Shown here: one piece after another, positions 1 through 64,000 of the stretch
Layout: every line of letters starts with the position of its first letter
How positions within the stretch are numbered: position 1 is the first letter of the stretch
Assembly (NCBI GenBank): GCA_016187335.1
Contig: JACPJW010000001.1
Coordinates: 128,001-192,000 of the forward strand
Length of the DNA stretch: 64,000 nucleotides
DNA from: Candidatus Aenigmatarchaeota archaeon
Lineage (GTDB): Archaea; Aenigmatarchaeota; Aenigmatarchaeia; GW2011-AR5
Reading direction: 5' to 3'
Position numbers and translations under genes: made by a program
Notes under the pieces: model-generated
Database searches by the model: none
Seen by the model: the letters and a program-made list of their open reading frames with translations, nothing else
Told to the model about the DNA's origin: nothing

Positions 1-2
1 TG

Positions 3-58
3 CATCTTCAAAGAGCAAAGCTCTTTGAGATCTCAAAAACCTCTGGTTTTTGAAGATG
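3..58. repeat. Bulged double-hairpin element (family B)
   Basis: catc-t-tcaaagagc/aaa/gctctttga-gatc-tcaaaaacc/tct/ggtttttga-a-gatg; same architecture as copies at 4798, 8812, 48282 and 53797. Confidence 0.7.
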
Positions 59-132
59 TTATCCAGAATACGTTGTGTTTCATCTGCTGTCTGAAGACAG
101 CAGTTTTCAACGTATTCTCGGATAAACATAAT

Positions 133-251
133 CCACCGACTAAAGTCGGTGGTATTTCGGAGAAATACCACATATCTTATTAGTGGATTATGTTATACAG
201 AACATACCACTTTAATACCACCATCTAAAGATAGGTGGTATGTTCTTGTAT
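133..251. mobile_element. Hairpin cluster resembling IS200/IS605 end remnant
   Basis: ccaccgac-taaa-gtcggtgg (133-152) and ataccaccatc-taaa-gataggtggtat (215-241), each with an alternative pairing partner; no transposase ORF in the window. Confidence 0.4.
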
Positions 252-353
252 CAAAATGAAGGGGGTGTCAGATTTTCTTAATGAAACCGGAAAGCATTTT
301 CCGTCTTAATTAAAGCCTTTTAAAAGTTCTTCTCAATTATTGATGCTGATATT

Positions 354-899
354 ATGGCCTTGAAAAAGCAGTGGTACGAAATAACCGCCCCGAAGATGTT
401 CGGCGAGCGGGTTGTCGGGGAAACTTTAGCCGTTGACCCCAAGCAGCTTGTGGGCAGGAAAGTACAGGTAAGCATAGTGGAAGTGAGCAAGGATTTTTCC
501 CGCTTTTTTGTAAAACTGAACTTTAAAATCACGGACGTCAGCGGCACGAGAGCCGCCACAAAGCTTGTGGGCCACGACGTGATGAGCGAGCGCATCTACA
601 GGATGGTCCAGCGCTACGTGCGCAGGGTTGACGTTATACAGGATGTTGTCACAAAGGACGGCGTGAAAGTCCGCGTCAAGACGGTGTTCACGCTTGCAAG
701 GCGCGTCAACAGCGCCCTGAAAACAGCCGCAAGAAAGGTTGCTTTTGACTTTATTGAAAAAACCGCCACGGCAATGAATTTCGACGACCTGATGCAGTCG
801 GTGATCAAGGGCGACATCCAGCACAGGCTCCGCAGGGAATGCTCAAAGGTTTATCCCGTAGCCAATGTGGAAATCCGCAAAACGGAAGTTATGGGGTAA
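354..899 (+). CDS. rps3ae: 30S ribosomal protein S3Ae (eS1)
   Basis: KQWYEITAPKMF, LVGRKV and VQRYVRRVD motifs typical of archaeal eS1. Confidence 0.95.
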   Translation: MALKKQWYEITAPKMFGERVVGETLAVDPKQLVGRKVQVSIVEVSKDFSRFFVKLNFKITDVSGTRAATKLVGHDVMSERIYRMVQRYVRRVDVIQDVVTKDGVKVRVKTVFTLARRVNSALKTAARKVAFDFIEKTATAMNFDDLMQSVIKGDIQHRLRRECSKVYPVANVEIRKTEVMG

Positions 900-900
900 A

Positions 901-1575
901 CTAAACAAAATTGCAGAGAAAAGAAATAACTGAAGGATCGAAATGTTCCCGATCGATGTGACCGTAATAACCCACTAGCTTCTTTGCTGTTTTCAGATTT
1001 CTGAATTTTTCAAGCGCCTTTTCGCGTTCTTGGCGGACATATTGCGGCGATACCCCCAGTAATTTTCCTACTTGGCTGAGACTCCTTGGTGTATCCCCGC
1101 CGAACCCGTAAATTAATTTAATAATCTGTCTCTGCTTGGGTGTAACGATAGAAAGAGCTTCGTGCATAACAGTGACAAGATCTTCCCTTGCAACGTGATC
1201 CACAAGTTCCTCTTCATACCATACAAATTCTGAATGTGTTCCCATAACATCGCGGAAAGGCACTTCTTGGACTGTTTTGTCAGGCCGGGAAACAAATTCC
1301 TTTAGATATAGAGGAAAAGTATTTTCCGGTTCAAGTGGTACGCCCCTTCCTGAGTAGAATTTGCATATGTTCTCCTGAATGTGACGGGGAGGATATGTTC
1401 TTATGGTTTCAATCTGACTGAAATAACATACACTGATGCCTGCTCCTCGTGCGACATCTTTTTGGAGCAGCCCCAAGTCCTTTCTTGCTCTTACCAGAAC
1501 ATCGTTTCTTAACGTCGTATTTCCGCGTTGCCTGTGAAGACCATTAGAAACGGGATAAACCATCATGCCAATCAA
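901..1575 (-). CDS. XRE-type HTH fused to sigma-70 region 4-like HTH
   Basis: N-terminal RARKDLGLLQKDVARGAGISVCYFSQIE (XRE); C-terminal TPKQRQIIKLIYGF..PRSLSQVGKLLGVSPQYVRQEREKALEKFR (RpoD region 4 pattern); start uncertain. Confidence 0.7.
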   Translation of the reverse strand: MIGMMVYPVSNGLHRQRGNTTLRNDVLVRARKDLGLLQKDVARGAGISVCYFSQIETIRTYPPRHIQENICKFYSGRGVPLEPENTFPLYLKEFVSRPDKTVQEVPFRDVMGTHSEFVWYEEELVDHVAREDLVTVMHEALSIVTPKQRQIIKLIYGFGGDTPRSLSQVGKLLGVSPQYVRQEREKALEKFRNLKTAKKLVGYYGHIDREHFDPSVISFLCNFV

Positions 1576-1635
1576 ATTCTGTATAGAAAATCTTTAATTA
1601 TCTTAAGCTTTCTTTCGGCTTCTTGTGAAAATTTC

Positions 1636-1806
1636 TTACTGCCTTATCATCTCGTATATTTCTCCCGGTCTCGCCAGGACAAGATTTCCGGCTGGAATTG
1701 CCCTGCCAGAAATTTCATAATCTTCTTGCAGTCTTACAACAACCCATGTTTCTGTGGGCCCCCATTCAACGCTTACCATTGCATGAGCCTTTCTTTCATC
1801 CTCCAT
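1636..1806 (-). CDS. Small hypothetical protein
   Basis: 56-aa ORF filling the gap between neighbours; protein-like composition; start uncertain. Confidence 0.35.
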   Translation of the reverse strand: MEDERKAHAMVSVEWGPTETWVVVRLQEDYEISGRAIPAGNLVLARPGEIYEMIRQ

Positions 1807-1897
1807 CCCCCTGTAAAATAATCGGGCTCCCCGCTTTAGGTTTGGAAAACCTTCATACCCGACGGGAACGAAAATGCTTCCAAGTTCTTGCATTTAT

Positions 1898-2299
1898 TCA
1901 CCTTTCCTCTTCCTTCATGACTTCCTTTATTTCTTCTATATCCTTCTCTATTTTCTTTATCAGCCTTTTTTCGCCGTTTTCCTTGGGGGGCGTTGCTGCT
2001 TCTTCCTCTTTCATGGCATCCTTGATTTCCTTGACTTCCTCCTTTATTTCCTTGACGTCTTCCTCCCCGTGGCTTCCCCACGGCTCTTCCGTCCTGTCAA
2101 TGGCAGCGTTCGTGCCCGCGGAAATCCACATCAGGCCGGCTATGGCAAAAAGCGAGAAGGAAAGCAGTATTGCCAGCGTGAACGACGCCTCCGTGGTGCC
2201 CTCTACCCATCGCAGGTTCCCGGCTATGATAGCGCCTATGAAAAAGAACACTGCCCCCAGAATCCACAGGCCGTGAACGTAAAAATCAAAGCGGGGCAT
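1898..2299 (-). CDS. Hypothetical membrane protein with E/K-rich tail
   Basis: Two hydrophobic helices followed by a charged coiled-coil-like C-terminus. Confidence 0.75.
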   Translation of the reverse strand: MPRFDFYVHGLWILGAVFFFIGAIIAGNLRWVEGTTEASFTLAILLSFSLFAIAGLMWISAGTNAAIDRTEEPWGSHGEEDVKEIKEEVKEIKDAMKEEEAATPPKENGEKRLIKKIEKDIEEIKEVMKEEER

Positions 2300-2317
2300 G
2301 ATTATCTACCATTCATT

Positions 2318-2662
2318 TTAAGGCATCTTTAGAAGTTCTTGATCAATGTCATCAATGCGTCCTAATGTACCACGAGTCAGCACGAAGCCCAGCGCCGCGC
2401 CCGCGGCTGTACCTGTTGCGAGAGAGCGCCGGCGCTCGCCCGTCGAATCATGATGCAGATAGTCTTTCGCTTTGTCTACGAGTTCCCTAGCCACGCGGTA
2501 CAATAAGGTAGCCGCTGCCGCGCAAACAATCCCGTCTGCCGTGTAATGTCCCGCTCCTGTTCTCGGTTTTCCTCTCGGTTGCGTGCCATCAGGCAGAGGC
2601 CTGACGAGCCTCAGGTGTGGATGAGATCCTCTCGCGGATACCGGATTTCTTTGATAATGCAT
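2318..2662 (-). CDS. Hypothetical protein (ORFan)
   Basis: 114-aa ORF tightly packed with neighbours; two Ala/Gly-rich hydrophobic segments. Confidence 0.45.
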   Translation of the reverse strand: MHYQRNPVSARGSHPHLRLVRPLPDGTQPRGKPRTGAGHYTADGIVCAAAATLLYRVARELVDKAKDYLHHDSTGERRRSLATGTAAGAALGFVLTRGTLGRIDDIDQELLKMP

Positions 2663-2666
2663 TGTT

Positions 2667-2897
2667 TCACCTTTGATACATTGCTGGCGTGATTCCGAGA
2701 GCCCTGTACATTTCTGCTGTCCTTTGGCGCTCCTCTATTTCTAGTCTCATTTCGCTGACTGCTCCCTCAATGTCGAAATCAGCACGTGAGAGATAATCTC
2801 CCATCCGGACTGCAGCCGTGGCTCCTATAGCGGTGATTGCGACTAACGCAGCAGCCTTTTGCAGTAAACGCATTAAACCACTTGTAATTACTAACAA
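2667..2897 (-). CDS. Hypothetical protein (ORFan)
   Basis: 76-aa ORF with hydrophobic N-terminus. Confidence 0.45.
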   Translation of the reverse strand: MLVITSGLMRLLQKAAALVAITAIGATAAVRMGDYLSRADFDIEGAVSEMRLEIEERQRTAEMYRALGITPAMYQR

Positions 2898-2935
2898 GTG
2901 AAAGGTTTAAAAGGTTATTTTTTTACATAGCTGTT

Positions 2936-3319
2936 ATGACGGAATTCGTTCTCGTTCATGACGGAATAGAACTAGAAAGCCGGGAACGCCTGAACAGACG
3001 CGGCATCAAGACTTATTGGAGGCAACACCCTCTCTTTGGATCCTCCATATTCAGCCTCTTCCCGTGGCGCGACAGCGTGTACAAGCGCGCGATTATCGTT
3101 GATGGGTCTAATCCAGAAAGCTACTTGAGGGAATTGATCGTAATAAGGTTTGTTCTCGAGCAAGGCGGCTGCGACGTATTAAACTTCCGCGAGCCTGCAC
3201 GAGCTCTTGCTGCATATGGTCCTGATACTGACCTGGTCGTAGCCTATTACCACATTAACAAGAATTCGACTGGTATCGGTACGATAGAAGAAATGATGGA
3301 AAAGGCGAAGCGGTCTTGA
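2936..3319 (+). CDS. Hypothetical protein (ORFan)
   Basis: 127-aa ORF with upstream AT-rich promoter-like region, convergent with next gene. Confidence 0.6.
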   Translation: MTEFVLVHDGIELESRERLNRRGIKTYWRQHPLFGSSIFSLFPWRDSVYKRAIIVDGSNPESYLRELIVIRFVLEQGGCDVLNFREPARALAAYGPDTDLVVAYYHINKNSTGIGTIEEMMEKAKRS

Positions 3320-4582
3320 TTACTTCTTCTTGCCCTTGCTTATCTTCAGCCTTCCTTCCAGAATCGGCTCTAAATCGCGCACAAACCTGCGGACGTATTC
3401 TCTTGTCAGCTCAATGTCGCGCTGGGGGATTTCTCCGACCTTGTCCTCGTCCAGCAGCTTCCGCATCGTGACGACCTGCCGGAAAACCTCGGAGAAGTAC
3501 GGGTCAACATGCCCCTGGTCTATCAGATAGTTTTTTACAGCGTGCGGCAGGTCCTTGGGATCCTCCGGAAGGTGCTCCATCTTCTTCAAAGCAGCAACAG
3601 CCGCCTTGATCATCACTTCATAGTTTTTCTCGACAATGTTTTCCTTCTTCTTTTTCTGCAATTGCATCAGCAGCTGCTCCATCCTTGAAACGAACTGCTT
3701 TGACTTTGTTATGAACTCGTCCACTTCGGCTCCTGATATGTCCTTTACTTCCTTGTGCTCTATGCGCTTCCTGAAGTCAATGATTTTCTCAAGGTCCTGC
3801 AAATAATTTTCCTCCAGCAGCTTCTGGTCAACAAGGTGCTCCTTGACGGCAACGGGCGTGTGCTTCGGCGACGGCGGGTTCTGCCCTAAATACATTAAAA
3901 CTGCCTGCGCGCTGTTGAGCATGGCGTAGTAGAGGTCTTCAGCGACCATGTACAATTTTGCTGTTTCCACGCGGTTTATTTTCTGCGGCGCGGCTTCCAT
4001 GAACTTTTCCACTGCCTCAAGCGTTGTGGGTATCTTTCCCAGCTCAAGCAGCTTTCTCACGGGGATGAAAAATCCCGTGTCGTAGAGAGCCCACCCGTCC
4101 CTGACTATGGTGAACAGCAAAGGATGCCCTATGCGGGCCATGTCCCAGAATTCGGTGAGCGACCACGCGGGCTGCACTGTGATGTATTCTGAAATCTTTT
4201 TGGACAAATCATACAATTCGTCGTCAAACCTGTCCTTCATCTCCGGCGTAAAGCGGGCGAACGTATCATCGTAAACAACAAGTATGTCTATGTCGCTTTT
4301 TTCATGGAAGTCGCCGCGCACCAGCGAGCCGAACAGGACAACGCTCTTGATTATGTTCTTGTAGCGCTTCAGAACCTCGTCCTTGTATTTGTTCGCGAGC
4401 GCCATCTGCTTCTTGCGCAGCTTTTCCCGCGCTTCGTCAACCTTTTTGTGGGGCTGCTGCGGAATAACCTGCTGGGGCATGAATGCTTCCGTCATGCTTT
4501 CTTGATGCTTCATCTTGTAGGCTTTTTTCGCTTCCTTTGCCGGCTTGCGCTGCTTCTTCTTTGCTTTTCTGGCCATCTTCAT
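3320..4582 (-). CDS. Minimal nucleotidyltransferase-HEPN fusion protein
   Basis: LFGSLVRGDFHEKSDIDILVV (pol-beta-like NTase); YYAMLNSAQAVL and RKRIEH (Rx4H) HEPN motifs; second degenerate HEPN-like helical domain. Confidence 0.85.
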   Translation of the reverse strand: MKMARKAKKKQRKPAKEAKKAYKMKHQESMTEAFMPQQVIPQQPHKKVDEAREKLRKKQMALANKYKDEVLKRYKNIIKSVVLFGSLVRGDFHEKSDIDILVVYDDTFARFTPEMKDRFDDELYDLSKKISEYITVQPAWSLTEFWDMARIGHPLLFTIVRDGWALYDTGFFIPVRKLLELGKIPTTLEAVEKFMEAAPQKINRVETAKLYMVAEDLYYAMLNSAQAVLMYLGQNPPSPKHTPVAVKEHLVDQKLLEENYLQDLEKIIDFRKRIEHKEVKDISGAEVDEFITKSKQFVSRMEQLLMQLQKKKKENIVEKNYEVMIKAAVAALKKMEHLPEDPKDLPHAVKNYLIDQGHVDPYFSEVFRQVVTMRKLLDEDKVGEIPQRDIELTREYVRRFVRDLEPILEGRLKISKGKKK

Positions 4583-4588
4583 CGCCTT

Positions 4589-4680
4589 TATAGTTCTACA
4601 AGGAAAGATTCTGGATATTATTTCCTTGTGAACTATATGTGAACCCAGTATAACATATCCTGATTATTTACTGGGTTCAC
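4589..4680. promoter_or_regulatory. Two long inverted repeats upstream of the NTase-HEPN gene
   Basis: tatagttctacaaggaaa (4589-4606) vs tttccttgtgaactata (4621-4637), one bulge; gtgaacccagta (4639-4650) vs tactgggttcac (4669-4680), perfect 12 bp. Confidence 0.5.
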
Positions 4681-4782
4681 TATAACAGAAATTGTTAATG
4701 TATGGATTTAAATAGAAATAGGAAGTACTTTCATTCAAAAAGTTTGCGTTGGCTTAATTTCCGTTAACGCTTTTTAAAATAC

Positions 4783-4869
4783 AAATAATATGTTTCTTTG
4801 CTCAGAAAGCGAAAGCTTTCTGGCAACTCAAGAAGCTTACGCTTCTTCGAGTTTTCCCGAGGGTTTTTC
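4783..4869 (+). repeat. 87-bp direct repeat, copy 1 (contains family B double hairpin)
   Basis: Identical by eye to 8797-8883. Confidence 0.9.
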
Positions 4870-4913
4870 GAAACAGCTTGACGCACTTTGTGCGTCGTTC
4901 GGCTCGAAAAGGC

Positions 4914-6590
4914 TCACCGGAACTTCCTCTTTTCCCATTCCTGCGCCTTGCCTTTCCTCACGGCTTCGCCGCCAAGGAAGGTGTGCTTCTCCTCCGGGAT
5001 TGCCAGAACGTCGTGGAGCGGGTCCCACGCGTGCTCCCTGATTGTAACCAGCTGCCTTGCCCATATGTCCTTGTTGTCAAAAGACATGCCGAAGAATTCC
5101 GGCGGCAACTGGTCAGGTTCGGTGTCGTTGTCAAGGAATTTGGATATCTGCCGGAGGACCCATATGCTGTGCTCAAAGACGTTGAACGCGCTCTGGTCTC
5201 CCGGGCGGCGGCCGGCGCCCCTTTCAAAAATAAGGTAGCCGTCGCTGAATCCTTTCTTGCGGAAGGCAAAAATCCACTTGTACAGAACCTCCTGCGCCTG
5301 CGAGCCTAAGGGTATTGGTATATGCGCAGGGTGGTAAGGCTTCGGCTCTCCCAGATGTAACATCTTTATCTGCTTCCCGAAATCCTCGGGCGCGTCCTTG
5401 ACGAGCTTGTCCGGGTCAATCCTCTGCGTAAGCATGTGCTCAAAGTCAATAGTCATTTTAAAGTATGGCGAGCTTATTTTTTTTATCAGGTGGTAGAACT
5501 CCAGGGGATTGAAGAACCTGTAAAGCCCTTCCTGCCCCGCGCCCGCCTCGGGATTTTCAAAAAGTATGTACAATTCCTTATCGCCGACGAAATCCTTGAC
5601 CGTCTTGCCGTCCAGGTCCTTGTTCTTCACGGCGGCAAAATGCCCCTCTATGTACTTCGCAGCGACGGCGGCATTGAACTGCAAAGGCTTGTCGTTGTAG
5701 GCTTCTTCCGGCGTTAGGTTGCCGACAATGCTTGTCCACAAAGGGTCGCCCGCCTCTTTCATTGAATGCGCCACAACCATGTAAGCGTCTATCTCGCCGC
5801 CTTCCAGGACGTACCGGGTATAAGGGGACTTTTTCCACGCTTCGTAAAAGAAATCGCGGCTCCCCCGGGTTTCCCTTTCTTGTTCGTTCTGGGCTGCGGC
5901 GCTGAATTCCTGGTTGATTTTTTCCTCTTGCTGTCTCTGGAGTTCAGGGTGCAGCCGCTGGTACTCAGGATTTCGCCTTAGCGCTTCAATCGCCTTTTTG
6001 ATCCTTTCCGCGTATTTCCGCCTTATTTCTTCCCATTTTTTCTCGGCCAGTTCCTGATACGGCTTCTCGCTCATTATGTGGCGCCCGAGGGCGTTTATTT
6101 CCATCATCCTCATAACGTATTCCTTCGCTGCTTTTGATTTATCGCAAAGCACCGGGAACGGTTCGCCCGTGGGCGTGACAACGTGGTAGGAAAACCCGAA
6201 AGGCCTTATCCTCGCTTCCTCCTGCTGCAGGATGATGGAAGCAGAATAATGGTAATTGATGTACTTGAAACCCAGCTCCGCGGAGCGCTTCACGGTCTCG
6301 ACCATCCTGCTGTGGACCTGCTCCCATGTTTTCCGCTCCGCGCTCTCGAACGCGCCCATCTGGCTTATCTCGCCGTGCAGGCCGATTTCCAGGCCCAGGT
6401 CCTTCTGCATGCGCTTCATGTTTTCCTTGAGCCGCGGCTCTAAGAATTCAGAAATTGTTTCCAGGTCAAGCTGCGTGAACCTTATGCCGCCCGTCGCGCC
6501 CAGGCCGCCGGCTTTCTGCGCAAGCCCCAGCAGCGAAGGGTCTTTTCCTATGTTCCAGAAGCCCGTTGAAATCCCGACTTTGTATGCCAT
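4914..6590 (-). CDS. Xylose isomerase-like / AP endonuclease 2 TIM-barrel protein with large helical insertion
   Basis: Ordered metal-ligand motifs GLHG, NYHY, FENP, IDFEH, LHLGE, HIPI, FERG; start at MAYKV follows GAAGGAG. Confidence 0.75.
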   Translation of the reverse strand: MAYKVGISTGFWNIGKDPSLLGLAQKAGGLGATGGIRFTQLDLETISEFLEPRLKENMKRMQKDLGLEIGLHGEISQMGAFESAERKTWEQVHSRMVETVKRSAELGFKYINYHYSASIILQQEEARIRPFGFSYHVVTPTGEPFPVLCDKSKAAKEYVMRMMEINALGRHIMSEKPYQELAEKKWEEIRRKYAERIKKAIEALRRNPEYQRLHPELQRQQEEKINQEFSAAAQNEQERETRGSRDFFYEAWKKSPYTRYVLEGGEIDAYMVVAHSMKEAGDPLWTSIVGNLTPEEAYNDKPLQFNAAVAAKYIEGHFAAVKNKDLDGKTVKDFVGDKELYILFENPEAGAGQEGLYRFFNPLEFYHLIKKISSPYFKMTIDFEHMLTQRIDPDKLVKDAPEDFGKQIKMLHLGEPKPYHPAHIPIPLGSQAQEVLYKWIFAFRKKGFSDGYLIFERGAGRRPGDQSAFNVFEHSIWVLRQISKFLDNDTEPDQLPPEFFGMSFDNKDIWARQLVTIREHAWDPLHDVLAIPEEKHTFLGGEAVRKGKAQEWEKRKFR

Positions 6591-6675
6591 TGTTTTATCT
6601 CCTTCACTCATCAATGCGGAAGTGATTTCCTTCTGTTGCAAAGTTCAGGAACCCTCCGGTTCCTTCCGTCTTGCT

Positions 6676-8292
6676 TTACTGCCCGTAGCCGCTCTTCTGC
6701 TTGATGAAGTTGGTGATCGTGGCGTAACGCGCGTACGCCGCGGAGCGCACATGGCCCTTTGATATCCTTTCAAAAAAGTCATGCTCGTACGGGCCTTTCT
6801 TGGCGAACATGAACTCAAAGCCGAAGTAGTCAAAGAATTTCTTCGCCGGCTGCAGCCAGTCCCTTTCATCCTTGGGTTTTTGCCCTTTCGGCGTGCATAT
6901 GGGGCATCCGGGGTCCCTCACGCCGATCAGGTTGTCAATATAGTGGTTCATCTCCACCTGCTTCGCCTTCATCTCGAGGAGCTTTGCAAAGAGCGCGTTC
7001 TCGCTCATGTAGATGTAGTTGACATCAAAAGTGCCGTCCTCCATCTCCGAGCCCGTCGGCATCCTGATGTTCAGCTTTTCCAGGGTTATTATAAAGAAGC
7101 TGTAATACATCTTGACAGGGTCTATCCACGGCCTTATGCCGGCTCCCTGGCTCTCGCGGGTCGTCATGAATTTTTCCTGTTCCTTCACCCATTCGTCGGT
7201 TATCCACGGGAAGTCAGCCACGAGGCCGTGATCTTTGTGAAATATGAGGTTTTTCTTGGTCCAGCTGTCATAAGGCCTGACAGCACCTTCAGCCCTTTCC
7301 TGCCCGAGAAGCTCTGTCCCGCCCTTGTAAAGCTCCGGAGGGGTTGCGCCGAACTCCCTCCATGTCCACAGCTCTATCTGGTTGAAAGAAGTGGCATGCC
7401 CTGCCGGCATCGCAAAGAGCGAGCTTAGCGTGCTCCTTGCTCCGGGCCCAATACCCAGCCCTTCCTGAAGTATCTGGTGCCTTGCAACGTAAGGCTTCAG
7501 CCACTCCCTGTACTGGTCAACGGACGATTCCCTGCTCCGCACGAGCTCCCTTATTCTCCTGAACCTGTCCTGGATTTCTCCTCCGAAAAGCTTTTTCCAT
7601 TCCATGTAGAGCTTGTTCTTTGTCACTAAGACAACGGCTTCAGCCTTTGACACGTCCATCTTTTCTTTTACCTTGTCCGGGTCCGTGTCGCTGTCGTTCA
7701 GCTTCATGAAGTCAACAATCAGCGTCGGCCACCTGCTCACTATGGTCCTTATCGCTATGCCCTCGCCCGTGTGCACGTCCACCTGGTCTATGAAAACGCT
7801 CCTGAGCGCATGCTCGTCCTTTTCCTTCTTTTCCTTGAAGCCGTTTGCTGATTCGTCGTATTCATAGCCGAAGTAGTCCAGGAATTCCCTGTACTTGCGC
7901 TCGTCGTGCTTCAGCAGCTCCAGATCCGCTACGGACTGCGCGGCCGAGGCAAGTCCTGCCTTTATCTGCTGCTCCACCTCCTGCTTCTGCTTTACCGTGA
8001 GCTGGTAGTATTGCTGGTGGACCGGCGAGACTTCTATCCATTCGTCTGCCTTCTGCACGAAGAACTCCCATTTTCTCAGCTGGAAAACCAGCGAGAAATA
8101 AATGCCTGATATGAACCCGGGAGGCCCCGTAGGATTGATTCTCGTGTGCCCTTCATAAGGCAGAGCAAAGACCAGGTTGCCTATGTTTTTGTGTGCCCAG
8201 TCGTCAAGGGGCATCCCCTCGACAACCGCCGGTACCTGGTTCGTGTAAGTCCTCGCGAGATTTGATAAAGCGAATCTTCCCATATTCCACAT
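6676..8292 (-). CDS. Large uncharacterised protein with coiled-coil segments
   Basis: ~540-aa ORF with core-like codon usage; start 8292 or 8283. Confidence 0.8.
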   Translation of the reverse strand: MWNMGRFALSNLARTYTNQVPAVVEGMPLDDWAHKNIGNLVFALPYEGHTRINPTGPPGFISGIYFSLVFQLRKWEFFVQKADEWIEVSPVHQQYYQLTVKQKQEVEQQIKAGLASAAQSVADLELLKHDERKYREFLDYFGYEYDESANGFKEKKEKDEHALRSVFIDQVDVHTGEGIAIRTIVSRWPTLIVDFMKLNDSDTDPDKVKEKMDVSKAEAVVLVTKNKLYMEWKKLFGGEIQDRFRRIRELVRSRESSVDQYREWLKPYVARHQILQEGLGIGPGARSTLSSLFAMPAGHATSFNQIELWTWREFGATPPELYKGGTELLGQERAEGAVRPYDSWTKKNLIFHKDHGLVADFPWITDEWVKEQEKFMTTRESQGAGIRPWIDPVKMYYSFFIITLEKLNIRMPTGSEMEDGTFDVNYIYMSENALFAKLLEMKAKQVEMNHYIDNLIGVRDPGCPICTPKGQKPKDERDWLQPAKKFFDYFGFEFMFAKKGPYEHDFFERISKGHVRSAAYARYATITNFIKQKSGYGQ

Positions 8293-8405
8293 TATAGCTT
8301 TGTTCAATATAATAAGTTTTTCGCTGGCGGCGAAGATAATTATCAGCATAAACGGGCATCCGAATGATTTTGTTTATGCGAGAAACAAGAATATTCTTTC
8401 CGTTT

Positions 8406-8744
8406 TCAAAAAAGCAGCAGATATATTCCTATTATCAGGAAAATCAGGCCGAAAAATACGCCGGTCTTGGACATCGCAGCCCGCTGGTAATCCGGCGCGA
8501 CGTCCGGGAACCCTACCACGAGGAAAATTCCCAGCGCCCCCAGAAGCAGCCCGGCTATTTTCCGGATGATGAATTCCCATGTTATCTTTGAGATGATAAT
8601 CCATCCGCCCGCAAAAATAAACACGGCGCCTATGAAAAGTATGAACAGCAGCTTCGGGTCGTCGGCGCCGCTGTCAACGGAAAATATTATCGCAAACACG
8701 CCGAAGGATATGAGAACGGCTGCGGCTATGATGTCAAGGACCAT
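8406..8744 (-). CDS. Small membrane protein (about 4 TM)
   Basis: Four hydrophobic segments in 112 aa. Confidence 0.75.
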   Translation of the reverse strand: MVLDIIAAAVLISFGVFAIIFSVDSGADDPKLLFILFIGAVFIFAGGWIIISKITWEFIIRKIAGLLLGALGIFLVVGFPDVAPDYQRAAMSKTGVFFGLIFLIIGIYLLLF

Positions 8745-8796
8745 CTGCTATCACTCTTCTTTATTTGTCGTCCCGTTCTATAAAGGTTTCTGGAAT

Positions 8797-8883
8797 AAAT
8801 AATATGTTTCTTTGCTCAGAAAGCGAAAGCTTTCTGGCAACTCAAGAAGCTTACGCTTCTTCGAGTTTTCCCGAGGGTTTTTC
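8797..8883 (+). repeat. 87-bp direct repeat, copy 2
   Basis: Identical by eye to 4783-4869; offset 4014 bp. Confidence 0.9.
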
Positions 8884-8940
8884 TTTGCAAAAGAAAAAGG
8901 CTCTTTTATAAACCCTGAACAATAATAATTAGGTTTTGCT

Positions 8941-9480
8941 ATGGTATGGGCGCGGACAAAGCTGATGATATGGGACTACATATTCGAGCCCGTTGTGGAC
9001 GTGAGAATAAGCTACACCGGGAAAACGCCCGAGAAGTTCTACAAGAAAATCAACGAGTACATACGCACGATTTTCAACATCCCCGACGCCTACGTGCAGG
9101 AAAAGAACTACCTGTGGGAAAAGAACAAGGACGGCGAGAAATTCGAGGTCGCGTGGGAAATCACGAAAATCCTTGACGTCTTCAGCTACATCGTCGTTGA
9201 AATAGATTTAAGGGGGTTCTCAGCCGCCGGCGAGGGCAAGGCCACGGTAAGGCTGAAGCCGAGGCTGATAACGGAATATCCGCAGGACACGATATTCCAG
9301 CAGAACCTTCTTTACGAAATACTGAGAAGGACGTGGCACAGGCTTTTTTACCACAGGAAAAGGATGGAGTACCTGAATTTAGGGAAGGAGCTCGTGACGA
9401 CGTTTGAGAGCAGCGTAAAGCGCTTCGGCGAAACCATGAACGGCGAGCCGGAAAGCAGGGAAGAGGCAAGCCAGGGATAA
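8941..9480 (+). CDS. Uncharacterised protein, paralogue A
   Basis: 179 aa; shares beta-rich core and aromatic C-terminal pattern with next gene. Confidence 0.8.
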   Translation: MVWARTKLMIWDYIFEPVVDVRISYTGKTPEKFYKKINEYIRTIFNIPDAYVQEKNYLWEKNKDGEKFEVAWEITKILDVFSYIVVEIDLRGFSAAGEGKATVRLKPRLITEYPQDTIFQQNLLYEILRRTWHRLFYHRKRMEYLNLGKELVTTFESSVKRFGETMNGEPESREEASQG

Positions 9481-9532
9481 AATTTTCTTTCCGCCCTGAT
9501 TTGCCGGAAAGGATTGAAGATTTTGTTGAGCG

Positions 9533-10033
9533 ATGGTTATGGCAGAAGTTGTATGGCTTGACGATGTTCACGCCCCCGCTGAATGGGTCATAAGGCTAAG
9601 GGGCAAGAGGCCGTACCAGCTCGCGGAGATGGCACCGGACATCCTCAGAAGGGTAATGAAGGTCCAGACAAAGAACATTTTTGAGCTGGACATAAGATGG
9701 GACCTCACAGGGGACCCGAGGACGTTCTACGGCTACTGGGAAGGCCACAGGACCGAGGACCAGTGGACGAGAACGACGCTGAAAATAACAATACAGGGCG
9801 AGCAGTCAGCCGCCGACGGGACGGGAACGGCGCACGTGAGGGTCAGGGGCGTCATTGCAACAAGATATCCCTACCACAATTTCATACAGCGCACTTTCTG
9901 GTGGTTCTACAACCGCTTCTTTTACTATCAGCAGAGAAGAAATTACCTTTTCAAGACAAAGGACGAGATTTTACAGATGAGGGAAATAATGCTCCGCACC
10001 TTCGGCGTCAACGAGGAGGAAGTTTCACGTTAA
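9533..10033 (+). CDS. Uncharacterised protein, paralogue B
   Basis: 166 aa; G.G.A.VR.....I.T.YP and FYY..R..Y pattern matches upstream gene. Confidence 0.8.
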   Translation: MVMAEVVWLDDVHAPAEWVIRLRGKRPYQLAEMAPDILRRVMKVQTKNIFELDIRWDLTGDPRTFYGYWEGHRTEDQWTRTTLKITIQGEQSAADGTGTAHVRVRGVIATRYPYHNFIQRTFWWFYNRFFYYQQRRNYLFKTKDEILQMREIMLRTFGVNEEEVSR

Positions 10034-10266
10034 ACTTTGCCAAAGCGGAAGCATAAGGCAAGTATAGCAAAAGCAAAATCGGAAAGGAATGTCAGAGTTA
10101 ACAAAAACCCTGGCGATTCTTTCCATCTGCGGAAGTTCTAAAACTTTTATTAATAGTGGAAATGAAATAATTACCATGCTGGAAGGGAAATGTTAAGATA
10201 TAGTTTTCTAAAAACCTGCTGAGAATCTTGACTTTCTTTTCCACCTTGATAAAAGGGGCAGATTAT

Positions 10267-10632
10267 ATGGGCATATTTTCGGCAATAAAGAAAAGGCTTG
10301 GGCGCGGCAGCGACGATTACGGGGACATAAAGAGCCACGTCCTTGACGAGCCGTTCCCTCCTCCGCCGGCGCCTGCGCAGCAATACGACGAAAGGTTCGG
10401 CCCGCCGCTCCAGCAGGAAGAATTCCCCCGCGAGACTGGTTTTCCCGAGATGGAAAAACCGCTGACGCTGGAACGTGAACTGGAACCGCCTTCGCGAGAT
10501 TTCGGCAAAGAATACGACATTGCTGACAAATTAAACCTGATAGAGGCGCAGCTTTCGGCAATCCGCTCGCAGACGGAAACGATAAACGAGCGGCTGAAGA
10601 ACATGGAAGCGCGGTTGGCGAGGAGATATTAA
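10267..10632 (+). CDS. Pro-rich protein with C-terminal coiled coil
   Basis: N-terminal amphipathic MGIFSAIKKRLG, disordered Pro-rich middle, heptad tail KLNLIEAQLSAIRSQTETINERLKNME. Confidence 0.75.
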   Translation: MGIFSAIKKRLGRGSDDYGDIKSHVLDEPFPPPPAPAQQYDERFGPPLQQEEFPRETGFPEMEKPLTLERELEPPSRDFGKEYDIADKLNLIEAQLSAIRSQTETINERLKNMEARLARRY

Positions 10633-10990
10633 TCAAACGGCTTCTTGATAAGTTCTTCAAAGCCCAGTTGCTCTTCCGGAATTCCTTGAGATATGCCGTA
10701 TTTTCTTGCTTGTTCCAGATTTTCATCGCCTTTCGAAAACTGGAATGACTTGTTCCGGAATATGACAACGATTTCCTTGTTCCTGCATATGTGAATATAC
10801 CATCTTTTCTTCAGGGAATTCTTTGCTTTTCTTACGAACTCATTTTTTCTGCTGACATCGACCACGATGTTGTGGAATGGCATTTTAGCTTTTCTCCTTC
10901 CAGTGTTTTCTTTTTTGTCCCCATGATTTTTACAATACCCAGCAAATCTTTATTTCTCAGGCTTTCCTCGATCATCACTCCTTTCCACAT
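10629..10990 (-). pseudogene. Frameshifted hypothetical protein (two overlapping frames)
   Basis: MWKGVMIEESLRNKDLL..TLEGEK starts at 10990 and stops early; MPFHNIV..WYIH..YGISQGIPEEQL continues in the -1 frame to 10629. Confidence 0.55.
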
Positions 10991-10994
10991 TTTC

Positions 10995-11450
10995 TCACTC
11001 CATCACAACCTCGTACCGCCTGTTAAAAATCTTCTCCAGCAGCCGCGATGCTTCTTCAGCATTGATACGCTTTTTGTGTATCCGGATTTTTCTTATTTCG
11101 CCGGGATAAGCAACATTGACGCCGATGACATGCACGCCCAGGATTTTCTCAATCATTGTGCGCTCTTCTGATTTTTCAACGACGCGCACGTTCTTGCCCA
11201 GGGCGGATGACAGTTTTTTCACGTTCTTTCCGGAAGTCCCTATGAATTTCGGGACGTCGGCAGCCGAGGCGATGACAAAGATGTCTTTCTCCGTATCAAT
11301 GACGTGGCTGAACTTCGCTCCTATTCCGAGCTTGTGGACGGCGCGCGCTGCGCTGATTTCTGTTCCAGTTATTTCCCTAGCCTTCAGCCTGTTGCCGCAT
11401 CCTTTGCAAAGAATGTCGCTCTGCAGGCATACATTGCATATGACTTGCAT
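10995..11450 (-). CDS. NusA-like KH-domain protein with N-terminal Cys cluster
   Basis: ICNVCLQSDILCKGC; KH motif KFIGTSGKNVKKLSSALGKNVRVVE. Confidence 0.8.
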   Translation of the reverse strand: MQVICNVCLQSDILCKGCGNRLKAREITGTEISAARAVHKLGIGAKFSHVIDTEKDIFVIASAADVPKFIGTSGKNVKKLSSALGKNVRVVEKSEERTMIEKILGVHVIGVNVAYPGEIRKIRIHKKRINAEEASRLLEKIFNRRYEVVME

Positions 11451-11503
11451 AACGATTATTGAAGCATGTTATCATTTAAAAATTCTCCTGTGCCCATAAT
11501 CCT

Positions 11504-12394
11504 ATGGTTGACCTGGTAGTTTTAGGCTCCGTCGGATACGACAGCATAAAGACGCCTTTTGGCTCAGCGGATAACGTTTTAGGCGGCGCTGCAACTTACG
11601 CATCAATTGCTGCTTCCTTTTTTGCTAAGCCGGGCGTGGTCGCCGTTGTCGGCGAGGATTTCAGCGGCATGGATAAGTTCCTTTCAAGGAATATCTCAAC
11701 AGACGGAATAAAAATCGTGAAAGGCATGACATTCCGCTGGTCGGGATATTACGAATACGACATGAACGAGGCCCGCACCGTTGAGACGCAGATGAATGTT
11801 TTTGAAGGATTCAGCCCTGCTCTTCCGGAAAGTTATAAAAAAGCGAAAAGCGTCTTTCTCGGCAACATAGACCCTGGGCTGCAGCTTTCCGTGCTTAAGC
11901 AGATGAGGCCGGAGCTTGTCGTTGCTGACACGATGAACTACTGGATAGAAAACAGGCGTGATGCGCTTTTTGACGTCATTAAAAAAAGCACTATATTCCT
12001 TCTCAACGACGGCGAGGCGAGGCAGCTTTTCAGCACGACCAGCCTTGCAGCAGCAGGGAAAAAAATCCTCTCTCTAGGTGCAAAAGCGGCTGTAATAAAG
12101 AAAGGCGAGCACGGCGTCCTTTTGTTCACGGACAGCAGCGTATTCATGCTTCCGGGTTATCCTTTGGAAAACGTTGTTGACCCGACTGGAGCCGGCGACA
12201 GCTTCGGCGGCGCGCTTTCCGGCTGCCTGTTAAAGAACGGATTGAGTGAGCAGTCCCTTAGAAAAGCAGTTGTTTACGGCTCGGCTGTAGCATCGTTCAG
12301 CGTGGAAGATTTCGGCACGAGCAATCTGGAAAGAATAACGATGAGCGACATAGAAAGGCGCTACAGGGAATTTGAAGCCATGATAAGGTTTTAG
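11504..12394 (+). CDS. PfkB-family carbohydrate/nucleoside kinase (possible adenosine kinase)
   Basis: GGAATYA N-terminal motif and DPTGAGDSFGG PfkB signature; adjacent to ahcY. Confidence 0.9.
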   Translation: MVDLVVLGSVGYDSIKTPFGSADNVLGGAATYASIAASFFAKPGVVAVVGEDFSGMDKFLSRNISTDGIKIVKGMTFRWSGYYEYDMNEARTVETQMNVFEGFSPALPESYKKAKSVFLGNIDPGLQLSVLKQMRPELVVADTMNYWIENRRDALFDVIKKSTIFLLNDGEARQLFSTTSLAAAGKKILSLGAKAAVIKKGEHGVLLFTDSSVFMLPGYPLENVVDPTGAGDSFGGALSGCLLKNGLSEQSLRKAVVYGSAVASFSVEDFGTSNLERITMSDIERRYREFEAMIRF

Positions 12395-12478
12395 CAACAA
12401 AATAATTTCCATAATTTCCCGCTTTTCTGAATCCCTTTAAGTTTGTTTTGTTTATAGTTACCCTAACAGGTTTTGGAT

Positions 12479-13726
12479 ATGCCGTACGATGTCAAGGATA
12501 TTTCTTTGGCGGAGCAGGGAAAAAAGCAGATAGAGCTGGCGGAAGCCCGGATGAAAGGGCTGCTGAAAATAAGGCGGCGCTTTGCCGAGGAAAAGCCCCT
12601 TTCAGGCCTGCGCATAGGCATGGCCCTGCACATCACGAAGGAAACCGCTGTGCTCGTTAGGACGCTGCACGCAGGCGGCGCTTCTGTGGCAATAACAGGC
12701 TGCAACCCGCTCAGCACGCAGGACGACGTTGCCGCGGCCCTGGCAGAAGAGGGTTTCGCTGTTTTCGGATGGAAGGGCGAAACGAACAGGGAATATTACG
12801 ACAACCTCAACAGGGTCCTTGAAACAAAGCCGAACATCACCATAGACGACGGCTGCGACCTTGTGACCGAGGTCCATACAAAAAGAAAAGAGCTTCTCAA
12901 AAACATCATCGGAGGCGCCGAGGAAACGACGACAGGCGTCATCAGGCTCAGGGCAATGGAAAAAGACGGCGCGCTGAAATACCCTATCATAGCTGTGAAT
13001 GACTCGAAGACAAAGCACCTGATGGACAATTATATCGGCACCGGGCAGAGCACGATTGACGGCATTCTTCGCGCGACAAACATTCTTCTGGCCGGAAAAA
13101 ATTTTGTCGTCTGCGGCTACGGGAGCTGCGGCAAGGGCGTTGCAATGCGCGCGAAGGGCATGGGCGCGAACGTTATTGTAACAGAGGTGGACCCCTTCAG
13201 GGCTGTACAGGCATTGATGGACGGTTATCGCGTCATGCCGATGGGCAAGGCAGCGGAAACCGGCGACATATTTGTAACGGTGACCGGCTCAAAGCACGTC
13301 ATATCCCTTGATGATGCAAAGAAGATGAAGGACGGCGCTGTCCTCGCTAACGCCGGCCATTTCAACATAGAGATAGACCTGGATTCTCTGGAAAAAACAG
13401 CGAAGAAAAGAAACATAAGGCCTTTCATGGATGAGTACACCCTCAATGGAAAAAGGCTTTACGTTTTGGGCGAAGGCCGCCTGGTCAACCTTGCGGCTGC
13501 AGAAGGGCACCCTTCGGAAATAATGAGCATGTCTTTCATGAACCAGGCCCTTGCTGCTGAATACATTGCAAAGAATCACCGGAACCTTGAGCCGAAAATC
13601 TACAGGCTGCCGGACGACATAGACAGCATGGTCGCCAAAATCCAGCTGGAAGCTTTGGGCGTCGAAATTGATTCGTTAACTCCAGCGCAGAAAAAATATC
13701 TGGAATCGTGGAGTGAAGGGACATAA
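12479..13726 (+). CDS. ahcY: Adenosylhomocysteinase
   Basis: [39 protein letters not shown]. Confidence 0.97.
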
Positions 13727-13743
13727 TTCTGAAGGCTGTTGTT

Positions 13744-14310
13744 ATGGACTACGTCCACAGAAGAGTTGCTTCCGCAATAATAACCCTGGCAGACATAATG
13801 GAACCGGGTCAGTATGTTATGCCTGTTGCTCTGGACGGGGCAGTTGCTTATCATTTATCACGTTTTCGCTGGATGAGAAAAGGATTAAATCCGGAAGACC
13901 AGCTGGGCAATACAATCCAGGCAACGTCAAGGCTTGGTGAAATGGACGAGGCTAAATTCAGAAGAATATTGCAGGACGCTTACTCTGCCGATAAATCTGT
14001 ATACGCATTGGATATCAGGACAAAAACAGGCAGGCTTGGCTCAATGCTGAGAGGCATAGCGGGCAGCACAAGCACCAGGTTTCTTTATGCTGTCCTTTTT
14101 GACCCCAATCACGTGGCTGACATAATGGCTTCTGATGAAGATCTGACAGATGAGGAAAGGTCTCATATTTACTGGACACCGACCCGCGAAGCTCAGCAAG
14201 AATTTATCAGAAAAGAAGGCAATTTGTGGGTTTATAACTTAAGCCATGATGCCCTCAGCAGGCTTGACCACGTTCAGCCGATAAAAGACCTGCTGATGCA
14301 GCTAGGCTGA
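13744..14310 (+). CDS. Hypothetical protein (ORFan)
   Basis: 188-aa ORF with AT-richer codon usage. Confidence 0.65.
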   Translation: MDYVHRRVASAIITLADIMEPGQYVMPVALDGAVAYHLSRFRWMRKGLNPEDQLGNTIQATSRLGEMDEAKFRRILQDAYSADKSVYALDIRTKTGRLGSMLRGIAGSTSTRFLYAVLFDPNHVADIMASDEDLTDEERSHIYWTPTREAQQEFIRKEGNLWVYNLSHDALSRLDHVQPIKDLLMQLG

Positions 14311-14356
14311 TTCTTTTTCGGCTTGATTATTAAAATATTCTTCTCCTACTTTTATC

Positions 14357-15514
14357 ATGCTTGAGTTAGCTTTGGTAGGCGCGCCGAACAGCGGGAAATC
14401 CACGTTCTTCAAGGCAGCAACATTGAAAGACGTGAAGATTGCTCCTTATCCTTTCACAACGCTGGAGCCCAACGAGGGCTTGGCCTATGTCACGGCAAAA
14501 TGCGTCTGTGCGGAACTAGGCACGAAATGCATTCATTGCATCGACAATGTGCGCTTCGTTCCAGTGAAATTATGGGACGTCGCAGGTCTTGTCCCTGAGG
14601 CGCACCTTGGAAAAGGAAGGGGAAACGAGTTTCTCACGGACGTGATGAAGGCTTCGGGGTTTATCCAGATCGTGGACGCTTCCGGCAGAACGGACAGTGA
14701 GGGAAACCCATCGCAGGAATTTGACCCTTCAAAAACCGTTGGTATGCTGGAAAAGGAACTGGACTACTGGCTGTTATCGCTCATCAAAAAAGACTGGCGC
14801 GCCATCCAGCAGGACGCTGATTTTTCCAAAACCATAGCGGCGCGCCTCTCGGGCCTCGGCTTCAGCGAAGGAGTTGTGAAAAGAACTGCGGAAAAACTGG
14901 GCGCCGGCAAGGGCAGCGAAGACCTGCTGCTCCTTGATTTCCTGAGCGCGCTGCGCAAGCAGGCAAAGCCTGCGGTGATCGCTGCGAACAAGTGCGACGT
15001 GCGCGGCGCACGGAGTAACTTAGAAAAAATGCGCTCGGAATTCTCTGAATATCCGGCAATACCGACGTCAGCGGAAATTGAGCTGGCGCTGAAAGAGGCG
15101 TCAAAAGAAGAAATGATAGAATACACGCCAGGCAACAGCAGCATAAAAATAATCAGCGAAGATAAAATGAACCAGAAGCAGAAATTCGCCGTCAGCTTTA
15201 TGTCCGAATTTCTGAAAGAGCATGGCAGCACGGGCGTTCAGCAGTGCCTGAACACTTTGGTCTTTGAACTGCTCGACATGATAGTTGTTTATCCCGTAGC
15301 GGATGTGCACAAATTCACTGACAAGCACGGCAACGTACTGCCTGATGCCTATCTGATGAAGAAAGGTTCCACAGCGCTTGACCTCGCCTTCGCCATACAC
15401 CAGGACTTCGGCCACAAGTTCATTGCCGCAGTGGACGCAAGGACAGGCAGGAACGTATCAGCGAATTATGTTTTGCAGAACAACGACGTGCTTTCAATAA
15501 AGAGCGGGAAATGA
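14357..15514 (+). CDS. ychF: YchF/OLA1-family ATPase/GTPase with TGS domain
   Basis: GAPNSGKST, YPFTTLEPN, DVAGLV, TGS motif TALDLAFAIHQD. Confidence 0.93.
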   Translation: MLELALVGAPNSGKSTFFKAATLKDVKIAPYPFTTLEPNEGLAYVTAKCVCAELGTKCIHCIDNVRFVPVKLWDVAGLVPEAHLGKGRGNEFLTDVMKASGFIQIVDASGRTDSEGNPSQEFDPSKTVGMLEKELDYWLLSLIKKDWRAIQQDADFSKTIAARLSGLGFSEGVVKRTAEKLGAGKGSEDLLLLDFLSALRKQAKPAVIAANKCDVRGARSNLEKMRSEFSEYPAIPTSAEIELALKEASKEEMIEYTPGNSSIKIISEDKMNQKQKFAVSFMSEFLKEHGSTGVQQCLNTLVFELLDMIVVYPVADVHKFTDKHGNVLPDAYLMKKGSTALDLAFAIHQDFGHKFIAAVDARTGRNVSANYVLQNNDVLSIKSGK

Positions 15515-15591
15515 TTGTCAAAGCGGAAGGAAAAGTTCACGTCAGATGCTTATCAGAATAATTTTCAATTCGTACTTTCCTTTTGTCTTGA

Positions 15592-16575
15592 TTATTTCTT
15601 CCCGAAAGCGCCGGCTACAATCAGCGGGAAAATTATCGTCGCATCGCCCTCGACATTGACGGAGGAAGCGGCGAAAGCCTGCTTGCCCCATGACACGGCT
15701 TCTTCCGTTCGCGCACCGGAAACAGAACCGTCGCCTTCCGTTCCTGTGGTTATGTAAACGGTGTAATCGGTCCCGCCCCTTGCAAGATTGGCGTTCATTA
15801 TGTGGTGCTTCGGCAGGGAGCCGCCTAAAATTATGGCTCCGGTTTTCTTCGAGTCCATTGCGATGTCCGTGAGAAGTTTCAGGTCAGCAGCAATATCCAC
15901 TTTGAAGTCCGGGTGCTCGTGCATGAAGAAATACATCATGTCGCCTATGCTGCCGTCTGTGAGCGCAGGGCAGAAGACCGGTATGCTGTTGCGCGCCGCC
16001 CAATACAAAACCGAGTTTTCATCCTTGGCGAGCATTCCCAACCTTCTGGAAAATTCGCTGGCACTGATGATTTTTCCCGTCTTCTTCTGCTCTTTGTGCA
16101 ATTCCGAAAAGAACGGCATCATCAGTTTCTCAAACTCAATGTAGCATTCCGTCGGCACCAGTATGTTTCCTATCCTGTTTATGCCCGCTTCGCGCAGCTT
16201 CCTGTCGTCCATCCTGAAAGAGCCTAGAACAAAAGGACGCAGCGTTTTTATCACGTCCTCCTCAACGCCGCCGGCTGTTGTGACAAGGACGTCAACGTAC
16301 CTGTTCTTAACAAGATAAGCAATAACTTCGCGCAGGCCCGAGGAAACCATGTTGGAAGTGTATCCGAGGAATATCGTCGCCTTCTCCTGCCTCATCTGCT
16401 TTATGATGTCCACGGCTGTTTTCAGGTTCGTTGCCTGGAATCCTGTGGTGCCGTATTTTTCCAGAAATTCTTCAATGCTGAACGTTTTTGAGAAATCATA
16501 TCCTCTGACGGCTGTCCCTTTCGCCGGCTTGCTTTTCTTCAGAATATTCTTTCTCGCCTTTTCCAGATTGTCCAT
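15592..16575 (-). CDS. dys: Deoxyhypusine synthase
   Basis: FLGYTSNMVSSGLRE, TTAGGVEED, NRIGN, GSVSGA..EAVSWGK. Confidence 0.96.
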   Translation of the reverse strand: MDNLEKARKNILKKSKPAKGTAVRGYDFSKTFSIEEFLEKYGTTGFQATNLKTAVDIIKQMRQEKATIFLGYTSNMVSSGLREVIAYLVKNRYVDVLVTTAGGVEEDVIKTLRPFVLGSFRMDDRKLREAGINRIGNILVPTECYIEFEKLMMPFFSELHKEQKKTGKIISASEFSRRLGMLAKDENSVLYWAARNSIPVFCPALTDGSIGDMMYFFMHEHPDFKVDIAADLKLLTDIAMDSKKTGAIILGGSLPKHHIMNANLARGGTDYTVYITTGTEGDGSVSGARTEEAVSWGKQAFAASSVNVEGDATIIFPLIVAGAFGKK

Positions 16576-16625
16576 TCAAAGACTCTTTGTAAAAAACATT
16601 TAAAGAGCTGAAAGAAAGCTTGTCT

Positions 16626-18269
16626 ATGCATCCGTTTGCGCAGTTCCGCAAGGAATGCGAAGAGTTGTGCGGCGAAAACGCGCGGTTTCTGGAAGAGCCC
16701 AAGGAGCACGCAGACCTCGCCCTGCCTTGCTTCCGCCTGGGCAGGAACCCTGTTGAGATAGCGAAGCAACTGGAAAAAGACCTGCAAAGCAGGATAAAGA
16801 AGGACTCGCTTGTAAAGGATGTGGAAGCGTCAGGTCCATATATTAATTTTTTCATCGACAACAAGAAATTTTCTCATATTGTTATTCAGCAGGTTTTAAA
16901 TGAAAAAGAAAAATACGGCTCGCAGCCGCGCATGAAAGAAAAGATAATGATTGAGTACGCCCATCCAAACACGCACAAGGCCTTCCACGTCGGCCACGTG
17001 CGGAACATCTGCATCGGCGAGGCCCTGTGCAGGCTGCTCGAAAAAAGCGGTTATAAAGTGATCCGCGCAAATTACCAAGGAGATATCGGGCCTCACGTCG
17101 CGAAATGCTTATGGGGCCTGCAGAACCTGGGCATGTCGCAGGAAAAGAACAAGGGCCTTTTTCTCGGTGACGTTTACGCCGCGGCAAACGCGAGGATGGA
17201 GGGGAACCCCCAGCTGGAATCGGAGATCCAGAAGATTAGTAGCGCCCTTTACAGGAGGAGCGACAAAAAACTGCTCCAGTTATGGAAAAAGACAAGGAAG
17301 TGGTCGCTTGACTACTTCGGCTCGATATACAAGGATTTTGGCGCGAAGTTTGACCACCTTTATTTCGAGAGCGAGGTCTTCGAGGAAGGAATAAGGATGG
17401 CTCGCGAGCTGCTCGAGAAGGGTGTCGCGGAGATGAGCGAAGGCGCCATAATTGCCGATTTGAAAAAGCAGGGGCTCGGGGTGTGTGTGATATTGAAAAG
17501 CGATGATGATCCGCTTTACTCGACGAAGGATCTTGGCCTGGTGAAAAAGCAGTTCAGTGAGTACAAGCCCGATAAAATAATCCATGTCGTGGGCTCGGAG
17601 CAGCGGCTGTACTTCCAGCAGATGTTCAAGATATTCGGCTTCATCAACCCTGACTGGGAAAGTAAGAACTACCATCTTTCCTATGAGCTTGTCATGCTGC
17701 AGACGGGCAAGATATCTTCAAGGGCGGGCAGCGTCGTGACTTACGAGCACCTGATCGAGGAAGGGACTGAAAAAGCGGTGGAAGAAATAAAGGAACGAGG
17801 CATCTCGGAAGAAAAAGCCGCGAAGGACATTGCCCTCGCAGCGGTAAAGTATGCCATGCTGAAAAGGGACACTGATAGGACCATAACTTTTGACTGGTCC
17901 GAAGTGCTTAATTTCGAGGGCGACACCGGGCCTTATTTGCAGTACACTTACGCCCGCGCCTTATCCATTTTACGCAAGAGCAAAAGGAAGCCCAAAGCCG
18001 CTCCGCTTTTTACTGAACTAGAGTTCGACCTTGCAAAGAAGCTTGCCATGTTTCCTGAAATCATTGAAAAGTCAGCAAGGGATTTGAAGCCGAACTATGT
18101 TGCAAATTATCTTTATGACCTGGCGACGCTGTTCAACAAATTCTATCATGAAACCCGTGTTGTCGGCACTAAGGAAGAAGAGACTCGCCTAGCGCTGGTT
18201 GCCGCAACGGCGCATGTTCTTAAAAACGGCATGGAAATACTAGGGATAAAAGCATTAGAGAAAATGTAA
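16626..18269 (+). CDS. argS: Arginyl-tRNA synthetase
   Basis: HIGH-like FHVGHVRN, ISSRAG, NFEGDTGPYLQYTYARALSI, C-terminal anticodon-binding domain. Confidence 0.96.
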   Translation: MHPFAQFRKECEELCGENARFLEEPKEHADLALPCFRLGRNPVEIAKQLEKDLQSRIKKDSLVKDVEASGPYINFFIDNKKFSHIVIQQVLNEKEKYGSQPRMKEKIMIEYAHPNTHKAFHVGHVRNICIGEALCRLLEKSGYKVIRANYQGDIGPHVAKCLWGLQNLGMSQEKNKGLFLGDVYAAANARMEGNPQLESEIQKISSALYRRSDKKLLQLWKKTRKWSLDYFGSIYKDFGAKFDHLYFESEVFEEGIRMARELLEKGVAEMSEGAIIADLKKQGLGVCVILKSDDDPLYSTKDLGLVKKQFSEYKPDKIIHVVGSEQRLYFQQMFKIFGFINPDWESKNYHLSYELVMLQTGKISSRAGSVVTYEHLIEEGTEKAVEEIKERGISEEKAAKDIALAAVKYAMLKRDTDRTITFDWSEVLNFEGDTGPYLQYTYARALSILRKSKRKPKAAPLFTELEFDLAKKLAMFPEIIEKSARDLKPNYVANYLYDLATLFNKFYHETRVVGTKEEETRLALVAATAHVLKNGMEILGIKALEKM

Positions 18270-18292
18270 TATGGTCTAGAAAGAATTTCAAA

Positions 18293-18332
18293 GAAATTCT
18301 TGGTAGGCATCAAGGCATTGGAGAAGATGTAG
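18293..18332 (+). pseudogene. Orphan, synonymously different duplicate of the argS 3' end
   Basis: Encodes EILG IKALEKM* once a 4-nt insertion is removed; differs from 18234-18269 only at third codon positions. Confidence 0.75.
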
Positions 18333-18402
18333 GCAAAAACTATCATTGCGTAGTGAAGCGGAAAATAAAGTTTTTTAATCCTTTTCCCTGCTATTTTTCA
18401 TT

Positions 18403-18906
18403 ATGTTCTTCTCAGAAATCTACGGTTCGTGGAGGAAAATACAGGAAGAGAAATACGAGGGCTTGTGGAGCATCCTCGGGAGGGATTTCTTCGCGGCGTT
18501 TGAAAAAAGGCGCGTTCTTGACCTGGGGTGCGGCTCCGGGTATTTTGAGTCGTTCCTGCGCAGCAGGGGCGTGAACGCCGGGATAATCAGCGTTGACGTT
18601 GAATTTACAAAAAAGGTTTCCCCGTTTGTCATTGCGGACGGCGATTCGCTGCCTTTCAGGGACGGTTCTTTTGATATTGTAGTCTGCGTGGACACTGCCC
18701 ACCTCTTAGGCGGCAGCGATTTCCGCCGCGTTCTGCGCAAAAACGGTATTCTGCTGATGAGCGTTTTCTTCAACGGCACAAATTACGGGGAGCGCGCTGA
18801 AATGCTGAAGGAAAAGCTTGGCGGCTTTGAAATTCTGCTGGAATTTGAAACCGGTAAGAGGGAAAGGGACTGCGTAATTGTTGCAAAAAACTCAATGACC
18901 AGTTAA
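18403..18906 (+). CDS. Class I SAM-dependent methyltransferase
   Basis: VLDLGCGSG, ADGDSLPFRDGSFDIVV. Confidence 0.9.
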   Translation: MFFSEIYGSWRKIQEEKYEGLWSILGRDFFAAFEKRRVLDLGCGSGYFESFLRSRGVNAGIISVDVEFTKKVSPFVIADGDSLPFRDGSFDIVVCVDTAHLLGGSDFRRVLRKNGILLMSVFFNGTNYGERAEMLKEKLGGFEILLEFETGKRERDCVIVAKNSMTS

Positions 18907-18933
18907 AATAGAAATAAAAAATATAAGAAGAAA

Positions 18934-19161
18934 TCAGACCTTCTTTATTGCGTCGGAAAGAAAATCGATGATTTCTTTTTCCACGGGCACTGCGATGCTT
19001 TTCTTGTAGCGCCTTTCGCCCGTCCTTGTCATGAAGCCGCGGGAAATTGAAATGAATTCGTTTTCCCCTTCTTCCGTGACCGCTTTCTTTCTGGCTATTT
19101 CCAGGAAATTGGAAGAGCCGAACTTTATCTCCTCGCTTTTGATTGTTTCAAATGTTACCAT
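18934..19161 (-). CDS. Small conserved protein, possible PC4/Pur-like ssDNA/RNA-binding fold
   Basis: beta-beta-beta-beta-alpha pattern NFLEIARK..FISISRGF..KKSIAVP..IIDFL. Confidence 0.65.
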   Translation of the reverse strand: MVTFETIKSEEIKFGSSNFLEIARKKAVTEEGENEFISISRGFMTRTGERRYKKSIAVPVEKEIIDFLSDAIKKV

Positions 19162-19309
19162 GTTGCCACCTCGTTGTCGCTTGACGCAAAATCGCGTGAA
19201 TCATGAATTGCTTCGGGTTGTCTTGCGTCTGTTTTTGTTTTCAAACTTTGTTTTCGTTTAGGTTTCTTCCGTTTTGGTTCCTTTCGGTTATGACCGGACT
19301 TTCTGGTTT

Positions 19310-19338
19310 TTGGTTAAACTTTTTTATAAAAAGGTTGC
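19310..19338 (+). repeat. Family A mini-hairpin (imperfect)
   Basis: TTGGT followed by taaactttttt-at-aaaaaggttgc. Confidence 0.6.
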
Positions 19339-19351
19339 TTGAAAGAAAAAA

Positions 19352-19597
19352 TCACTTCTTCTTCTCGGCGCGTTCGCGCGCTTCCCATTTCATGTCTTCG
19401 TACTCAATCCAGGCGATGAGAAAGCCCAGGAACGCAAGGAACGCCCCGAAAGTCCCGAAGAACACCGTCTTCAGTGCGCTCCATGTATTAACGCCGAACA
19501 CGCTCCCGTTCCCGAACCAGGGGGTTGAAACGGCGTACCAATAAATGCCTGCGAATAAAATTAGCAGCCCTATGATCATTTTAACTGCTGAATTCAT
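19352..19597 (-). CDS. Small 2-TM membrane protein
   Basis: Two hydrophobic helices and a basic tail. Confidence 0.75.
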   Translation of the reverse strand: MNSAVKMIIGLLILFAGIYWYAVSTPWFGNGSVFGVNTWSALKTVFFGTFGAFLAFLGFLIAWIEYEDMKWEARERAEKKK

Positions 19598-19767
19598 TTT
19601 TTATCCACCTCTGGTTTACGTGATTATGTTTGTCGCAAAGCTTTTTAAACGCTATTGCTACAAGAACATACCGCTAGATATTTTATTAGTGGTATGTTCT
19701 GTACAATGAGAACGTACGTTCTCATTATAAAAGCAATTGTCGGATTTTTTTTTTGAAGGTGCCAAAA

Positions 19768-20325
19768 ATGGTTCATCAATATTTGCGGGAAGCGTGGAAA
19801 AAGCCCAGACAGACCGGCGAACAAAAACAGACCGACGAACGAAATTCGTCAAGCAACTTTGCGTCTATCGGTTCTCTTGTAAAGGATAAAGTGACAAAGT
19901 GGAGAAAGCAGGGAGTTGTTGTTCGTATTGACAAACCGACCAGGATTGACCGCGCCCGCTCTCTGGGTTACAAGGCGAAGCAGGGCTTTGTAATTGCAAG
20001 GGTGCGGATCAAGAAAGGCGGCAGAAGGCGCCACACAATAAGAAAAGGCAGAAAGCCGACGAAGGTCGGGCTTCGCCACTACACGCCTGAGAGAAGCAAG
20101 CAGTCAATAGCGGAAACCCGCGTTGCCGGAAGGTTTCCCAACATGGAGGTTCTGAATTCATACTACATCGGCGAGGACGGGAAATACAATTATTACGAGG
20201 TCATCCTTGTCGACTCCAATCATCCGGCAATAAGAAACGACAAAAGGATTTCGTGGATTGCCCGCCAGCGGCGGCGCGCATACAGGGGCCTGACATCAGC
20301 GGCAAAGAAATCAAGGGCGCTCTGA
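19768..20325 (+). CDS. rpl15e: 50S ribosomal protein L15e
   Basis: PTRIDRARSLGYKAKQG, FPNMEVLNSYYIGEDG, YYEVILVD; carries an insertion near the N-terminus. Confidence 0.96.
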   Translation: MVHQYLREAWKKPRQTGEQKQTDERNSSSNFASIGSLVKDKVTKWRKQGVVVRIDKPTRIDRARSLGYKAKQGFVIARVRIKKGGRRRHTIRKGRKPTKVGLRHYTPERSKQSIAETRVAGRFPNMEVLNSYYIGEDGKYNYYEVILVDSNHPAIRNDKRISWIARQRRRAYRGLTSAAKKSRAL

Positions 20326-20446
20326 TTCTTCCGTTTTAAAAGATTCCCGTCCTAAATTATTGCAAGGGCAGAACGCAGGATGGCATGAAGAAAGCAGCGG
20401 CGAACTTCGGCGCTTGCGATGTTGATGAAGCTCTTTGGTGGTAGTT

Positions 20447-21157
20447 ATGCCCTTCTACGACATGCATGTTCACACTACTCTTTCTATAGGCGAAAATACG
20501 CTGGGTGACATAGCGGATTTCGCGAAAAAGCTCGGCCTGAACGGCCTTGGCATTGTCAGGTATTACAGCGGCGGGAAAATCGAGCAACTGGCAAAAAGAA
20601 GCGACATTGATATCGTTGATGCGGTTATGCTCAAGCCTGCCAGCCCTGAAGAGCTGAACAGGCTGGCTGAGAAAGTTAGAGCAAGATCAGAAATCCTGAT
20701 GGTCCACGGCGGCAACTACGACGTGAACCGCGCCGCGTGCGAGAACCCGCTCATTGATGTTTTATGCCACCCGGAGCTTGGCAGGAACGACAGCGGCATT
20801 GACCATATTGTAGCAAAGGCGGCTGCTGAAAATGACGTTGCTGTTGAAATTAATTTCCGCGAGGTTCTGGAATCCTACAAGAGGCAGCGGGTGCATATTT
20901 TGTCAAGCATGAGGAAAAACGTGAAGCTGTGCGAGAAATACGAGGCGAAGATAATCACGGCTTCCGGCGCTATCTCAAAATGGAACATGCGCCCCGGCCG
21001 CGACCTGGCCGCACTGAGCCATTTGTTGGGCCTTGAGCTGGGAAAAGCGATAGACACTGTCACAACAATACCCGAAGAAATGGTAAGAGCGAACAGGGAG
21101 AAATTGGAAGGCAAAAGGTGGGAAGGAGTCAGCATTGTAGAGGAAGGTGGGGAATAG
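20447..21157 (+). CDS. rnp3: RNase P subunit p30 (Rpp30)
   Basis: PHP-fold DMHVH, NRAACEN, IDHIVAKAAAENDVAVEINF. Confidence 0.9.
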   Translation: MPFYDMHVHTTLSIGENTLGDIADFAKKLGLNGLGIVRYYSGGKIEQLAKRSDIDIVDAVMLKPASPEELNRLAEKVRARSEILMVHGGNYDVNRAACENPLIDVLCHPELGRNDSGIDHIVAKAAAENDVAVEINFREVLESYKRQRVHILSSMRKNVKLCEKYEAKIITASGAISKWNMRPGRDLAALSHLLGLELGKAIDTVTTIPEEMVRANREKLEGKRWEGVSIVEEGGE

Positions 21158-21477
21158 TGAAAATAAGCAAAGCACAGAAAATCGTGAAGGAATTTGCAAA
21201 GCGCAACAAATGGAAAGATGACCCGAACATAGACAAGTTCGACCATGTTCACGAGGAGCTAATAGAAATGTCAAGGCATTTGCGTTACAAGGAACTGGAA
21301 GAGCGCAAAAAAATCATCAAGGAAAGAAAAGAAGTTTTTGAGGACGGCATAGGTGATTTGCTTTTTGTTGTCATGCGCCTTTCAAACCAGCTTGGAATTG
21401 ATGCCGAGAAAGCTTTCGAAAAAGTAAAGAGAAGAATAACGAAAAGGTACGATAGGAAAAGCGAAGGAAAGAAGTGA
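21157..21477 (+). CDS. MazG-like nucleotide pyrophosphohydrolase
   Basis: HVHEELIE and EDGIGDLLFVVMRLSNQLGID; GTG start overlapping the rnp3 stop. Confidence 0.8.
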   Translation: MKISKAQKIVKEFAKRNKWKDDPNIDKFDHVHEELIEMSRHLRYKELEERKKIIKERKEVFEDGIGDLLFVVMRLSNQLGIDAEKAFEKVKRRITKRYDRKSEGKK

Positions 21478-21518
21478 AGATGAAAATGCGAAATTCGAAT
21501 TGACCGTGGTGAATAGTC

Positions 21519-21884
21519 ATGTCAGAACCCAAGATGCTGCCGCCGAGCATGCGCTCGCAGAAGCGCTATGTTGTATTTGAAATCATCAGCGAGCACAAAG
21601 TCGCTTATCCTGACATCGTCACGGCTGTATGGGCGAACATGTTGGGATTCCTGGGTGAAGCCGCGGCGAGCGAAGCAAAGATATGGAACATAAAAAACCT
21701 GTACGACGAGTCCCAGCAGAAGGGCGTCATAAGGTGTGCGCACGACCGCGTGGAGCATATAAGGACTGTCCTGTCCCTGATGCAGATAATCGGCGAATCC
21801 CGGTGCGTTGTACGGGTCGTCGGAGTGACAGGCACGATAAAGGCTGCCAGAAACAAGTATCTTTCTAAAGAAGCGGAGAAGTAG
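21519..21884 (+). CDS. rnp2: RNase P subunit Pop5
   Basis: LPPSMRSQKRYVVFE, GVIRC, VVGVTGTIKAA. Confidence 0.92.
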   Translation: MSEPKMLPPSMRSQKRYVVFEIISEHKVAYPDIVTAVWANMLGFLGEAAASEAKIWNIKNLYDESQQKGVIRCAHDRVEHIRTVLSLMQIIGESRCVVRVVGVTGTIKAARNKYLSKEAEK

Positions 21885-22018
21885 GAGAAAAATTTCAGCT
21901 TCCGGGGGAACTTAGGTTCTTCTGTATAAAAGGTTTTCTTTATTGGAAAATAGAAGGTAGCTTTATTGGTTTTTGGAAACAAGGAATGTTTGGAGTGAAT
22001 CATAGGGTGATTTTGGAT

Positions 22019-22420
22019 ATGGACTACAAAGAACTTCTGAAAAAAGCCCGCGCGAACCTGCCCGTGAAAAAGGGCGACGCCAGGTTTGAGATGCCGCGCG
22101 CCAGCGTGCTTATAACGGGCCGCCTGACTACCGTGAAGAATTTTTCGGACTTGGCCAAGATTTTGAGGCGTGATGCGAAGCATGTATCAAAATATTTATT
22201 CAAGGAGCTGGCAGTTCCGGGGGACATCAAGGGCGGCGAGCTCGTGCTGCAGGGAAAGTTTTCCTCGTCCGTGATCAACGGCAAGATAGAGAACTACGCT
22301 GAGGAGTTCGTCTACTGCCACGAGTGCGGCAAGCCCGACACGGTGGTTGTGAAAACAGACAGGATTGAGCAGATAAAATGCGAGGCGTGCGGCGCTCGCA
22401 GGCCTGCGCGCCATATCTGA
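22019..22420 (+). CDS. eif2b: Translation initiation factor 2 beta
   Basis: YKELLKKA, RFEMP, NFSDLAKILRR, CHECGKPDT, CEACGA. Confidence 0.95.
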   Translation: MDYKELLKKARANLPVKKGDARFEMPRASVLITGRLTTVKNFSDLAKILRRDAKHVSKYLFKELAVPGDIKGGELVLQGKFSSSVINGKIENYAEEFVYCHECGKPDTVVVKTDRIEQIKCEACGARRPARHI

Positions 22421-22442
22421 AGAACATGAATTTTGGCGGAAG

Positions 22443-22748
22443 ATGGTTCCGATGTTTGACTATAAGGTATTCAGGGCCGGCAGCGATGTCCTGGTTGCAA
22501 TAGCCGATTCTTCTATAGTAGGGAAAAAATTTTCCGAGGGCGGCCTGGAACTGGAAGTGAAAAGGGATTTTTACGGCGGCATGAAATGCGATGAAAGGAA
22601 AGCTGTGAAAATCGTGAATTCAGCCACTATCGTCAATGCAGTCGGCAAGGATATCGTATCGCTGCTGCTGAAGAAAGGCTTTGTGGACGGCGACAAGGTC
22701 ATCAAGGTGCAGAAAATACCGCATGCCCAGATAGTTGTGGTGAAGTGA
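22443..22748 (+). CDS. DUF424-family protein
   Basis: LVAIADSSIVGKKF, FYGG, ATIVNAVG, IPHAQI. Confidence 0.85.
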   Translation: MVPMFDYKVFRAGSDVLVAIADSSIVGKKFSEGGLELEVKRDFYGGMKCDERKAVKIVNSATIVNAVGKDIVSLLLKKGFVDGDKVIKVQKIPHAQIVVVK

Positions 22749-22753
22749 GTAAA

Positions 22754-23674
22754 TTATTCAACTTGAATTTCCGGAGCCTTGGATTCTTCATATAATTCAT
22801 TCAGATACATATTCGGGCCGCCCAGTATTCCCGCAACACGACTAAAGGCGGTTACAGGATCTTTAGGATCTACTTCGCCTTTGTACCATTTCATGTGGTG
22901 AGTTTTTTCCCAGTTGTATCTATGTTCGGATATTCCTGATTTTAGCAAGATTCTTCTTGCAAGCTCGGGATTTTCACCCTCCGATAGAAAAATCAAAGTC
23001 GTTACTGCGCTTTCATAATGCAACCCAGCTGTCCCAATAGGCTCTATCTGAGCTGCTACTTGCCTTAGTCCGTCTTTACTGCGCTCGGGATTAACAACGG
23101 GCTTTCCGACATCTTTCAACTGCGGCGTAAACCTTTCAGCCAGTTCAATTATTCTTCCTGCAGGGGTCTGTGGATGACCATCAGCGATTTCTTGCAGAAG
23201 CCTTCTATACATAGTTGCGGCTCTGAAACATCTTGCATTGTCCCTGACGTGATGATTAAGGCAAGGTTCAAGATTGTAATCAATTCGCAAACATGAATCT
23301 TCTCTTGCTAATTGATAAAATTCATTTCCTTTAGGTTCAAGGACATGGGACTCGTGCGGCAATAAAACAATATGAGAAAGCATCATAATACTCATTTTGT
23401 CCGAAGCATCTTCGTCAAAAAATACTACGCCTCGATATTCTCCGGTCTTGCATCCAAGACACAAGTCACTTACATGAATCCCTCCATACGATTCGAGTTG
23501 TTCTGCTGGAATGACACCAGGAAAAGTATAACGTCTTCCAAAAGGTTCAACCGTGCTTTTTGTTTGGAATCGCCCAAACCCCGCAGGACCCCAAGAAGTT
23601 TGCGTGGTTCCATCTTTTCCGCAATGAAGGCATGCAAGATTCTTTATAAGATGAACGTAGTCTATGGCGCTCAT
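22754..23674 (-). CDS. Hypothetical protein (ORFan) with two CxxC motifs
   Basis: CLHC and CLGC; AT-richer codon usage. Confidence 0.65.
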   Translation of the reverse strand: MSAIDYVHLIKNLACLHCGKDGTTQTSWGPAGFGRFQTKSTVEPFGRRYTFPGVIPAEQLESYGGIHVSDLCLGCKTGEYRGVVFFDEDASDKMSIMMLSHIVLLPHESHVLEPKGNEFYQLAREDSCLRIDYNLEPCLNHHVRDNARCFRAATMYRRLLQEIADGHPQTPAGRIIELAERFTPQLKDVGKPVVNPERSKDGLRQVAAQIEPIGTAGLHYESAVTTLIFLSEGENPELARRILLKSGISEHRYNWEKTHHMKWYKGEVDPKDPVTAFSRVAGILGGPNMYLNELYEESKAPEIQVE

Positions 23675-23756
23675 AAAACTTCCTTAATACTAATACCTCT
23701 TAGCTTAAATTCGTGAAATAATAGATGGAATCAATTACAAAGATATCACAAATAAA

Positions 23757-24119
23757 TCACGTCGTGAACGTCTCGGTCTTCTTCGCCCTGTTCGAGGAAA
23801 TGCCCAGCGTTATGGTGTATTTTTTCTGGGCGCAGTCCGCGGCAGAAAAGGAAACGTCTTCTATGTATCCCAAGGACGCCATCTTCCTTTTTGTGTAATA
23901 AATGGCTTCACTGAGGTTTTTTTCGATGCCCGCGCAGTCCGGCGGCGAGCTGCTCACAGAGTTTTCCAGCACCGTCTTCACGTTCTCGAAATAGAATGCC
24001 TCCGAAGACGTTCCTGTCGGCAGAAAATCTATTGCAGAATAGTCCCTGAGCAGGCCGGAAAGAACGACAAAAAACGACGTTATGACGACGGCGGAAATTA
24101 TGAACCACTGGCCTTTCAT
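23757..24119 (-). CDS. Pilin-like protein with class III signal peptide
   Basis: MKGQ|WFIISAVVITSFFVVL. Confidence 0.7.
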   Translation of the reverse strand: MKGQWFIISAVVITSFFVVLSGLLRDYSAIDFLPTGTSSEAFYFENVKTVLENSVSSSPPDCAGIEKNLSEAIYYTKRKMASLGYIEDVSFSAADCAQKKYTITLGISSNRAKKTETFTT

Positions 24120-24143
24120 GGAAAACTAATTGGCTGCGCGGCT

Positions 24144-25247
24144 TTAATGCTTTTTGCTGAAACTGATTATTTCTTCCGCCTCGCCTTCTTCCAGAGAAAA
24201 CTTCTCCGCCAGGGCGGCATTCTTGCGGAGCAGCGCGGAAACAAGCGGAATATAGCTCCTTGCCTTTTTTCTTGATGTGCCGAGCGCCGAGGCGATTTTT
24301 TCCAGTGCATCATTGCCTTTGCCCGCATAGAACCTCCGCGGCGGCTGGTATCTGGTAAAGCCGGCGTAAGCTTTTTTCTTGCTCAATGAAACGCCAAAAG
24401 CCGCGAGGTCGTATGCAAACTTCTGCAGGCTCCACGACTGCCTTTTTATTATCCTTGCTGAGAACAAATCCGACTTTGAAAGGTAGTCATAAGCAGCGGC
24501 GATTTCATCTTCGCTCCTGTATTCGTTAGCTATGTTCTCCTGCAGCCACGGTATCACGCTCTCTCCCGCGCTGCGCATTGCTTCGGAAACCGCGGAAATG
24601 CTCTTTGTCTTGAAAATTGTTCTCATAACAGCAAAAATATTTTCCTCGAAATCGCGCCGGCTTTCGCCTGAAAACAAATCAATAATGGCCGCGCGCAGGT
24701 CGCCGTTGCAGTTAACCGCTATCCTCCTTATCGCCTTCATCTCCATATCCATTTTTTCCAAAACAGCTACCTTCCTCAGGAAGTATTCAACGTCGTCAGC
24801 GGCGATCCTCTCGTATTTGACAAGAACGCAGCATTCGCGCAGCGCCCTCAATTTTTGCTCGTAAGCGTCGGTGGCGATGACAATCACAGGGAATTCGCTT
24901 TCCTGTACGAGGCCCTTTATGGCGGCGGCGGAATCCAGCGCTTCCGCGTCGTCTATGACAAACAGCTTTTTCTTGTAAAAAATGCTCCTCTGCTTCGCCG
25001 CCTTGAGCAGGGTTTCCTTTATGGCAGAAGCGCTCCTGATGTCGGAAGCGTAGCTCTCCACGAGCTCGCAGCCAAGCTCCTTTGCTATGAGCTTTACGGA
25101 CAAGGATTTGCCGACGCCCGGCGGACCGTAAAGAAGAAGCCCCTTTCCTTTCTTCCAGTTTTTCACCCATCGCAATATTCCGGCGGCCTGCTGCCTGTTG
25201 CCAGCAAAATCCTTGAGCGACATGGGCTCGTATTTCCGGAGGAGCAT
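24144..25247 (-). CDS. rfcL: Replication factor C large subunit
   Basis: KYEP.SL.D, GPPGVGKS, ELVESYASDIRS, GDLRAAI, QSWSLQKFA. Confidence 0.9.
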   Translation of the reverse strand: MLLRKYEPMSLKDFAGNRQQAAGILRWVKNWKKGKGLLLYGPPGVGKSLSVKLIAKELGCELVESYASDIRSASAIKETLLKAAKQRSIFYKKKLFVIDDAEALDSAAAIKGLVQESEFPVIVIATDAYEQKLRALRECCVLVKYERIAADDVEYFLRKVAVLEKMDMEMKAIRRIAVNCNGDLRAAIIDLFSGESRRDFEENIFAVMRTIFKTKSISAVSEAMRSAGESVIPWLQENIANEYRSEDEIAAAYDYLSKSDLFSARIIKRQSWSLQKFAYDLAAFGVSLSKKKAYAGFTRYQPPRRFYAGKGNDALEKIASALGTSRKKARSYIPLVSALLRKNAALAEKFSLEEGEAEEIISFSKKH

Positions 25248-25297
25248 GCTTTTCCTTTGGGAAGAATTTATAAAAAGAAGGTACACTGCAACTGCAT

Positions 25298-25999
25298 CTA
25301 CGCTGTTTTCTCGATTGCATCTGCCAGTTCATCACGAAGGGGGAAAATTCCATGTGAAAGATTTTCTGTCATTTCATCGATGAAGGGTGTTCGTCTTTCC
25401 TCTTGGCGTGCAATGATTTCATCTAGATGCCTTGTCGCCTCCTTGTCGCCAGCCATCTCCCTTCTTATTAAATCTTCTGCAAAATCACCTGTATATTCAG
25501 CGCCACAAATGTAAACGTCATATGCTTCGAGACTTTCTTCGATTTCGCCGAGCCTTAGCCTGACGTGAACAAGCCCGGCTCTGTCAGTTAAAATCGTCTC
25601 GGGCAATCTTCTGTTTTCAAGCCAATGGCGGGGGAAGCGTCTCCATGCTGGATTTCCAAGTCTTCTTATTGAATAAGAGGAGCAAGCCATTCCAGCCAGT
25701 TCATATCTCTGGTAAAGATGCCAGCTGGAATAAAAAACTTCGGTTGCTCTCCCCCATATCGCCGCTATATCCAGCGGACCCAAGCTGAAATCTCCTATGT
25801 CCTCAATCGCATCAGCAAGGAACCCGTAACTTCTTCTGACAAAAGAATATAATTCGTTGTTATGCTTAATTTTCAAAGACTTATCATTGAGCTGCTGGAT
25901 TATCGGCAGATGAGCGTCAATAACAGAAATCACCGGGTGCTGTCCGTACGCCCCCTCCCTTCGCGCTGCCTGCTCTATAAGCTCTCTCGTAAGTTCCAT
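25298..25999 (-). CDS. Hypothetical protein (ORFan)
   Basis: 233-aa ORF with AT-richer codon usage. Confidence 0.65.
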   Translation of the reverse strand: MELTRELIEQAARREGAYGQHPVISVIDAHLPIIQQLNDKSLKIKHNNELYSFVRRSYGFLADAIEDIGDFSLGPLDIAAIWGRATEVFYSSWHLYQRYELAGMACSSYSIRRLGNPAWRRFPRHWLENRRLPETILTDRAGLVHVRLRLGEIEESLEAYDVYICGAEYTGDFAEDLIRREMAGDKEATRHLDEIIARQEERRTPFIDEMTENLSHGIFPLRDELADAIEKTA

Positions 26000-26029
26000 A
26001 GCAATCTGAAATCTCTGAAGGATTTAAAT

Positions 26030-26521
26030 TCAGAACCTGTATTCCTCCAACTTGTATATCTTTGATACGATGACTTCCTTCCAGTCGCCTATCAGGCCGC
26101 CGAATTTCTCGCGGAACTCCAGCTTCATGGTTTCGAACTCGCGCGCATCTTTGGCAAGAAAAACTATGTACAAATCATAATCGCCGAGCATGGCCATGAG
26201 GTCGATGACCCTCGGATTCTTTTTCATCGCGTCGATCAGCGCCTCGTACTTCTCCTTGTCTATGTCCTTCAGCTTGATGTAGACATGCACGGCGAAGCCG
26301 ATGCCTATTTTGCCCGGATCCGGCTCTATCGTATATCGCCTTATCACCCCGATGCGCTCAAGCTTTGCTATGCGCTTCTTCGTGGAATCAACGGAAAGAC
26401 CTATGTCACCGGCGATTTTTGTCAGTTTTGAGCGTGCATTTTCGCCTAAAATGTTCAGGATGCGCCTGTCTTTCTCGTCCAGGTGCCTTATTTTCTCCGA
26501 TTCCTCTTCATTTTTGACCAT
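26030..26521 (-). CDS. Lrp/AsnC-family transcriptional regulator
   Basis: LDEKDRRILNIL.ENAR, KRIAKLERIGVIRRYTI, LGDYDL. Confidence 0.93.
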   Translation of the reverse strand: MVKNEEESEKIRHLDEKDRRILNILGENARSKLTKIAGDIGLSVDSTKKRIAKLERIGVIRRYTIEPDPGKIGIGFAVHVYIKLKDIDKEKYEALIDAMKKNPRVIDLMAMLGDYDLYIVFLAKDAREFETMKLEFREKFGGLIGDWKEVIVSKIYKLEEYRF

Positions 26522-26547
26522 ATTTATCTTATAAATTAAGATAAATA
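26521..26547. promoter_or_regulatory. Candidate operator at the Lrp start
   Basis: tatttatctt-ataaatt-aagataaata, perfect 10-bp inverted repeat abutting the start codon. Confidence 0.4.
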
Positions 26548-26617
26548 TTTAAAGAAATTCCTATTTTTTAAGACATTTTTCGTTAAAAGGCTTAATACTT
26601 TCACATACTACTATATA

Positions 26618-26821
26618 GTGGTGATAATAATGATATTTGGTTTCATGGAAAGCGCTCCCCTGAAAGAGGTCAGGCAGAGCAGGCTTAATCCTCCTGCTGT
26701 TTTCAGGAAAAAGAATGAGGATTGTTCGGGCTGCGTTGACGTTTTTGATTTCAGCCTGAACGGAAGCGGGGCTGTCTTCAGGACAGTAACCTGCGGGTAC
26801 CACGGTGAGGGATTAAAGTGA
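26618..26821 (+). CDS. Small hypothetical protein, possible metal binding
   Basis: CSGC and CGYH motifs; stop overlaps next start. Confidence 0.45.
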   Translation: MVIIMIFGFMESAPLKEVRQSRLNPPAVFRKKNEDCSGCVDVFDFSLNGSGAVFRTVTCGYHGEGLK

Positions 26822-27087
26822 TGTTCTTCCTTGGTTATGCAGTTGGAATTAACGGGCAACCGCAAGAACCATTATTCAAAGGCCGATTAGCAGAGTCGTT
26901 GGTCAGAGGGGCATTGATTGGGCTCAGGCGGGGTCTGGAACAGGGTCATGAACCATCGGAAATTGAAAGTTATCTTGTCTTCGAAAAAGAAAACGGAGAA
27001 AGATTTTACAAGGTATTGTTCCAATCAGAAGTCCAACCAAAGAATCCCGGGTACAAAAGTAGAGACCATTGCGGGTACGGGTTATAG
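26818..27087 (+). CDS. Hypothetical protein (ORFan)
   Basis: 89-aa ORF in a tightly coupled run. Confidence 0.5.
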   Translation: MMFFLGYAVGINGQPQEPLFKGRLAESLVRGALIGLRRGLEQGHEPSEIESYLVFEKENGERFYKVLFQSEVQPKNPGYKSRDHCGYGL

Positions 27088-27488
27088 TCATGACAGAATA
27101 TTTCTCACAGTCCAAAAGCGTCAGGGAAACAGCTGGCAGGTTAGGTATCTCGTCGTACGAAGAAGCGGCAGCTGGATTAAACGGGGCACAAAGGCGTCTG
27201 CGCGAAATAGATAGTGAAATCAACAGGCTTCAGCGTCTCAAATCCGCAGCGATAGGCCAAGTTCGGGATTACCATTTCTGCTCGCGCCTGCGTGATTACA
27301 GGGAAGCTGTAATAAGAGAGCTTGATGGAAAGGACCCGAGGCAAATGGACGAGCAGGAACGTGCTGCGTTGCAAAACTCTGTGAAGATTCGCGCTTACGA
27401 ACATGGCTTCGACGTCTTCGGCATGGAACAGCGAAGAATGCGGGAAAAGCTCGCGAGCAGGTTGAGCGTGACGGACAAGAGGAAATAA
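27069..27488 (+). CDS. Hypothetical coiled-coil protein (ORFan)
   Basis: 139-aa ORF; start may be 27090. Confidence 0.55.
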   Translation: MRVRVIVMTEYFSQSKSVRETAGRLGISSYEEAAAGLNGAQRRLREIDSEINRLQRLKSAAIGQVRDYHFCSRLRDYREAVIRELDGKDPRQMDEQERAALQNSVKIRAYEHGFDVFGMEQRRMREKLASRLSVTDKRK

Positions 27489-27608
27489 AACAGTAAAGAG
27501 AATGTGAAACGGCAAGGCAATTGCAGAAACGATAGGAATATTTTACCGGTTTTTTCTTTCCGTTTATTCCGCAATCATTATTTAAGATTTCATCGCGATT
27601 TATTCAAC

Positions 27609-27821
27609 ATGCGCAGGCAGGCAAAGAAAATAGAAATAAAAAACGCCATGAAATGCGGGCGCTGCGAGCTTTCATTCAAGAGCATGCTCGCGCTGAAGAG
27701 GCACAGCCACGTGCATCTGGACGACATGCAGGAACTGAGGCTGCTGCAGGAAGGCCACAAGCCCGTGGAAACGAAGTTCGGCGGGATTTTCAAGGGGAAA
27801 AATAAGGTTATAATAAGTTAA
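27609..27821 (+). CDS. Small C2H2 zinc-finger protein
   Basis: CGRCELSFKSMLALKRHSHVH fits C-x2-C-x3-F-x5-L-x2-H-x3-H. Confidence 0.8.
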   Translation: MRRQAKKIEIKNAMKCGRCELSFKSMLALKRHSHVHLDDMQELRLLQEGHKPVETKFGGIFKGKNKVIIS

Positions 27822-27825
27822 TTCT

Positions 27826-27977
27826 TTGATTAAACTTTCTTTCTAAGAAAGTTTACAAGAACAGGGTTATTATAAGCTAATTCTTTTGGTGCAACTTTTC
27901 CTAAAAGTTGCTTTGATTAAACTTTGGATTTACTGGCCACAAGTCTCTTTTGGTGCAACTTTGGAGAAGCAAATTGC
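27826..27977 (+). repeat. Cluster of four family A mini-hairpin copies
   Basis: TTGAT+taaactttctt/tct/aagaaagttta; TTGGT+gcaactttt/cct/aaaagttgc; one partial and one degenerate copy. Confidence 0.8.
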
Positions 27978-28730
27978 TTAGTGACCGCCGTATTTGAATA
28001 ATGCAGTCATGTATATTTTTTCTAATTTAGGTATCTCTTCTCTGGGAAGACGTAACTCCAATGCTTCAAGCGTTCTGCTCATTGACCTGTATCTTACTGT
28101 ATCCCTTATGAAAGGCTTGAATCCTTCTTTGCCGTCATGAGGGCTGACATAATATCTGTTTACAAGATCGCCGAATGCAAGCGCCTCCCGATAAGGCGTT
28201 GTCGTCTCTATTTCTCTTCTTCCATTACCATCTTCATTAAGCCAGCCGCCGTATTCTGCGTATGTCTCCATGAAAAGCGTTGCTAGTGGTTGCGGAACAT
28301 CAGCGCTTTTCAAAAGTCTTCTGGACCTGACATGCCTAGTTTCGTGGTCCGTGACTCTTTGAGGGCGTAAGTGAGAAGGTAAACGTCTATTGAAACCCAT
28401 CACAGGAACTTTCACAGCATCTCTAATTGGGTCGTACTGGAAGCCTGTGACGCCTGGCGGACCGTTTTCATATACTACAACGGGTACTCTACTGTTTTCA
28501 GGTTTATCACCCACGCCAAGGTCATCTTCTTGGTTTATCTTCCTGAAAGACCTTTCTACGCTTGATCTAACATCATAAGGCAAACCGCTTGTATCCAGAG
28601 AAGGCATAAGGAGTCCGCGCAGCATTCCTCTTAATCTGAATCCGGGCATCATGAGCGTAAGTTCGTCCACTAATTCCTGCACGCTTGTCCCGCCCCTGTA
28701 GTCCGAAATGCTTCCTCTCATCCAAATCAC
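27978..28730 (-). CDS. Hypothetical protein with HExxH motif (possible zincin metalloprotease)
   Basis: VTDHETRHV followed by METYAE; AT-richer codon usage. Confidence 0.6.
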   Translation of the reverse strand: MIWMRGSISDYRGGTSVQELVDELTLMMPGFRLRGMLRGLLMPSLDTSGLPYDVRSSVERSFRKINQEDDLGVGDKPENSRVPVVVYENGPPGVTGFQYDPIRDAVKVPVMGFNRRLPSHLRPQRVTDHETRHVRSRRLLKSADVPQPLATLFMETYAEYGGWLNEDGNGRREIETTTPYREALAFGDLVNRYYVSPHDGKEGFKPFIRDTVRYRSMSRTLEALELRLPREEIPKLEKIYMTALFKYGGH

Positions 28731-28798
28731 ATCTATTCCTTGCCGCCCAGCGATTTAAGCTTTTCCCTTTTTAAAGCTATTCCCGGCTCTTTTTTATT

Positions 28799-29446
28799 AT
28801 GGCAAAGCGAAGGCTCCCCTCAGCAGCTAGGCAAAGAGCAGCCGTGCAAAGGCAGCGCCTTGCCCTGGAAAGGCAGAAGCGCCGCCTGGCATTGGCAAGG
28901 CAAAGGCAGCGGCTGTCATCGCAGTACGAAACGGAAGAAAAGCGGGCAAGCAGTGGAAGGCGCGTTTTCATAGCAGGGCTTGCTTTGATACTGGTCATAA
29001 TTTTCCTTTATTTCTTTGTTATGTATCCTGCATTTGTCGCGAAGCCATCTGTGGACAGGTTCCCCCTGGCCGCCGCTTCTGACATTGACAGCGAGCACAT
29101 TAACTGGCTGATAAACGAGGCGGGCGGCTACAAGCTGCACCCCGACTGGTATTTTTTCGGCGAAAGGCCTGAAATAGAAACAGTGATTACGGACCAGGGC
29201 AGGCGCTTCACCACGACGATAATAAACGGCTATCCCGTGACCGTGGAAGCGCCGGCAAAGAATCCGGACATACGCTTCCGCATAAGCAGCGGCGACTTTC
29301 TGCTTCTTTACGCGTCGCCGGACATACTGAAAACAGCGCAGGCCATGAGGAACGAAGGCACCCTGCGCGTTGACTTGCTGAAGAGCGAGTTCGCCCTGAC
29401 CGTGAAGGGCTACCGTGTCATCTATGACAAGCTGCCGTCTCCATGA
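28799..29446 (+). CDS. Membrane-anchored hypothetical protein
   Basis: Arg-rich N-terminus, one TM helix, C-terminal domain loosely SCP2-like (NPDIRFRISSGDF). Confidence 0.7.
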   Translation: MAKRRLPSAARQRAAVQRQRLALERQKRRLALARQRQRLSSQYETEEKRASSGRRVFIAGLALILVIIFLYFFVMYPAFVAKPSVDRFPLAAASDIDSEHINWLINEAGGYKLHPDWYFFGERPEIETVITDQGRRFTTTIINGYPVTVEAPAKNPDIRFRISSGDFLLLYASPDILKTAQAMRNEGTLRVDLLKSEFALTVKGYRVIYDKLPSP

Positions 29447-29468
29447 TTCCTGCGCACAGTGATAAGTT

Positions 29469-29726
29469 ATGGATTTCACTTACAGAATACGCAAGATAAA
29501 CCCGCGGTGGGGATACTCGCAGGCTGATCAGGTCAGAAATTATCTGGAATCCCTTGAGCAGCGCAGGATAGTCGGCGGGATTGTTTTCCTGTCCCCGCAG
29601 CCCGATGGCGATTTCTTTGACGTGACTTTCAGGCTCGGCGACACTTCCAAAGAACCCGAAATAACCCGGAAACTTTTGGAAGTCTACAGCGCGCAAATAA
29701 AGGATGACCCGGACACCAGTGCATAG
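29469..29726 (+). CDS. Hypothetical protein
   Basis: 85-aa ORF between convergent neighbours. Confidence 0.55.
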   Translation: MDFTYRIRKINPRWGYSQADQVRNYLESLEQRRIVGGIVFLSPQPDGDFFDVTFRLGDTSKEPEITRKLLEVYSAQIKDDPDTSA

Positions 29727-29728
29727 GA

Positions 29729-30454
29729 CTACTTTTTCATTTTCCACAATTCCTTCAGCTCGGACAGGCTCAGCTGGTGCACCTTCTTCTTCGCCATCTC
29801 TGCACGCGCGTCCCTGAACACCTTGCCTGCGTCTCTGTTGCGCTTCGCGTAGGTTATTTTAAGGAATGACCAGAAATCAGTGTTGAGCAATGATTTCTGC
29901 CGTAGTATAATTATAGCGGAATCAACGGCAGGCGGGTAGAAAGCCGTAGCAGGCACAATCCTGACAATATCCGAATCGCAGCAGTCAGCTACAGCAGCAG
30001 CAACCGCCTCCTTCTTCCACAGCTTCTCGGCAAACTCCTTCTGCACGCACAAAACCGCAATGCTCCACTCATGCTGCAGAAGCTCTATCAGCAGCTTCTG
30101 CGACAGCGAGTAGGGTATGTTGGAGATGATTTTGTTGAATGTAAAATACTGCTTGCCGCTCCGCTTTTCTTCCAGCGCCTGCAAGGCGTCGCCGATGATT
30201 ACTTCTGTATTTTCCACCTTTCTCAGCAATGGAAGGAACCGCTTGTCTTCTTCTATCGCAACAACCCCGCATTTCCCCGCTATCTTCCGCGTCAGGTTCC
30301 CGGGCCCCGCGCCGATTTCCAGAACAGCATCAGAAGGCGACAGTCCGGCCAGTTCCACCTCAAAATCAAGAGTGCTGTTATCAGCCAGAAAAAACTGGTC
30401 CTTGCTGCGAAGAGGTTCTATTTTGTGTTCTTTCAGGACGCGTGCGATATCCAT
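29729..30454 (-). CDS. rsmA: 16S rRNA adenine dimethyltransferase RsmA/KsgA
   Basis: DQFFL, VLEIGAGPGNLT, ISNIPYSLS, FYPPAVDSAII. Confidence 0.93.
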   Translation of the reverse strand: MDIARVLKEHKIEPLRSKDQFFLADNSTLDFEVELAGLSPSDAVLEIGAGPGNLTRKIAGKCGVVAIEEDKRFLPLLRKVENTEVIIGDALQALEEKRSGKQYFTFNKIISNIPYSLSQKLLIELLQHEWSIAVLCVQKEFAEKLWKKEAVAAAVADCCDSDIVRIVPATAFYPPAVDSAIIILRQKSLLNTDFWSFLKITYAKRNRDAGKVFRDARAEMAKKKVHQLSLSELKELWKMKK

Positions 30455-30496
30455 GGGAGTAGTATTGTTATAAAGTTTTTAACTTGAAACAAAGAT

Positions 30497-30889
30497 TTGG
30501 CGGTTCAGATGGTTTGGTACGTAGGACCGGCTGCAAACGGTACGTTGGTGGAGCTTATTGCCCGGTGGGAACCGAAAGCAAGTGAAATCAGGCTTGTGAG
30601 ACATAGGAGTGTTTATTACATTAGTGTCTTGTACCCGACAGACCTTTCAACATCTTACCTTGAAGTGGGTCCGATATTGTCTTATGTCTGCGTAGGAAGA
30701 CGGGAAGTCGATAATTTGAGCAGAGAAGTAAATGAACTTACTGATCCAAAAGGCGGAATAATACCGGTAGTCAGGCTCTTAAGAGATAAAGATGATAGAA
30801 CAACTAAAATACCAACTTACAAATTTTATGTACCAAGAAAAAGTAAAAGGCTCAAAAAGGTGAGAACTAGGCTTGCTGTACGAAGCTAG
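30497..30889 (+). CDS. Hypothetical protein (ORFan)
   Basis: 130-aa AT-rich ORF. Confidence 0.55.
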   Translation: MAVQMVWYVGPAANGTLVELIARWEPKASEIRLVRHRSVYYISVLYPTDLSTSYLEVGPILSYVCVGRREVDNLSREVNELTDPKGGIIPVVRLLRDKDDRTTKIPTYKFYVPRKSKRLKKVRTRLAVRS

Positions 30890-30910
30890 TTTTCTTTACG
30901 ATCTGCGTCT

Positions 30911-31114
30911 CTAAATCCTGAACTTCGCTATCTTTTCCAGGGTATCTATGTGCGTCATGAAGAGCGCCCTGCAGCAGTAGCTTTTCATCCCTAAATCGTC
31001 CAGGACTTTCCCCGCAGGCTCGCCGCTGGCAACCCTTTGCCTGAACTTCTCGAACATCCCGCCTACAGGGCGGCCGCAACTCATACACCTGACTGGTATT
31101 AAGGTAATTATCAC
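30911..31114 (-). CDS. rpoN: RNA polymerase subunit N (Rpo10)
   Basis: IPVRCMSCG, VLDDLG..YCCR. Confidence 0.96.
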   Translation of the reverse strand: MIITLIPVRCMSCGRPVGGMFEKFRQRVASGEPAGKVLDDLGMKSYCCRALFMTHIDTLEKIAKFRI

Positions 31115-31147
31115 CTTGTTTTTTTTCTTCTATGATGTCCTCTTCGT

Positions 31148-31642
31148 TTAACGCTTGCTCTGCTGCTTTGTAGCCCTCGGCCCGTCCTTGCTGCGCGAAG
31201 GCTTGTGCGGCTCCGTCCTGCGGGGATCCGACACGAGCAGCGACCTGTCATAATCAACGTACATGCGCTTCAGCTTCTCGTCCTTGCTCCACGCCACCAG
31301 GCCGTTGGCTATTGCTGTTCTCGCGGCGTCCGCCTGGCCCCACATCCCGCCGCCCTTCACGCTGACGGAAATGTCCAGGCTGCGCCACGAATCCTTTGCA
31401 ATTATCAGCGGCTCCTTTATCCTCATCTGCCTGTATCTGGGCTGTACCAGATCCAGGGGCACGCCGTTTATCCTGATAACGCCCCTGCCCTCCCTGACAA
31501 CAGCTCTTGCAATCGCTTTCTTTCTCTTGCCCACGGTTATGATTATCTTCGCCTTTTTCTTGCGCGCAGGCGCTGCGGCTTCAGCTGCCTCTTTCTTTTC
31601 CTGTGCTGCCAGCGGCTTAGGTTCTAGTTGAAGTTCTTGCAT
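31148..31642 (-). CDS. rps9: 30S ribosomal protein S9
   Basis: GKRKKAIARA, VKGGGMWGQADA, YDRSLLVSDPRRTEPHK, QQSKR. Confidence 0.96.
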   Translation of the reverse strand: MQELQLEPKPLAAQEKKEAAEAAAPARKKKAKIIITVGKRKKAIARAVVREGRGVIRINGVPLDLVQPRYRQMRIKEPLIIAKDSWRSLDISVSVKGGGMWGQADAARTAIANGLVAWSKDEKLKRMYVDYDRSLLVSDPRRTEPHKPSRSKDGPRATKQQSKR

Positions 31643-31647
31643 GATTA

Positions 31648-31962
31648 TCACGAATGAGTCTGACGACTTCTGGAGCTTATTTCAAGATTAAGGTCTCTTA
31701 TCGCCCGCGGATCCGGAGTTGTAACATCCACTATTCCTAAAAATTCATAGCCCATTATACCCATTCTTCTTGTCACTTCTCTTGCTAAATAAGGACCTCT
31801 TAAATCTACAATTCCATCCGGATTTTCTCTTCCATAAGAGAAAGTCATCATTTCGTGGTAATCAGGAGGGGATTTGCCTTCAACGATAAATATGCCGTTT
31901 GCATCTACAGCGATATTTGCTTCCGGTGGCTTTCTGAATCGCATTGTTAATTGAAAGAACAT
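31648..31962 (-). CDS. Hypothetical protein (ORFan) between rpl13 and rps9
   Basis: 104-aa AT-rich ORF with upstream AGGTG. Confidence 0.6.
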   Translation of the reverse strand: MFFQLTMRFRKPPEANIAVDANGIFIVEGKSPPDYHEMMTFSYGRENPDGIVDLRGPYLAREVTRRMGIMGYEFLGIVDVTTPDPRAIRDLNLEISSRSRQTHS

Positions 31963-31980
31963 TTTGTCACCTTTTAGGTT

Positions 31981-32394
31981 TTAGATCTTCTCGTGCCATC
32001 CGAGCGCCTTTGCCAGATTTCCGACTTTAATATAGTCCGTCTTGATCTCTTTCACGGCTATGCTTTTTGTTTCCTTACCGGCAAGCTCGGCAGGCAATCC
32101 GATATGAACGCGCAGCCTTTTAAAAGAGGCTCTGCCCGACGGCTTCTTGTACTCCATCATGCCCCTGACAGTCCTGCGCACGATCATGTCAGGCTTCTTG
32201 GGAAAGAAAGGCCCGTGCTGAGGGCTGCCAATCCTGCGGCGCTTCAAATACTTCCCTACAATCTGCTTGGGGCTGCCTGTTATTATCGCCTGCTCGGAAT
32301 TGACAATAACAACGTCCTCGCCCTTCTTCAGCATTTTGGCTATTTCAGACGCCATCCTCCCGAGCACAGCATTGCGCGCGTCAATGATTATCAT
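31981..32394 (-). CDS. rpl13: 50S ribosomal protein L13
   Basis: IDARNAVLGRMAS, GPFFPKKPD.IVRRTVRGM. Confidence 0.96.
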   Translation of the reverse strand: MIIIDARNAVLGRMASEIAKMLKKGEDVVIVNSEQAIITGSPKQIVGKYLKRRRIGSPQHGPFFPKKPDMIVRRTVRGMMEYKKPSGRASFKRLRVHIGLPAELAGKETKSIAVKEIKTDYIKVGNLAKALGWHEKI

Positions 32395-32421
32395 GGTGAC
32401 ACCAAAGCAAGAATACATGAA

Positions 32422-32553
32422 CTAATGAGTATTATCCCATCTATCATAAAGCTCATCTCTATATTTGTAGATTAAACCTTCACTGTTATGACCTTTCTTC
32501 AAAAGTTCAAGTGCCTTTTTTATATTTTCATTTTCTTTCGTATCGTCTGTCAT
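32422..32553 (-). CDS. 43-aa AT-rich micro-ORF
   Basis: MTDDTKENENIKKALELLKKGHNSEGLIYKYRDELYDRWDNTH, translated by hand; fills the intergenic gap. Confidence 0.4.
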   Translation of the reverse strand: MTDDTKENENIKKALELLKKGHNSEGLIYKYRDELYDRWDNTH

Positions 32554-32573
32554 AATACAACCCTTCCATTCAG

Positions 32574-32939
32574 TCACCCGAAATACTCAGGCTGCTGGGT
32601 TATCTGCGACGCAGCCTGCGCAGCCTGCTTTGCCAAAGCCCTTTTTTTCTTGTCGTCGTATTTCTTGTATTCCTTCCATATCGCATCAGCAGTCTTTCCC
32701 CTGAGTATTTTCACTATCACGTGCCTTGGCATGTGGCTGCTTTGCGACACGGAAGTGTAGTCAACAAGCACGATGTCGCCTTCCTTGACATCAGCGGCTA
32801 TCTTGGCATCAACCGCAAACGTGAAAAGATTTTCGTCCCACATCTCTACAAGGGCCTGCGTCGTCGCGTCGCCCTTCACTTCCCTGTCCTTTGCCGAAAA
32901 TATCTTCAATACTCTGCCGGGATGGTACATGGCAACCAC
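32574..32939 (-). CDS. Conserved hypothetical protein in the ribosomal operon
   Basis: HPGRV, VEMWDEN, GDIVLVDY; core-like codon usage. Confidence 0.75.
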   Translation of the reverse strand: MVAMYHPGRVLKIFSAKDREVKGDATTQALVEMWDENLFTFAVDAKIAADVKEGDIVLVDYTSVSQSSHMPRHVIVKILRGKTADAIWKEYKKYDDKKKRALAKQAAQAASQITQQPEYFG

Positions 32940-33284
32940 TCAAACTACAATCCTTCCTTTTGTTTCTTTACCCAAAGCCTCTTTCAGCATCAGGGCTTTT
33001 CCGCCGGCTTTTTCTATCTTTTCCTTTGCTGAAGAAGAATAACCGAGCGCGTAGACATTTATTTTTTTTGTCGCGCTGCCCGATGAAAGAACCTTGCCGG
33101 GCACGAAAACACTGTCATTATCTGAAGCTGCCTTGTTTATCTTGAACAACGTGACGCCTTTTTTCTGCCGGCGCGGCTTTGCCAGATGTTTTGCCAGCTG
33201 CGAATGGAAAGGCGTTTTCTTCGCGCGCAGTTCCGCTATCAGCTTCGCTAGCTCAGGATTCGTCGGGCCTGTCGGTTTTGGCAT
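32940..33284 (-). CDS. rpl18e: 50S ribosomal protein L18e
   Basis: PTNPEL, VFVPGKVLSSG, SAKEKIEKAGG. Confidence 0.96.
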   Translation of the reverse strand: MPKPTGPTNPELAKLIAELRAKKTPFHSQLAKHLAKPRRQKKGVTLFKINKAASDNDSVFVPGKVLSSGSATKKINVYALGYSSSAKEKIEKAGGKALMLKEALGKETKGRIVV

Positions 33285-33383
33285 GATAATCACACAAATT
33301 GTTAAAGCGGAAAAGACGGCTCTGCGTTCTTTCGCTTAATGACTTTTATTTGCTTGAGCATTAAAACTTAAAAGCACATGTTT

Positions 33384-33411
33384 TTGATAGAACTTTTTTT
33401 GAAAAAGTTCT
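33384..33411 (+). repeat. Family A mini-hairpin abutting tRNA-Leu G1
   Basis: TTGAT+agaacttttt/ttg/aaaaagttct. Confidence 0.85.
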
Positions 33412-33673
33412 GCGGGGGTTCCCGAGAAGCCCTTTTTAGAAAAAAGCGCTTGCGGAAAAACTAAGGAGGGTTAGGGAATGGCCAAAGGGGCAGGACGGTT
33501 GCCGTGAAAATGGTGCCGGGCTTCACTTAAGGCATGGCTTAAGTTTCGAGCTAAGACAGCTTAGCTATGAAAGAAATCCTGTGGCTTAGTGCCTTCGAGA
33601 GTTCGAATGCGCCCTTTCTTGGAAAGAAAGCGTGCACGGAAAGAAACGGGTGCCGAAAATCTCTTCCCCCGCA
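33412..33673 (+). tRNA. tRNA-Leu(TAA) with four introns (15/16, 30/31, 37/38, 59/60)
   Basis: Exons 33412-33426, 33479-33494, 33525-33531, 33576-33607 and 33660-33673 join into an 84-nt type II cloverleaf; each junction folds as a BHB or BHB-like motif. Confidence 0.9.
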
Positions 33674-33737
33674 TTTTTCTGCCTTGTAGAAAGCTTTAAA
33701 TTTCTATAATGCATCCTTACTTTAAAGTAGTGAATGT

Positions 33738-34637
33738 ATGACTCTAATTTCATTCTTAAGAGCAGGACCTGGAGTTGGTGTGGGACACTCTGATCGCCAG
33801 CTATTGTACACCTCGCGTGCTAGGCCTTCGGAAACTTATCAGGCAAAGGAAAGAAAAGTCATAATGCTAGGCAGTGAGCATTGTGTTGGATACGCAACCG
33901 GAATTGACGTAGGATACGCCCGGAAAATAGTTCATTCGGCAAAACGTGCTGTGGAGTCTCGTTTGCGGGACGGACCTGTCACCTTCAAGGAAGTGCGGGG
34001 TATGGTGACAAAGGCGTATGATGAGGTTCGTTCCGGGAAAGTTCCTAAGAATTTTGATGTGGATCTTATTATTGCAGGTCTTGATGAAGACCCTCCAAAT
34101 TTTGTTACTCATGAAACCAGTTTTATATCTCCCAGACCTCCGCCCAGGGATTTTAGCATAGTAACTTATGACAAAAGCGGAGAGCTAGTTTATCACACGT
34201 ATACAGCTTCAATAGGCTCCGCATCCGACACAGCTGACAGATTTATCAATGAGTTCCTGGAAACCGTGAACCCAAGGCAGCCTTATCTCGGGCTTGTAAG
34301 ATGCGCCCAAGTAGTGATGGAAGCGCACAGAATAGCCGAGAAAAGACATAGGGGAAGCGTAGGAGAAAGAGATCAGTTGGTATGGATAAACGATAATCCA
34401 ACATTTCAAGAAACAAGCGAGAAAGAAACGTCCTTACTCGGTAGCAGCCTGCGCTTGAAGGCACAAGGCCTGCTGACTGGTGAAGTGGTTAATGAGGTCT
34501 TTAAAGTAATTTTGAATCGTGATAATTCCGAAAGGGATGCAGCTACCAGAGTAAGAGATAAGTTAAGAGAAATTCTTTTATCGGATAGTGACGGTGCAAG
34601 ACGTCTCCTCGATTACGTTCTTTTTGGAAGAAATTAA
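33738..34637 (+). CDS. Proteasome beta-like Ntn-hydrolase-fold protein
   Basis: M-T1-LI start, SDRQ, K near position 39, LIIAGLD, SIGSAS, GSVG. Confidence 0.65.
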   Translation: MTLISFLRAGPGVGVGHSDRQLLYTSRARPSETYQAKERKVIMLGSEHCVGYATGIDVGYARKIVHSAKRAVESRLRDGPVTFKEVRGMVTKAYDEVRSGKVPKNFDVDLIIAGLDEDPPNFVTHETSFISPRPPPRDFSIVTYDKSGELVYHTYTASIGSASDTADRFINEFLETVNPRQPYLGLVRCAQVVMEAHRIAEKRHRGSVGERDQLVWINDNPTFQETSEKETSLLGSSLRLKAQGLLTGEVVNEVFKVILNRDNSERDAATRVRDKLREILLSDSDGARRLLDYVLFGRN

Positions 34638-34670
34638 TATGTTCTTACGGCCTTTGTAAATAACCGTTGC

Positions 34671-35333
34671 TTACTTCACCGCTTTCTTCAGCTCAGAAGA
34701 AAATTCCTCGGCGCGCCTTTCAAGTTCATTCAATGCTATCTCGACAATTTCCGCAGCCTTCAGGCCGGATACGCTCTCGACTTCAAAAACAAACTCCTCT
34801 TCGCGGAACTTCACGTCGTCTCCCTGCGGGTCCTCGGGCCTGCCGGCAACGGGGTTCTTGTATCCCACAACAGCTGCCTGCCATTTGGCGTGCTCCTTGC
34901 CGAAGCCCAGCTGCGCTATGGCTTCGAATTTCAGCCTTTGGTTCTCATAGAGTTCCACTATAGGTATTTCCGGGTCAGCCGGCTGCACGCTGTCGTCGCT
35001 GCTCTTGATGTCGGAAGCCTTCACCATGCACGGCCCTGTCTTTTCCAGTACAAGCGTAACTTCACAGGAAGAGCAGCCTTTGCCGCCGCACTTGCATTCG
35101 TCCTTTGTCCTGTATATCTTCCTGCTGTAGGTGAGCGGTATCAGACCCACGCGGTGCGCAATTATCTCGTCAAAAAGACCCGAGCCGTTTTCCTCAAAAT
35201 CAACGTTCTCAACAGCCATGGTCGGCACTTCGTTGACCATGACGCGCCGCAATGCATTCGCAAAGCCCGCGTCGCTGTCTTCCAGAGCGAAGGATAATTT
35301 CTTTTCAGATTTTTCCAAAATTCGGAGTTTCAT
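34671..35333 (-). CDS. rpoD: RNA polymerase subunit D (Rpo3)
   Basis: FANALRRVMVNEVPTMAVE, LFDEIIAHRVGLIPL, GKEHAKWQ. Confidence 0.96.
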   Translation of the reverse strand: MKLRILEKSEKKLSFALEDSDAGFANALRRVMVNEVPTMAVENVDFEENGSGLFDEIIAHRVGLIPLTYSRKIYRTKDECKCGGKGCSSCEVTLVLEKTGPCMVKASDIKSSDDSVQPADPEIPIVELYENQRLKFEAIAQLGFGKEHAKWQAAVVGYKNPVAGRPEDPQGDDVKFREEEFVFEVESVSGLKAAEIVEIALNELERRAEEFSSELKKAVK

Positions 35334-35466
35334 GACAAATACACCATTAATGCAACAAAGAAATTCATCAGAAGTTTTAAATACTAGAATTTCCCCTTAA
35401 AGGAAAATTCTGTCTTTCAAACCATATCTTTATGGTTTTTAAATAGCAAATTTATTAAGGTTTTCT

Positions 35467-36651
35467 ATGTCCTTAGAGCGGAACATCCGTTTAATGTATA
35501 TCATAAATTTCCTGAAAAACCTCACTTTCTTCGGCGCTATCAGCATTCCTTTTTTCCTCGGATGGGGAGGACTGAACTATACCCAGATATTCCTGCTGCA
35601 GGCATGGTTCATGTTCTGGATGTTTTTCTTTGAAATCCCTACAGGCCTTGTTGCCGACAAGTTGGGCAGGAAGACTTCGATTATCCTTTCAGGCATACTG
35701 ACATCTCTAGGATTTCTGATCTATGGTAGCATACGCGATTTCCGCTTTTTTCTTCTGGCAGAATTTCTCATAGCAATAGGGTTTACCCTTATCTCCGGCG
35801 CTGACAGCGCACTGATTTACGACACGCTGAAGCAAAAGAAAAAATCAGGGGAATCAAAGAAGATTTTCGCAAATTACCAGATAGCAGGCACTTTGGGCAT
35901 TATCATAGCCTTTCCCGCCGGCTCATTGATTGCAGGAACTGTTAACATACCTTATCCCGACAACCTTGCCTTTGTCATGTTGCTTACCGCATTCCCTCTA
36001 TTTACATACGCCATTATTTCATTTTTGCTGGAAGAGCCTAAAAGAACCAGACCATCGGAAACTTATTTTGAAACGGCAAAGAACGGCCTGAAGTATCTTG
36101 CAAAGCATAAGCACCTGCGTCCGCTCGCCCTGAACTTCGTGCTCATATCAACGACGCTTTTCTTCATGTACTGGTTTTACCAGCCTTTGCTCGGCTCAGC
36201 GGGCGTTGACATAACATACTACGGATTCGTCGCGGCAGCTTACAATATCCTCGCTGTTCTGCTCATAAGCAAGACCGCCTTGTGGGAGAAAATCTTCGGC
36301 ACCAGAAATGTTCTTTACATAACCGCCTTCGTGCCGGGCATACTTTACATAATTCTGGGTTTCACGAAAATGTTTTTCATCACTATTCTCGGGATACTTC
36401 TAATAACGTCTCTCAGAGGGTTGAGAGAGCCGTTGTTCAGCCATTACATGAATTACTACATAAAATCCAATGACCGCGCCACGGTGCTATCTTCGATAAA
36501 CATGCTGCAAAGATTGCTTACCATGGTTCTTTACGTGCCCATAGGAATGTTGACGGATATTTCCCTGAATTACACCCTGATTTTCCTTGGTTTGCTTACC
36601 TTGGTGTTCGGTTTCCTTTCTCGCGTAGAAGAAGAATCGTTGAAAGAATAA
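35467..36651 (+). CDS. MFS transporter
   Basis: About 12 TM; EIPTGLVADKLGRK, SGADSALIYDTL, RATVLS. Confidence 0.92.
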   Translation: MSLERNIRLMYIINFLKNLTFFGAISIPFFLGWGGLNYTQIFLLQAWFMFWMFFFEIPTGLVADKLGRKTSIILSGILTSLGFLIYGSIRDFRFFLLAEFLIAIGFTLISGADSALIYDTLKQKKKSGESKKIFANYQIAGTLGIIIAFPAGSLIAGTVNIPYPDNLAFVMLLTAFPLFTYAIISFLLEEPKRTRPSETYFETAKNGLKYLAKHKHLRPLALNFVLISTTLFFMYWFYQPLLGSAGVDITYYGFVAAAYNILAVLLISKTALWEKIFGTRNVLYITAFVPGILYIILGFTKMFFITILGILLITSLRGLREPLFSHYMNYYIKSNDRATVLSSINMLQRLLTMVLYVPIGMLTDISLNYTLIFLGLLTLVFGFLSRVEEESLKE

Positions 36652-36655
36652 ATTC

Positions 36656-37051
36656 TCACACGCGCCTTCCGCGCCGCCCACCTTTTTTCCTGCAGCTGTC
36701 GTGGGAAATGGGCGTGACGTCCTCTATTGAGCCGATGCGGAAGCCTGCCCTTGCAAGCGAGCGGATAGCAGGCTGCGCCCCCTGGCCGGGTATCTTTGAC
36801 TTGATGCCCCCGGGCGCTCGTATTTTTATATGCAAACCCGTGATGCCGAAAGCCAGCGCCTTGTCAGCAGCCTTCCTTGCCGCCCTCATGGCGGTGAACG
36901 GCTTGCCCTTGTTCATGTCCTTGTCCGAGACCATGCCGCCGCTGGCAAAAGCAATCGTCTCGGCTCCTGTAACGTCAGTTACGTGTATGATAGTGTTGTT
37001 TAATGACGAGTATACATGCGCTATTCCCCATTTTTCTCTGCTCATTCTCAA
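36656..37051 (-). CDS. rps11: 30S ribosomal protein S11
   Basis: [36 protein letters not shown]. Confidence 0.97.
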
Positions 37052-37099
37052 TCACTTTGTCAAAATTTATCAAGACGGAAACGAAAGTCGGGTTTTGCA

Positions 37100-37630
37100 T
37101 CAGGTTTTCCGGATTGCTCCTGCCTTTTCCCTTTTCGTCTGTTTTGCGGATTCGGCAACCATGTCCGTCCTTATCTTCGGGCTTATTTTTATCTTGCCTT
37201 CCTCTTCGCTGGGAACGATGTACCCGGGCCATAAAATCTTCCTGTCGTCAATGTAAACATGGCCGTGCACTATGAGCTGCCTTGAGTGTCGCGGCGAATT
37301 TGCCACGCCTTTTTTGTAAACTATTGTCTGCAGCCTTCTTGACAGGATGTGGTCAAGGTTTATGCCGAGGACGTCGTCAACGCTGCCGACCCTGATGCCT
37401 AATTTGTTCAGCTTTCCCAGAAGCTCCTTTTCCATCTTTTCGTTGCGCTCCGCCTGAAGTTCCCTCGCTCTTCTGCGGAAATTTCTCAGCACGCTCTCGG
37501 TGCGCCATATCTCCTTTTTCCTGCGCAGCCCGTATTCCTGCAGAATCTTCCTTTCCCGTTCAATGCGGCGCTTGTCGTAAGGCCTCTTCGGCGTCTCGTA
37601 TTTCTTCCTTTGCTTTTTCGGGTGGCCCAT
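37100..37630 (-). CDS. rps4: 30S ribosomal protein S4
   Basis: MGHPKKQRKKYETPKRP, YGLRRKKEIWR, RRLQTIVYKKG, RQLIVHGH. Confidence 0.96.
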   Translation of the reverse strand: MGHPKKQRKKYETPKRPYDKRRIERERKILQEYGLRRKKEIWRTESVLRNFRRRARELQAERNEKMEKELLGKLNKLGIRVGSVDDVLGINLDHILSRRLQTIVYKKGVANSPRHSRQLIVHGHVYIDDRKILWPGYIVPSEEEGKIKISPKIRTDMVAESAKQTKREKAGAIRKT

Positions 37631-37714
37631 TTTTATCACTTGTCAAGATGGATGGATAATTCTTCGTTCAATTTTCTCATTAGCTTATTTTAATCGAACA
37701 ATCTCGTTCCCTTT

Positions 37715-37740
37715 TTGATCAAACTTTTTTGAAAAGTTTG
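37715..37740 (+). repeat. Family A mini-hairpin after the rps13 stop
   Basis: TTGAT+caaactttt/ttg/aaaagtttg. Confidence 0.85.
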
Positions 37741-37741
37741 G

Positions 37742-38266
37742 TTATTTCTTCTCCGCCGGCTTTGCCGCTGCCGGTGCGGGCTTTGCTGGCGCTGCTGCTG
37801 CGGGCTTTGCCGCGGCAACTATCTTCTTTTTCGCGACGCCCACGGTTTTCTGCGTCCTGAATGAAGACCTTGTCCTCTGGCCCCTGACAGGCAGGCCAAA
37901 CTCATGCCTTACGCCCCTGTAGGCTCTCATCTTTTTGAGGAAGTTTATGTCCTCGCGTTTTTTCAAATCAAGCTCCGAAGCAACTGAATGCATGTCCTTT
38001 CCCGTGTCCATATCCTTCCGGCGGTTGAGCAGCCACGAAGCGAATCCGGGCGCCCTGATTGTCGATTCTATTTTTTTCAGCTCTTCGCTGCTCAGTTCGG
38101 CCAGTTTCTTCCTTTTGTCTATCCCTGCTGACGTGCACACGGCGCTGGCGAACATAAAGCTTACGCCCTTTATCCTGCGCAGGCCCCGCATCAGCTGCGT
38201 GGAGCCGTCTATGTCAGTCGCCATTATCCTGACAATCTTCCTTGTTTCAGTTGCCGGAGCTGCCAT
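37742..38266 (-). CDS. rps13: 30S ribosomal protein S13
   Basis: WLLNRRKD, YRGVRH..GLPVRGQRTRS; Ala/Pro/Lys-rich tail. Confidence 0.96.
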   Translation of the reverse strand: MAAPATETRKIVRIMATDIDGSTQLMRGLRRIKGVSFMFASAVCTSAGIDKRKKLAELSSEELKKIESTIRAPGFASWLLNRRKDMDTGKDMHSVASELDLKKREDINFLKKMRAYRGVRHEFGLPVRGQRTRSSFRTQKTVGVAKKKIVAAAKPAAAAPAKPAPAAAKPAEKK

Positions 38267-38392
38267 AATTATTGCAAAGATTAAGTTCGTCCAATAAATA
38301 TTAAAGCGTATCAAGGCGGAAAGGATGCCGAATCTGGGCTCTCCGTATTTTCCGATTTAATGTATTTTTATTTTTCCATATCAATTATTATC

Positions 38393-38842
38393 ATGCTTGT
38401 AAAGGAAATAATGTCCAGAAAGCCTGTCACGCTGCATTCCCGGGATACGCTGGAGAAAACTGTAAGGGTGTTTGCAAAGCACAGGATATCAGGGTGCCCT
38501 GTTGTTGACAGCAGGAAGCATGTTGTAGGCATCATAGCGAACACCGACGTGCTGCGTGTTATTGACGCGCAGGGCAGGATACTGAAAGAAAACGAGGATC
38601 TGCTTTCCGTCGTTTTAGGCTTTCTGAAAGGCGACGCGAAAACGGCGCTGAAAAAAATACTGAAAAGCCCTGTCAGGAAACACATGGTCCGGGATGTGGT
38701 TGTCGTTGCGCCTGAGGACGACATCGCCAACGCCGTCTCAATGATGAACCAGCGCGATATCGAGCGGCTGCCCGTCGTCAGCAAGGGCAGGCTCGTCGGC
38801 ATAATCTCGCGCAAGGACGTAATGCGCTTTCTGGAGAAGTAG
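38393..38842 (+). CDS. CBS domain protein
   Basis: Two CBS repeats: ISGCPVVD..VGII and IERLPVV..GRLVGIISRKD. Confidence 0.92.
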   Translation: MLVKEIMSRKPVTLHSRDTLEKTVRVFAKHRISGCPVVDSRKHVVGIIANTDVLRVIDAQGRILKENEDLLSVVLGFLKGDAKTALKKILKSPVRKHMVRDVVVVAPEDDIANAVSMMNQRDIERLPVVSKGRLVGIISRKDVMRFLEK

Positions 38843-38947
38843 GCGGAATTTTAATATACAGCCCAAGAGCATAAAAACGTATTACTATCCGCTACCTGAA
38901 GAGCGGCGGAATTCGGATTTAAAAAAGTATCTCTTAAACTATTTTGT

Positions 38948-40063
38948 ATGAAAAATAATGCTATAGTGCTCTTGGGGTTAGCATTGTTTGTTTCAGGGTG
39001 TATCGGACAGTCAGATATAACACCTGTTATAAAAGCCTTGCCAGAAGTCCAGCAGTTTCTTGCCCAGAATCCAGATGCGGATATTAGGGCATTTTTGGTA
39101 CCATCCAAGACAATGAACCAGACAATTAGTAGCGTAGAAGCGGAGTGCGGCCAGATGGATATAAAGGACTATTGGAAAGTTCTGATAACGAAGAAAAATG
39201 TAAACCTTACAGTATGGGTCGATTCAGAAACAAGAAATCCTGTATGCATAATAAAACCGGGCATAGTGACAAACCAGACAGAAATTCCACCAAAGGTAGA
39301 TTTGTCATCAAAGATCATACGCATAGACGGCGCGTCTGACAATCAGATAGCCGTAAGAAACATCGGCTCGGTTAGCATAGATAGTTCGGATCTGGCTGTG
39401 TTCCTAGACGGGAAATTGCAAACATGTTCATGGACATCTAATTCTGTAGAATCAGGGAGTATAATCGTATGTACGATGCCTTCTTCGTGTAAAGGCACTG
39501 TGGTTAAAGTAACAGCACCCGGGAATGCTGATACTGCTTATTGTTTTACACTCATCGAGCTTGGTAGAAATCAACCAATTCCTGCGGAACCCGCGCCTGA
39601 ACCAATTCCTGCGGAACCGCCTCAGCCAGTCCCTCCTCCGCAGCCAATTCAGCCATCTCCTCCGCCTTCAGGCAATGAAACAAACAGTAGCCAGCCCGGG
39701 GTCAATGAAACAAACAATATCAAACCCGGGGTCAATGAAACAAACAACCAGTCACTGATCAATGAAACAAACAACCAGCCAAGAAATGTCACATTCTCCT
39801 GCCAGATAAGCGGCAATCTCAGTGCCATGGTTACAGGGACACAAGGAGGAGTTGTGTGCAGTCCCTCAATATCAAACCGGAATGTCAGCCTGTCACCCGG
39901 CAATCATTCGGTGTACATCGCATGTTCTGGCGCTGGTAGATGTTCTCATGTCATTTGCATAAAAGGAGCAAGTTTTCCCTATGAAACGAGCAGCAACGGG
40001 AGGTGCACGGACGGCCAGTTGTCGCCTGGAGATTCGACCACTGCGCCGTTCAGAATCGGCTGA
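38948..40063 (+). CDS. Putative surface lipoprotein/glycoprotein
   Basis: LFVSG|C lipobox-like signal, Cys-paired beta domains, Pro-rich linker, four NETN sequons. Confidence 0.8.
   Translation: MKNNAIVLLGLALFVSGCIGQSDITPVIKALPEVQQFLAQNPDADIRAFLVPSKTMNQTISSVEAECGQMDIKDYWKVLITKKNVNLTVWVDSETRNPVCIIKPGIVTNQTEIPPKVDLSSKIIRIDGASDNQIAVRNIGSVSIDSSDLAVFLDGKLQTCSWTSNSVESGSIIVCTMPSSCKGTVVKVTAPGNADTAYCFTLIELGRNQPIPAEPAPEPIPAEPPQPVPPPQPIQPSPPPSGNETNSSQPGVNETNNIKPGVNETNNQSLINETNNQPRNVTFSCQISGNLSAMVTGTQGGVVCSPSISNRNVSLSPGNHSVYIACSGAGRCSHVICIKGASFPYETSSNGRCTDGQLSPGDSTTAPFRIG
39673..39773 (+). repeat. Intragenic tandem repeat caatgaaacaaaca x4
   Basis: Copies at 39673, 39703, 39733 and 39760; encodes NETN. 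Confidence 0.85.
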
Positions 40064-40126
40064 AAGCTCTATAGTGGTGTTATTGATAAACGAATTTTAT
40101 ATACAGCCGCGACGCATAATTAATGC

Positions 40127-40780
40127 ATGAGGCGCTGGGCGGTTTTTGCGGTCATACTGCTGTTTCTGATGGGCTATGCTGTTTTGTCATTTGGCGCTGT
40201 GGCAATCGGAAACCAGGATTTCGGCGGGGCCGCTCCCGAGCCGGAAAAAGGCGCCCAGGGCGAGGGCTCCCGCGTCGGAGAGGAGGAATACGACCGCCCG
40301 CCGCCAAGCCTTGAAATTTTCCATATTCCTGCGGATCCTACGGATGCTGATACCATTAACATAACGGCGCAAGTCATTGCATCCGTCAGCCTCGAGAAGG
40401 AGTGCATCCCTAGCACCGGCATCCTGAGCCTGTTCTTCGGCGGCTGCACCGAAACAGGCAACTGGATAGAGCGCACGCCTAACTGGCGCCCGCGTGGAAT
40501 AAAGATATTCATTAATGGCGAGGAGCGGAAGGGATGCGGCTTTGACGTGAATGCAATGTTCCGCTACTGCAAGAAGGGATCTGCTGATTTTGACAGTTGC
40601 GTTTCTTACAAGCCCGACAAGAGGGTTGTTGCGTTGTGCAGCTACCTGCAGAAATTCAACGCGGGCACGAATGTCACTTACTCCGCAATAACGTACATAA
40701 CACCGCCAAAAACCGCTGAGGAGCAGGCAAAGCAGGCGGAAGAGGAAAGGGAAAGAGGTGGAGGCGGACCGGACAGATAA
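40127..40780 (+). CDS. Secreted Cys-containing hypothetical protein
   Basis: Signal-like N-terminus and an Ig-like beta-rich core. Confidence 0.7.
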   Translation: MRRWAVFAVILLFLMGYAVLSFGAVAIGNQDFGGAAPEPEKGAQGEGSRVGEEEYDRPPPSLEIFHIPADPTDADTINITAQVIASVSLEKECIPSTGILSLFFGGCTETGNWIERTPNWRPRGIKIFINGEERKGCGFDVNAMFRYCKKGSADFDSCVSYKPDKRVVALCSYLQKFNAGTNVTYSAITYITPPKTAEEQAKQAEEERERGGGGPDR

Positions 40781-40796
40781 GAAATGAGGTTGTATA

Positions 40797-41783
40797 ATGA
40801 AAAAGGAAATTTTGGTTTTTGCTGTTGTTGTCATATTCCTGATGAGCTACGCTGCTTTCTCAGCAAACATGGAAGGGACATCTTTAGACGCGCATGCCGG
40901 TCCTGATTACCGCGGACAGGAAGGTGTTGACAACAGGCCGGCAGAAACGGGTGGCACGCCCGGCGTTGTGAAATCCGGAACGAAAAGTTTTGTCGTGAAG
41001 AAATACACGGGTCCGGCAGCGCCGGAAACCGCCACGAAAACGAACCTTGATTTCCCTGCGCCGGAGAATATCTCTTCAGCCGAGCAGCAGCCCAAAGCGG
41101 AGGAGAAGCAGAAAACTCCCGAGAAAACCGCTGAGACTCCAAAAGATGCTGAGCAGCAACCTATAGCGCAGCCAAAAGGTGGTCTTTGCGGCGACTGCGA
41201 CACCCAGACAAAAACGGGCCTGAGTTTCCGGATCAGCGGCGATGTGAACGTGCTCACCATGGCTGTGTGCGCCGGCAGCGCCAGCGAAAAGGAATGCAGG
41301 GAAGCGCCTGCGTGCGGCATCGACAAGCCGTGCATATGCGAGTCTTTTTTGAAGAACATCTGCGAAGTGAGATGCTTCAACACGAAAGGAAAATACTACG
41401 TCACTGTAGACGGCTTCCGCGGGCTCTTTGATTCCGTCGATGAAAAGGATCCTGCTGAAGGCGGCTATGACTACGAATGCCCGGCAGTGAGCACGGAATC
41501 GCTTGCAAAAACAAGGGAGAACCTGCTGCAGCTGCAGGGAAAGATAAGCGGCATCGCGGCAAAGGTTGACCTCATCGTCAAAAACGCGCCTGACAACGAC
41601 ACGACAGCGGCGTTCCAGAAATACTCGGACACGCTGAAAAAAATATCGGACATGATTGACGCCAGGATAAAATCCATCGACGCCGTCCTTGCAAGCCCGA
41701 CGGAGGAAGGAATACAGCAAAACCAGGCAGAGGCGGATGGCCTGAAAAAGGACATTGCTGACATGCTGAAAACGCTGCAATAA
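40797..41783 (+). CDS. Secreted hypothetical protein with Cys-rich domain and helical C-terminus
   Basis: Signal peptide, multiple Cys, amphipathic helical bundle tail. Confidence 0.75.
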   Translation: MKKEILVFAVVVIFLMSYAAFSANMEGTSLDAHAGPDYRGQEGVDNRPAETGGTPGVVKSGTKSFVVKKYTGPAAPETATKTNLDFPAPENISSAEQQPKAEEKQKTPEKTAETPKDAEQQPIAQPKGGLCGDCDTQTKTGLSFRISGDVNVLTMAVCAGSASEKECREAPACGIDKPCICESFLKNICEVRCFNTKGKYYVTVDGFRGLFDSVDEKDPAEGGYDYECPAVSTESLAKTRENLLQLQGKISGIAAKVDLIVKNAPDNDTTAAFQKYSDTLKKISDMIDARIKSIDAVLASPTEEGIQQNQAEADGLKKDIADMLKTLQ

Positions 41784-41862
41784 TCAAGGCGGAAGTGAAC
41801 ATGGCATTGAAAATGGACCAGAAGAATACACATTACATTACGCTTTGATAGAATTGATTTCT

Positions 41863-42222
41863 ATGAGAAAAGGCATGGAGCTTCCTGTATCAACGGTTGT
41901 TGTCGTAGCCGCTGCCGTGCTTGTGCTTGTAGTTGTGTCGTCGTTTTTTCTTTCAGGCTCGGGAAAGCAGTTCAGCGAGATTGACGCCAGAAGCAGGTTC
42001 GGCCAGGAGTGCACCAGGCTGAAATGCACCGTCAGCGAGGCGCAAAGCCTTCAGGCAACCCATCCCGACCTCTACAAATACTGCAGGGCGGTTTACGGTG
42101 ATGTTTCAGCAGCCCAGTGCGTCAACGCTTGCGGGTGCAGGATTGACTACTCATCAAAAGGAGAAGTAGCGCAGGATGTAAACCAGGACATAGCCGAACT
42201 TATTATTGATCTGACAGCTTAG
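41863..42222 (+). CDS. Pilin-like protein with class III signal peptide
   Basis: MRKG|MELPVSTVVVVAAAVLVLVVV; Cys-rich C-terminus. Confidence 0.8.
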   Translation: MRKGMELPVSTVVVVAAAVLVLVVVSSFFLSGSGKQFSEIDARSRFGQECTRLKCTVSEAQSLQATHPDLYKYCRAVYGDVSAAQCVNACGCRIDYSSKGEVAQDVNQDIAELIIDLTA

Positions 42223-42252
42223 ATGCTGCTGGAGGTTCGCTTCCAAATTATG

Positions 42253-42423
42253 TCAGGCTTTCTTGCCGCGCGACCACTTGAATTTCCTCGGGTCGCGGCC
42301 GAGCTTCACTGAGTTTTTCTCGCAGCGCCGCGAGCAGAACCAGCTTATTTTCCCGGTGCTCTGGATAATCATCTTGCCTGTTCCTGATTCAACGTTTGCA
42401 GAACAAAAAAAGCATTTTGCCAT
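42253..42423 (-). CDS. rpl24e: 50S ribosomal protein L24e
   Basis: CFFC, GTGKM, FCSRRCEKN, RDPRKFKW. Confidence 0.95.
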   Translation of the reverse strand: MAKCFFCSANVESGTGKMIIQSTGKISWFCSRRCEKNSVKLGRDPRKFKWSRGKKA

Positions 42424-42445
42424 ATCAGAACCCATCATTTATTTT

Positions 42446-42474
42446 TTGATGCCAACTTTTTTGTAAAAAGTTGC
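42446..42474 (+). repeat. Family A mini-hairpin
   Basis: TTGAT+gccaactttttt-gt-aaaaagttgc, near-perfect. Confidence 0.75.
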
Positions 42475-42515
42475 TAGTCGGTTTAGATACCTCCGTAGGT
42501 ATCGGATTTTTCTTA

Positions 42516-42725
42516 TTATCTTCGCCCGTAGCTTCCCGAGGACTCCATCTCGGTCTCCTTGAGCATCAGGACGTCGCCTATCTTGACGGGCCCTATGACG
42601 TTTCGCGTCAGTATCTTCCCCTTGTCGCGGCCGTCAACGACCCTGCACCGCACCCGCGTCACTCCCTTCGCGCCCATCCTGTCAAGTACGCCGATAATTT
42701 CAGCGGGCGTTGAGTCTTCGGGCAT
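42516..42725 (-). CDS. rps28e: 30S ribosomal protein S28e
   Basis: [26 protein letters not shown]. Confidence 0.95.
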
Positions 42726-42801
42726 GATTAAGCACCAATAAATTGCTAAAATGGAAATGTAGTCTTAAGTTGTTCCTGAATTCCGGCAGCTTCAGCTTTG
42801 A

Positions 42802-43113
42802 TTACTTTGACAGTTCTTCTATTTTCTTTCTTGCCTCGCCGCCGTCAACAACAGCGACGGCGGAAGTTCCGACGTCAATGCCCGCGGCCCTGCCGAGCTC
42901 GTTCTTGCTCGCTACCTTGACCAGCGGTATTTTCTTCTCGCCGCAGAGGGCGGGCAGATGCATGACTATTTCCGGGGGGTCCACGTCGTCAGCAATCACA
43001 ACCAGCTTTGCTATTCCCCGCTCCGCGGCCTTCGTGGCCTCGTTGACCCCCTTCCTTATCTTGCCCGTTTCCCTGGCTATTTCAATTGTTTCAAGAATCT
43101 CGTTGTCCTTCAT
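42802..43113 (-). CDS. rpl7ae: 50S ribosomal protein L7Ae
   Basis: [37 protein letters not shown]. Confidence 0.96.
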
Positions 43114-43209
43114 CGATTCACCTCAATAGCGGCTGGTAAATTCCTAACAAAGTATTTAAGACAAACGTTTTTAAGGTTGCGGAATCAAGGAAGAAAAGCG
43201 GTGTTAATC

Positions 43210-43389
43210 ATGCAGGAAAAATCGGCGTTTCTTAAGGTCAAATGCAAGAAATGCAAGAACGAGCAGATAGTGTTCAGCAAGGCCGCTATGCAGGTGAAAT
43301 GCCTTGTGTGCGGTGCCGTGTTCTTGCAGCCTAAAGGCGGGAAAGCGGACGTGAACATGGACGCGGTGCAGGTTCTGGAAAGGCTGTGA
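43210..43389 (+). CDS. rps27e: 30S ribosomal protein S27e
   Basis: FLKVKCKKCKNEQIVF, CLVCG, PKGGKA. Confidence 0.95.
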   Translation: MQEKSAFLKVKCKKCKNEQIVFSKAAMQVKCLVCGAVFLQPKGGKADVNMDAVQVLERL

Positions 43390-43464
43390 ATGACTGCTTT
43401 AGCTGCACCAGTGCCTTAAAGGTTTAATTTCTTTCATGCAATAACATGGGTTGGTGTTGGTAAC

Positions 43465-44217
43465 ATGGTAAAAAAACGGGGACTTCCTTCCGAAGGCGAG
43501 TTGGTTATCTGCACCATTACCAAAATAAATCCCAATTCGGCTTTCGCTTTTATGGAGGAATACGGCAAGGAAGGGATGATACACATCTCGGAAATCGCCC
43601 CGGGATGGGTCCGCGATATAAGGCAGCACCTGAAGACGGGCCAGACGGGCGTCGCAAAGGTCATGCGCATCGACGACAAAACGATTTCTCTGTCAATAAA
43701 GCGCGTCGACGACAACCAGAGGAACCAGAAAACAAAGGAGTACAACCTGGAAAACAAGGCTGAAAGGCTGCTGGAAATAGCGGCAAAAAAGCTTGAGAAA
43801 AATTTGGACCAGGCTTACGAGGAAGTTGGTTTTCTGCTGCAGGAAAAATTCGGCTCCATTTACGAGGGCTTCAAAACTGCCCTGAATGCCCCGGACAACC
43901 TGAAGAAGCGCGGCATTCCTGACAAATGGGTTGAAGTTATCAGGGAGGTTGCCGAAAAAAGCATAGAGCAGAAAGAGTTTGAGTTCAAGGCAAGGTTGCT
44001 GATAAATACATATAAACCGAATGGTGTAATTATAATAAAGGACATACTGAAGAAAGCGGCGGCAGCCGGCCTGGACGTCAGGTACATCGCCGCGCCTGAA
44101 TATCTTGTCAGGTACAAAACAAAAAACGCCAAGAAAGGACAGCGTTATATTGAAGAGAAGCTGGAAGAGCTGAGAAAGAACAAGGACGCGGAAGTGAAGT
44201 TTGAGCTGCTGAGCTGA
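43465..44217 (+). CDS. eif2a: Translation initiation factor 2 alpha
   Basis: LPSEGELVI S1 domain, IHISEIAPGWVRDIR, YIAAPEY. Confidence 0.95.
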   Translation: MVKKRGLPSEGELVICTITKINPNSAFAFMEEYGKEGMIHISEIAPGWVRDIRQHLKTGQTGVAKVMRIDDKTISLSIKRVDDNQRNQKTKEYNLENKAERLLEIAAKKLEKNLDQAYEEVGFLLQEKFGSIYEGFKTALNAPDNLKKRGIPDKWVEVIREVAEKSIEQKEFEFKARLLINTYKPNGVIIIKDILKKAAAAGLDVRYIAAPEYLVRYKTKNAKKGQRYIEEKLEELRKNKDAEVKFELLS

Positions 44218-44309
44218 AAAAAGCTAAGAACGAGAGATAGAAATCGTCAAGAAGGCAGGAAGCAGCAAAAAGAAGAACAGAAATTCCTGCCCCGGCTATT
44301 GCTGAGGTA

Positions 44310-44468
44310 ATGCCCTTGCCATTGATAAAAAAATGCTGCGCCTATACGATGCAGGAAAAATGCCCGCGGTGCGGCAGCAGGACTAAAAGCGCGCACCCGA
44401 TGAAGTTCTCCGCGGAGGACAAATACGGAAAATACAGGCGGATGGCAGGCAGGGAAAAGAAGGTCTGA
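44310..44468 (+). CDS. nop10: H/ACA RNP protein Nop10
   Basis: YTMQEKCPRCG, AHPMKFSAEDKYGKYRR; translated by hand. Confidence 0.9.
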   Translation: MPLPLIKKCCAYTMQEKCPRCGSRTKSAHPMKFSAEDKYGKYRRMAGREKKV

Positions 44469-44489
44469 TGACAAAGAAATAACGTCTTT

Positions 44490-45284
44490 TTGCTTGATAA
44501 GGTGTTTTCATTGCAAACCGAAATAAAAATCCTTGAGAAAGTGAAGCTGAAAAATCCCGTGCTCATAGAGGGGCTCCCGGGAATAGGCAATGTAGGGCGC
44601 GTGGCCGCCGGCTATCTTGTAAGCGAGCTGAAAATGAAGAAGTTCGCGGAGCTGTACTCAAATCACTTTCTGCCCCTTGTCATACTTCACGACGCTTCCG
44701 TGGCGCAGCTCCTGAAATGCGAATTTTATTACTACCGCTCGAAGAGCCGCGACATCATTATCCTGACAGGCGACACGCAGAGCATTTCGCCGGAAGGGCA
44801 CTACGAGATCTGCGAGAAAATTCTTGAGTTCTCGGAAAAGCTCGGCGTGAAAGAAATAATAACGCTTGGCGGCTTTGCGGAAGGGCGGCAGATAGACGAG
44901 CCAAGGGTCATAGGCGCCGTGAACGACAAGTCGCTGATAAAGAAATACGAGAAATACGGCATTGATTTCGGAAAGGACCATCCGGTAGGGACAATTGTAG
45001 GCGCATCAGGATTGCTCCTGGGCCTGGGCAGGCTCCGCGGCATTGACGGCGCGTGCCTGATGGGCGAGACCTATGGACTGCCCGTCATGACAGACCCCAA
45101 AGCGGCTGACCGCGTGATTCACGTGATTACAAAAATACTGGGCATCAAGGTGGATTTGTCAAAATTAGAGAAAATAATCAAGGAAATGGAAGGAAAGATG
45201 AAGCAGACGGAAAAAATACACAAAAGGATTTTGGAGCAGATACCGAAACAGAGCAAGGGCGAGGACGTGAGGTATATTGGCTAA
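44490..45284 (+). CDS. PAC2-family proteasome assembly chaperone
   Basis: LIEGLPGIGNVG, ITLGGF, GASGLLLG, CLMGET, DPKAA; usual position after nop10. Confidence 0.9.
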   Translation: MLDKVFSLQTEIKILEKVKLKNPVLIEGLPGIGNVGRVAAGYLVSELKMKKFAELYSNHFLPLVILHDASVAQLLKCEFYYYRSKSRDIIILTGDTQSISPEGHYEICEKILEFSEKLGVKEIITLGGFAEGRQIDEPRVIGAVNDKSLIKKYEKYGIDFGKDHPVGTIVGASGLLLGLGRLRGIDGACLMGETYGLPVMTDPKAADRVIHVITKILGIKVDLSKLEKIIKEMEGKMKQTEKIHKRILEQIPKQSKGEDVRYIG

Positions 45285-45368
45285 CGGATGAACTGCATTC
45301 TTCTGTAACGCTTAAAAGAGTATCAGTTAAAGATAAAAGCTGTGTTCTAGGCAAGAGATGAGAAGCTT

Positions 45369-45566
45369 ATGTTTGAATACCCGGGACTGACAAGGTTTGA
45401 AAAAACCCGCATAATAGCCGCGCGCGCCCTGCAGATTTCAATGGGTGCGCCAGTCCTTTTCAAGACGGATCTGGAAAGCCCGAAGGAGATATCAAAGCTT
45501 GAATTTGAGAAAGGGATCCTCCCGATAACCGCGAAGAGAAGGATGCCGGGAAAAACAGCCGAATAA
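45369..45566 (+). CDS. rpoK: RNA polymerase subunit K (Rpo6)
   Basis: TRFEKTRIIAARALQISMGAP. Confidence 0.95.
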   Translation: MFEYPGLTRFEKTRIIAARALQISMGAPVLFKTDLESPKEISKLEFEKGILPITAKRRMPGKTAE

Positions 45567-45645
45567 TTTCAAAAACGGAGGCTGCCTTGGCTGTTCAAAA
45601 ATATAAAGAATGAACTCATGCTTCCACCTTGAAAAATTGATTTTT

Positions 45646-46254
45646 ATGTCAGCGACAAAAATGGAGACAAAAGTAAAAAAGGAAAGGCTGCTCATACCGA
45701 GGGAAAAATACCTGAGCGCAGGAGTCCATATAGGCCTCACGACAAAGACGGCGGGCATGAAGCGCTTCATATACAAGATCCGCCCCAACGGCTTGGCAGT
45801 TCTAAACGTCGGCATGATCGACAAGAGAATCGGCCACGCGGCGAACATGCTGGCGGAAAGGAAAAATATTCTTGTCGTGTCAAAGAAAGAAAACGGCCAG
45901 CAGTCCGTGAGGAAATTCGCAGAAGTTACCGGAAGTAGGGCGATTACGGGAAGGTTCATGCCCGGCTCCTTGACAAACCCTTCCTCCCAGGATTTTTTTG
46001 AGCCTGACATACTCGTTGTTACAGATCCTTTGGCGGACAAGCAGGCGATAAAGGAGGCCTACAGCATGCGCATACCCATCATCGGAATGGTTGACACCTT
46101 CAACGAGCTGGGATACCTGGACTTTGTCATTCCTTGCAACAACAAGGGAAAGAAATCACTGGCTGTCATATACTGGCTCCTTGCAAAGCTGCTGCTGGAA
46201 AAAAGAGGCGAAAAACTGGAAGCAAAGCCCGAGGACTTCGGGTACGAGGAATAG
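45646..46254 (+). CDS. rps2: 30S ribosomal protein S2
   Basis: YLSAGVHIG, GRFMPGSLTNP, IPCNNKGKKSLA.IYWLLA. Confidence 0.96.
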   Translation: MSATKMETKVKKERLLIPREKYLSAGVHIGLTTKTAGMKRFIYKIRPNGLAVLNVGMIDKRIGHAANMLAERKNILVVSKKENGQQSVRKFAEVTGSRAITGRFMPGSLTNPSSQDFFEPDILVVTDPLADKQAIKEAYSMRIPIIGMVDTFNELGYLDFVIPCNNKGKKSLAVIYWLLAKLLLEKRGEKLEAKPEDFGYEE

Positions 46255-46272
46255 AAAGCCTGGAAAAGAAAA

Positions 46273-46803
46273 TTAGTCTCCGGTTTTTTTCTCGACAAGA
46301 ATTTTCGTCGGCGTCGGCAGCTTGTATCCTGCTTTCTTCAGCGCGATTTTTGCCGTGTCAATTCCGTTTTTGTTTACCTGTATCTCCATTATTTTCTGCC
46401 CGCTCATGACGCGCGCCGCTGTCCCTACGGGCTTGCCGAAGTTGTCGCGCATTCCCGACTGGAACCTGTCCGCTCCTGCTCCTGTTGCCATGGCGTTTTC
46501 CCTGAGGACCTGATGCGGGTAGACGCGCACGCGGACAAAGTATGTGCTGCCTTTGCCCAGCTTTTTGTCCAGCGTCTGCACGACCATAATGCGCGCTGAT
46601 TCCAGCGCATTATGCCTTATCTGGACATCCCTTTCGGAAACAAGAAACAGCTTGGCGTCGTAATCCCCTACCGTCCCCATCTGGAATTCCGCTATTTTCG
46701 GCTTTGGCACGCCTTTTACATAGCCTTTCTTGGGAACGCGAATGCTCTGCCTGGTATAAGGCCGCTGCAGGTTGCGGTAGCATCTTCCGGGTCTTAATCC
46801 CAT
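46273..46803 (-). CDS. rpl10e: 50S ribosomal protein L10e (uL16)
   Basis: RPGRCYR, QIRHNALESAR, VYPHQVLREN, GADRFQSGMR..FGKP. Confidence 0.96.
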   Translation of the reverse strand: MGLRPGRCYRNLQRPYTRQSIRVPKKGYVKGVPKPKIAEFQMGTVGDYDAKLFLVSERDVQIRHNALESARIMVVQTLDKKLGKGSTYFVRVRVYPHQVLRENAMATGAGADRFQSGMRDNFGKPVGTAARVMSGQKIMEIQVNKNGIDTAKIALKKAGYKLPTPTKILVEKKTGD

Positions 46804-46910
46804 AAAAATCGCTTCGTGATTTCTGCTGAAACGGAAAGGGAAAGGATTTTGTCAACTTTGTTTTTGATTTCCGCTTTGCATTGCTTTCTTCCCAGACAAG
46901 ATTTAAAAAG

Positions 46911-48041
46911 CTACCATCGTTTCACGAAAACCTGGAAAAGCAGTGATGTCAGGACAATGCTTGCAATTGACAGCAAAACGACAAGCGTGAATACAGCCGG
47001 GCCTATGAGCGATGCTGTCATTGCTACATAAGCCGCTATAATGGATATCTCGCCGCGCGGCATCATTGCTATGCCGACGGTCAGCTGGTCGCGGCCGCCG
47101 AAGCCGTAATGCCTGGTGAGAATCCCGGAGCCTATGAACTTGGCGGCTGTCATGAGCAAAAACAGCGGGACGAAATGCTGCGCCTGAACCCCCGTTCCGG
47201 CGGAAAGCGCGACGTATGCAAAAAACAGCGGGACGAAAAAGCCGTTGGAAACCGTCCTTATTTTAGGCTCTATTACCGATTCTGTAAGCGGTGATTTGCC
47301 CAGCAGAAGGCCCGCGACAAACGCCCCTGAAACTGCCGCAATTCCTGCCTGCTGCGTTGCGTATGAAAGCAGGAAAACGGCGACGAGGGCTGCAGCCACT
47401 ATAAACTGGTCGTCGTTCATCTCTTCCAGAAATCCGAAAAACTGGCCTATCCGTTTTGACAGGGCGGCGGCTATTACAATTATGGACAGCGACAGGATGA
47501 AGAATACGGTGGCGCTTTTCCATGCCTCGCTGAACGAAAAATAGCCTATGAAAGTTGAAAGGCCGATTATTGATATCATGTCGCCGTACAGGACCGCGGA
47601 CGTTATGAGCTTTCCGGCTTTTGAATTCAGCTCGCCGAGGGATGACATTGCCCTGGAAGATATGCCGCTGCTCGTGGACATGAAGGCGATCCCGATCACC
47701 ACGGCGGCCTTGAAATCGTAAAAATAATAGCCGGCCGCGAACCCAAGAATGAAAGGAACAACAGCCCCCGCTATCCCGAGCGATATTCCCTGCTTCGTGT
47801 TCCCTTTTGTTTTTTCTACGTCTATGTTAAGCCCTATCAGGAATATTGCAAAAAGCATTCCGAGATTCGCCATCTCGCCGAGGAGCGGGCTGGGGGAGAC
47901 AAAATTAAGAAGGGGCCCCGCAATAAAGCCGCCGGTCATTTCCCCGACAAGCGAAGGGACCTTCAAACGCTCCGCAATCTCGCCGAAGATTTTCGCGAAT
48001 ATGAGCAATATGGCGACGCTGAACAGGATTTCAACGGTCAT
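46911..48041 (-). CDS. Cation:proton antiporter (CPA2/KefB-like)
   Basis: About 12 TM; start MTVEILFS; MMPRGEISII. Confidence 0.88.
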   Translation of the reverse strand: MTVEILFSVAILLIFAKIFGEIAERLKVPSLVGEMTGGFIAGPLLNFVSPSPLLGEMANLGMLFAIFLIGLNIDVEKTKGNTKQGISLGIAGAVVPFILGFAAGYYFYDFKAAVVIGIAFMSTSSGISSRAMSSLGELNSKAGKLITSAVLYGDMISIIGLSTFIGYFSFSEAWKSATVFFILSLSIIVIAAALSKRIGQFFGFLEEMNDDQFIVAAALVAVFLLSYATQQAGIAAVSGAFVAGLLLGKSPLTESVIEPKIRTVSNGFFVPLFFAYVALSAGTGVQAQHFVPLFLLMTAAKFIGSGILTRHYGFGGRDQLTVGIAMMPRGEISIIAAYVAMTASLIGPAVFTLVVLLSIASIVLTSLLFQVFVKRW

Positions 48042-48121
48042 GATTTCATTACGACTTCTTCCAAATATAAAATAATTCTTTCTTTCCGCCAGAGCTTTCT
48101 TTTTAAAGAAAGGTCTAAGAG

Positions 48122-48252
48122 CGCCGAGAGGGAGATTTGAACTCCCGCGAGCACGAGGCTCACAAGCTTTCTTACAACCTTCCCTTTTGATGCAACTTTT
48201 GGGAAAAGTTGCTTCCAGGCTTGCGCGTTGGACCAAGCTCCGCCATCTCGGC
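48122..48252 (-). tRNA. tRNA-Ser(GGA) with a 44-nt intron at 37/38
   Basis: Acceptor GCCGAGA/TCTCGGC, G73, CAAGC-CT-GGA-A|intron 48212-48169|A-GCTTG, long variable arm, GGGAG-TTCAAAT-CTCCC. Confidence 0.92.
48187..48212 (+). repeat. Family A mini-hairpin inside the tRNA-Ser intron
   Basis: TTGAT+gcaactttt/ggg/aaaagttgc. Confidence 0.9.
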
Positions 48253-48281
48253 AGAAGAGAAGAAACCTGCGGTTTCTCTCT

Positions 48282-48336
48282 TTGCGCAGAAACCAAAGGT
48301 TTCTGGCAATCCCAGAAAGCTCTTGCTTTCTGAGGA
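48282..48336. repeat. Family B double hairpin
   Basis: ttgc-g-cagaaacc/aaa/ggtttctg-gcaa-tcc-cagaaagc/tctt/gctttctg-a-gga. Confidence 0.8.
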
Positions 48337-48408
48337 TTCTAATCTCATTTCCCTTATTACAAAATATTAAAGAATTAGTTTATTAGGGCTCTGAGAAGCC
48401 CTACCCTT

Positions 48409-48434
48409 TTGATTAAACTTTTTGGAAAAGTTTA
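48409..48434 (+). repeat. Family A mini-hairpin after the Trm112 stop
   Basis: TTGAT+taaactttt/tgg/aaaagttta. Confidence 0.85.
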
Positions 48435-48602
48435 TCAGAACTTCTCCGCGTCCTCCAGGAGCATGTCCGGTATGTCTTCATCTATAACAGAAAACCGCAG
48501 CCTGCATTTCTTGCAGGAAAGCCTGTTCTTCTTCCTGTCGTAGTCCAGGTCGCCCTTGCATTTCGGGCATGCAAGTATGTCCAGAAGCTCTTTTTTGAGC
48601 AT
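48435..48602 (-). CDS. Trm112-family protein
   Basis: MLKKELLDILACPKCKGDL..LSCKKC..F.VIDEDIPDML; translated by hand. Confidence 0.88.
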   Translation of the reverse strand: MLKKELLDILACPKCKGDLDYDRKKNRLSCKKCRLRFSVIDEDIPDMLLEDAEKF

Positions 48603-48745
48603 GAATTACTTTTGAAGAATCAGGCTTTTAAGATTATATTCCCCTGCACTGCCATTTAATCTGACGATGCGAATGCTGTGCAGAAGAGATGGGTATTTCA
48701 CGCACTTTGGTTCTTAGGTGGTCGTACGCCTGAAGAAAACGTAAT

Positions 48746-49702
48746 TTATCCGTAATGCTGGCGCATTTTCGGATAAACGCCTTTCTCCATTATAACCCTG
48801 TCAGTCTTCGCGGCAAGTCCCTTCCTGTGCATCATCTCGTCGCTGCTCATCGCCGCCATTGCCAGTGCGACCAGCTCGCCTTTCAGCGTAATTAAGGCAA
48901 TCAAATCATCCTTCTCGATTCCTTTCCGGATTTTGCATATGCCCTGCGTGTACAAAGGCGTTCCACCTGCAACGGAAAAAACAGCCGAGTCCTTGACGAC
49001 AATTTTCTTCAGGTGGTCAACGGCTTTTTCAACAGGAAGAACGTAGTCGCGAATCTTATCATCGCCGTTTTCTTTCCAGAAAACAAAAGCGTCAGCGATG
49101 TCGTGCATTTTTACAGACTGCTCTTCTCCGAAAGGTCCTGCTTTGGTGCGCCTGAGCTCGCTCATGTGCGCGCCGCCCAGATGCTTGCCGATGTCATGGC
49201 AGAGAACGCGGATGTATGTTCCTGCTTCCACGGATGTTTTGAACAATACATCCTTGCCGCTTATCTCCAGGATGTCAAAGGAATGGACCCTGCGGGTTCT
49301 TTCTTTTCTTGCAACAGCAGAACGAACCGGGGGTCTTTGCCTGATGTCGCCGAGAAATTTTTTCACAGTTGCCGAGAGTTTTTTTGCATCCGTTTCTTTA
49401 TGCAGATGCATCACGCCGGCGTATTCCTTGTCCAATCCCTGCAATGCCGGAATAACCTTGCAGGCGTTTTCCAGCGTGACTAACAAAACACCGCTCACCA
49501 TGGGGTCAAGCGTGCCGGCGTGGCCTGTCTTGTTCAGCCCTAAAACTTTTTTCACCGTCGCAACAACATCATGAGAAGTCGGGCCCTGCCATTTGTCCAG
49601 AACGACGAAGCCGTTTTTAAGAAGTTCTTCTACTGAACGTTCTTCTGGTTTTTTACCAAAGCCTTCTGCCGGCTCCTCGTCGCTTCTGATGAGCCATTCC
49701 AT
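48746..49702 (-). CDS. cbf5: Cbf5 pseudouridine synthase
   Basis: LDKWQGPTSH, GHAGTLDP, EAGTYIR, ELRRT, PUA domain. Confidence 0.95.
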   Translation of the reverse strand: MEWLIRSDEEPAEGFGKKPEERSVEELLKNGFVVLDKWQGPTSHDVVATVKKVLGLNKTGHAGTLDPMVSGVLLVTLENACKVIPALQGLDKEYAGVMHLHKETDAKKLSATVKKFLGDIRQRPPVRSAVARKERTRRVHSFDILEISGKDVLFKTSVEAGTYIRVLCHDIGKHLGGAHMSELRRTKAGPFGEEQSVKMHDIADAFVFWKENGDDKIRDYVLPVEKAVDHLKKIVVKDSAVFSVAGGTPLYTQGICKIRKGIEKDDLIALITLKGELVALAMAAMSSDEMMHRKGLAAKTDRVIMEKGVYPKMRQHYG

Positions 49703-49739
49703 GAAGAGAATTATCCGAGCAAGAATTAAAATGGCCGTT

Positions 49740-49765
49740 TTGGTTAAACTTTTTTGAAAAGTTTA
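49740..49765 (+). repeat. Family A mini-hairpin overlapping the DUF106 stop
   Basis: TTGGT+taaactttt/ttg/aaaagttta. Confidence 0.85.
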
Positions 49766-50383
49766 TACGTAAACCTTCAGCAGCTTTCTCGTCACGACCA
49801 TGAACAGGAGCGCGCTCAGGAAATACCATCCCAGCCATCCCAGATCGCTGCCCACGAAAGGCAGTGCGAAAGGCAGGTAGGCGATGATTCTTGAGAATTT
49901 CACTTCGTTGCCGTTCATTGCAATGTTCCATTTGTAACCGTTCAAAGCAACGCCGTTCTTCGGGGTTTCGATGTTGCCGTAACCGCTTATCTCCACGCCG
50001 CCCTCTGTTTTCTGGACCTGGTAAACGCTCCCGTCTATATTCAGCTCTCCTTTGCCGTCGTTGAGCTTCACTTCCCTGTCGCCGTAAATTCCCGCGATCC
50101 ACGGCAAAGCGAGTATTACTATGATGAAGGAAACAACCATGGGCTTTAGGGACATCCTCATTATCTTGCCGTTCTCGCTCATCAGCTCCCCGAGGAGCTT
50201 GTTCACCTTCTCCGTGTTGCCCTTTTTCTGCTCTTCCTTTATCTTTTCGTTCATCTCCTTCATCCTTTCCCGCGACTGCTTCACCTGGTGCTGGTCCAAG
50301 AGCAGTTTGTAGAATATGTTTATGACCATGATGACGAAGAAGGAGAAAATAAAGACGTCAATTATCGGGGAAAAATATGCCAT
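49763..50383 (-). CDS. DUF106 / EMC3-TMCO1-family membrane insertase
   Basis: TM1, coiled coil, MRMSLKPM, GWLGWYFL. Confidence 0.88.
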   Translation of the reverse strand: MAYFSPIIDVFIFSFFVIMVINIFYKLLLDQHQVKQSRERMKEMNEKIKEEQKKGNTEKVNKLLGELMSENGKIMRMSLKPMVVSFIIVILALPWIAGIYGDREVKLNDGKGELNIDGSVYQVQKTEGGVEISGYGNIETPKNGVALNGYKWNIAMNGNEVKFSRIIAYLPFALPFVGSDLGWLGWYFLSALLFMVVTRKLLKVYV

Positions 50384-50488
50384 GATTATCACTCTATTAA
50401 GCCGAAAGCAAATGTTCGATTCGTGTCAGGAAATTTATCATGAACATCGCTTTGGAAAATTGAACTTCGCCTTTCCTTTTCACTTTAA

Positions 50489-50773
50489 TCACGCCTTGAC
50501 GTACTCCACTTTCTTTATCCTGAAGCCGGTGCCGACGTCGTGCTTCTTGCCGCAGACGCCGCATTTGTACCGTAAATCCAGGCGGCGCGTCGGCTTTTCC
50601 CTGCCCTTGGGGTTCTCCTTCGGGAAGGAACCGTAGCCTGCCAGCTTCCGCAAAAAGCGCCGCTGCGACTTCGTGTCCTGCCTTCTCGGCCTTCTCTTTG
50701 ATTCTTCTACAACATGCTCCGTGTGCTTCCTGCAGTAAGGGCAATAGCGCTTTTGGACTTTCGGTATCATCAT
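50489..50773 (-). CDS. rpl44e: 50S ribosomal protein L44e
   Basis: IPKVQKRYCPYCRKHTEH, GYGS, KPTRRLDL..KCGVCGK. Confidence 0.95.
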   Translation of the reverse strand: MMIPKVQKRYCPYCRKHTEHVVEESKRRPRRQDTKSQRRFLRKLAGYGSFPKENPKGREKPTRRLDLRYKCGVCGKKHDVGTGFRIKKVEYVKA

Positions 50774-50826
50774 TGGAAATCACATCTTCGGCATCATAGG
50801 CAAACAATAATTCGGCAGTTCTCGTT

Positions 50827-51411
50827 CTATTCCTCAATTCTTTCAATAACTCCTTCCTTGAGCAAAAATTCATTTAAAGCTTCTGGCAATTGAACCGTTT
50901 CTCCTTCTTTCAGCTCGTACGTTTGCATGTCCGGTCCCACAAAAGCGGGCATGCTTTTCCTGACGCGGTAAACTGTTCTTTTCTGGATTAAGTCGGAAAT
51001 TTGGGGCGGGTCCTCTGCTCTTTGATTTTCGGGGATTTCGTCTTTTCCTTCCGTCCTTGCCGGTTCCTTCTGCAGCTCCTCAAAGAACGTTTCCCTCAGG
51101 CGCCGCAGCTCGTCAACAAGGAAGAAAAAAGTTTTTTCTTCGTTTCTTGCCAGGTTTTCCGAGGGTATTCCCGTCCGCGCGGTGTAAAGGGCCATCTCCA
51201 TGAGCTTTTTTTCCCTTGACTCGAACAGGCGCCTTATGATGCTTCTTGCGTTCTCCAGCTCAATTATGTCGGAGGAAGTTTTCTCGGTTATTCTTTCTTT
51301 CCTCCGGAGGTACTCCTTCAGGTCTTCAAAAAAATTCTCCGGCAGCTTCTGCAGCTTCTTTGACTCGTGCTCCGCCCTTTCGATGTCGCGTATTTTTTCA
51401 AACGTCAGCAT
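50827..51411 (-). CDS. GINS complex subunit (Gins15-like)
   Basis: LQKLPENFF, RERK-like RESREKKL, FVGPDMQTY.LKEGETV.LP. Confidence 0.85.
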   Translation of the reverse strand: MLTFEKIRDIERAEHESKKLQKLPENFFEDLKEYLRRKERITEKTSSDIIELENARSIIRRLFESREKKLMEMALYTARTGIPSENLARNEEKTFFFLVDELRRLRETFFEELQKEPARTEGKDEIPENQRAEDPPQISDLIQKRTVYRVRKSMPAFVGPDMQTYELKEGETVQLPEALNEFLLKEGVIERIEE

Positions 51412-51465
51412 TCTTATCAGGAAAGGTTAAGACTGGAATCTTTTAAAGGGCTGTTTTGAAAAGTT

Positions 51466-52818
51466 CTAATGAACCCTTCCCTTGTGCTGCGCAAGCGAGC
51501 GCATCGTGGGGAACTCTTTGTTGCACACGCCGCAAGAAAAGCCGCGCTTCACGGCTTTCAGGTCCTGCCTGAGTTTTCGGCGCTCTTTCATTATCTTGTA
51601 AGGGTATGCAATGGGGTTCTTTATCTTCATTTTCTCGTGGTCAACGGTCTTGGAGCAGATGTCGTACAACCCTATGCTCCTGCAGAACGTTTCGTTGGTG
51701 CAGTTGGGCGGCTTTCTGTCGTTTAAGAGGTTCCAGCGCATCTGCGAAAGCAGGATGCTCCGCGGCAGCGGCGGCTTGTTCCTTTCGTTCCACTCCAGCA
51801 CTGATTGCTCAATCTCTTCAGGCTGCCAGTTCATCATTTTGAGGAAGGTAACAAGGGTGAAAATGCTTCTCTTCCTGCCCTCGCTCATCCCGGCTAAAAT
51901 TGTTTTTACGCACGGAGGGAAGAATTCCTCCGGTATTTTCTTATCATAAACAACGAGCCTTTTCGGCTCCTGCTTTTTTTCCTGCTTGGTGTGCATCGCG
52001 TGCCAGTCAAGGGCTTCTAAAAGCAGATCCTCCGCCTCGTTCTCTTCGCTGACGAAAAATTTTTCTTTAACGTTAACCTTTTTTGGTTGGGCAATTTCCG
52101 GCTCGAATCTTTTAAGATGCTGCCTTGCTATCGGCAGCGATGCCAGCCACGTTTTTTCGTTGAGCGAATAAGGCGCCCTGAATAAATGCCTGGCGCCCCA
52201 GTCCTTTTCTACCTCAACGAAATAAAACGGGCTCAGTCTTGACGGGGCTTCGCCCAGCGCTTCTATAAGCTCCTTCGCGCTCCTCCTTTTTACCAGCTTT
52301 CTCATCAGCACTTTTGATATTTTCTTTCTTATGAACCTGGCAAGTATGCGCGGCGCTTCCGGATACATCCTTGCCAGCGGTTTGTAATCAACCTCTTTGG
52401 GAAATGCCTCCCAGCCGACGGAAATGTGAAAGCCCCTTCTTCCGGAAAACTTTATGCCGTAATTGCGCACACCGTATTTTTCCAGCGTGCGGCATATCAG
52501 CATTGCTGCTGTTTTTGATTCTTCAATTCCGAGCTTGCTGTCTATGTCCAGGACAAAGTCCCATCCGCTTCGCATCTCGCTGTAGTTCTGGCTGTTCACG
52601 CTCATGGCGTTCTTCCATCTTTCAACGGAAAAGTGGAACGAAACAACACCTTTCCTGACCATCTGCACGATGTCATTTGGGTATTGTATTATGTTCGGCC
52701 TTTTCTCGTATGTCCCGTCGAAAAAAGTCCCGACGGCTTCCCTTTCCTTTGAATGCTCTATGAGCGCCTTGGAAATGTCCTCGCGCGCGTAATATTCCAG
52801 AATCTGCTGGCGGTTCAT
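51466..52818 (-). CDS. Fused DNA primase (PriS-PriL) with C-terminal C2H2 zinc finger
   Basis: PriS WDFVLDID, KFSGRRGFHI, HLFRAPYSLNEK; PriL FPPCVKTIL, PPNC; tail CGVCNKEFPTMRSLAQHKGRVH. Confidence 0.88.
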   Translation of the reverse strand: MNRQQILEYYAREDISKALIEHSKEREAVGTFFDGTYEKRPNIIQYPNDIVQMVRKGVVSFHFSVERWKNAMSVNSQNYSEMRSGWDFVLDIDSKLGIEESKTAAMLICRTLEKYGVRNYGIKFSGRRGFHISVGWEAFPKEVDYKPLARMYPEAPRILARFIRKKISKVLMRKLVKRRSAKELIEALGEAPSRLSPFYFVEVEKDWGARHLFRAPYSLNEKTWLASLPIARQHLKRFEPEIAQPKKVNVKEKFFVSEENEAEDLLLEALDWHAMHTKQEKKQEPKRLVVYDKKIPEEFFPPCVKTILAGMSEGRKRSIFTLVTFLKMMNWQPEEIEQSVLEWNERNKPPLPRSILLSQMRWNLLNDRKPPNCTNETFCRSIGLYDICSKTVDHEKMKIKNPIAYPYKIMKERRKLRQDLKAVKRGFSCGVCNKEFPTMRSLAQHKGRVH

Positions 52819-52869
52819 GAGAATAAGTTCCGGACGAACAAATAAAAGGTTATCAAGGAAATTTAGCGA

Positions 52870-53343
52870 ATGGCAGACGTTTACGTCGCCGGCTCCCTGA
52901 GGCACACGCCGCGCGAGTGGTGGGCCATCTACGAGAGAATAGCGAAAATCATCGAAACAATCGGGATGAGCGCTTACGTCCCTCATATACATACTCCGAA
53001 CGAAGTGGGAGCAAAGGCTTTGGATATAGATAATCTGGATATGGACGGTAATCTTAGGGCTGAAATCTATAGAAAGCAGTGGAAGGTCATAGAAAACGCA
53101 AAGCTTGTCATAGCGGAAATAACCCAGCCCTCGACAGGAACGGGGATAGAAATCGGTCTTGCCCTGAAGCTGAACAAGCCCGTGATCTGCATGGCTCATA
53201 AAACTGCGAACATCACGAGCATGGTCATGGGCCCGGCGCATCTCGGCATGGTCGACGTGATAAGGTACGACAATGAAGAAGACGGTATGGCGCAGCTCAA
53301 AAGGCTTTTAGAAAATAAATACAAATCCTTACTTCACCAGTAG
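52870..53343 (+). CDS. Nucleoside 2-deoxyribosyltransferase-family protein
   Basis: VYVAGS, IAEITQPSTGTGIEIG.A..LNKPV. Confidence 0.82.
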   Translation: MADVYVAGSLRHTPREWWAIYERIAKIIETIGMSAYVPHIHTPNEVGAKALDIDNLDMDGNLRAEIYRKQWKVIENAKLVIAEITQPSTGTGIEIGLALKLNKPVICMAHKTANITSMVMGPAHLGMVDVIRYDNEEDGMAQLKRLLENKYKSLLHQ

Positions 53344-53778
53344 CTTCGCCTGCTCGACGCTGTATTTCCAGTTCTTCGGCAGCTTCCCTGTGCGGGAGTA
53401 ATATTTTCCGAGCCTGCGGACCTTGCTTTCCATCAGCTCAAGGCCGTGGATTGCTGACGCGTCTTTCTTGTTTTCTGAAAGGTGCTTGTGAAGGTTCACG
53501 GCTTTTTTCATCAGGTTGTACATGTCCTCGGGTATTTCTTTCTTCGCTTCCTTTGCCGTCACTTTCATGACGCGGAGGCTGAAAGCCCTTACGTCAGGCA
53601 CGCCGTACTGGTCGCGCAGAATGATGCCTATCTCGCTGGATGTTTTTCCTTCTTTGGCGAGCTTGGTTATGAGTTTCTCTACTTCGTCCTTGTCGTAGGC
53701 GAGCCACTCCTGCCGTATCCTTTTCACGGGCTTCTTGGAGCCGCTTCTGCCGTGCTTTCTTGAATGCATCTTTGCCAT
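53329..53778 (-). CDS. rps15: 30S ribosomal protein S15
   Basis: MAKMHSRKHGRSGS, IG.ILRDQYGVP, IPEDMYNL, ESKVRRLGKYY. Confidence 0.96.
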   Translation of the reverse strand: MAKMHSRKHGRSGSKKPVKRIRQEWLAYDKDEVEKLITKLAKEGKTSSEIGIILRDQYGVPDVRAFSLRVMKVTAKEAKKEIPEDMYNLMKKAVNLHKHLSENKKDASAIHGLELMESKVRRLGKYYSRTGKLPKNWKYSVEQAKLLVK

Positions 53779-53796
53779 TTTTTTGACACCTTCATC

Positions 53797-53850
53797 ATGC
53801 CCAAAAACCGTTAGGTTTTTGGCATCCCGAAGAACCTTTGTTCTTCGAGG
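53797..53850. repeat. Family B double hairpin
   Basis: atg-c-ccaaaaacc/gtta/ggtttttgg-cat-cc-cgaagaac/cttt/gttcttcg-a-gg. Confidence 0.8.
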
Positions 53851-53899
53851 AAAGCAGGAAGGAATGTGCTGAAGGCAGCATGAACTTTCTTTTTCCGCT

Positions 53900-54499
53900 T
53901 TAATTTTCCTTCTTCGTGTACCTTCTCCGCTTTTCTATTTTCCGGAGGGCTGCAAAAACGTCCTGCGCCCCGCTGTAATTCTTTCCGTAAACTTTTAAAA
54001 TGGTGTTCCAGGCTTTTTCCAGCAATGAAAAGTGCGTTGACTCCAGGGCTTCATGCAGCAAAAAAAGATCCGATGCCTTGTCTTCCGTGCGCCTGCTGCG
54101 GAATCCCAGGCCGAAATCGATGAAATAAATGTCTCCATCATGAAAAATCATGTTGCTGGTAGTGAGATCGCCGTGAATTATGCCGTTGCTGTGCATCTTT
54201 GCCGCGGCTTCTGCAATCTTCGCGCATATTTCCCTGAAGTTCTTCCCGCTTAAAATATCCTTTGCCCTTTTCCCGTCGATGAATTCCATTTTTATTGAAA
54301 AATCCTTTTCTTCAATTATTCTTGGAGCCGGCGCGCCGGAGCGGCGCGCCTCCCTTATCAGGCCCGCTTCTCTTCTTGTTCTGCCGCGGCGCAAAGAAAT
54401 ATCTATTTTTTCGATTCGGTAGCCTTTTTTTATCCGTTCCTTTGTCAGCGTGCCGTCTTCCTTGCGCAGCACTGCTTCGGCGCCGCGCGCGATTATCAT
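53900..54499 (-). CDS. bud32: KEOPS kinase Bud32
   Basis: GAEA, KERIKKGYR, IHGDLTTSNM, IDFGL, DLFLL. Confidence 0.92.
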   Translation of the reverse strand: MIIARGAEAVLRKEDGTLTKERIKKGYRIEKIDISLRRGRTRREAGLIREARRSGAPAPRIIEEKDFSIKMEFIDGKRAKDILSGKNFREICAKIAEAAAKMHSNGIIHGDLTTSNMIFHDGDIYFIDFGLGFRSRRTEDKASDLFLLHEALESTHFSLLEKAWNTILKVYGKNYSGAQDVFAALRKIEKRRRYTKKEN

Positions 54500-54562
54500 G
54501 AACGGCTTTTTATGTTAAACCTTTATAAGGATTTACGCAAAATTTCATCCTAAGGCGTTTTT

Positions 54563-54799
54563 ATGACTGTAATAGTTGACGACGGCAAGTGTATTTCGTG
54601 CGGAGGATGCGTCGCTGTATGCCCGGTGCTTGCGCTGGACATGAAGAAAGGCACAGACATAATCGTGGACAACGACAGTTGCATTGACTGCAACCTGTGC
54701 GTCAGATTCTGCCCTGTTGCGGCGCTGGAGCTTGACGAGGAAGGCAGGAAGCGCTACAAAGGCGAGCTGCCAAGGAAGAAGGCGGCTGTGCTGTACTGA
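54563..54799 (+). CDS. 2[4Fe-4S] ferredoxin
   Basis: CISCGGCVAVCP and CIDCNLCVRFCP. Confidence 0.93.
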   Translation: MTVIVDDGKCISCGGCVAVCPVLALDMKKGTDIIVDNDSCIDCNLCVRFCPVAALELDEEGRKRYKGELPRKKAAVLY

Positions 54800-54810
54800 A
54801 AGGTGTTCTT

Positions 54811-56007
54811 ATGATGCTCAACGGAAAATACGATTATGATGTCGTTGTCGTGGGCGCGGGACCTGCGGGCTCTGCCACGGCGAAGACATGCGCCGAGAAA
54901 GGCCTTGAAGTGGCTATGGTAGAAAAACTTCCCGTCCCGTTCGCCGTCAAGAGATGCGGCGAGGGGCTTTCCAATGATTCGGTGAAGCTCATCGGCCAGA
55001 AAATACCGCCGGAGTGCATAGCAAGAAAAATAAACGGCGCGATTGTTTATTCCCCAGGCAAAAAAGCCGTCATAGACCTTCACAGGGAAGCCGGCTACAT
55101 ACTGGAAAGAAAGCTGTACGACAAGTGGCTGGCTGCGGAAGCCGCAAGGGCGGGCGTTTACGTCCAGACAAAGACGGCGGCGACCGGCGTCATAAAAAAA
55201 GACGGCTTTGTGAAAGGCGTTGAGATTGAATTTGAGGGCGAGAAGTCCGCTTTAAGCAGCAGGGTCGTTGTCGCGGCGGACGGCGTTGAAAGCGTCATCT
55301 CAAGGATGGCGGGCCTGAAAACGACAAACAATCTCGTCAATATTTTTTCCGCGTACCAGTTTGAGATGGTCGGCATAGAAATGGAAGACCCGGACAAGAT
55401 AATAGTTTACGTCGGGAACAAGATATCCCCCAGAGGCTACGTGTGGATATTCCCGAAGGGCGAGGACGTGGCGAACGTCGGCATAGGCATAGGCGGCCTT
55501 GGCTACGAAAAGACGGCCAGGGGCTATCTGGAAGATTTCATAAAATCCGACGAGGGCCTGAGGAAAGGCAGCATCGTGGAAGTGAACACAGGGGCGATTC
55601 CTGCCGGAGGCTTCATGGATAACATGGTCCTGAACGGCCTCGTTGCCGTGGGCGATGCCGCGCACCAGGTGAACCCGCTTCACGGCGGCGGGATAAAGGA
55701 AGCGACGCTGGGGGGCATGATAGCGGGCGATGTTATAGCTGGATGCATTGAAAAAAACGACGTGTCCCAGAGCGCCCTGTCGGAATACAACAAGATCTGG
55801 TGGGAGCAGCAGGGAAAGAGGCTGAGGAACATAGAGAAGGCCAGGAATGTTATCGCGAAGCTTTCCGACGAGGACCTTGATATGCTTGTTGAAAGCGTCA
55901 CGGGCGACGATATAGTGGACTTCACGAGGGGGAAGAAGCTGGAAAAGGTGGCCCAGATTCTCCTGAGAAAGCCGGGCCTGATAACGCTTGCGCGGCATCT
56001 TCTCTGA
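54811..56007 (+). CDS. Geranylgeranyl reductase family (DGGGPL reductase-like)
   Basis: VVGAGPAG, CGEG, AADG, PRGYVWIFP, VGDAA..VNPLHGGGI. Confidence 0.9.
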   Translation: MMLNGKYDYDVVVVGAGPAGSATAKTCAEKGLEVAMVEKLPVPFAVKRCGEGLSNDSVKLIGQKIPPECIARKINGAIVYSPGKKAVIDLHREAGYILERKLYDKWLAAEAARAGVYVQTKTAATGVIKKDGFVKGVEIEFEGEKSALSSRVVVAADGVESVISRMAGLKTTNNLVNIFSAYQFEMVGIEMEDPDKIIVYVGNKISPRGYVWIFPKGEDVANVGIGIGGLGYEKTARGYLEDFIKSDEGLRKGSIVEVNTGAIPAGGFMDNMVLNGLVAVGDAAHQVNPLHGGGIKEATLGGMIAGDVIAGCIEKNDVSQSALSEYNKIWWEQQGKRLRNIEKARNVIAKLSDEDLDMLVESVTGDDIVDFTRGKKLEKVAQILLRKPGLITLARHLL

Positions 56008-56050
56008 TTCTATTTCTTGGCCTTCAAGATGATGAATTCAGTGGGTACAT

Positions 56051-57115
56051 ATGACGAAAATCATGGGCGCGGGCCCTGCGGGCCTTTGCGCTGCAATAAA
56101 CATTGCAAAGGCCGGCAGGGAAGTGAAGATATTTGAGATGCGCAGCGACGTCGGCATGCGCTTTCACCCGAACCTTCAGGGGCTGAAAGACGTTGGCAAC
56201 CCCGAAGACTACATGAAAGAGCTGAACATAAACCCGAAGACGGGATTCAGGTATTTCTCCAGGGCATTTTTCGGCACAAGGAAAAGGGACATAGAGCTTG
56301 ACATCGGGAAGTCAATGCCCTTCGTCGTGCGCGGCGGAAAGGAATCCTTAGAGTACGGGCTTTACCGGGAAGCGCTTGACCTGGGAGTGGAATTCGAATT
56401 CAATTCCAGGATAACGAAAGACGGCGTTGACATCGTGGCGGCGGGCCATGGCGGAACATGCGACGCAGCCGCGCTTGGCATGGTTTTTGAGGACACGGAC
56501 TTCCCCAGGGATGCGTTCCTTATAATTTTTGACGACAGGTATTCGCCAAAAGGCTGGTACAGCTATATTGTGCCGATATCGGACGACCGTGTAGAATTCG
56601 TGAACTGCGTGTCCCAGCCTCACGTGCCGCTCTTGAGAAAACTGACGGAAAAGGCGCTGCAGGAAAGGAAAATAGTCCGCGGCTTCCTTGACGGGAAAAA
56701 AAAGGTGGCAACGTTCGGGGGCGTCGGGAATGTGAGCGTCCCTAAGACGGCCTTCATAAACAACAGGTATTACGTCGGCGAGGCCGCCGGATTCCAGGAC
56801 CCTTTCATGGGCTTCGGCATCACGTATGCGCTGAAATCGGCAAAGATGGCCGCCGACGCAATTGTGAACGGTTATGACTACGACGCCATGTGGAAAAGGG
56901 AGATAATGCCAAGGATGAGGAAGGATTTCGCGCGGCGCTTCCCGGTGTCCATATTCGGCGACGCCCTGCCGGAGATGTTCATGAGAAAGTACAGGAGCGG
57001 CGACAGGATAGATTTCCAGGACGTTATCCCTTCGTCGTTCCCGTTATACAACGTTGCGGAGTTTGTGCTCTTCAGGTTAGAGGTCCTGAAAAAGCGCCTG
57101 ACCGGCTTCTGGTAA
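56051..57115 (+). CDS. Second, divergent FAD-dependent GGR-family oxidoreductase
   Basis: IMGAGPAG, PKGWYSYIVP, VGEAAGFQDPFMGFGI. Confidence 0.82.
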   Translation: MTKIMGAGPAGLCAAINIAKAGREVKIFEMRSDVGMRFHPNLQGLKDVGNPEDYMKELNINPKTGFRYFSRAFFGTRKRDIELDIGKSMPFVVRGGKESLEYGLYREALDLGVEFEFNSRITKDGVDIVAAGHGGTCDAAALGMVFEDTDFPRDAFLIIFDDRYSPKGWYSYIVPISDDRVEFVNCVSQPHVPLLRKLTEKALQERKIVRGFLDGKKKVATFGGVGNVSVPKTAFINNRYYVGEAAGFQDPFMGFGITYALKSAKMAADAIVNGYDYDAMWKREIMPRMRKDFARRFPVSIFGDALPEMFMRKYRSGDRIDFQDVIPSSFPLYNVAEFVLFRLEVLKKRLTGFW

Positions 57116-57175
57116 GATTCTCCTCCGTATCGCAATGCTTATATAGTCCTGTATACGCTGTTATACACAGTTATA

Positions 57176-57346
57176 ATGCCGTCTACAACTATCCGCATAA
57201 GCAGGGACAACAGGAAAAGACTCAATGATTTAGGCAGGAAAGCCGACACTTATGACGACATTCTCGGGCGTCTTCTTGATTATATTGAAAAAGAAGGGAT
57301 TGATTTTAACGAATTGAACAATTCAAAGAAAAAGGTGAAAAAATGA
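57176..57346 (+). CDS. Small ribbon-helix-helix / antitoxin-like protein
   Basis: TTIRISRDNRKRL..LG...TYDDILGRLL; ATGA overlap with smc; translated by hand. Confidence 0.75.
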   Translation: MPSTTIRISRDNRKRLNDLGRKADTYDDILGRLLDYIEKEGIDFNELNNSKKKVKK

Positions 57347-59766
57347 TACGCCTGGACAGGATAACCATGCAGGGATTCAAGTCCTTCGCAGGAAAGATAA
57401 CAATACCGTTTCCCAAAGGATTCAACTGTATCTGTGGCCCGAATGGATCCGGAAAGTCGAATATAATAGACGCCCTCACATTTGTTCTTGGAACATCCTC
57501 AGCCCGTGCCATAAGGGCCCAGCGCCTGCAAAATCTTTTATTTAACGGCGCGCGCGACAAAAAGCCCGCTGATTTCTGCGAAGTGACGTTGTACCTGGAA
57601 AACGACGGCTCCATAGCAGGTTACGAAAGCGAAATAAAGGTGAGCCGCCGCGTGAACAGGAGCGGCGTGACTTTCTACAAGCTCAACGGGAGGACGGTCA
57701 CGCGTTCAAAAATACTGGATTTGCTTGCCAACGCCAACCTTTCCCCGGAAGGCTACAACATAATAATGCAGGGCGACGTGACGAAAATAATAGAGATGAA
57801 CCCGAAAGAAAGAAGAGGCATCATTGACGAAGTGTCGGGCATAGCGGAATTTGACGACAAGAAGGAAAAGGCGCAGCGCGAGATGGAAAGGGTTGAAATG
57901 CGCGTGCGCGAGAACATGATTGTCGTTGCGGAAAAGCAGAAACTTGTTGCGCGCATGAAGCAGGAAAGAGAAAGCGCAGAGAAATACAAAAAGCTGGGCG
58001 ACGAGCTGAGAAAAAGCAGGGCATCCATGCTTAACAGGAAAATGAAGGATATAGAAGAGAAGCTTTCTGTCACGGAAAAAGAAGACAGGGAAAGCGACGA
58101 AAGGCTGGCCGCCATAGACAAGGACCTTAAGAAGGCGGAAAAGGACCTGCGTGAAAATGAGGACCTGCTGAAGAAAATGAACGAGGATATTCTGAAAAAA
58201 TCCCGCAACATAGAAATAATGAGGAAAATAGATGCCCTGCAGACAGAGATTATCAGAAAAAAAGACAAGATTGACCTTAACGAGCGGCAGGCATCTATGC
58301 TGCGCTCAACGGAAAGAAACGAGGCCGTCAAGGATATTTTGTCCGGCAATTTCAGCGGCGTTCACGGGACTTTCTCTTCGCTGGTAAGCACCGACAGAAA
58401 ATACGAGACAGCTCTGGAGGTGGCGGTTGGCAGGCACGACAAGGATATTGTTGTTGACGACGAGGACATAGCGTCTGGCTGCATAAATCACCTGAAGAAA
58501 AGGAAAATCGGGCGGGCGCGCTTCCTGCCGCTGAGGAAACTGCAGAAACGCGAAAGGAGGGAATACAGGGGAAGGGAAAAAGTCATTGGGTACCTGATCG
58601 ATTTCGTGAAGTACGACGGGAGATTTTCTTCTGCTGTCAAGCATGTCCTGGAATCTGTCCTTGTTGCCGACAATATTGATACTGCAAAAAGAATAAGCGG
58701 CTTCAAGGTAGTGACTTTGGAAGGCGACCTTGTCGAGCCGAGCGGCGAGATGATAGGCGGCTATTACAAAAGAAAGATGAAAGATGTCGGCTTTCACGAG
58801 ATAAAGAAGCTGGAAGAAGAAAACCTTGGGCTGGAAAATGAAATAACAAAGATAGAAAAAGAACTGGCAGTTTTGAAGTCGCAGGAGCAGTCGGAATCAA
58901 AGGAAGTGATGAAGCTGCAGGAAAGGAAAAATAATGTTGAGAAAGCCGTTGAAGACCTCAGGAAAAAGTGGAAGGATGCCCTGGAAGAAAAAATAGCGTT
59001 GCAGGGCGGCGTCTCAAAGGGCAAGATAGAAAGGGCAAGGCTTGAGGCTTCTTACGATAATTTGAAAGTGGAAGCTGAGGAGTTCTCTGAAATAAAGGAA
59101 TACTACAGCAGGTCCGTTGACGAGCTGCAGGAGCGCGTTCGCTCGCTGACGCTGGAAATAAACAAGCTGGGGCCTGTAAACCTCAGGGCCCTGGAAGAGT
59201 ATGATGTGATCATAACGGAGTTTGAGGAATTAAAGAAAAAACTGGACAAGCTCATAAATGAAAAGGAAGCCGTGATGAAAGTGGTGGAAGAAGTTTCAAA
59301 GAGGAGGTATGAAAAATTCATGGAAACGTTCGGCGAGATAAACAAAAACCTGACGCAGATCTACCATGACCTTGCCGGAGGAGCGGCAGGGCTGCGCCTA
59401 GAAGAGGAGAACAACATTGACAGCGGCCTGATTATAGAGGCATCGCCCCCGGGAAAAAGGGTTCTAAACCTGGACAGCATGTCAGGCGGCGAGCGCACGT
59501 TGACGTCGCTGGCGTTTCTTTTTGCAATCATGCAGCATTATTCCTCGCCGTTTTACGTGCTGGACGAGGTTGATGCTGCTTTGGACAAGTCCAACACTAA
59601 GAAAATAGCGGACCTCATCAAGAAATATTCCGGCAAGGTGCAGTTTATAGTAATAACGCACAATGACCTTACTATATCCGAAGCCGACAAGGTCTTCGGC
59701 GTCAGCATCGAGGGCGGAGTATCAAAAGTCTTCGGCATAGAGATGCCGCAAGAGCAGCCAGCATGA
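57343..59766 (+). CDS. smc: SMC protein with short coiled-coil arms (807 aa)
   Basis: GPNGSGKSN, IMQGD Q-loop, hinge GVHG..GRARFLPL..GG, MSGGE, LDEVDAALD, ITH. Confidence 0.95.
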   Translation: MIRLDRITMQGFKSFAGKITIPFPKGFNCICGPNGSGKSNIIDALTFVLGTSSARAIRAQRLQNLLFNGARDKKPADFCEVTLYLENDGSIAGYESEIKVSRRVNRSGVTFYKLNGRTVTRSKILDLLANANLSPEGYNIIMQGDVTKIIEMNPKERRGIIDEVSGIAEFDDKKEKAQREMERVEMRVRENMIVVAEKQKLVARMKQERESAEKYKKLGDELRKSRASMLNRKMKDIEEKLSVTEKEDRESDERLAAIDKDLKKAEKDLRENEDLLKKMNEDILKKSRNIEIMRKIDALQTEIIRKKDKIDLNERQASMLRSTERNEAVKDILSGNFSGVHGTFSSLVSTDRKYETALEVAVGRHDKDIVVDDEDIASGCINHLKKRKIGRARFLPLRKLQKRERREYRGREKVIGYLIDFVKYDGRFSSAVKHVLESVLVADNIDTAKRISGFKVVTLEGDLVEPSGEMIGGYYKRKMKDVGFHEIKKLEEENLGLENEITKIEKELAVLKSQEQSESKEVMKLQERKNNVEKAVEDLRKKWKDALEEKIALQGGVSKGKIERARLEASYDNLKVEAEEFSEIKEYYSRSVDELQERVRSLTLEINKLGPVNLRALEEYDVIITEFEELKKKLDKLINEKEAVMKVVEEVSKRRYEKFMETFGEINKNLTQIYHDLAGGAAGLRLEEENNIDSGLIIEASPPGKRVLNLDSMSGGERTLTSLAFLFAIMQHYSSPFYVLDEVDAALDKSNTKKIADLIKKYSGKVQFIVITHNDLTISEADKVFGVSIEGGVSKVFGIEMPQEQPA

Positions 59767-59789
59767 AACATGGAAAGGGACGAATACTA

Positions 59790-60554
59790 ATGGCAGAAGA
59801 CATCGCAAAAAAGCCTGAAGCAAAACATGGAAACGATTCCGCTATGACAGAAAAAGCCATAGATGAATCCAAGCTTATCCGCACGATTGTTCTTGGCAGC
59901 GACTGGCAGGAAGTTTTGGAAAACATTGTCGTTGAAGAGGGTTTAGACCCCCAGCATATAGACATAATAAATCTGGCCGACTCGTTCACGGAATATATGC
60001 AGCGCCTGAAGGTGTTTGACTTCCGAATTCCCGCAAGGTTCATCCTTATCGCTGCAATACTGCTCAGGATGAAATGCGAGCTGCTTCTGGAGGAGGAAGA
60101 AGAGAAGGCGCGCATTGAATCTGCAGCTCTCCCGAACATCAGCCTGGAGAACATACCTGAACTGACAGCGCCGCTCATGAGGAAGCCGACAAGGAAGGTG
60201 ACTCTTGACGAGCTGATAAGGGCGCTGGACAAGGCTTTCGAGTTCAAAGAGCGGAAGGAAGGAAAACAGCTGAGAATGCGGCGTGCTGTTGAAAACCTTA
60301 TTGAACCCGAGGAGGACATAGAGCTGCGGATAAGCAGGATATACGACAGGATAACGAAGCACAGCGTAATAAAGTTCTCTGATCTTGTGCACCCCTGGAA
60401 AAGAAAAGAGATTGTGAAAATATTCATGCCCCTGCTCCACTTGGAGCAGCGCGGTCGCGTGGTTTGCGAGCAGGAGGAATTTTTCAAGGAGATAACGATA
60501 AGGATTGTGGAAGAATCGGAGCAGCCTAAAGAGCCTCAAATGGCCCAGGAATAA
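59790..60554 (+). CDS. scpA: Segregation/condensation protein A (kleisin)
   Basis: LDPQHIDI..LAD, ARFILIAAILLRMK, RKVTLDELI.AL, FMPLLHLEQRG. Confidence 0.92.
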   Translation: MAEDIAKKPEAKHGNDSAMTEKAIDESKLIRTIVLGSDWQEVLENIVVEEGLDPQHIDIINLADSFTEYMQRLKVFDFRIPARFILIAAILLRMKCELLLEEEEEKARIESAALPNISLENIPELTAPLMRKPTRKVTLDELIRALDKAFEFKERKEGKQLRMRRAVENLIEPEEDIELRISRIYDRITKHSVIKFSDLVHPWKRKEIVKIFMPLLHLEQRGRVVCEQEEFFKEITIRIVEESEQPKEPQMAQE

Positions 60555-60569
60555 TAAGGGAAAGTTATT

Positions 60570-61151
60570 GTGAAAAGAAAACCAAAAGAAACCGAAGTTC
60601 CGCAGGAACTTCAACCTGATGGGGTTGTCTTGTCTATGGCAATAAGGAACAAGGAGCAGAAAATTGCGCTGCTGGAAGCTGCGCTGTTCACGACAACCGA
60701 GCCCTTGTCTGTCGATGAATTGCAGAAGGCAACGAAGATAACGTCAGGGGAAATAGAAATCCTGCTGAAGGATATTGAGCAGAAGTATTCAGGTGCAGAG
60801 CACGGCGTGAAGCTGTCAACAATCGGCGGCTACCGCCTGATGGTCAAGGAGCAGTTCGTTGAAAGGGTATCCCATTTGACGCCGCACGCTGATTTGTCCA
60901 GAGGCCTGCTCCGCGTCCTTTCTATAATTGCCTACCACGAGCCTGTGCCTCAGTCGGACATTGTCAAGATTATAGGCAACAGGACATACGAGTATGTCAA
61001 GGAACTGGAGGAGCGCGGGCTTGTCAAAAGCGAGAAGAAATCCAGAACGAAAATGTTAAGCACCACGCCGCAGTTTGAGGAATATTTCGGCGCCAAGAAA
61101 GAAGAAATAAAGCGCATGGCAGAGGGCGTTGAAGAGCAAAACAAAGAATGA
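60570..61151 (+). CDS. scpB: Segregation/condensation protein B
   Basis: LEAALF, LSIIAYHEPV.QSDIVKIIG, TTPQFEEYFG. Confidence 0.94.
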   Translation: MKRKPKETEVPQELQPDGVVLSMAIRNKEQKIALLEAALFTTTEPLSVDELQKATKITSGEIEILLKDIEQKYSGAEHGVKLSTIGGYRLMVKEQFVERVSHLTPHADLSRGLLRVLSIIAYHEPVPQSDIVKIIGNRTYEYVKELEERGLVKSEKKSRTKMLSTTPQFEEYFGAKKEEIKRMAEGVEEQNKE

Positions 61152-61171
61152 AATCAAGCCTGAAAAAAACT

Positions 61172-61816
61172 TCATATAAATTCTTCAATGGTTCTCAGGT
61201 ATTTTTCCATTCTTTTGCTGATGTCTTTTTCATTTGAAATCAGGTAAAAATGAAAAAACCTTTCTGTCGGCGACTGCCAAACAGCTTCTATCCCTGGAAT
61301 ATTCCTGTTTATAAAAAATCTTTGGAATAGAATCTTTCCCTTATCTCTCGTTATTTCAGAATCCTTTATTTCTACAACAGACCCGAAAGCATCTACAGAT
61401 TCAATCCCTTTCTGATAATTTTTCAGCATATCCAAACCTAATTGAAGTCTCCTTTCCATTGTAGAATTGGTGCGCGGAGTGTACCAGAAAAGAACTGTTG
61501 ATTCATCTCCTACGGGAAGGTCCCCCGCAGCATGAAATGCTTCCACTCCGATTATCATTCCGGATTCGTAACTTGCATTTACTTCATTATATAGCCCGTA
61601 ATCATAAACTTCCATTCCTCTGGGGTATGTGAATGCTATGCCTATTTTTGGGTTGGAATACCTCACGAATTCCGATTGCTGGGCTTGTGCAGCCTGTCCC
61701 TGTGAAGAGCCGAAACTAGGCGCCGCCGTTCCCATCAAAGCAGATGCCATTACGGCGGCTGCGCCCGCACGCAAATATCTTCTTATGCCTGATGTCATCT
61801 TCTTACCTTTAATCAC
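61172..61816 (-). CDS. Secreted hypothetical protein, possible PsbP-like fold
   Basis: Signal-like N-terminus; YSNPKIGIAFTYP motif; AT-rich. Confidence 0.55.
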   Translation of the reverse strand: MIKGKKMTSGIRRYLRAGAAAVMASALMGTAAPSFGSSQGQAAQAQQSEFVRYSNPKIGIAFTYPRGMEVYDYGLYNEVNASYESGMIIGVEAFHAAGDLPVGDESTVLFWYTPRTNSTMERRLQLGLDMLKNYQKGIESVDAFGSVVEIKDSEITRDKGKILFQRFFINRNIPGIEAVWQSPTERFFHFYLISNEKDISKRMEKYLRTIEEFI

Positions 61817-61857
61817 TACTTTACAGTAGCTGTTATATAAAGCTTTCGCTCCAGAAA

Positions 61858-62445
61858 TCAGCTCTTGACGGCAATCCTGATTATCTCGCTTAAAATTTCC
61901 TCGGGCGGCCTGTTGCCGTCTATGACGTATGTTTCCGGAAACAGGTTCTTCATGTTGAGGTAATTCCTCCTTATCTGCTCCAGTTTGTGCACCTCTTCGA
62001 ACAGCTCAAGGTGCGGCCGCGATTTCTTCATCCTCTCGACGCATATGCTCGGCTGGGTGTCAATGAAAAAAGTCATGTTCGGCTTCCGGAAATAAGCGTT
62101 CAGCTGCTTCAGTATCTGCAGTGACACGTCCAGCGAGCCGTAAGCATACGAGCTGAGTATGTAGCGATCGCATATCACGATCTTGCCTTTCTTCAGCAGA
62201 GGCTCTATTTCAGTTGTCAGGTGGTGCGAGCGGTCCGCGGAGAAAAGAACCTGCAGCGTGAACGGCGACGTTTTCCATTCCTTGCGCAGGGCTGCTTTTA
62301 TGGTCCCGCCTATTATGCCTTCCGTCGGCTCCTTTGTCAGAAATGCTTCCTTTCCTTTGCTCAAGAAGTAGTTCCTCAGCAGGGTTGCCTGTGTTGTCGT
62401 GCCCGCTCCGTCAAGCCCCTCGAACACAATCATTTTGCCTGCCAT
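61858..62445 (-). CDS. tmk: Thymidylate kinase
   Basis: FEGLDGAGTTTQ, KEP, ADR..H, CDRYILSS.AYG. Confidence 0.94.
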   Translation of the reverse strand: MAGKMIVFEGLDGAGTTTQATLLRNYFLSKGKEAFLTKEPTEGIIGGTIKAALRKEWKTSPFTLQVLFSADRSHHLTTEIEPLLKKGKIVICDRYILSSYAYGSLDVSLQILKQLNAYFRKPNMTFFIDTQPSICVERMKKSRPHLELFEEVHKLEQIRRNYLNMKNLFPETYVIDGNRPPEEILSEIIRIAVKS

Positions 62446-62483
62446 GCTTACCGCTATGTTTAGCGCTTAGATGTATAAAAAGT

Positions 62484-62804
62484 TTATTTGGCTGTTTCGT
62501 TTTCAATCCATTTTAAATAATCGGGATTGCCTTCTGTGATCGGGAATGCATTGACGCATGGCACGCTGTAAGAATGGTGCTTCTTGACTTCATCAAGAAT
62601 TTTTTTGTAGAGGGCTTTCTTCGTCTTTGCTATAAGCAGCGCCTCGCCGTGTTTCTCTATCCTGCCTTTCCACCAGTAGGCGCTTCTTATCGGCATGATG
62701 TTCGCGCACGCTATGAGGCGCTTTCTCAGCAGTATTTCGGATATTTTATCAGCTTCCTTCCAGTCCTTTGTAGTGATGTAAACGGCGATGAATTTTGCTG
62801 GCAT
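62484..62804 (-). CDS. cutA: CutA divalent-cation tolerance protein
   Basis: LIACANI, YWWKGRIE, HSYSVP, YLKWI. Confidence 0.94.
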   Translation of the reverse strand: MPAKFIAVYITTKDWKEADKISEILLRKRLIACANIMPIRSAYWWKGRIEKHGEALLIAKTKKALYKKILDEVKKHHSYSVPCVNAFPITEGNPDYLKWIENETAK

Positions 62805-62864
62805 AATCCATTCTTCCATCCTGCGCTTAAATATGTATAGGCATTATTATGCATAGGTGGGACT

Positions 62865-63035
62865 ATGGCTTACGTGAGGTACAAGCTGCCGGAAGAGACG
62901 CACAAGCTGCTGAAAAAGGTTTCTTCGCGTCTGGGCATGAAGGAATCAGAGGTCTCCAGAATTGCATTGATGGAATACCTGAAATCACTGGGCGTTCTGA
63001 ACGAGCGCGTGAAGAAAAAATTCGTTTTCAGGTAA
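62865..63035 (+). CDS. Ribbon-helix-helix (CopG-like) protein
   Basis: YVRYKLPEETHKLLKKVSSRLGMKESEVSRIALMEYL; translated by hand. Confidence 0.8.
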   Translation: MAYVRYKLPEETHKLLKKVSSRLGMKESEVSRIALMEYLKSLGVLNERVKKKFVFR

Positions 63036-63060
63036 ACTTTTTAAGAAAAAGTTTAATCAA
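63033..63060 (-). repeat. Family A mini-hairpin overlapping the RHH stop
   Basis: taaacttttt/aag/aaaaagttta+ATCAA (TTGAT on the minus strand). Confidence 0.85.
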
Positions 63061-63074
63061 AAATAAGGGTTTCT

Positions 63075-63731
63075 ATGACTGAAAAAGCAATCACTGTCGT
63101 TATCCCCGCCTATAACGAAGAAAAGAGCGTTGCTTCTGTCGTCAACAGGGCCAAAAAATACGGCTCTGTCGTTGTCATTGACGATGCATCAAAGGACCGC
63201 ACGGCGGAGCAAGCTAAGAAAGCCGGAGCCTCTGTCCTGAAGCACAAAATAAACGGCGGCCTCGGCGCATCCCTGCGCACGGGCTTCAGGAAAGCCCTGG
63301 AAATGCAGAGCGATGTTGTCATAACTCTGGACGCGGACGGCCAGCATGACCCCGATGACATACCGGAAATGCTGGAAAAAATTTCAGAGGGCTGCGATTT
63401 CGTGATCGGCCAGAGGAACCTGAAGAAATATCCGTTTGTAAAGAAATTCGGCAACTTCTTCCTGAACGCGGCAACAAATTTTGTCGCCGGCACTTCTTTG
63501 AAGGATACGGAATCGGGCTTTCGCGCAATCAGAACAGGCGCGCTTAGAAAAATGTCTTTCAAGGCGAAAAGATATGAAATTGCTGTGGACATTGTCTACG
63601 AGGTAGGCAGAAACAAACTGAAGACAGCGTCCGTGCCTGTAAAATCGCCCGTTTACGTGAAAGGCGTCGGCGTCTGGGACGGCGTGAGGAATTTTATTTA
63701 CCTGCTGAAAAGGAAGGCTGGATTTATCTGA
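63075..63731 (+). CDS. Glycosyltransferase family 2 (DPM synthase-like)
   Basis: VIPAYNE, IDDASKD, TLDADGQHDP, DTESGFRA. Confidence 0.93.
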   Translation: MTEKAITVVIPAYNEEKSVASVVNRAKKYGSVVVIDDASKDRTAEQAKKAGASVLKHKINGGLGASLRTGFRKALEMQSDVVITLDADGQHDPDDIPEMLEKISEGCDFVIGQRNLKKYPFVKKFGNFFLNAATNFVAGTSLKDTESGFRAIRTGALRKMSFKAKRYEIAVDIVYEVGRNKLKTASVPVKSPVYVKGVGVWDGVRNFIYLLKRKAGFI

Positions 63732-63930
63732 TAAGAGCTTCAGCTGCTTTGTAAAAACCAAAAGCTCCAACAGCACTCATAGCTATCAAATCAGCCAACA
63801 TTATTTTTTGGAAAACAGGTTCCATTCCCTGGTAAGCTTCAGTAAGGCTCCTTGCATGTGCATAAGCGTAGGGAAAGACAGCCGCAGCTGCACCTGCCAG
63901 GTATGGAAGAAGTTTCACGAATTCCGGCAT
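63724..63930 (-). CDS. Small membrane protein (ORFan)
   Basis: Two hydrophobic segments in 68 aa. Confidence 0.45.
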   Translation of the reverse strand: MPEFVKLLPYLAGAAAAVFPYAYAHARSLTEAYQGMEPVFQKIMLADLIAMSAVGAFGFYKAAEALIR

Positions 63931-64000
63931 AATTATCAGTTCATATATTTCCTTAAAATTCTTAACCTTATCCTGAAGCTATCATAAGACCCTATCAAAT

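Follow-up and report, generated by a model that had tools for sequence, protein, structure and literature searches.

The question addressed here is what kind of element is represented by the short hairpins that recur in a 64,000-nt stretch (the window) of a Candidatus Aenigmatarchaeota genome, and how they came to lie so often at stop codons. The source organism is a tiny groundwater archaeon. A first-pass annotation of the window, made from the letters alone, had proposed either a REP-like system spread by a HUH enzyme or a repeated 3'-UTR signal.

A short, oriented hairpin repeat

The repeat, here called Family A, was confirmed to be real, and ten copies were found in the window, nine of them clean. 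The eight copies named in the first-pass annotation all had, as described, perfect 9-11-bp stems and 3-nt loops directly 3' of TTGAT or TTGGT (reversed in the copy at 63033). The claimed total of about 12 was too high, since these eight were joined only by one imperfect copy (42445-42474) and one degenerate copy (19307-19338). The copies and the genes and inserts associated with them are:

19307..19338, minus strand: degenerate Family A copy with a TTGGT foot and an imperfect stem, lying 13 nt past the stop of ORF 19352-19597 on the same strand
27825..27855, minus strand: Family A copy with an 11-bp stem and the foot ATCAAAG, 122 nt behind the stop of ORF 27978-28721
27885..27911, minus strand: Family A copy with GC..GC outer pairs and the foot ACCAAAA, head-to-tail with the copy at 27825
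33383..33411, minus strand: Family A copy with a 10-bp stem, abutting +1 of a plus-strand multi-intron tRNA gene and thus antisense to the tRNA
33412..33692, plus strand: putative multi-intron tRNA gene, recognised by eye, with acceptor GCGGGGG/CCCCCGC
37714..37740, minus strand: Family A copy 1 nt behind the S13 stop codon, within the 110-nt S13-S4 spacer
42445..42474, minus strand: imperfect Family A copy, 41 nt behind the S28e stop
48121..48252, minus strand: tRNA-Ser(GGA) gene with a 44-nt anticodon-loop intron, called by aragorn
48186..48212, minus strand: Family A copy in the tRNA sense that makes up the 5' part of the tRNA-Ser intron
48375..48434, minus strand: 60-nt composite insert exactly behind the Trm112 stop
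49737..49763, minus strand: 27-nt insert, hairpin plus foot ACCAAAAC, between the second and third bases of the stop codon of an EMC3-like gene
63033..63061, plus strand: Family A copy that opens with the TAA stop of the 56-aa ORF 62865-63035 as its first three bases and lies 14 nt upstream of the GT2 start

The foot of the copy at 27825..27855 is also 4 nt from the stop of a converging ORF (27609-27821), and the copy at 33383..33411 lies 99 nt upstream of a minus-strand gene starting at 33284. In the adjoining putative tRNA gene (33412..33692), the T-loop is split by an intron of a different repeat family. The composite insert is made up of a Family A hairpin, its foot, a second hairpin (GGGCTTCTCAGAGCCC) and a short tail, while in the tRNA-Ser intron a downstream segment (GGGAAGGTTGT) can pair with arm 1 and the loop of the Family A copy. 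The pattern that includes the foot matched five times in the window, compared with 0.00 expected from 100 dinucleotide shuffles. No Rfam family reached its gathering score in the window, and the only match near the copy at 33383 was at chance level.

Across the 1.01-Mb genome (G000), 114 oriented copies were identified, with the consensus NN-AACTTT(T)-loop-(A)AAAGTT-NN-A(T/C)CAAAA. The core of about 27 nt comprises a 9-10-bp A/U-rich stem, a 3-nt loop and the tail A(T/C)CAAAA, which on the opposite strand is TTTTG(A/G)T. Covariation of the outer stem bases, claimed from the window, held genome-wide: the outermost pair was G:C in 40 copies, C:G in 30, T:A in 29 and A:T in 14 (Watson-Crick in 113 of 114, compared with 31 expected), and the second pair was Watson-Crick in 109 of 114 (48 expected) and G:T in four, these four being wobble pairs on the sense strand only. 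The stem was followed by ATCAA in 92 copies, ACCAA in 10, ATCAT in nine and GTCAA in three, and then by AA. There was no U-tract after the stem, as the first-pass annotation had stated, and the tail was A-rich in 104 of the 114 copies, so the hairpins do not qualify as intrinsic terminators; their stability is also low (-4.7 to -9 kcal/mol). The sequence 5' of the hairpin showed only a weak purine/A preference among the genome copies and no conserved target motif. All 19 neighbouring pairs less than 150 nt apart had the same orientation (head-to-tail), with none inverted. A third arm matching the outer bases was present in 19 of the 114 copies (9.5 expected) and is a trait of the intron copies rather than of the whole family.

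Association with stop codons

Family A is tied to stop codons far beyond chance. Among the 68 copies with a same-sense upstream gene, 28 began between -3 and +4 nt from its stop codon, compared with 7.5 expected, and none of 200,000 simulations reached 28. Between co-directional genes there were 48 sense and six antisense copies (p = 3e-9), and orientation tracked the gene strand (Fisher p = 2e-6). The genome-wide scan thus bore out the stop-codon association noted in the window, although four window copies and not five touch a stop by our own gene calls: 37714 (+1), 48408 (0), 49739 (-3) and 63033 (-3). Five further copies, within the last 38-86 nt of ORFs, are read through. The outer bases TA, GA or TG were enriched among stop-adjacent copies. 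Transcribed spacers hold most of the G000 copies, which run in the direction of transcription, and a large proportion of copies sits precisely where an ORF ends; about 30 out of some 1,100 genes have one.

Gain and loss between close relatives

Filled and empty sites were compared using syntenic contigs of relatives with 85-88% protein identity. At the stop of the EMC3-like gene, upstream of cbf5, two relatives have an empty site (...CGTT TAG GCG TTTTTAATTC) where G000 has the 27-nt insert; the EMC3-like C-terminus (KVYV*) is identical with or without the insert, and the cbf5 upstream sequence is present in both states. The 60-nt composite insert behind the Trm112 stop is missing in relatives L105 and L106. 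One relative has a Family A copy in frame within its own EMC3-like gene, adding eight codons, which is absent from G000 and L106. These comparisons showed that Family A comes and goes between close relatives as a discrete DNA indel. Copying of the outer bases from the target by fold-back synthesis was considered and rejected, TA being absent from the Trm112 and in-ORF empty sites.

No target duplication was seen at the clean junctions in spacers, one upstream of cbf5 and the other behind Trm112, and the two inserts had no terminal inverted repeats beyond the hairpin itself, so they do not classify as MITEs; the 3' junction of the in-ORF EMC3-like insert has diverged and is uninformative on duplication. 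The TTGAT foot was missing from both clean empty sites and lies inside the 27-nt and 60-nt inserts, which indicates that it arrives with the insert. The comparison with empty sites therefore upheld mobility, in the form of discrete inserts, and went against a pre-existing TTGAT target, with three junctions ambiguous on the latter point.

The S13-S4 spacer is 110 nt in G000, 5-35 nt in most family-level relatives that keep S4 beside S13 and about 60 nt in one; in the closer relative L107 it is 84 nt, with a foot-like sequence and no hairpin. Two junctions compared between G000 and its congener G001, too diverged to fix the insert boundaries, likewise had a foot-like sequence without a hairpin, and at the GT2 site (63033) relative L108 has only TAAAC|AAGTTT. 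The foot-like sequences at the L107 junction and the two G000/G001 junctions are probably relics left by loss of the hairpin, although they could also point the opposite way. Contigs from four DNA runs were fragmentary with repeat-induced joints; of these runs, X5 and X6 represent the same strain and X7 is more distant.

The same module in tRNA introns

The exact 26-mer pattern occurred in 48 of the 371 genomes of the phylum, from 28 of 170 genera, and the reversed-pattern control gave none in any genome. Bursts of exact matches were seen in G000 (51), G359 (14), G001 (12) and G238 (8). In relatives, 13 of the 16 copies examined were inside tRNA introns, and G359 had near-identical copies in the T-loop of at least seven tRNA genes. 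Where G000 and G001 have the element in corresponding tRNA genes, its position differs (T-loop intron versus 3' flank), and the stop codons that bear it differ as well. Overall, Family A copies occur in tRNA introns, tRNA flanks, rRNA and ORFs, and in the tRNA genes that carry one the foot is inside the intron. Family A is the same module as the core of tRNA introns, putatively of BHB type, across the Aenigmatarchaeota.

Placement as a BHB intron, meaning a sense-oriented copy in a tRNA or rRNA gene whose removal restores the RNA, was found for the tRNA-borne subset only, for example tRNA-Ser(GGA); the intergenic copies, roughly 80 of them, fall outside this definition. Alignments of tRNAs with inserts fit removable-intron placement of the tRNA-borne copies. 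When folded by hand, the T-loop copies C2:821274 and L036 gave a perfect 3-nt bulge, 4-bp helix and 3-nt bulge, in which arm 1 pairs with a third arm; the anticodon-loop copies gave relaxed BHB motifs only. The genome encodes EndA (PF01974, 97 bits, C2:410532-410810).

Aragorn called four tRNAs without intron search and 22 with it, some of them dubious. Deleting each copy before running aragorn gave messy, partly spurious calls because many tRNAs hold several introns, and the regex classifier was rough; the tRNA- or rRNA-linked share of about a quarter of the copies is an approximate estimate. The consequences for annotation are that Family A hides tRNA genes and lengthens or shifts ORF ends.

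A probable non-autonomous mobile hairpin

Taken together, Family A is probably a very small non-autonomous mobile element, a tRNA-intron module that has expanded in G000 to 114 copies or more. Its landing sites include the interior of stop codons, the position immediately after them, tRNA loops and flanks, and in-frame sites within genes. Subfamilies with TA, TG or GA outer bases would rebuild the stop (TAA, TGA, tGA) and so could survive on stop codons, and in a compact genome, where the next promoter or ribosome-binding site may follow within a few bases of the stop, there would be little other neutral space. Splicing as BHB introns would let the copies in tRNAs persist. The mobilising enzyme is probably supplied in trans; Y1_Tnp, TnpB and RVT_1 all had no match in the 91%-complete G000, and a 27-nt hairpin has evidently been able to colonise a 1-Mb genome in which no transposase is recognisable. 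Survivorship alone gives no obvious account of the copies that destroy a stop and extend the protein. Conservation of the core across the phylum could also mean a selected function, which counts against a mobile element.

There is a small chance that Family A moves at the RNA level. Excised intron-like RNA, with a 5'-OH and a 2',3'-cyclic phosphate, might be ligated by RtcB into RNAs broken at exposed positions, namely the loops and trailers of tRNAs and stop codons cleaved in the A site of the ribosome, and the ligated product might then be copied back into DNA. Such a route, if true, would account for the sense orientation, for the split stop codons, for inserts that lack both a target duplication and a target sequence, and for the double role as intron core and spacer repeat, and would offer a concrete route for the origin of archaeal tRNA introns.

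Alternative explanations

E. coli REPs close to stop codons have been reported to act on mRNA 3' ends or terminating ribosomes, and a Family A hairpin that includes the stop codon in its stem might similarly be a selected RNA signal at mRNA 3' ends, giving 3'-end protection, marking inter-cistron processing or slowing terminating ribosomes. The sharp placement at stop codons, the sense orientation, the phylum-wide core with its compensatory outer-pair changes, and the G:T pairs that wobble on the sense strand alone would all suit such a signal. However, relatives at 85-88% identity keep the same genes without the element at the same junctions, the module also occurs in and beside tRNAs, in rRNA and in ORFs, the hairpins are weak and have no U-tract, and few genes carry a copy. 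A repeated 3'-UTR signal fits poorly with presence and absence in close relatives and with copies inside tRNAs and ORFs, and is considered unlikely.

The REP-like system of the first-pass annotation, in which a HUH enzyme (Y1, RAYT or IS200/IS605-type) inserts the hairpin 3' of a TTGAT target, was right in describing a moving, repeated hairpin at stop codons, but its mechanism found no backing and is very unlikely. The family is a 20-40-bp palindromic repeat in many extragenic copies (114, with 9-10-bp stems), as REPs are, and a short palindrome with a fixed 5-nt foot, two spacer inserts without target duplication as in IS200/IS605, and three hairpin-less junctions that keep a foot-like sequence are what such an enzyme could leave. 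Against this, the foot is part of the insert in spacers and lies within the intron in tRNA genes, orientation tracks transcription, and the suggested search for Y1 TnpA/RAYT genes (PF01797) gave none in G000, the other three burst genomes (G001, G359 and G238) or G012, and a single match in G024, a genome with just six Family A copies; TnpB was also absent from G000. The target of ISDra2, of the IS200/IS605 family, is TTGAT, and Family A resembles it in that TTGAT adjoins the hairpin without target duplication, but TTGAT here belongs to the inserted unit, and neither a TnpA nor a TnpB gene was found. RAYT-linked REPs carry a terminal tetranucleotide, GTAG or CGTC, at one end (PMC3733652). Family A is like REPs and REPINs in being a short, high-copy palindrome, mostly extragenic, often just behind genes and with a short conserved end tag (PMC3733652), and differs in having neither tetranucleotide, no RAYT gene found, copies that are single or head-to-tail and never inverted dimers, and copies that double as tRNA introns.

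A promoter or 5'-UTR element for the downstream gene is the least credible reading, for although the hairpin centre at C2:739000 is about 24 nt upstream of tRNA-Met +1, a variant with an 8-nt loop is followed by a Shine-Dalgarno-like GTGGTGA and ATG, and the downstream gene is co-directional for 79 of 104 intergenic copies, with some cases at a fixed distance, the distance from foot to start codon varies without a mode from 4 to more than 1,000 nt, the downstream gene is converging for 25 copies, the ordinary tRNA genes of this genome have TATA-like boxes rich in A/T, and the sequence upstream of cbf5 is there regardless of the insert.

Comparison with known elements

Read as a small mobile hairpin, Family A can be compared with the Rickettsia palindromic elements (RPEs), which were reportedly described by Ogata and co-workers in 2000 as inserting in frame within protein genes. 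Both are palindromic selfish elements without a known dedicated transposase, found in frame in protein genes and also in RNA genes; RPEs, however, are 100-150 bp and bacterial, whereas Family A is an archaeal element of about 27 nt that clusters at stop codons and in tRNA loops. RPEs are also mentioned in PMC3733652.

The transposed BHB tRNA introns of the Thermoproteales are described as gained by an unknown DNA-level route and removed by the splicing endonuclease (Fujishima et al. 2010, as summarised in PMC4090602), and the same holds for Family A. The differences are that the shared module of Family A is only about 27 nt, that in G000 the majority of copies are found not in tRNA genes but at stop codons, in spacers or in frame within ORFs, and that its core recurs in 28 genera of another phylum. 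The mechanism by which archaeal tRNA introns arrive in genes has been stated to be unknown (PMC4090602), and a 2026 preprint on Asgard archaea found no general route for their arrival (10.64898/2026.10.13.758758). Here one small module could be followed as it appeared and disappeared between close relatives, within tRNA genes and elsewhere, and because its insertion junctions can be read at the base level and its gain and loss followed in relatives, the arrival step of tRNA introns becomes testable.

Sequence and structure of the Family A repeat

All eight hairpins located by the first-pass annotation were recovered as perfect 9-11-bp stems with 3-nt loops, directly 3' of TTGAT or TTGGT (8 of 8). 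About 12 copies had been counted in the window, and ten were found: these eight and two weaker ones at 42445 and 19307. The pattern with its foot matched five times in the window, against 0.00 expected from shuffles. Read with the hairpin 5' of the tail, the consensus was NN-AACTTT(T)-loop-(A)AAAGTT-NN-A(T/C)CAAAA, and 114 oriented copies were present in the source genome (1.01 Mb in two contigs, 47% GC), in which the window is C2:128001-192000. Judged by an SMC homologue, this genome belongs to Candidatus Aenigmatarchaeota. Loops were of 3 nt in approximately 93 of the 114; twelve copies shared the 8-nt loop GCTGCTCC and formed a sub-family.

Covariation of the outer stem bases was also confirmed, with both outer pairs far above shuffled expectation among the 114 copies. 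The outermost pair was Watson-Crick in 113, with four pair types (31 expected by shuffling), and the second in 109, with four more G:T (48 expected). The hairpins were weak as RNA (-4.7 to -9 kcal/mol), and no U-tract followed the stem, as noted in the first pass, which argues against an intrinsic terminator. Distances from the foot to the next start codon had no mode, and 25 copies faced converging genes.

Two or three units were repeated head-to-tail, with a period of 27-30 nt, at C2:419555-419642, C2:76471-76525, C2:803322-803374 and C1:15068-15125 (C1 and C2 are the two contigs). Some array units had mismatched outer bases, which suggests, from their sequences, unequal recombination between copies.

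Association with stop codons and gene orientation

Placement at stop codons, claimed for five window copies, was borne out as a genome-wide association; in the window, four copies touched a stop:

37714, Family A copy touching a stop codon
48408, Family A copy touching a stop codon
49739, Family A copy touching a stop codon
63033, Family A copy touching a stop codon

With genes called by a codon-usage model, 68 of the 114 copies had a same-sense upstream gene. Measured from the end of that gene's stop codon, 28 of the 68 began at -3 to +4 nt, compared with 7.5 predicted for uniform placement within spacers; every one of 200,000 simulations gave fewer than 28. In the same distance analysis, neither the foot side nor start codons showed a comparable pile-up. 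The outer bases of stop-adjacent copies were mostly TA, GA or TG, so that the stop codon (TAA, TGA, tGA, taG) forms part of the stem. The flanking genes were real, including S13, Trm112, SufB/D, a family B DNA polymerase, a cation ATPase and an EMC3-like protein, and protein ends agreed with relatives where comparable (S13 ...EKK*, EMC3-like ...KVYV*). In another five cases the copy lay within the final 38-86 nt of an ORF, which continues through it to give a ...NFS(K/E)K... tail, as expected if the copies had destroyed the stop. Stop-adjacent copies were also found in three other genomes (G001, G017 and G238).

Orientation was strongly biased. Of the copies between co-directional protein genes, 48 were in sense and 6 in antisense orientation (p = 3e-9). 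Copy orientation matched that of the genes on either strand (Fisher p = 2e-6), and neighboring copies were head-to-tail in 19 of 19 cases. The window copy at 33383 was antisense to the tRNA gene that it abuts.

A multicopper oxidase gene (L078, C2:888710) had one copy in frame, separating its Cu-oxidase_3 and Cu-oxidase_2 domains, where the sequence would conceptually read ...IIEP-SNFSEKLHQNG-KYDKEF...

Empty and filled sites

Logan contigs of relatives with 85-88% protein identity were syntenic over L44e, the EMC3-like gene, cbf5 and Trm112. Upstream of cbf5 the relatives had an empty site, ...CGTT TAG GCG TTTTTAATTC, and in the source genome a 27-base insertion (hairpin plus ACCAAAAC) separated TA from GG, with the stop rebuilt as TAA. 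On the 3' side of Trm112 the stop ran straight into TTCTTAAA... in the relatives, and in the source genome was followed exactly by a 60-nt composite of Family A hairpin, foot, second hairpin and short tail; because the second hairpin came within the same insert, composite units move together. The relative L105 had its own in-frame copy in the EMC3-like gene (+8 codons), absent from the source genome and from the relative L106. Its 3' junction had diverged, so target duplication was judged at the two spacer inserts, and neither showed any. The S13-S4 spacer containing the element was 110 nt. Where family-level relatives retain S4 beside S13, it mostly measured 5-35 nt, with one case of about 60 nt; L107, a closer relative, had 84 nt there, including a foot-like stretch but no hairpin. 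Family A was at different stop codons in the source genome and its congener G001, and in the same tRNA genes one had a T-loop intron where the other had a copy 2-3 nt past the 3' end.

The best-supported reading is that Family A is a miniature, non-autonomous mobile element of hairpin plus tail. The sharp stop association would follow because the element starts with bases that rebuild the stop, and because there is hardly any other neutral site: at the two empty sites the A/T-rich box upstream of the next gene began within three bases of the stop. That copies split or destroy stop codons, and their strong sense bias, hint at active targeting in addition, for instance via an RNA intermediate, but no reverse transcriptase was found in the source genome, which argues against it. 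A REP/RAYT-type system is not supported. TTGAT, proposed as a pre-existing target, was missing from the empty sites at both the cbf5 and Trm112 junctions. Of six genomes searched for the suggested Y1 TnpA/RAYT gene, only G024 had a Y1_Tnp (none in the source genome, G001, G359, G238 or G012), and TnpB and RVT_1 genes were not found in the source genome. The GTAG and CGTC tags of REPs (PMC3733652) were absent from Family A.

A second hairpin family (GRSCTTCTCAGAGSYC) often followed the Family A tail (window 48375-48407 (-), C2:81056, C2:716288, C2:260746 and many other sites). The motif AATAAGGGAAATGAG, which may be a promoter-like module, was common to the source genome and L105 upstream of tRNA-Ser (window ~48300-48375 (-); L105 ~7150-7188) and recurred beside many Family A copies; the enlarged S13-S4 spacer contained a similar TAAAATAAG..ATGAG. 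The cbf5-Trm112 spacer was about 140 nt (window 48603-48745); each of the two close relatives had about 350 nt there (L105 6624-6974), with little similarity.

Copies in tRNA and rRNA genes

By rough classification, about a quarter of the copies were in or adjoining tRNA or rRNA genes and the remainder in spacers or ORF ends. Several were inside tRNA genes, in the tRNA sense, as in the window:

48121-48252, tRNA-Ser(GGA) with a Family A intron (aragorn with intron search)

Others were in D-loops, anticodon loops or T-loops, or 0-3 nt past tRNA 3' ends. Aragorn called only 4 tRNAs without intron search and 22, some dubious, with it. T-loop copies had a third arm (AAAGTT plus matching outer bases) about 10 nt past the tail, which, when paired by hand with the first stem strand, would close a textbook bulge-helix-bulge (at C2:821274, outer helix CGGGG/CCTCG, central helix TTCG/CGAA, bulges AAT and ATT). 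By hand pairing, the third arm would likewise form one in L036, from another family. Copies were also found within and adjoining the 16S rRNA gene.

Across the phylum, the exact 26-mer pattern was present in 48 of 371 genomes, representing 28 of 170 genera, and none of the 371 matched the reversed control. The source genome had 51 matches, G359 14, the half-complete G001 12 and G238 8. Thirteen of 16 copies inspected in relatives were in tRNA introns, and in G359 at least seven tRNA genes had a near-identical copy in their T-loops, these copies making up its burst. That the Family A element and the core of Aenigmatarchaeotal tRNA introns are the same family is the best-supported interpretation. 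No description of the element was found in Rfam or the literature searched. The closest described phenomenon is tRNA intron transposition in Thermoproteales (Fujishima 2010, via PMC4090602), for which PMC4090602 reports no known mechanism.

The 16S rRNA match was in two pieces approximately 1.2 kb apart (C2:239678-242953), with one copy inside at 242575 and another directly past the 3' end at 239646. A putative multi-intron tRNA gene reported by no tRNA finder (window 33412-33692 (+), acceptor GCGGGGG/CCCCCGC) had its T-loop interrupted by an intron from another repeat family, containing AAAGCGTGCACGGAAAG. At tRNA-Met (C2:738925-739122) the first 16 nt (GCCGAAGTGGCTCAGT) were duplicated, flanking a Family A copy that lay a short way upstream of the full gene; the full gene had a second copy in an anticodon-loop intron. 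Judged by sequence, the duplication resembles an intermediate stage in D-loop intron formation.

Follow-up and report, generated by a model that had tools for sequence, protein, structure and literature searches.

A tRNA-Leu(UAA) gene interrupted by four BHB-type introns in a Candidatus Aenigmatarchaeota genome

The gene described here has the L18e-L13-S9 ribosomal protein genes on one side and rpoD on the other, both in the opposite orientation, and is part of the 64,000-nt stretch of DNA that was analyzed as a whole and is referred to below as the window. The corresponding genome measures 1.01 Mb in two contigs, has a GC content of 47%, and is 90.8% complete. Its closest relatives by RpoD are Candidatus Aenigmatarchaeota MAGs, and the sequencing runs listed as containing the locus are all groundwater DNA metagenomes. 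A reading of the sequence identified at the locus five exon pieces and four insertions with exact coordinates (Table 1). Once the introns are removed, exons of 15, 16, 7, 32, and 14 nt give an 84-nt tRNA-Leu(UAA), which ARAGORN reports as tRNA-Leu(taa). Its acceptor stem of 7 bp is perfect, its anticodon stem has 5 bp, the variable arm is long, the T-loop reads GTTCGAATC, and the discriminator is A73. In standard tRNA numbering, the insertion sites are 15/16, 30/31, 37/38, and 59/60. The intron coordinates and the 84-nt cloverleaf had been proposed in a first-pass annotation made from the sequence alone and proved to be exact. The five exons follow one another in order on a single strand over 262 nt, and the gene is thus neither trans-spliced nor permuted. 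CCA is not encoded at the 3' end of exon 5, and A73 is directly followed in the sequence by a run of five Ts, which we take, from general knowledge of archaeal terminators, to be a likely transcription stop signal. Intron 1 contains a hairpin module that is common to other tRNA introns.

Two further features were observed in the immediate surroundings. A perfect palindrome, GAACTTTTTTTGAAAAAGTTC, preceded by TTTTGATA, adjoins the 5' end of the tRNA gene; further copies of this palindrome are found at several loci in the focal genome and its relatives, and the hairpin-plus-ATCAAAA unit of this segment also occurs inside introns of other tRNA genes. A 299-aa ORF for which no Pfam match was obtained separates the tRNA gene from rpoD and runs on the strand opposite to that of the ribosomal protein and polymerase genes on either side.

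Table 1. Coordinates of the tRNA-Leu(UAA) gene, its surroundings, and related loci (plain numbers are window positions; other coordinates are given with genome and contig)
Feature	Position	Strand	Description
tRNA-Leu(UAA) gene	33412-33673	+	five exons, four introns
Exon 1	33412-33426	+	positions 1-15: acceptor 5' strand, U8-U9, D-stem 5' strand, A14 G15
Intron 1	33427-33478	+	52 nt, site 15/16, relaxed BHB
Exon 2	33479-33494	+	D-loop, D-stem 3' strand, G26, anticodon stem 27-30
Intron 2	33495-33524	+	30 nt, site 30/31, relaxed BHB
Exon 3	33525-33531	+	7-nt micro-exon ACTTAAG: A31, C32, U33, anticodon UAA (34-36), G37
Intron 3	33532-33575	+	44 nt, canonical site 37/38
Second CTTAAG	33538-33543		within intron 3
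Exon 4	33576-33607	+	A38, anticodon stem 3' strand, long variable arm, T-stem 5' strand, T-loop to A59
Intron 4	33608-33659	+	52 nt, site 59/60 in T-loop, strict hBHBh'
Exon 5	33660-33673	+	U60, T-stem 3' strand, acceptor 3' strand, discriminator A73
Five-T run	33674-33678	+	directly after A73
Palindrome	33382-33410		adjoins tRNA 5' end
299-aa ORF	33738-34637	+	between tRNA gene and rpoD
EndA	G000:C2:410508-411113	-	202-aa ORF
tRNA-Leu(CAA)	G000:C2:464460-464733	+	paralog outside the window
Arg-like tRNA locus	G000:C2:455397-455696		
Arg-like T-loop intron	G000:C2:455600-455645	+	site 59/60
Lys(CTT)	G000:C1:53735-53937		initially called Leu taa
Ala(TGC)	G000:C2:236555-236857		initially called with four gaps
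Val(TAC)-like	G000:C2:256576-256821		initially called with four gaps
EndA-like ORF	G030:C2:64018-64830		family f7
EndA-like ORF	G040:C50:15353-16243		family f7
EndA-like ORF	G036:C16:11658-12071		family f7

The splicing motifs were compared with the BHB geometry as published. In this geometry, the central helix joins the four bases that precede the final two of the exon to the four that precede the final two of the intron, and the predicted cuts fall within the two 3-nt bulges of each BHB. Intron 4 corresponds to a strict hBHBh' motif: its UUCG/CGAA central helix is complete (4/4), both bulges are AAU, the outer helix is the 5-bp T-stem, and the inner helix comprises 6 bp. [quoted passage not shown] The outer helix of intron 2 has 3 bp and makes use of C32-U34, and that of intron 3, whose central helix is CUUA/AAAG (3/4), is the anticodon stem. 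This geometry agrees with the first-pass annotation, which had attributed a perfect BHB to intron 4 and one mismatch next to the 5' bulge to each of introns 1 to 3. At the ortholog junctions, at least three of four central pairs together with a flanking helix were found in 21 of 23 cases (91%), as compared to 2.8% of control junctions shifted by 3 to 12 nt; a bare 3/4 central helix, which is seen at 17% of shifted junctions, is by itself a permissive criterion. Many relatives have a perfect 4/4 central helix at 37/38, either CUUA/UAAG or CUUA/UGAG, and the 30/31 inner helix is preserved via compensatory changes in G001 and G015. Intron 4 was the only one for which unconstrained folding yielded a textbook BHB. 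In introns 1 to 3, the BHB conformer differs from the minimum-energy fold: folding of intron 1 favors a register that pairs U8-C12 with GGGAA, and folding of intron 3 favors a 6-bp CUUAAG/CUUAAG hairpin that competes with the 3/4 central helix. The intronic CTTAAG in question, located 5 to 6 nt into the 37/38 intron, is the palindromic complement of anticodon loop positions C32-G37. It is conserved in at least eight genomes, and the orthologs that carry it in intron 3 are L005, L004, L006, L007, L008, L009, and L010.

Bases C32-U34 are used twice, namely, in the outer helix of intron 2 and as three of the four exon bases in the central helix of intron 3, so that the competition of both motifs for C32-T34, already noted from the sequence, is borne out. 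In addition, the outer helix of intron 3 increases from 1 to 6 bp only after the removal of intron 2. Since C32-U34 are shared and the anticodon stem is complete only once intron 2 has left, excision of the 30/31 intron before the 37/38 intron is the likely order, although intron 3 keeps a relaxed HBh' motif even in the primary transcript. It has been reported for Thermoproteales that the excision of one intron can depend on the prior removal of another (PMC8450103).

Approximately 27 Leu(UAA) orthologs of the order were compared. In G001, which belongs to the same genus, the exons are identical at 84 of 84 positions, and exons 1 and 2 as well as exons 4 and 5 are fused exactly at the predicted junctions. 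This genome retains the 30/31 and 37/38 introns (29 and 79 nt) with diverged sequences, and its 30/31 intron combines a 4/4 central helix with an 8-bp inner helix that has undergone compensatory changes. For every one of the four sites there are orthologs that lack the intron precisely: sites 15/16 and 59/60 are empty in G001 and in the majority of the orthologs, 30/31 is empty in G016 and likewise in most others (it is occupied in G001, G015, G019, and G035), and 37/38 is empty in G030 and G021. Most genomes have a single intron at or near the canonical 37/38 site, G030 has none, two are found in G001, G014, G016, G019, G020, G006, G035, and G021, and three in G027 and G005. Of the orthologs compared, only that of G015, a genome from another genus, shares all four introns with the focal gene. 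One of the two-intron genes, L196 of G021, has no 37/38 intron and one near 29/30; its congener L193 (G005) has both, so that a further genus provides a pair differing in intron presence. The 7-nt micro-exon is also present in G001, G015, G019, and G035, and the spliced tRNA is identical to its orthologs at 73 to 84 of the 84 positions. Metagenomic contigs from other community members contain exon 4 followed without interruption by exon 5-like sequence, and GCAGG followed without interruption by ACTTAAG. At the level of comparative sequence analysis, the gene is confirmed as a real tRNA-Leu(UAA) gene with four predicted introns, every junction of which is backed by relatives with an empty site.

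The stems of the spliced tRNA are also conserved. When 12 spliced orthologs were aligned, all of 20 pairs proved intact, a count that covers the acceptor, D, anticodon, and T stems with three variable-arm pair rows set aside. Double compensatory changes occur across exons that are separated by introns, namely, 1/5, 1/2, and 4/5: G3:C70 became C3:G70 in the four-intron gene of G015, and other double changes are C2:G71 to U:A, G7:C66 to A:U, C10:G25 to U:A, and those at two T-stem pairs. An intact second Leu-TAA gene, the search for which had been suggested in the first-pass annotation, was not found in the 90.8% complete genome, where no second Leu(UAA) locus exceeded the class II background using two Leu(UAA) references and no contiguous UAA anticodon arm was detected elsewhere. 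The long open frames of the genome contain 1316 TTA codons. UUA codons are decoded in archaea by tRNA-Leu(UAA), and the gene, which judging from its sequence would be functional and single-copy, should therefore be essential, unless there is a second copy in the missing 9% of the genome, which is possible.

The unspliced gene escapes common detection tools. ARAGORN predicted no genes in the window, and Rfam returned no tRNA match at the locus at gathering or permissive thresholds; it scores an uninterrupted ortholog at 56.7 bits. The expectation that standard annotation would overlook this gene is thus correct for both tools, which are blind to the unspliced locus, and their misses are expected failures that provide no evidence against the gene. 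Each of 68 reference tRNAs, most of them uninterrupted and all drawn from two intron-poor genomes of the order to which the focal genome belongs, was aligned to the entire focal genome by a dynamic program that permits long jumps and ignores splicing motifs. In this spliced alignment, the focal locus scored 106, the top value in the genome and far above chance, as compared to a reversed-genome maximum of 37, and was aligned with four gaps of approximately 50, 30, 44, and 52 nt. Junction refinement, in which BHB geometry and an ARAGORN-valid product were required, led to the very junctions that had been read from the sequence.

The same mature tRNA may also be obtained by parsing the locus in another way, either with the second CTTAAG as the micro-exon or with the junctions of introns 1 to 3 shifted by 1 to 2 bases. 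The spliced alignment itself picked the second CTTAAG, which leaves the mature sequence identical, intron 2 can slide by one base without altering the product, and only 3/4 central pairs are formed in introns 1 to 3. However, when the second CTTAAG is taken as the micro-exon, the central helix of intron 2 is left with 1/4 pairs and its inner helix is absent, so that this candidate failed the BHB test and was rejected. Furthermore, GCAGGACTTAAG is contiguous in orthologs without intron 2, the second CTTAAG is absent from the short-intron orthologs of G031 and G037, and the 15/16 and 59/60 junctions are set by the empty sites of G001. A different parse of this kind is very improbable.

The four-intron reading also has to be weighed against the idea that the locus is a decaying or nonfunctional tRNA gene that has accumulated insertions and from which no working tRNA is made. 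Three of the four motifs are relaxed and lie off the minimum-energy fold, as might be expected in this case, but the exons are fully identical to those of the congener, whereas the introns common to both genomes now differ in sequence as well as length. Every stem pair is intact across 12 genomes, the gene is the sole Leu(UAA) gene found in a genome that uses TTA codons, and nearly all tRNA genes of the focal genome are built alike; we consider decay very improbable. An assembly or binning artefact, in which repeat-like intron modules were stitched into a tRNA gene, can be given next to no credence. Logan contigs from several runs do end inside repeated intron modules, but a contig from an independent 2017 groundwater metagenome study matches positions 33372-33900 with no differences, which argues that the locus is no assembly artefact. 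Overlapping contigs from other runs also show no differences at the locus, and G015 has an identical four-intron architecture.

The focal genome encodes the enzymes that such a gene would need. EndA is a 202-aa protein (PF01974, 97.4 bits; PF02778, 49.9 bits), and no second EndA subunit was found in the focal genome by tblastn. Among solved structures, it is matched best by the homotetrameric enzyme of M. jannaschii (1a79) and the alpha subunit of N. equitans (3iey_A). An insertion in EndA, VQLKKGPKSAKEH, aligns with a loop of 3iey_A and is absent in 1a79. Across 36 relatives, EndA is 62 to 90% identical, and this loop is invariant throughout the order. The corresponding loop has been termed L3, and L3-bearing alpha4 enzymes in DPANN have been tied to more tRNA gene disruption (PMC5829648). 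The catalytic Tyr and His are conserved, and the catalytic Lys156 of M. jannaschii aligns to Ala, with Arg or Lys one position later (orthologs L155-L184); the motif reads HNIRA[R/K]ML throughout the order versus SVRKKLL in M. jannaschii. The alignment suggests that the catalytic basic group may be shifted by one residue. The RtcB ligase is also encoded (PF01139, 528 bits). A look at the EndA subtype, as had been recommended at the outset, therefore revealed a single alpha-type enzyme with a Nanoarchaeum-type loop insertion and RtcB alongside.

The Leu(UAA) gene is one extreme within a genome-wide and lineage-wide pattern. According to an automated and approximate census, the focal genome has around 45 tRNA loci with some 100 gaps of at least 9 nt, corresponding, once refined, to approximately 2.1 per gene, and no more than two or three tRNA genes lack an interruption; this census is noisy, as 6 of the 45 loci failed ARAGORN after refinement. 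Rfam finds 14 of the approximately 45 loci. Among 40 relatives, between 5 and 27 tRNAs per genome were detectable by Rfam in the focal family versus 31 to 38 in two other families, and these low counts throughout the family indicate that heavy interruption is a lineage trait. A tRNA-Leu(CAA) paralog located outside the window has introns at the identical four positions (52, 39, 44, and 51 nt) and a 7-nt micro-exon, ACTCAAG. Its spliced 86-nt tRNA is ARAGORN-valid, and its 37/38 motif has only 2/4 central pairs. Three other calls of the census were revised. A second "Leu taa" call was rejected by sequence reading, since it corresponds to Lys(CTT) with two introns, and in both an Ala(TGC) gene and a Val(TAC)-like gene that had been called with four gaps, two adjacent gaps form one intron, leaving three introns in each.

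Clear similarities exist between introns of different tRNA genes. Over 46 nt, intron 4 shows 98% identity to the 59/60 intron of an Arg-like tRNA gene in the same genome; its identity to the Leu(CAA) counterpart is 92%, but that to the orthologous intron of G015 is only 57%. From these identities, intron 4 looks like a recent product of copying or gene conversion from other, unrelated tRNA genes within the genome. Intron 1 has 81% identity to its Leu(CAA) counterpart and the same two ends as the 118-nt intron 1 of G015, which is internally expanded; it thus occurs in another genus but not in the congener G001. The cores of introns 1 and 4 match at least 10 tRNA loci and three sites outside the census. 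It is conceivable, although we put this forward only tentatively, that the hairpin together with GCG..CGGAAA is a mobile element and that the locus, G001, and the paralogs have been caught in the process of intron turnover. Introns 1 and 4, as well as introns of at least 10 other tRNA genes, would have this module as their body. The module, which also occurs outside tRNA genes, would bring its own inner BHB helix and could therefore be accommodated at many tRNA positions, and intron 4 would be a very recent copy, given the 98% identity to the Arg-like copy and the empty site within the genus. Such a mobile module, if it exists, would be a natural system for learning how BHB introns arise and are precisely lost. 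Intron transposition in Thermoproteales (Fujishima et al. 2010, as covered in PMC4033280) resembles the cross-gene similarity of intron 4. Gene conversion between T-loops would account for this intron as well as transposition.

We propose that the gene would be transcribed into a precursor of approximately 262 nt with introns in the D-loop (15/16), the anticodon stem (30/31), the anticodon loop (37/38), and the T-loop (59/60). The alpha-type EndA with its Nanoarchaeum-like loop would cut at the two bulges of each motif, intron 4 being a textbook substrate and introns 1 to 3 relaxed ones. The 30/31 intron would likely be removed ahead of the 37/38 intron, and RtcB would ligate the five exons into an 84-nt class II tRNA. 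The introns themselves belong to a turnover-prone family. There is a high probability that this is a single-copy functional tRNA-Leu(UAA) gene with four BHB introns that are spliced by EndA and joined by RtcB. A tRNA-Leu(UAA) with four BHB-type introns and a 7-nt micro-exon is what the first-pass annotation had put forward, and the cloverleaf, the empty sites in orthologs, the covariation within the stems, and the genes for EndA and RtcB all sustain it. Judging from the gene sequence, UUA translation in this organism appears to need eight correct endonuclease cuts and four ligations per transcript.

The maximal number of introns per tRNA gene has been stated to be three (PMC4033280, PMC8450103), and the four introns described here exceed this limit, which is given in reviews and in the tRNAscan-SE 2.0 paper. 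Up to five in a single tRNA gene, and approximately 2.2 intervening sequences per gene, have been reported for Asgard archaea in an October 2026 preprint (10.64898/2026.10.13.758758). The initial estimate that four is at or beyond the upper range is consequently right for the peer-reviewed maximum of three, whereas the preprint has five. The closest parallels are found in Thermoproteales, for which short BHB or relaxed introns at canonical and noncanonical positions are described (Sugahara et al. 2008, reviewed in PMC4033280; PMC8450103), as are close-set introns with a dependence in their removal and similar introns across different tRNA genes. However, these sources put the maximum for a Thermoproteales gene at three introns, and the EndA of these hosts is a heterotetrameric (alpha-beta)2 enzyme with a crenarchaeal loop, whereas the present gene has four introns in a DPANN host with one alpha-type EndA gene. 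The value of approximately 2.1 introns per gene, derived from a rough census, is above the 1.54 cited for Pyrobaculum calidifontis, and the intron load per gene is comparable to that of the record holders.

Another parallel is that of the Asgard archaea, in which more than 90% of the tRNA genes are likewise interrupted and many D-arm insertions are missed by annotation (PMC11291895; 10.64898/2026.10.13.758758); in Atabeyarchaeia and Freyarchaeia, this fraction amounts to 92 to 95% (PMC11291895). These archaea belong to another phylum and their EndA has loop L1, whereas the present host is a DPANN archaeon with a genome of approximately 1 Mb and an L3-like loop. As far as its sequence tells, EndA resembles the alpha subunit of N. 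equitans in being a single alpha-type subunit with an aligned insertion. The split and tri-split tRNAs of Nanoarchaeum equitans and Caldivirga maquilingensis also involve exon pieces that may be only a few nucleotides long, BHB-like motifs, and EndA plus a ligase, but these pieces are encoded at separate loci and joined in trans, whereas the exons reported here are colinear within 262 nt. In the papers searched, no account of the tRNA introns of Aenigmatarchaeota was found. By analogy with these systems, the gene would be a four-intron tRNA gene of the same mechanism class in a lineage without earlier description, and extreme tRNA gene fragmentation would extend to the DPANN lineage Aenigmatarchaeota with a single alpha-type endonuclease. 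Because ARAGORN and Rfam miss such genes, genomes of this group look tRNA-deficient, and conclusions on completeness and codon capacity will be wrong. The orthologs, with zero to four introns at fixed sites and one congener with two clean empty sites, provide material for studies of intron gain, precise loss, and splicing order.

Finally, a second type of EndA-like ORF was noticed in the course of the comparison of relatives. Genomes of the intron-poor family f7 carry it (Table 1), where it is longer than EndA (398 to 485 aa) and 31 to 37% identical; no copy was detected in the focal family, which is rich in introns.

Follow-up and report, generated by a model that had tools for sequence, protein, structure and literature searches.

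The tRNA-Leu(UAA) gene described here gives a concrete, though not the sole, view of the way in which introns enter archaeal tRNA genes. The gene lies in a stretch of 64,000 nt (referred to here as the window) from a genome of a Candidatus Aenigmatarchaeota archaeon and is interrupted by four introns. A first-pass annotation, made from the letters of the window, had proposed that introns 1 and 4 (I1 and I4) are homologous and that one mobile hairpin unit seeds both of them as well as intergenic repeats. The locus is informative in three respects: for these two introns it offers filled and empty sites between sister species; unrelated tRNAs elsewhere in the genome contain near-identical candidate donors; and the shared unit (the cassette) also has copies outside introns. 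The account that we consider probable is that I1 and I4 are BHB introns built on one cassette family and were acquired separately, most likely after the sister species had split.

The gene extends from 33412 to 33673 on the plus strand, as located by a BHB scan and by folding of the spliced product in ARAGORN. Its ends form a 7-bp acceptor stem (33412-33418 paired with 33666-33672), and the BHB scan divides it into five exons of 15, 16, 7, 32, and 14 nt (33412-33426, 33479-33494, 33525-33531, 33576-33607, and 33660-33673), the third of which is a 7-nt micro-exon carrying the anticodon. When the four introns are removed in silico, ARAGORN folds the product into an 84-nt tRNA-Leu(taa) with a perfect cloverleaf and a class II variable arm. 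The introns, all on the plus strand, fall at about positions 15/16, 30/31, 37/38, and 59/60 of the tRNA: I1 in the D-loop (33427-33478, 52 nt), intron 2 at 30/31 (33495-33524, 30 nt), intron 3 at the canonical site 37/38 (33532-33575, 44 nt), and I4 in the T-loop (33608-33659, 52 nt). Introns 2 and 3, delimited by the BHB scan and the spliced fold, are without the cassette. The coordinates and common length that the first-pass annotation gave for I1 and I4 were confirmed, and the motif strings it quoted for them are present in the sequence. An open reading frame of 299 aa (33738-34637, plus strand) lies directly 3' of the gene and had no Pfam match at an E value of ≤0.001.

With its four introns, the gene makes clear why standard tools see the window as devoid of tRNAs. 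Neither ARAGORN nor Rfam matched the unspliced gene on the raw window; no Rfam family reached its gathering score in the window, and around the gene there were chance-level matches only. No second tRNA-Leu(UAA) candidate was found in the assembly, and the gene is the only one of the genome. Across the 1.01-Mb genome, ARAGORN without its intron option reported only four tRNA-like genes, two of which had no clear anticodon, and only 12 Rfam tRNA matches exceeded the cut-off. Nearly all tRNA genes of this genome seem to be interrupted, and automated annotation will therefore miss most of its tRNAs.

The identical four-intron sequence was assembled in groundwater metagenomes of two studies and is thus not an assembly artefact. 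No allele of this organism lacking I1 or I4 was found in the contigs of four groundwater runs, contigs being a form of data from which rare variants drop out. Joints and loose ends seen in these contigs came from the tRNA-Leu genes of other organisms, one of them similar to that of the related genome G015. Contigs with a G015-type tRNA-Leu(UAA) gene, comprising the upstream sequence and its own T-loop intron, occurred alongside this organism in runs X2, X3, X5, and X6, which indicates that carriers of related introns share its habitat.

In the BHB scan, I1 and I4 were the two best-scoring candidates in the gene region, far above the rest. The motif of I4 is strict (hBHBh'), with four of four pairs in the central helix H, 6 bp in h', and 5 bp in h; that of I1 is relaxed, with three of four pairs plus a G.A in H, 12 bp in h', 4 in h, and only G.U pairs in its outer helix. 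For both intron contexts, the minimum-free-energy fold is the BHB-competent fold, in which the 5' arm pairs with a distal complement and displays the BHB. The layout of the two introns matches these folds. I1 begins with a cassette copy (33425-33460), followed by the distal complement of the 5' arm (33461-33472), 4 nt that pair with the D-stem exon CCC(G) (33473-33476), and an AA/U bulge. In I4, a cassette copy (33607-33646) is followed by the distal closure (33648-33653), by CGAA (33654-33657), which pairs with the T-loop exon UUCG, and again by an AA/U bulge. The distal arm of intron 1 in tRNA-Leu(CAA) repeats the proximal arm exactly over 11 nt, which suggests that duplication of the 3' arm is the way in which a hairpin becomes an intron body. 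The genome encodes a single EndA (a 202-aa open reading frame in the region of C2:410532-410810; PF01974, 97 bits) and an RtcB ligase (PF01139, 528 bits), and the tRNA-Leu(UAA) introns are predicted to be spliced.

The cassette is about 40 nt long. Its 5' arm consists of three variable bases, CCC, and a U-run (mostly T4-C-T4 or shorter) and leads into a short or variable loop; the proximal 3' arm consists of an A-run, GCG, and the complement of the three variable bases; and the unpaired tail reads GCG-N4-CGGAAA plus an A-run. A single C.C mismatch separates the outer stem from the inner stem, and the apex is variable, sometimes containing a complete hairpin of another type (family 2, described below). 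The tail GCG-N4-CGGAAA is invariant in all 30 aligned cassette copies.

Compared directly, I1 and I4 reach a local alignment score of 27, a value attained by 4/5,000 and 43/5,000 dinucleotide shuffles and by 17/20,000 random genomic 52-mers. The similarity noticed in the first pass thus holds against shuffled controls, being moderately significant: above chance but modest (p of about 0.001 to 0.009). Genome-wide, the tail regular expression AGCG-N4-CGGAAA has 55 copies, compared with 5 to 11 in third-order Markov genomes, and a stem-plus-tail descriptor, which demands the CCC/U-run arm, the tail, and three pairs joining the bases that precede CCC to those that follow GCG, has 39 matches compared with 0 to 1 in Markov-shuffled genomes. 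We also built a covariance model, R1 (44 positions, 13 pairs), from eight equal-length copies elsewhere in the genome, excluding the tRNA-Leu(UAA) gene and its closest relatives; when all 30 copies were aligned with MAFFT, the 5' arm came out misaligned, and only the eight equal-length copies went into the model. Run on both strands of the window with filters off, R1 detected I4 at 43.8 bits (E = 1.7e-9) and I1 at 35.1 bits (E = 3.4e-7). There were four strong matches in all, and the next match scored 17.9 bits, leaving a 14-bit gap. In 36 model-aligned copies, 99.7% of stem cells are paired, a figure for related copies in an alignment fitted to the model, and the three outermost stem pairs carry 21, 19, and 12 double-sided changes, compared with at most 3 in slid controls.

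Membership in one family does not make I1 and I4 close relatives. Over the cassette they are 70% identical, a rank of 24 to 28 of 53, and 23 to 27 other copies are closer to each of them; the proposed homology therefore stands as possession of the same cassette and falls as close kinship. The nearest relatives of I4 are in other tRNA genes (coordinates prefixed C1 or C2 refer to contigs of the genome). Over the cassette span, I4 is 97% identical to the T-loop intron of tRNA-Arg(CCU), a gene with three introns (C2:455398-455661), and 95% identical to the T-loop intron of tRNA-Leu(CAA), which has four introns at the same four positions and whose spliced product is tRNA-Leu(caa) (C2:464461-464732). 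Over the whole intron the values are 94% for tRNA-Arg(CCU), with exons at 56%, and 92% for tRNA-Leu(CAA), with exons at 73%; introns 2 and 3 of the two tRNA-Leu genes are only 46% and 62% identical. The 5' arm of I4 has G where both of these T-loop introns have A, and because the two strands that partner this arm still fit the form with A, I4 looks like a derived copy.

Over the cassette, I1 is 89% identical to the D-loop intron of tRNA-Leu(CAA), 86% identical to a free copy at C2:210425 behind a TAA stop codon, and 81% identical to the D-loop intron of tRNA-Pro. The family as a whole occupies D-loop, anticodon-loop, and T-loop introns, i.e., different nucleotide positions. A D-loop intron at C1:26065-26122 has the cassette followed by at least three tandem 19-nt tail repeats (..ATGCACGGAAAGAAAAAGA..); the cassette tail can thus expand locally.

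With orthologs of the tRNA-Leu(UAA) gene from 12 further genomes, the comparison covered 13 in all. The closest relative, G001, belongs to the same genus (85% ArgRS amino acid identity), and the ArgRS tree places it as the sister with support of 100/100. Its tRNA-Leu(UAA) exons are 100% identical to those studied here and its introns 2 and 3 are present, with the D-loop and T-loop uninterrupted, i.e., with neither I1 nor I4. The next closest genome, G013, had no tRNA-Leu(UAA) exon match. An intron at 37/38 occurs in 13/13 genomes, and the intron at 30/31 is common to this genome (G000), G001, G015, and G019. Introns at 15/16 were found in 4/13 genomes (this genome, G015, G014, and G027), as were introns at 59/60 (this genome, G015, G016, and G027), with lengths and contents that vary: G014 has a family-2 hairpin there, and G016 and G027 have other sequences. 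The four genomes with a 15/16 intron require four changes on the ArgRS tree. Genome G015 belongs to a distant genus (49% ArgRS identity) and groups with G039 and G026, both of which are without introns at the I1 and I4 sites. It has a clearly I1-like intron at the site of I1, alike in the 5' 33 nt and in the 3' end; at the position of I4 it has a T-loop intron of the cassette type that is a different variant.

Set against the empty site of G001, the I1 insertion is defined to the base, and no target duplication is seen there; for I4, a 3-nt AAT repeat is possible, which corresponds to the two bulges. Judged from these comparisons, I1 and I4 were most likely gained in the lineage of this genome after its split from G001. 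We infer this direction by parsimony with one close relative, whose genome is 56% complete. The similar I1 of G015 would either have been gained independently, from a pool that is conserved, or be an old intron that was lost several times.

In the genome, R1 finds 54 distinct cassette copies, about half of which are within tRNA or rRNA introns. At least 24 of the 54 lie within tRNA genes, where they immediately follow exon bases of the D-loop, anticodon loop, or T-loop; intron copies were counted by this sequence context. Automatic BHB removal over 53 candidate regions was too noisy for a full intron catalog and missed tRNA-Leu(UAA). Five copies are in C2:236-243 kb, a region with 16S rRNA sequence. 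A copy at C2:242346-242392 sits between GTTGCCAGCC and GCCGCGGTAATA, inside the universally conserved 515-530 region of 16S rRNA, and its placement suggests an rRNA intron that carries the cassette. The stop codons of open reading frames of at least 150 aa mark the start of nine to ten copies (offset -1 to -3), all of them in sense; no antisense copies were found at these offsets for such frames. Intron copies generally carry a GGG-type distal closure, and the stop-codon copies are without it, running on into an A-run and ATATTA. At E ≤ 1e-4, the cassette occurs in 31/41 genomes of the order, with 0 to 45 copies each and the most in this genome.

Three intergenic hairpins of the window had been cited in the first pass as similar to the introns, and the similarity extends to two of them. 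One is a free cassette copy at 48079-48119 on the minus strand (R1, 37.9 bits); another, at 8866-8905 on the minus strand (32.2 bits), is a variant with CC/CC for CCC/GCG. The third, at 27831-27855 (strand not assigned), scores 11.8 bits (E = 0.5) and belongs to family 2, which has an AACTTT..AAAGTT stem plus an ATCAAA tail and is represented by many hairpins in the window. The copy at 48079-48119 starts 2 nt past the 3' end of tRNA-Ser(GGA) (48121-48252, minus strand, found by ARAGORN with its intron option) and gives way to A/T-rich, TATA-like sequence, beyond which the next gene lies. The variant at 8866-8905 is in a divergent spacer ahead of a minus-strand open reading frame, with two other hairpin repeats after it. 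A family-2 hairpin with a ATCAAAAG tail (48192-48212) lies in the intron of tRNA-Ser(GGA), and with the cassette right after this gene, both families occur in or around one tRNA gene.

Family 2 also reaches the tRNA-Leu(UAA) gene. A hairpin with an ATCAAAA tail, recognized in the sequence and the hairpin list, abuts the 5' end of the gene in antisense (33389-33411, minus strand) and is absent at the same site in G001. The distance from a promoter-like AAAACTTAAAAGCACA, shared with G001, to the tRNA-Leu 5' end is ∼36 nt here, filled by the family-2 hairpin that abuts base 1; the same spacer in G001 (locus L079) measures ∼205 nt and is occupied by a cassette copy along with other hairpins. Hairpin repeats appear to have a hot spot in the tRNA leader. 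Elsewhere in the window, a repeat of at least 50 nt at 4791-4846 and 8805-8860 contains two more hairpins, CAGAAAGC..GCTTTCTG and CTCAAGAAGC.., and related hairpins flank tRNA-Ser (48287-48332). Positions 8 to 171 are packed with five different hairpins, and the genome has several distinct small palindrome families.

No Y1 transposase scored above the cut-off in this genome, which is 90.8% complete (the best match was a 16.7-bit, 45-aa fragment with a stop), and no reverse transcriptase was found in it. The free copies C2:299382 and C2:520261 have counterparts at orthologous stop codons in G001, where coding DNA is ∼70 to 77% identical; one of the two has a compensatory indel in the outer stem, and the other keeps the outer stem and tail with a different apex. 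In the one free copy that aligns far enough downstream, similarity to G001 breaks off shortly past the A-run/ATATTA tail. Also orthologous in G001, with coordinated changes, is the T-loop intron of tRNA-Ser(GCU). Some sites differ between this genome and G001, namely, the tRNA-Leu leader, I1, and I4. Across copies, the outer stem bases of the cassette vary and covary, and its termini are not fixed.

The conserved sense copies fit a selected RNA or DNA structure as well as a selfish element, and the cassette acts partly as a selected structure and partly as a spreading repeat. Of the single mobile hairpin unit proposed by the first-pass annotation, the unit survives, being common to introns and free copies as the descriptor matches and the R1 copies attest. 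Its mobility has only partial support, given the missing Y1 transposase and reverse transcriptase, the I1 site free of target duplication, and the conservation of free copies. As a separate matter, we rejected the cassette as a terminator plus promoter that splits the gene into separately transcribed halves, because within introns the TATA-like part is too near the 3' exon.

The likeness of I1 and I4 might be ascribed to chance or convergence, from U/A runs plus the structural needs of a BHB. Both introns are indeed rich in A/T runs, and their pairwise score is only moderately significant; the invariant unpaired tail, though, is not needed for a BHB, and both the E values of the model trained on other copies (with its 14-bit gap to background) and the excess of descriptor matches over Markov controls make such an origin scarcely credible. 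We regard it as very improbable, too, that one of the two was copied directly from the other within the gene, between D-loop and T-loop. Their equal length and common cassette would suit such copying, and likeness across positions does exist (I4 is 86% identical to the D-loop intron at C1:26122), but many copies are closer to each intron than the two are to one another, and I1 and I4 differ in the variable stem bases, the apical loop, and the 3' part. Because I1 and I4 are each nearest to same-position introns of other tRNAs, transposition between positions inside tRNA-Leu(UAA) is unlikely. An older origin, with both introns in the common ancestor of the family and precise loss in G001 and most other lineages, draws on G015, whose introns at these two positions are a similar I1 and a T-loop intron of the cassette type, and on the 30/31 intron, which is shared among four genomes. 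We consider it improbable, though less so than the preceding two: each carrier of a 15/16 intron has noncarrier neighbors on the ArgRS tree (four changes for four carriers), intron content at both positions differs between carriers, I4 matches introns of unrelated tRNAs of this genome at 92 to 94% identity yet represents a variant other than that of the G015 T-loop intron, and losing an intron precisely is no easier than gaining one where there is no reverse transcriptase.

Another reading concerns the cassette more than the introns and is compatible with separate, recent acquisition of I1 and I4. The cassette could be mainly a selected gene-end structure of RNA or DNA (a 3'-end, terminator-like, or protein-binding hairpin located right behind stop codons and tRNA 3' ends) that is occasionally captured or reused in introns, rather than a selfish mobile unit. 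Sense copies on stop codons, the copy abutting the 3' end of tRNA-Ser, the maintenance of C2:299382 and C2:520261 at orthologous G001 stop codons with compensatory stem changes, the presence of the cassette in most genomes of the order, and the failure to find a transposase or reverse transcriptase are all in keeping with it. In archaeal terminators, runs of T5 or longer are typical; the U-runs of the cassette, mostly T4-C-T4 or shorter, are not of this kind, and terminating U-runs within tRNA genes would be harmful. Copy numbers of 0 to 45 among related genomes and the several sites that differ between this genome and G001 also count against it. On balance, the odds are somewhat against this reading, which nevertheless deserves more weight than the older origin.

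According to the account that we favor, in which I1 and I4 were acquired separately as BHB introns, the 5' arm in the pre-tRNA would pair with the distal rather than the proximal complement and so form helix h' of the BHB, which the single EndA would cut and RtcB would rejoin. The source of I4 would be the pool of near-identical T-loop introns, represented by tRNA-Arg(CCU) and tRNA-Leu(CAA); that of I1 would be the D-loop pool (tRNA-Leu(CAA), tRNA-Pro, and tRNA-His) or a free copy. Any copying mechanism is conjectural. One tentative possibility, which we hold to be doubtful, is that the cassette is a conserved gene-end hairpin, kept on stop codons and at tRNA 3' ends by compensatory evolution and repeatedly copied into the loops of stable RNAs to give new BHB introns. 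The hairpin would be copied into a D-, anticodon-, or T-loop, and a duplicated 3' arm plus 4 nt complementary to the loop would turn it into a BHB intron. If true, this would identify an actual pool of donors and the successive steps by which archaeal tRNA introns arise.

Bacterial REP/REPIN, Correia, and comparable small palindromic repeats are short hairpins present in dozens of copies, with covarying stems and often at gene ends. The cassette resembles them in these features and in that its copy number differs between related genomes and other hairpins nest in its apex. Unlike REP/REPIN elements, it has no cognate Y1 transposase (RAYT/IS200-type, IS200/IS605) above the cut-off and no target duplication at I1; furthermore, its stop-codon copies are strictly in sense, and other copies are inside stable-RNA genes, from which they would be removed as introns. 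We found no description of the cassette or of its stop-codon copies in the literature.

Heavily disrupted tRNA genes are known from DPANN/ARMAN archaea, in which EndA is a broad-specificity enzyme or a loop-bearing alpha-type (PMC3239211, PMC5829648). The present genome is similar in its small size, in having most tRNA genes interrupted, including at noncanonical positions, in its relaxed BHB motifs, in the failure of standard tRNA finders, and in its one short, putatively alpha-type EndA gene. In contrast to the present case, those two studies treat the enzyme and the intron positions, not a shared intron cassette. Asgard archaea gained many tRNA introns independently at BHB-competent sites, including the D-arm, that annotators missed; cross-isotype intron families are almost absent from them (1.5% at 80% identity), and no route of arrival was identified (bioRxiv 10.64898/2026.10.13.758758). 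In this genome, unlike in Asgard archaea, there are cross-isotype copies at 92 to 97% identity plus nonintron copies of the cassette.

The closest parallel is with the Thermoproteales, for whose tRNA genes intron "transposition" was inferred without a mechanism (PMC4090602, summarizing Fujishima 2010; also Sugahara 2008) and whose transposed introns serve as the positive control in the Asgard preprint (bioRxiv 10.64898/2026.10.13.758758). As in the Thermoproteales families described in PMC4090602, near-identical short introns here interrupt tRNA genes with far less similar exons, comparison with relatives indicates late gain, and positions are limited to BHB-competent sites. By measures of the Fujishima type, we find introns more than 70% identical in distinct tRNAs, late gain by parsimony, and members at different positions. 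The present case differs from the Thermoproteales in its setting, a DPANN lineage with an ∼1-Mb genome; in that most members share one cassette with a covarying stem and an invariant tail; and in that the cassette is also found on stop codons, after tRNA 3' ends, and in the rRNA operon region. In the published work on archaeal tRNA introns that we examined, we found no link of intron families to nonintron copies. The cassette-based gain of introns in tRNA-Leu(UAA) looks like the intron transposition of Thermoproteales, here tied to free copies, and the case is an instance of a known phenomenon rather than a new kind of system.

Follow-up and report, generated by a model that had tools for sequence, protein, structure and literature searches.

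The 44-nt intron in the sole tRNA-Ser(GGA) gene of a groundwater Candidatus Aenigmatarchaeota lineage is probably an EndA-type intron whose body is a mobile hairpin cassette that replaced or converted an older intron, its two competing folds being a by-product of cassette construction. The gene lies in the window, the whole 64-kb stretch of DNA analysed here, which belongs to the genome G000. In the mechanism that we propose, the intron would be an EndA-type (BHB) intron at the canonical site of this gene, and its body would be one copy of a small mobile cassette common to many Aenigmatarchaeota tRNA and rRNA introns. The cassette comprises five parts: arm X, its 3-nt loop, arm X', the AUCAAAA tail and X'', a second copy of the 3' arm. 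Behind them comes a 4-nt segment fitted to the host exon. Splicing would require the X:X'' helix, which together with a 4-bp exon-intron helix and two 3-nt bulges would form the BHB cut by the endonuclease. The X:X' hairpin is the signature of a dispersed element, whose copies past stop codons are devoid of X'', and competes for arm X. The 37/38 site would be old in the family, with the present sequence acquired afterwards from some other copy of the cassette, through transposition or conversion, and the two-fold property would follow from the build (a hairpin element plus a duplicated or inverted half) rather than constitute a regulatory device.

The tRNA-Ser(GGA) gene and the anatomy of its intron

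Using ARAGORN in intron mode (-i), the gene is predicted on the minus strand with a 44-nt intron (Table 1), the excision of which restores a canonical cloverleaf of 88 nt with the anticodon loop CUGGAAA. The exact splice point can shift by one or two A's, the mature sequence being identical either way. Neither ARAGORN without introns nor Rfam at its gathering score finds a tRNA in the 64-kb window. The Rfam tRNA model has 21 matches in the ~91%-complete genome, of which 12 pass the cut-off; tRNA-Ser(GGA) is absent from all 21, and no second match to its exons was found in G000. In practical terms, most tRNA genes of this genome are missed by standard tRNA finders. Running ARAGORN after brute-force deletion of every window around each hairpin was too permissive and was discarded.

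In a mechanical listing of open reading frames, a 461-aa minus-strand frame (46911-48296) crosses the tRNA gene. The real gene downstream of the tRNA most likely starts near the ATG at ~48042, and the longer frame could hide the tRNA from automatic annotation. Between the 5' end of the tRNA and the upstream element, at 48262-48333, the window carries three small hairpins of another repeat type (GAAACC...GGTTTC and CAGAAAGC...GCTTTCTG), and the tRNA may have a long structured leader.

On the tRNA strand, the intron opens with a complete family-A element in its bases 1-28, a 9-bp hairpin followed by ATCAAAA, just as the preliminary description had claimed. The tail lies 3' of the hairpin and sets the polarity of the element, which for the intron copy is that of the tRNA sense strand. 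The element is followed by X'' and by a 3' end that differs from host site to host site. Neither the C box (RUGAUGA) nor the D box (CUGA) of a box C/D sRNA occurs in the 44 nt, and Rfam gives no match to the intron.

Table 1. Features of the tRNA-Ser(GGA) gene, of the family-A copies in the window and of the long T-loop introns of G000 (window coordinates unless a contig is given)
Feature	Position	Strand	Remarks
tRNA-Ser(GGA), class II, long variable arm, single copy in genome	48121..48252	-	ARAGORN -i; orthologs in relatives
5' exon, tRNA gene positions 1-40	48213..48252	-	Placed by BHB rule
Anticodon GGA	48214-48216	-	Within 5' exon
Exon strand CUGG of central BHB helix	48215-48218	-	Within 5' exon
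44-nt intron, canonical position 37/38	48169..48212	-	ARAGORN -i and BHB rule
3' exon	48121..48168	-	ARAGORN
Complete family-A element (28-mer, hairpin + ATCAAAA)	48185-48212	-	
Exact family-A core in the intron	48194-48210		Foot GC/GC
Family-A hairpin, intron bases 1-21	48192..48212	-	Arm X GCAACUUUU, loop CCC, arm X' AAAAGUUGC; perfect, 9 bp; splicing-incompetent fold
Conserved element tail ATCAAAA, intron bases 22-28	48185..48191	-	Tail consensus in 61-71 of 71 oriented copies
Arm X + two loop bases, intron bases 2-11	48202..48211	-	CAACUUUUCC; 5' strand of BHB intron helix
X'', intron bases 29-38	48175..48184	-	GGGAAGGUUG; second copy of 3' arm, partner of X + loop
Site-specific intron 3' end	48169..48174	-	UAAG (bases 39-42) against exon CUGG, then AA (43-44), the intron bases of the 3' bulge
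Family-A copy, hairpin + tail	48407..48434	-	Directly past stop of 55-aa ORF 48435-48602, same polarity
Family-A copy	49738..49765	-	Foot overlaps TAA stop of ORF 49763-50392, same polarity
Family-A copy	37713..37740	-	1 nt past TAA stop, same polarity
Family-A copy (copy 27893)	27884..27911	-	Tail variant ACCAAAA, 66 nt beyond nearest long ORF end
Long T-loop introns	G000 C2:716673-716772, 411926-412028, 236569-236671		

Two helices on one arm

A 10-bp helix that includes two G-U pairs can form between CAACUUUUCC and GGGAAGGUUG. The predicted BHB combines this 10-bp intron helix with a central helix in which three of four pairs form (the fourth being a G.A mismatch), two bulges of 3 nt each, and an outer helix that is the anticodon stem extended to 7 bp. 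An hBHBh' motif has two 3-nt bulges separated by a 4-bp helix, with helices on both flanks; the motif of the tRNA-Ser intron has the two-bulge geometry and is a slightly relaxed hBHBh'. Since the hairpin and the BHB helix use the same 5' arm, the two folds exclude each other, and the earlier suggestion of two exclusive folds, one of them BHB-like, is borne out.

A gene for the endonuclease itself is present: PF01974 matches with 97 bits at C2:410532-410810 (L001 1474-2082, minus strand), and no second EndA subunit is found with this model in G000. The protein is a ~200-aa catalytic-type subunit, with the EndA enzymes of M. jannaschii and N. equitans as its best solved relatives. Single catalytic-type EndA enzymes are classically strict. 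The presence of one strict-type EndA, while many introns of G000 and its relatives look relaxed, counts against the cassette explanation that we favor, as does the G.A mismatch in the central helix.

The hairpin alone is predicted at -7.5 kcal/mol (z = -4.8), and the minimum-energy fold of the whole intron is the long-range helix, at -11.5 kcal/mol. Scored within the intron, the hairpin and the long-range helix reach -9.2 and -9.9 kcal/mol, respectively. When the anticodon arm is added, the values are -9.3 kcal/mol for the hairpin state and -14.4 to -16.4 kcal/mol for the long-range helix, with a refolding barrier heuristically estimated at ~11.6 kcal/mol. Unconstrained prediction of the 132-nt precursor misfolds the tRNA body and retains the hairpin; with the tRNA stems enforced, the hairpin and long-range states lie ~1 kcal/mol apart. 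The computed energies thus place the two folds of the tRNA-Ser intron close to each other. According to these models, transcription would yield the hairpin first, and endonuclease binding probably makes the BHB fold the ground state.

To assess pairing across the family, 28 distinct cassettes from 15 genomes were aligned. In this set of related rather than independent copies, where the retrieval pattern fixes the core and leaves a covariation signal in the free columns only, pairing reaches 99.2% for the X:X' hairpin, whose two foot pairs show 13 and 16 double changes, and 93.2% for the long-range X:X'' helix, whose foot shows 10 and 15. The GGG or CUG of X'' matches the loop bases across cassettes. 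For both helices, none of 500 shuffles reaches the observed pairing, and both stand above slid controls. The intron family therefore displays two exclusive structures, each of them conserved, which is the structural pattern of a bistable switch, with the reservation that X' and X'' are possibly alike by common origin; their match could reflect the origin of X'' as a copy or an inverted half of the element.

A folding switch would give this pattern a function. The hairpin would form first in transcription and keep the pre-tRNA splicing-incompetent; refolding, or a factor, would then expose the BHB, with consequences for the timing or regulation of tRNA-Ser maturation, or for the order of intron removal. 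The conservation and covariation of both helices fit such a device, as do the loop CC, which is complementary to the GGG of X'' and would act as a toehold, the proximity of the energies in the tRNA-Ser intron (-9.2 against -9.9 to -11.5 kcal/mol) and the height of the estimated barrier. However, when the intron is considered alone, the BHB fold has a clear stability advantage in most of the family, two intron copies combine a decayed X' with an intact X'', and the type-B introns, including that of the G002 tRNA-Ser, where the hairpin is nested within a separate outer helix, have no competition at all. The decayed and nested copies indicate that fold competition is not obligatory. Orthologs without any second copy nevertheless retain the 37/38 site, and a duplication origin, from which the X'/X'' match is expected, explains the conservation equally well. 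A regulatory folding switch in the tRNA-Ser intron is possible from the folding models, yet we regard it as improbable; most likely, the two folds come about incidentally, through the way the cassette is built, and do not serve regulation.

The dispersed element and the intron cassette

The family-A core AACTTTT-N3-AAAAGTT is found five times in the window, against 0.07 expected, and 70 times in the 1.01-Mb genome, where a reversed-pattern control gives none. Among the 71 tail-oriented copies of the genome, each of the two pairs immediately outside the core forms in all 71, with four to five pair types, whereas the third flanking position is paired in just 20. This sharp boundary of complementarity identifies the element as a 9-bp nucleic-acid hairpin and not as a protein-binding palindrome. 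A G-U versus A-C asymmetry, counted across copies to learn which strand folds, came out at 16 against 13, a figure confounded by indel-shifted copies and therefore uninformative.

The preliminary description had noted that the intron copy has the polarity of copies that follow stop codons. Indeed, three of the four other window copies (37722, 48416 and 49747) share the polarity of the tRNA-Ser copy and are located where a minus-strand ORF has its stop codon. Genome-wide, 11 of the 71 oriented copies lie at most 30 nt past the stop of a same-strand ORF, eight of them at -3 to +4 nt, and four of the 71 are antisense near a converging stop. Outside introns, the element has about 50 copies in G000, often right past stop codons.

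Tandem arrays of two to three element units with a period of 27-29 nt occur at G000 C2:76478-76523 and 803329-803399, so local duplication of the element does take place, and the second arm copy of the introns could stem from it. Immediately 3' of the element at 48407-48434, the window also contains a second hairpin module (48384-48403, minus strand), whose stem is complementary and variable and whose 7-nt loop, UUCUCAG, is conserved. Several other post-stop copies are likewise followed by this module, e.g. near C2:260748, 350735, 716295 and 815417.

In their short, abundant and oriented hairpins, in the conserved flanking motif, in the location just past genes and in the support by covariation, the family-A copies resemble REPs and the hairpin MITEs derived from IS200/IS605. 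They differ from these systems in the cognate enzyme, as the 91%-complete genome G000 has no TnpB gene (PF07282) and, for the Y1 transposase (PF01797), just a sub-threshold fragment of 16.7 bits. That both searches for a mobilising enzyme, Y1 and TnpB, found none also counts against our preferred explanation. The fragment, at C2:791846-791974, resembles the C-terminal part of a Y1 transposase and has an internal stop; it may be a relic. To our knowledge, REPs do not occur as the bodies of BHB introns.

A strict BHB geometry scan around every hairpin copy shows that at least 14 BHB introns in the tRNA, 16S and 23S genes of G000 share one layout. It begins with an exon 4-mer and two bulge bases, followed by arm X (foot, AACUUUU and the first loop bases) and arm X', and continues with AUCAAAA or a longer insert, X'' complementary to X and the loop, an exon-complementary 4-mer and two bulge bases. 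The host sites of the 14 introns are the T-loop (6), the anticodon loop (3, including tRNA-Ser(GGA)), the D-loop (2), the 16S gene (2) and the 23S gene (1). The closest copy in G000, with loop CCC and GGGAAGG, occupies position 37/38 of a probable tRNA-Ser(UGA) at C2:254317-254364. Copies flanked by CCCTTT are type-B introns, in which the hairpin is nested in a separate outer helix.

When X'' is defined as 10 nt or more of unbroken complementarity to X and the loop, within 45 nt downstream, it is present in 9 of 13 intron copies. The other four include the three long introns, in which X'' lies further off. In the 58 other copies, the distribution of X'' is at the level of the distance control. 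It follows that the dispersed element consists of hairpin and tail, and that X'' and the site-matched 4-mer are additions made in introns.

Three T-loop introns of 98-101 nt have the cassette ends and, between X' and X'', two extra conserved hairpins. Tails like theirs also follow some intergenic copies, e.g. C2:894272, 81650 and 653427. Both rRNA genes are heavily interrupted. The 16S gene (G000 C2:239678-242953; L106 1179-4454) extends over 3276 nt although its model has 1478 nt, and the 23S gene (G000 C2:208273-212555; L107 1774-6056) over 4283 nt although its model has 2987 nt.

Orthologous introns, rival origins and known systems

The exact core is expanded in the source genus, with 70 copies in G000 and 16 in the 56%-complete G001 compared to 0-6 in the other genomes of the order. 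Of the 70 genomes and 36 genera of the order, 16 and 9, respectively, contain the intron-type cassette. All 20 cassette copies outside G000 have flanks that are tRNA-like by eye, and 13 of them give a scored BHB. In the core-poor relatives, about 14 of 22 cores are intronic, two follow the 3' end of a tRNA and the others are intergenic. The connection of the repeat with a tRNA intron, initially proposed for this one gene, is thus real and far wider, extending to at least 14 introns of G000 and to 16 of 70 genomes.

An intron at 37/38 of tRNA-Ser(GGA) is present in 14 searched genomes from at least 10 genera and on four metagenome contigs, the carriers including G002, G005, G021, G014, G019, G023, G009, G010, G008, G022, G007, G012 and G024. 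The gene of G013 is without it and has a D-loop intron instead. The ortholog introns measure 26-57 nt, and their sequences are mostly unrelated, even within a genus (G008 and G022). In G014, G009, G023 and G007, the intron is present in genomes that contain no family-A core. G002 has a family-A hairpin in a nested layout with foot CA/TG, G005 and G021 have one with foot GA/TC and a long loop, and G012, G024 and G019 show the same architecture with different arms and AAUCAAGAAA. A metagenome scan with the 5' exon returned four loci, none with family A. In this comparison of tRNA-Ser orthologs, which the preliminary description had suggested, the intron is nowhere conserved unchanged where the repeat is lacking; the intron sequences differ. 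Because unlike introns occupy one site, the site appears to be old and its content exchanged.

Two ortholog introns were compared with their own genomes. The G008 intron has paralogues there and the G019 intron is not repeated, so that the intron of a lineage belongs to its own repeat family only sometimes. The tRNA-Ser(GGA) gene of G024 (C22, L170) has two introns, in the D-loop and at 37/38, both with a AATCTTCTT...AAGAAGATT hairpin and a GATCAAGAAA or AATCAAGAAA tail, and the D-loop intron of G013 (C2, L169) is of that same architecture, with a AATCTTTTCTT...AGAAAAGATT hairpin and a AATCAAAAG tail. These introns show that other genera own hairpin variants of the same architecture.

When comparing intron sequences across genomes, the tRNA-Ser intron of G000 turns out to be 38/39 identical to a D-loop intron of another tRNA in G005, a member of another genus, and to share 39/41 positions with a T-loop intron in G030, a genome of a different family. 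Near-identical introns in unrelated exons are what defines a paralogous intron family in the sense of Fujishima 2010. The converse pattern is also found, as tRNA-Ser orthologs in at least 10 genera carry other intron sequences at 37/38, whether by gain or by replacement. The tRNA-Ser(GGA) intron of G005 itself is a different family-A variant, and two near-identical variant pairs occupy different host sites in G000 and G005. With the site kept among orthologs, the sequence varied and a 38/39 match to another tRNA, a mobile cassette most likely replaced an older intron. Family-A or similar hairpin + AUCAA modules occur in this same intron in G002, in G005/G021 and, as a variant, in G012/G024/G019, which makes long residence with local conversion as possible as recent arrival. 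Of the two origins initially offered, the ortholog data favor arrival of the element, in the form of a cassette that arrives in, or renews, a pre-existing site; birth of the intron from the element at this position is improbable, given the 37/38 introns of unrelated sequence in relatives that include core-free genomes.

How the cassette spreads may be pictured more boldly. A selfish RNA module with two working shapes could spread via RNA without a transposase, a view to which we give about as little credence as to the folding switch. The hairpin with its tail would be the acting or spreading form, carried by the 3' ends of mRNAs and by introns once they are excised and possibly circularised. 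The X:X'' helix would be a built-in 'cut me out' adaptor that recruits the host endonuclease and allows harmless settling in essential tRNA and rRNA genes, and endonuclease/ligase-mediated RNA insertion would be followed by copying back into DNA.

Slightly less plausible still is vertical descent, whereby tRNA-Ser(GGA) would have had a hairpin + AUCAA intron since the ancestor of several genera, its likeness to the dispersed repeats arising because the repeats derive from introns or because the same selection acts on the hairpin. The shared modules at this site in G000, G002 and G005/G021, the compensatory arm-change variant in G012/G024/G019 and the mostly intronic location of cores in copy-poor relatives (about 14 of 22) are compatible with this scenario. 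Nonetheless, three genera differ at the site in feet (GC, CA and GA), loops and layouts, and the G000 copy matches the D-loop intron of another tRNA in G005, unlike the tRNA-Ser intron of that genome. The variant pairs shared between different host sites of G000 and G005 also oppose it, and the cassettes so far group by variant across sites.

The least likely origin is de novo birth from a family-A element inserted into an intron-less tRNA-Ser(GGA): the expansion of the element in the genus, the G013 gene without a 37/38 intron and, as a hint from alignment alone, the contigs of a ~90-93% identical relative, which align with about 20 fewer intron bases, agree with it, but that relative still has the intron, a plain element has neither X'' nor an exon-matched 4-nt end, and the presence of an intron at the exact site in so many relatives, core-free genomes among them, makes it improbable that the element gave rise to the intron at this site.

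For the cassette reading, the closest precedent is provided by the Thermoproteales, in whose tRNA genes paralogous ('transposed') families of BHB-bounded introns with an unknown mechanism of spread were described (Fujishima et al. 2010, as reported in PMC4090602 and bioRxiv 10.64898/2026.10.13.758758). As far as those reports describe them, the likeness lies in the BHB-bounded paralogous introns. The present host is a DPANN archaeon (Aenigmatarchaeota), and its rRNA genes carry cassette introns as well. The core here is moreover a hairpin + tail element that also has ~50 non-intronic copies, often past stops, and its intron copies add a second arm copy, giving two exclusive folds. A 2026 preprint with a census of Asgard tRNA introns found none that would serve as a general arrival route (bioRxiv 10.64898/2026.10.13.758758). 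The literature searched contains neither a dispersed hairpin repeat as a shared intron core nor an X/X'/X'' design.

ARMAN-2 (Ca. Micrarchaeum) has heavily disrupted tRNA genes that are cut by an epsilon2 endonuclease, and no shared intron repeat is reported for it (PMC3239211). G000 is likewise an ultrasmall DPANN genome (~1 Mb, 47% GC) with most tRNA genes interrupted at many positions, but its EndA is a single ~200-aa catalytic-type protein compared to the three-unit ARMAN-2 enzyme of ~395 aa, and its relatives are Aenigmatarchaeota; on these two grounds, an identity with ARMAN-2 was rejected.

A further parallel is the tRNA-Trp intron, a canonical BHB intron with a second, separately conserved RNA module, in which guide-target pairing is said to compete with the BHB fold. 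The module in the tRNA-Ser intron differs in being a dispersed repeat, without C/D boxes or an Rfam match, and not a guide RNA. What the present analysis adds is a series of orthologs for one essential gene, the finding that X'' is confined to introns and a test of both folds across the family.

The gain of archaeal tRNA introns is still an open question, and the selfish-module reading, if true, would answer how they arrive. The moving unit can be defined to the base, as a hairpin element, a second arm copy that forms the splice helix and a 4-nt host-matched end. Such a unit, traceable across genera in an essential single-copy gene with a fixed intron site and changing intron content, makes the question testable by cleavage assays and comparative genomics. 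Taken together, the tRNA-Ser intron is a concrete, though not unique, example of the exchange and renewal of archaeal tRNA introns.
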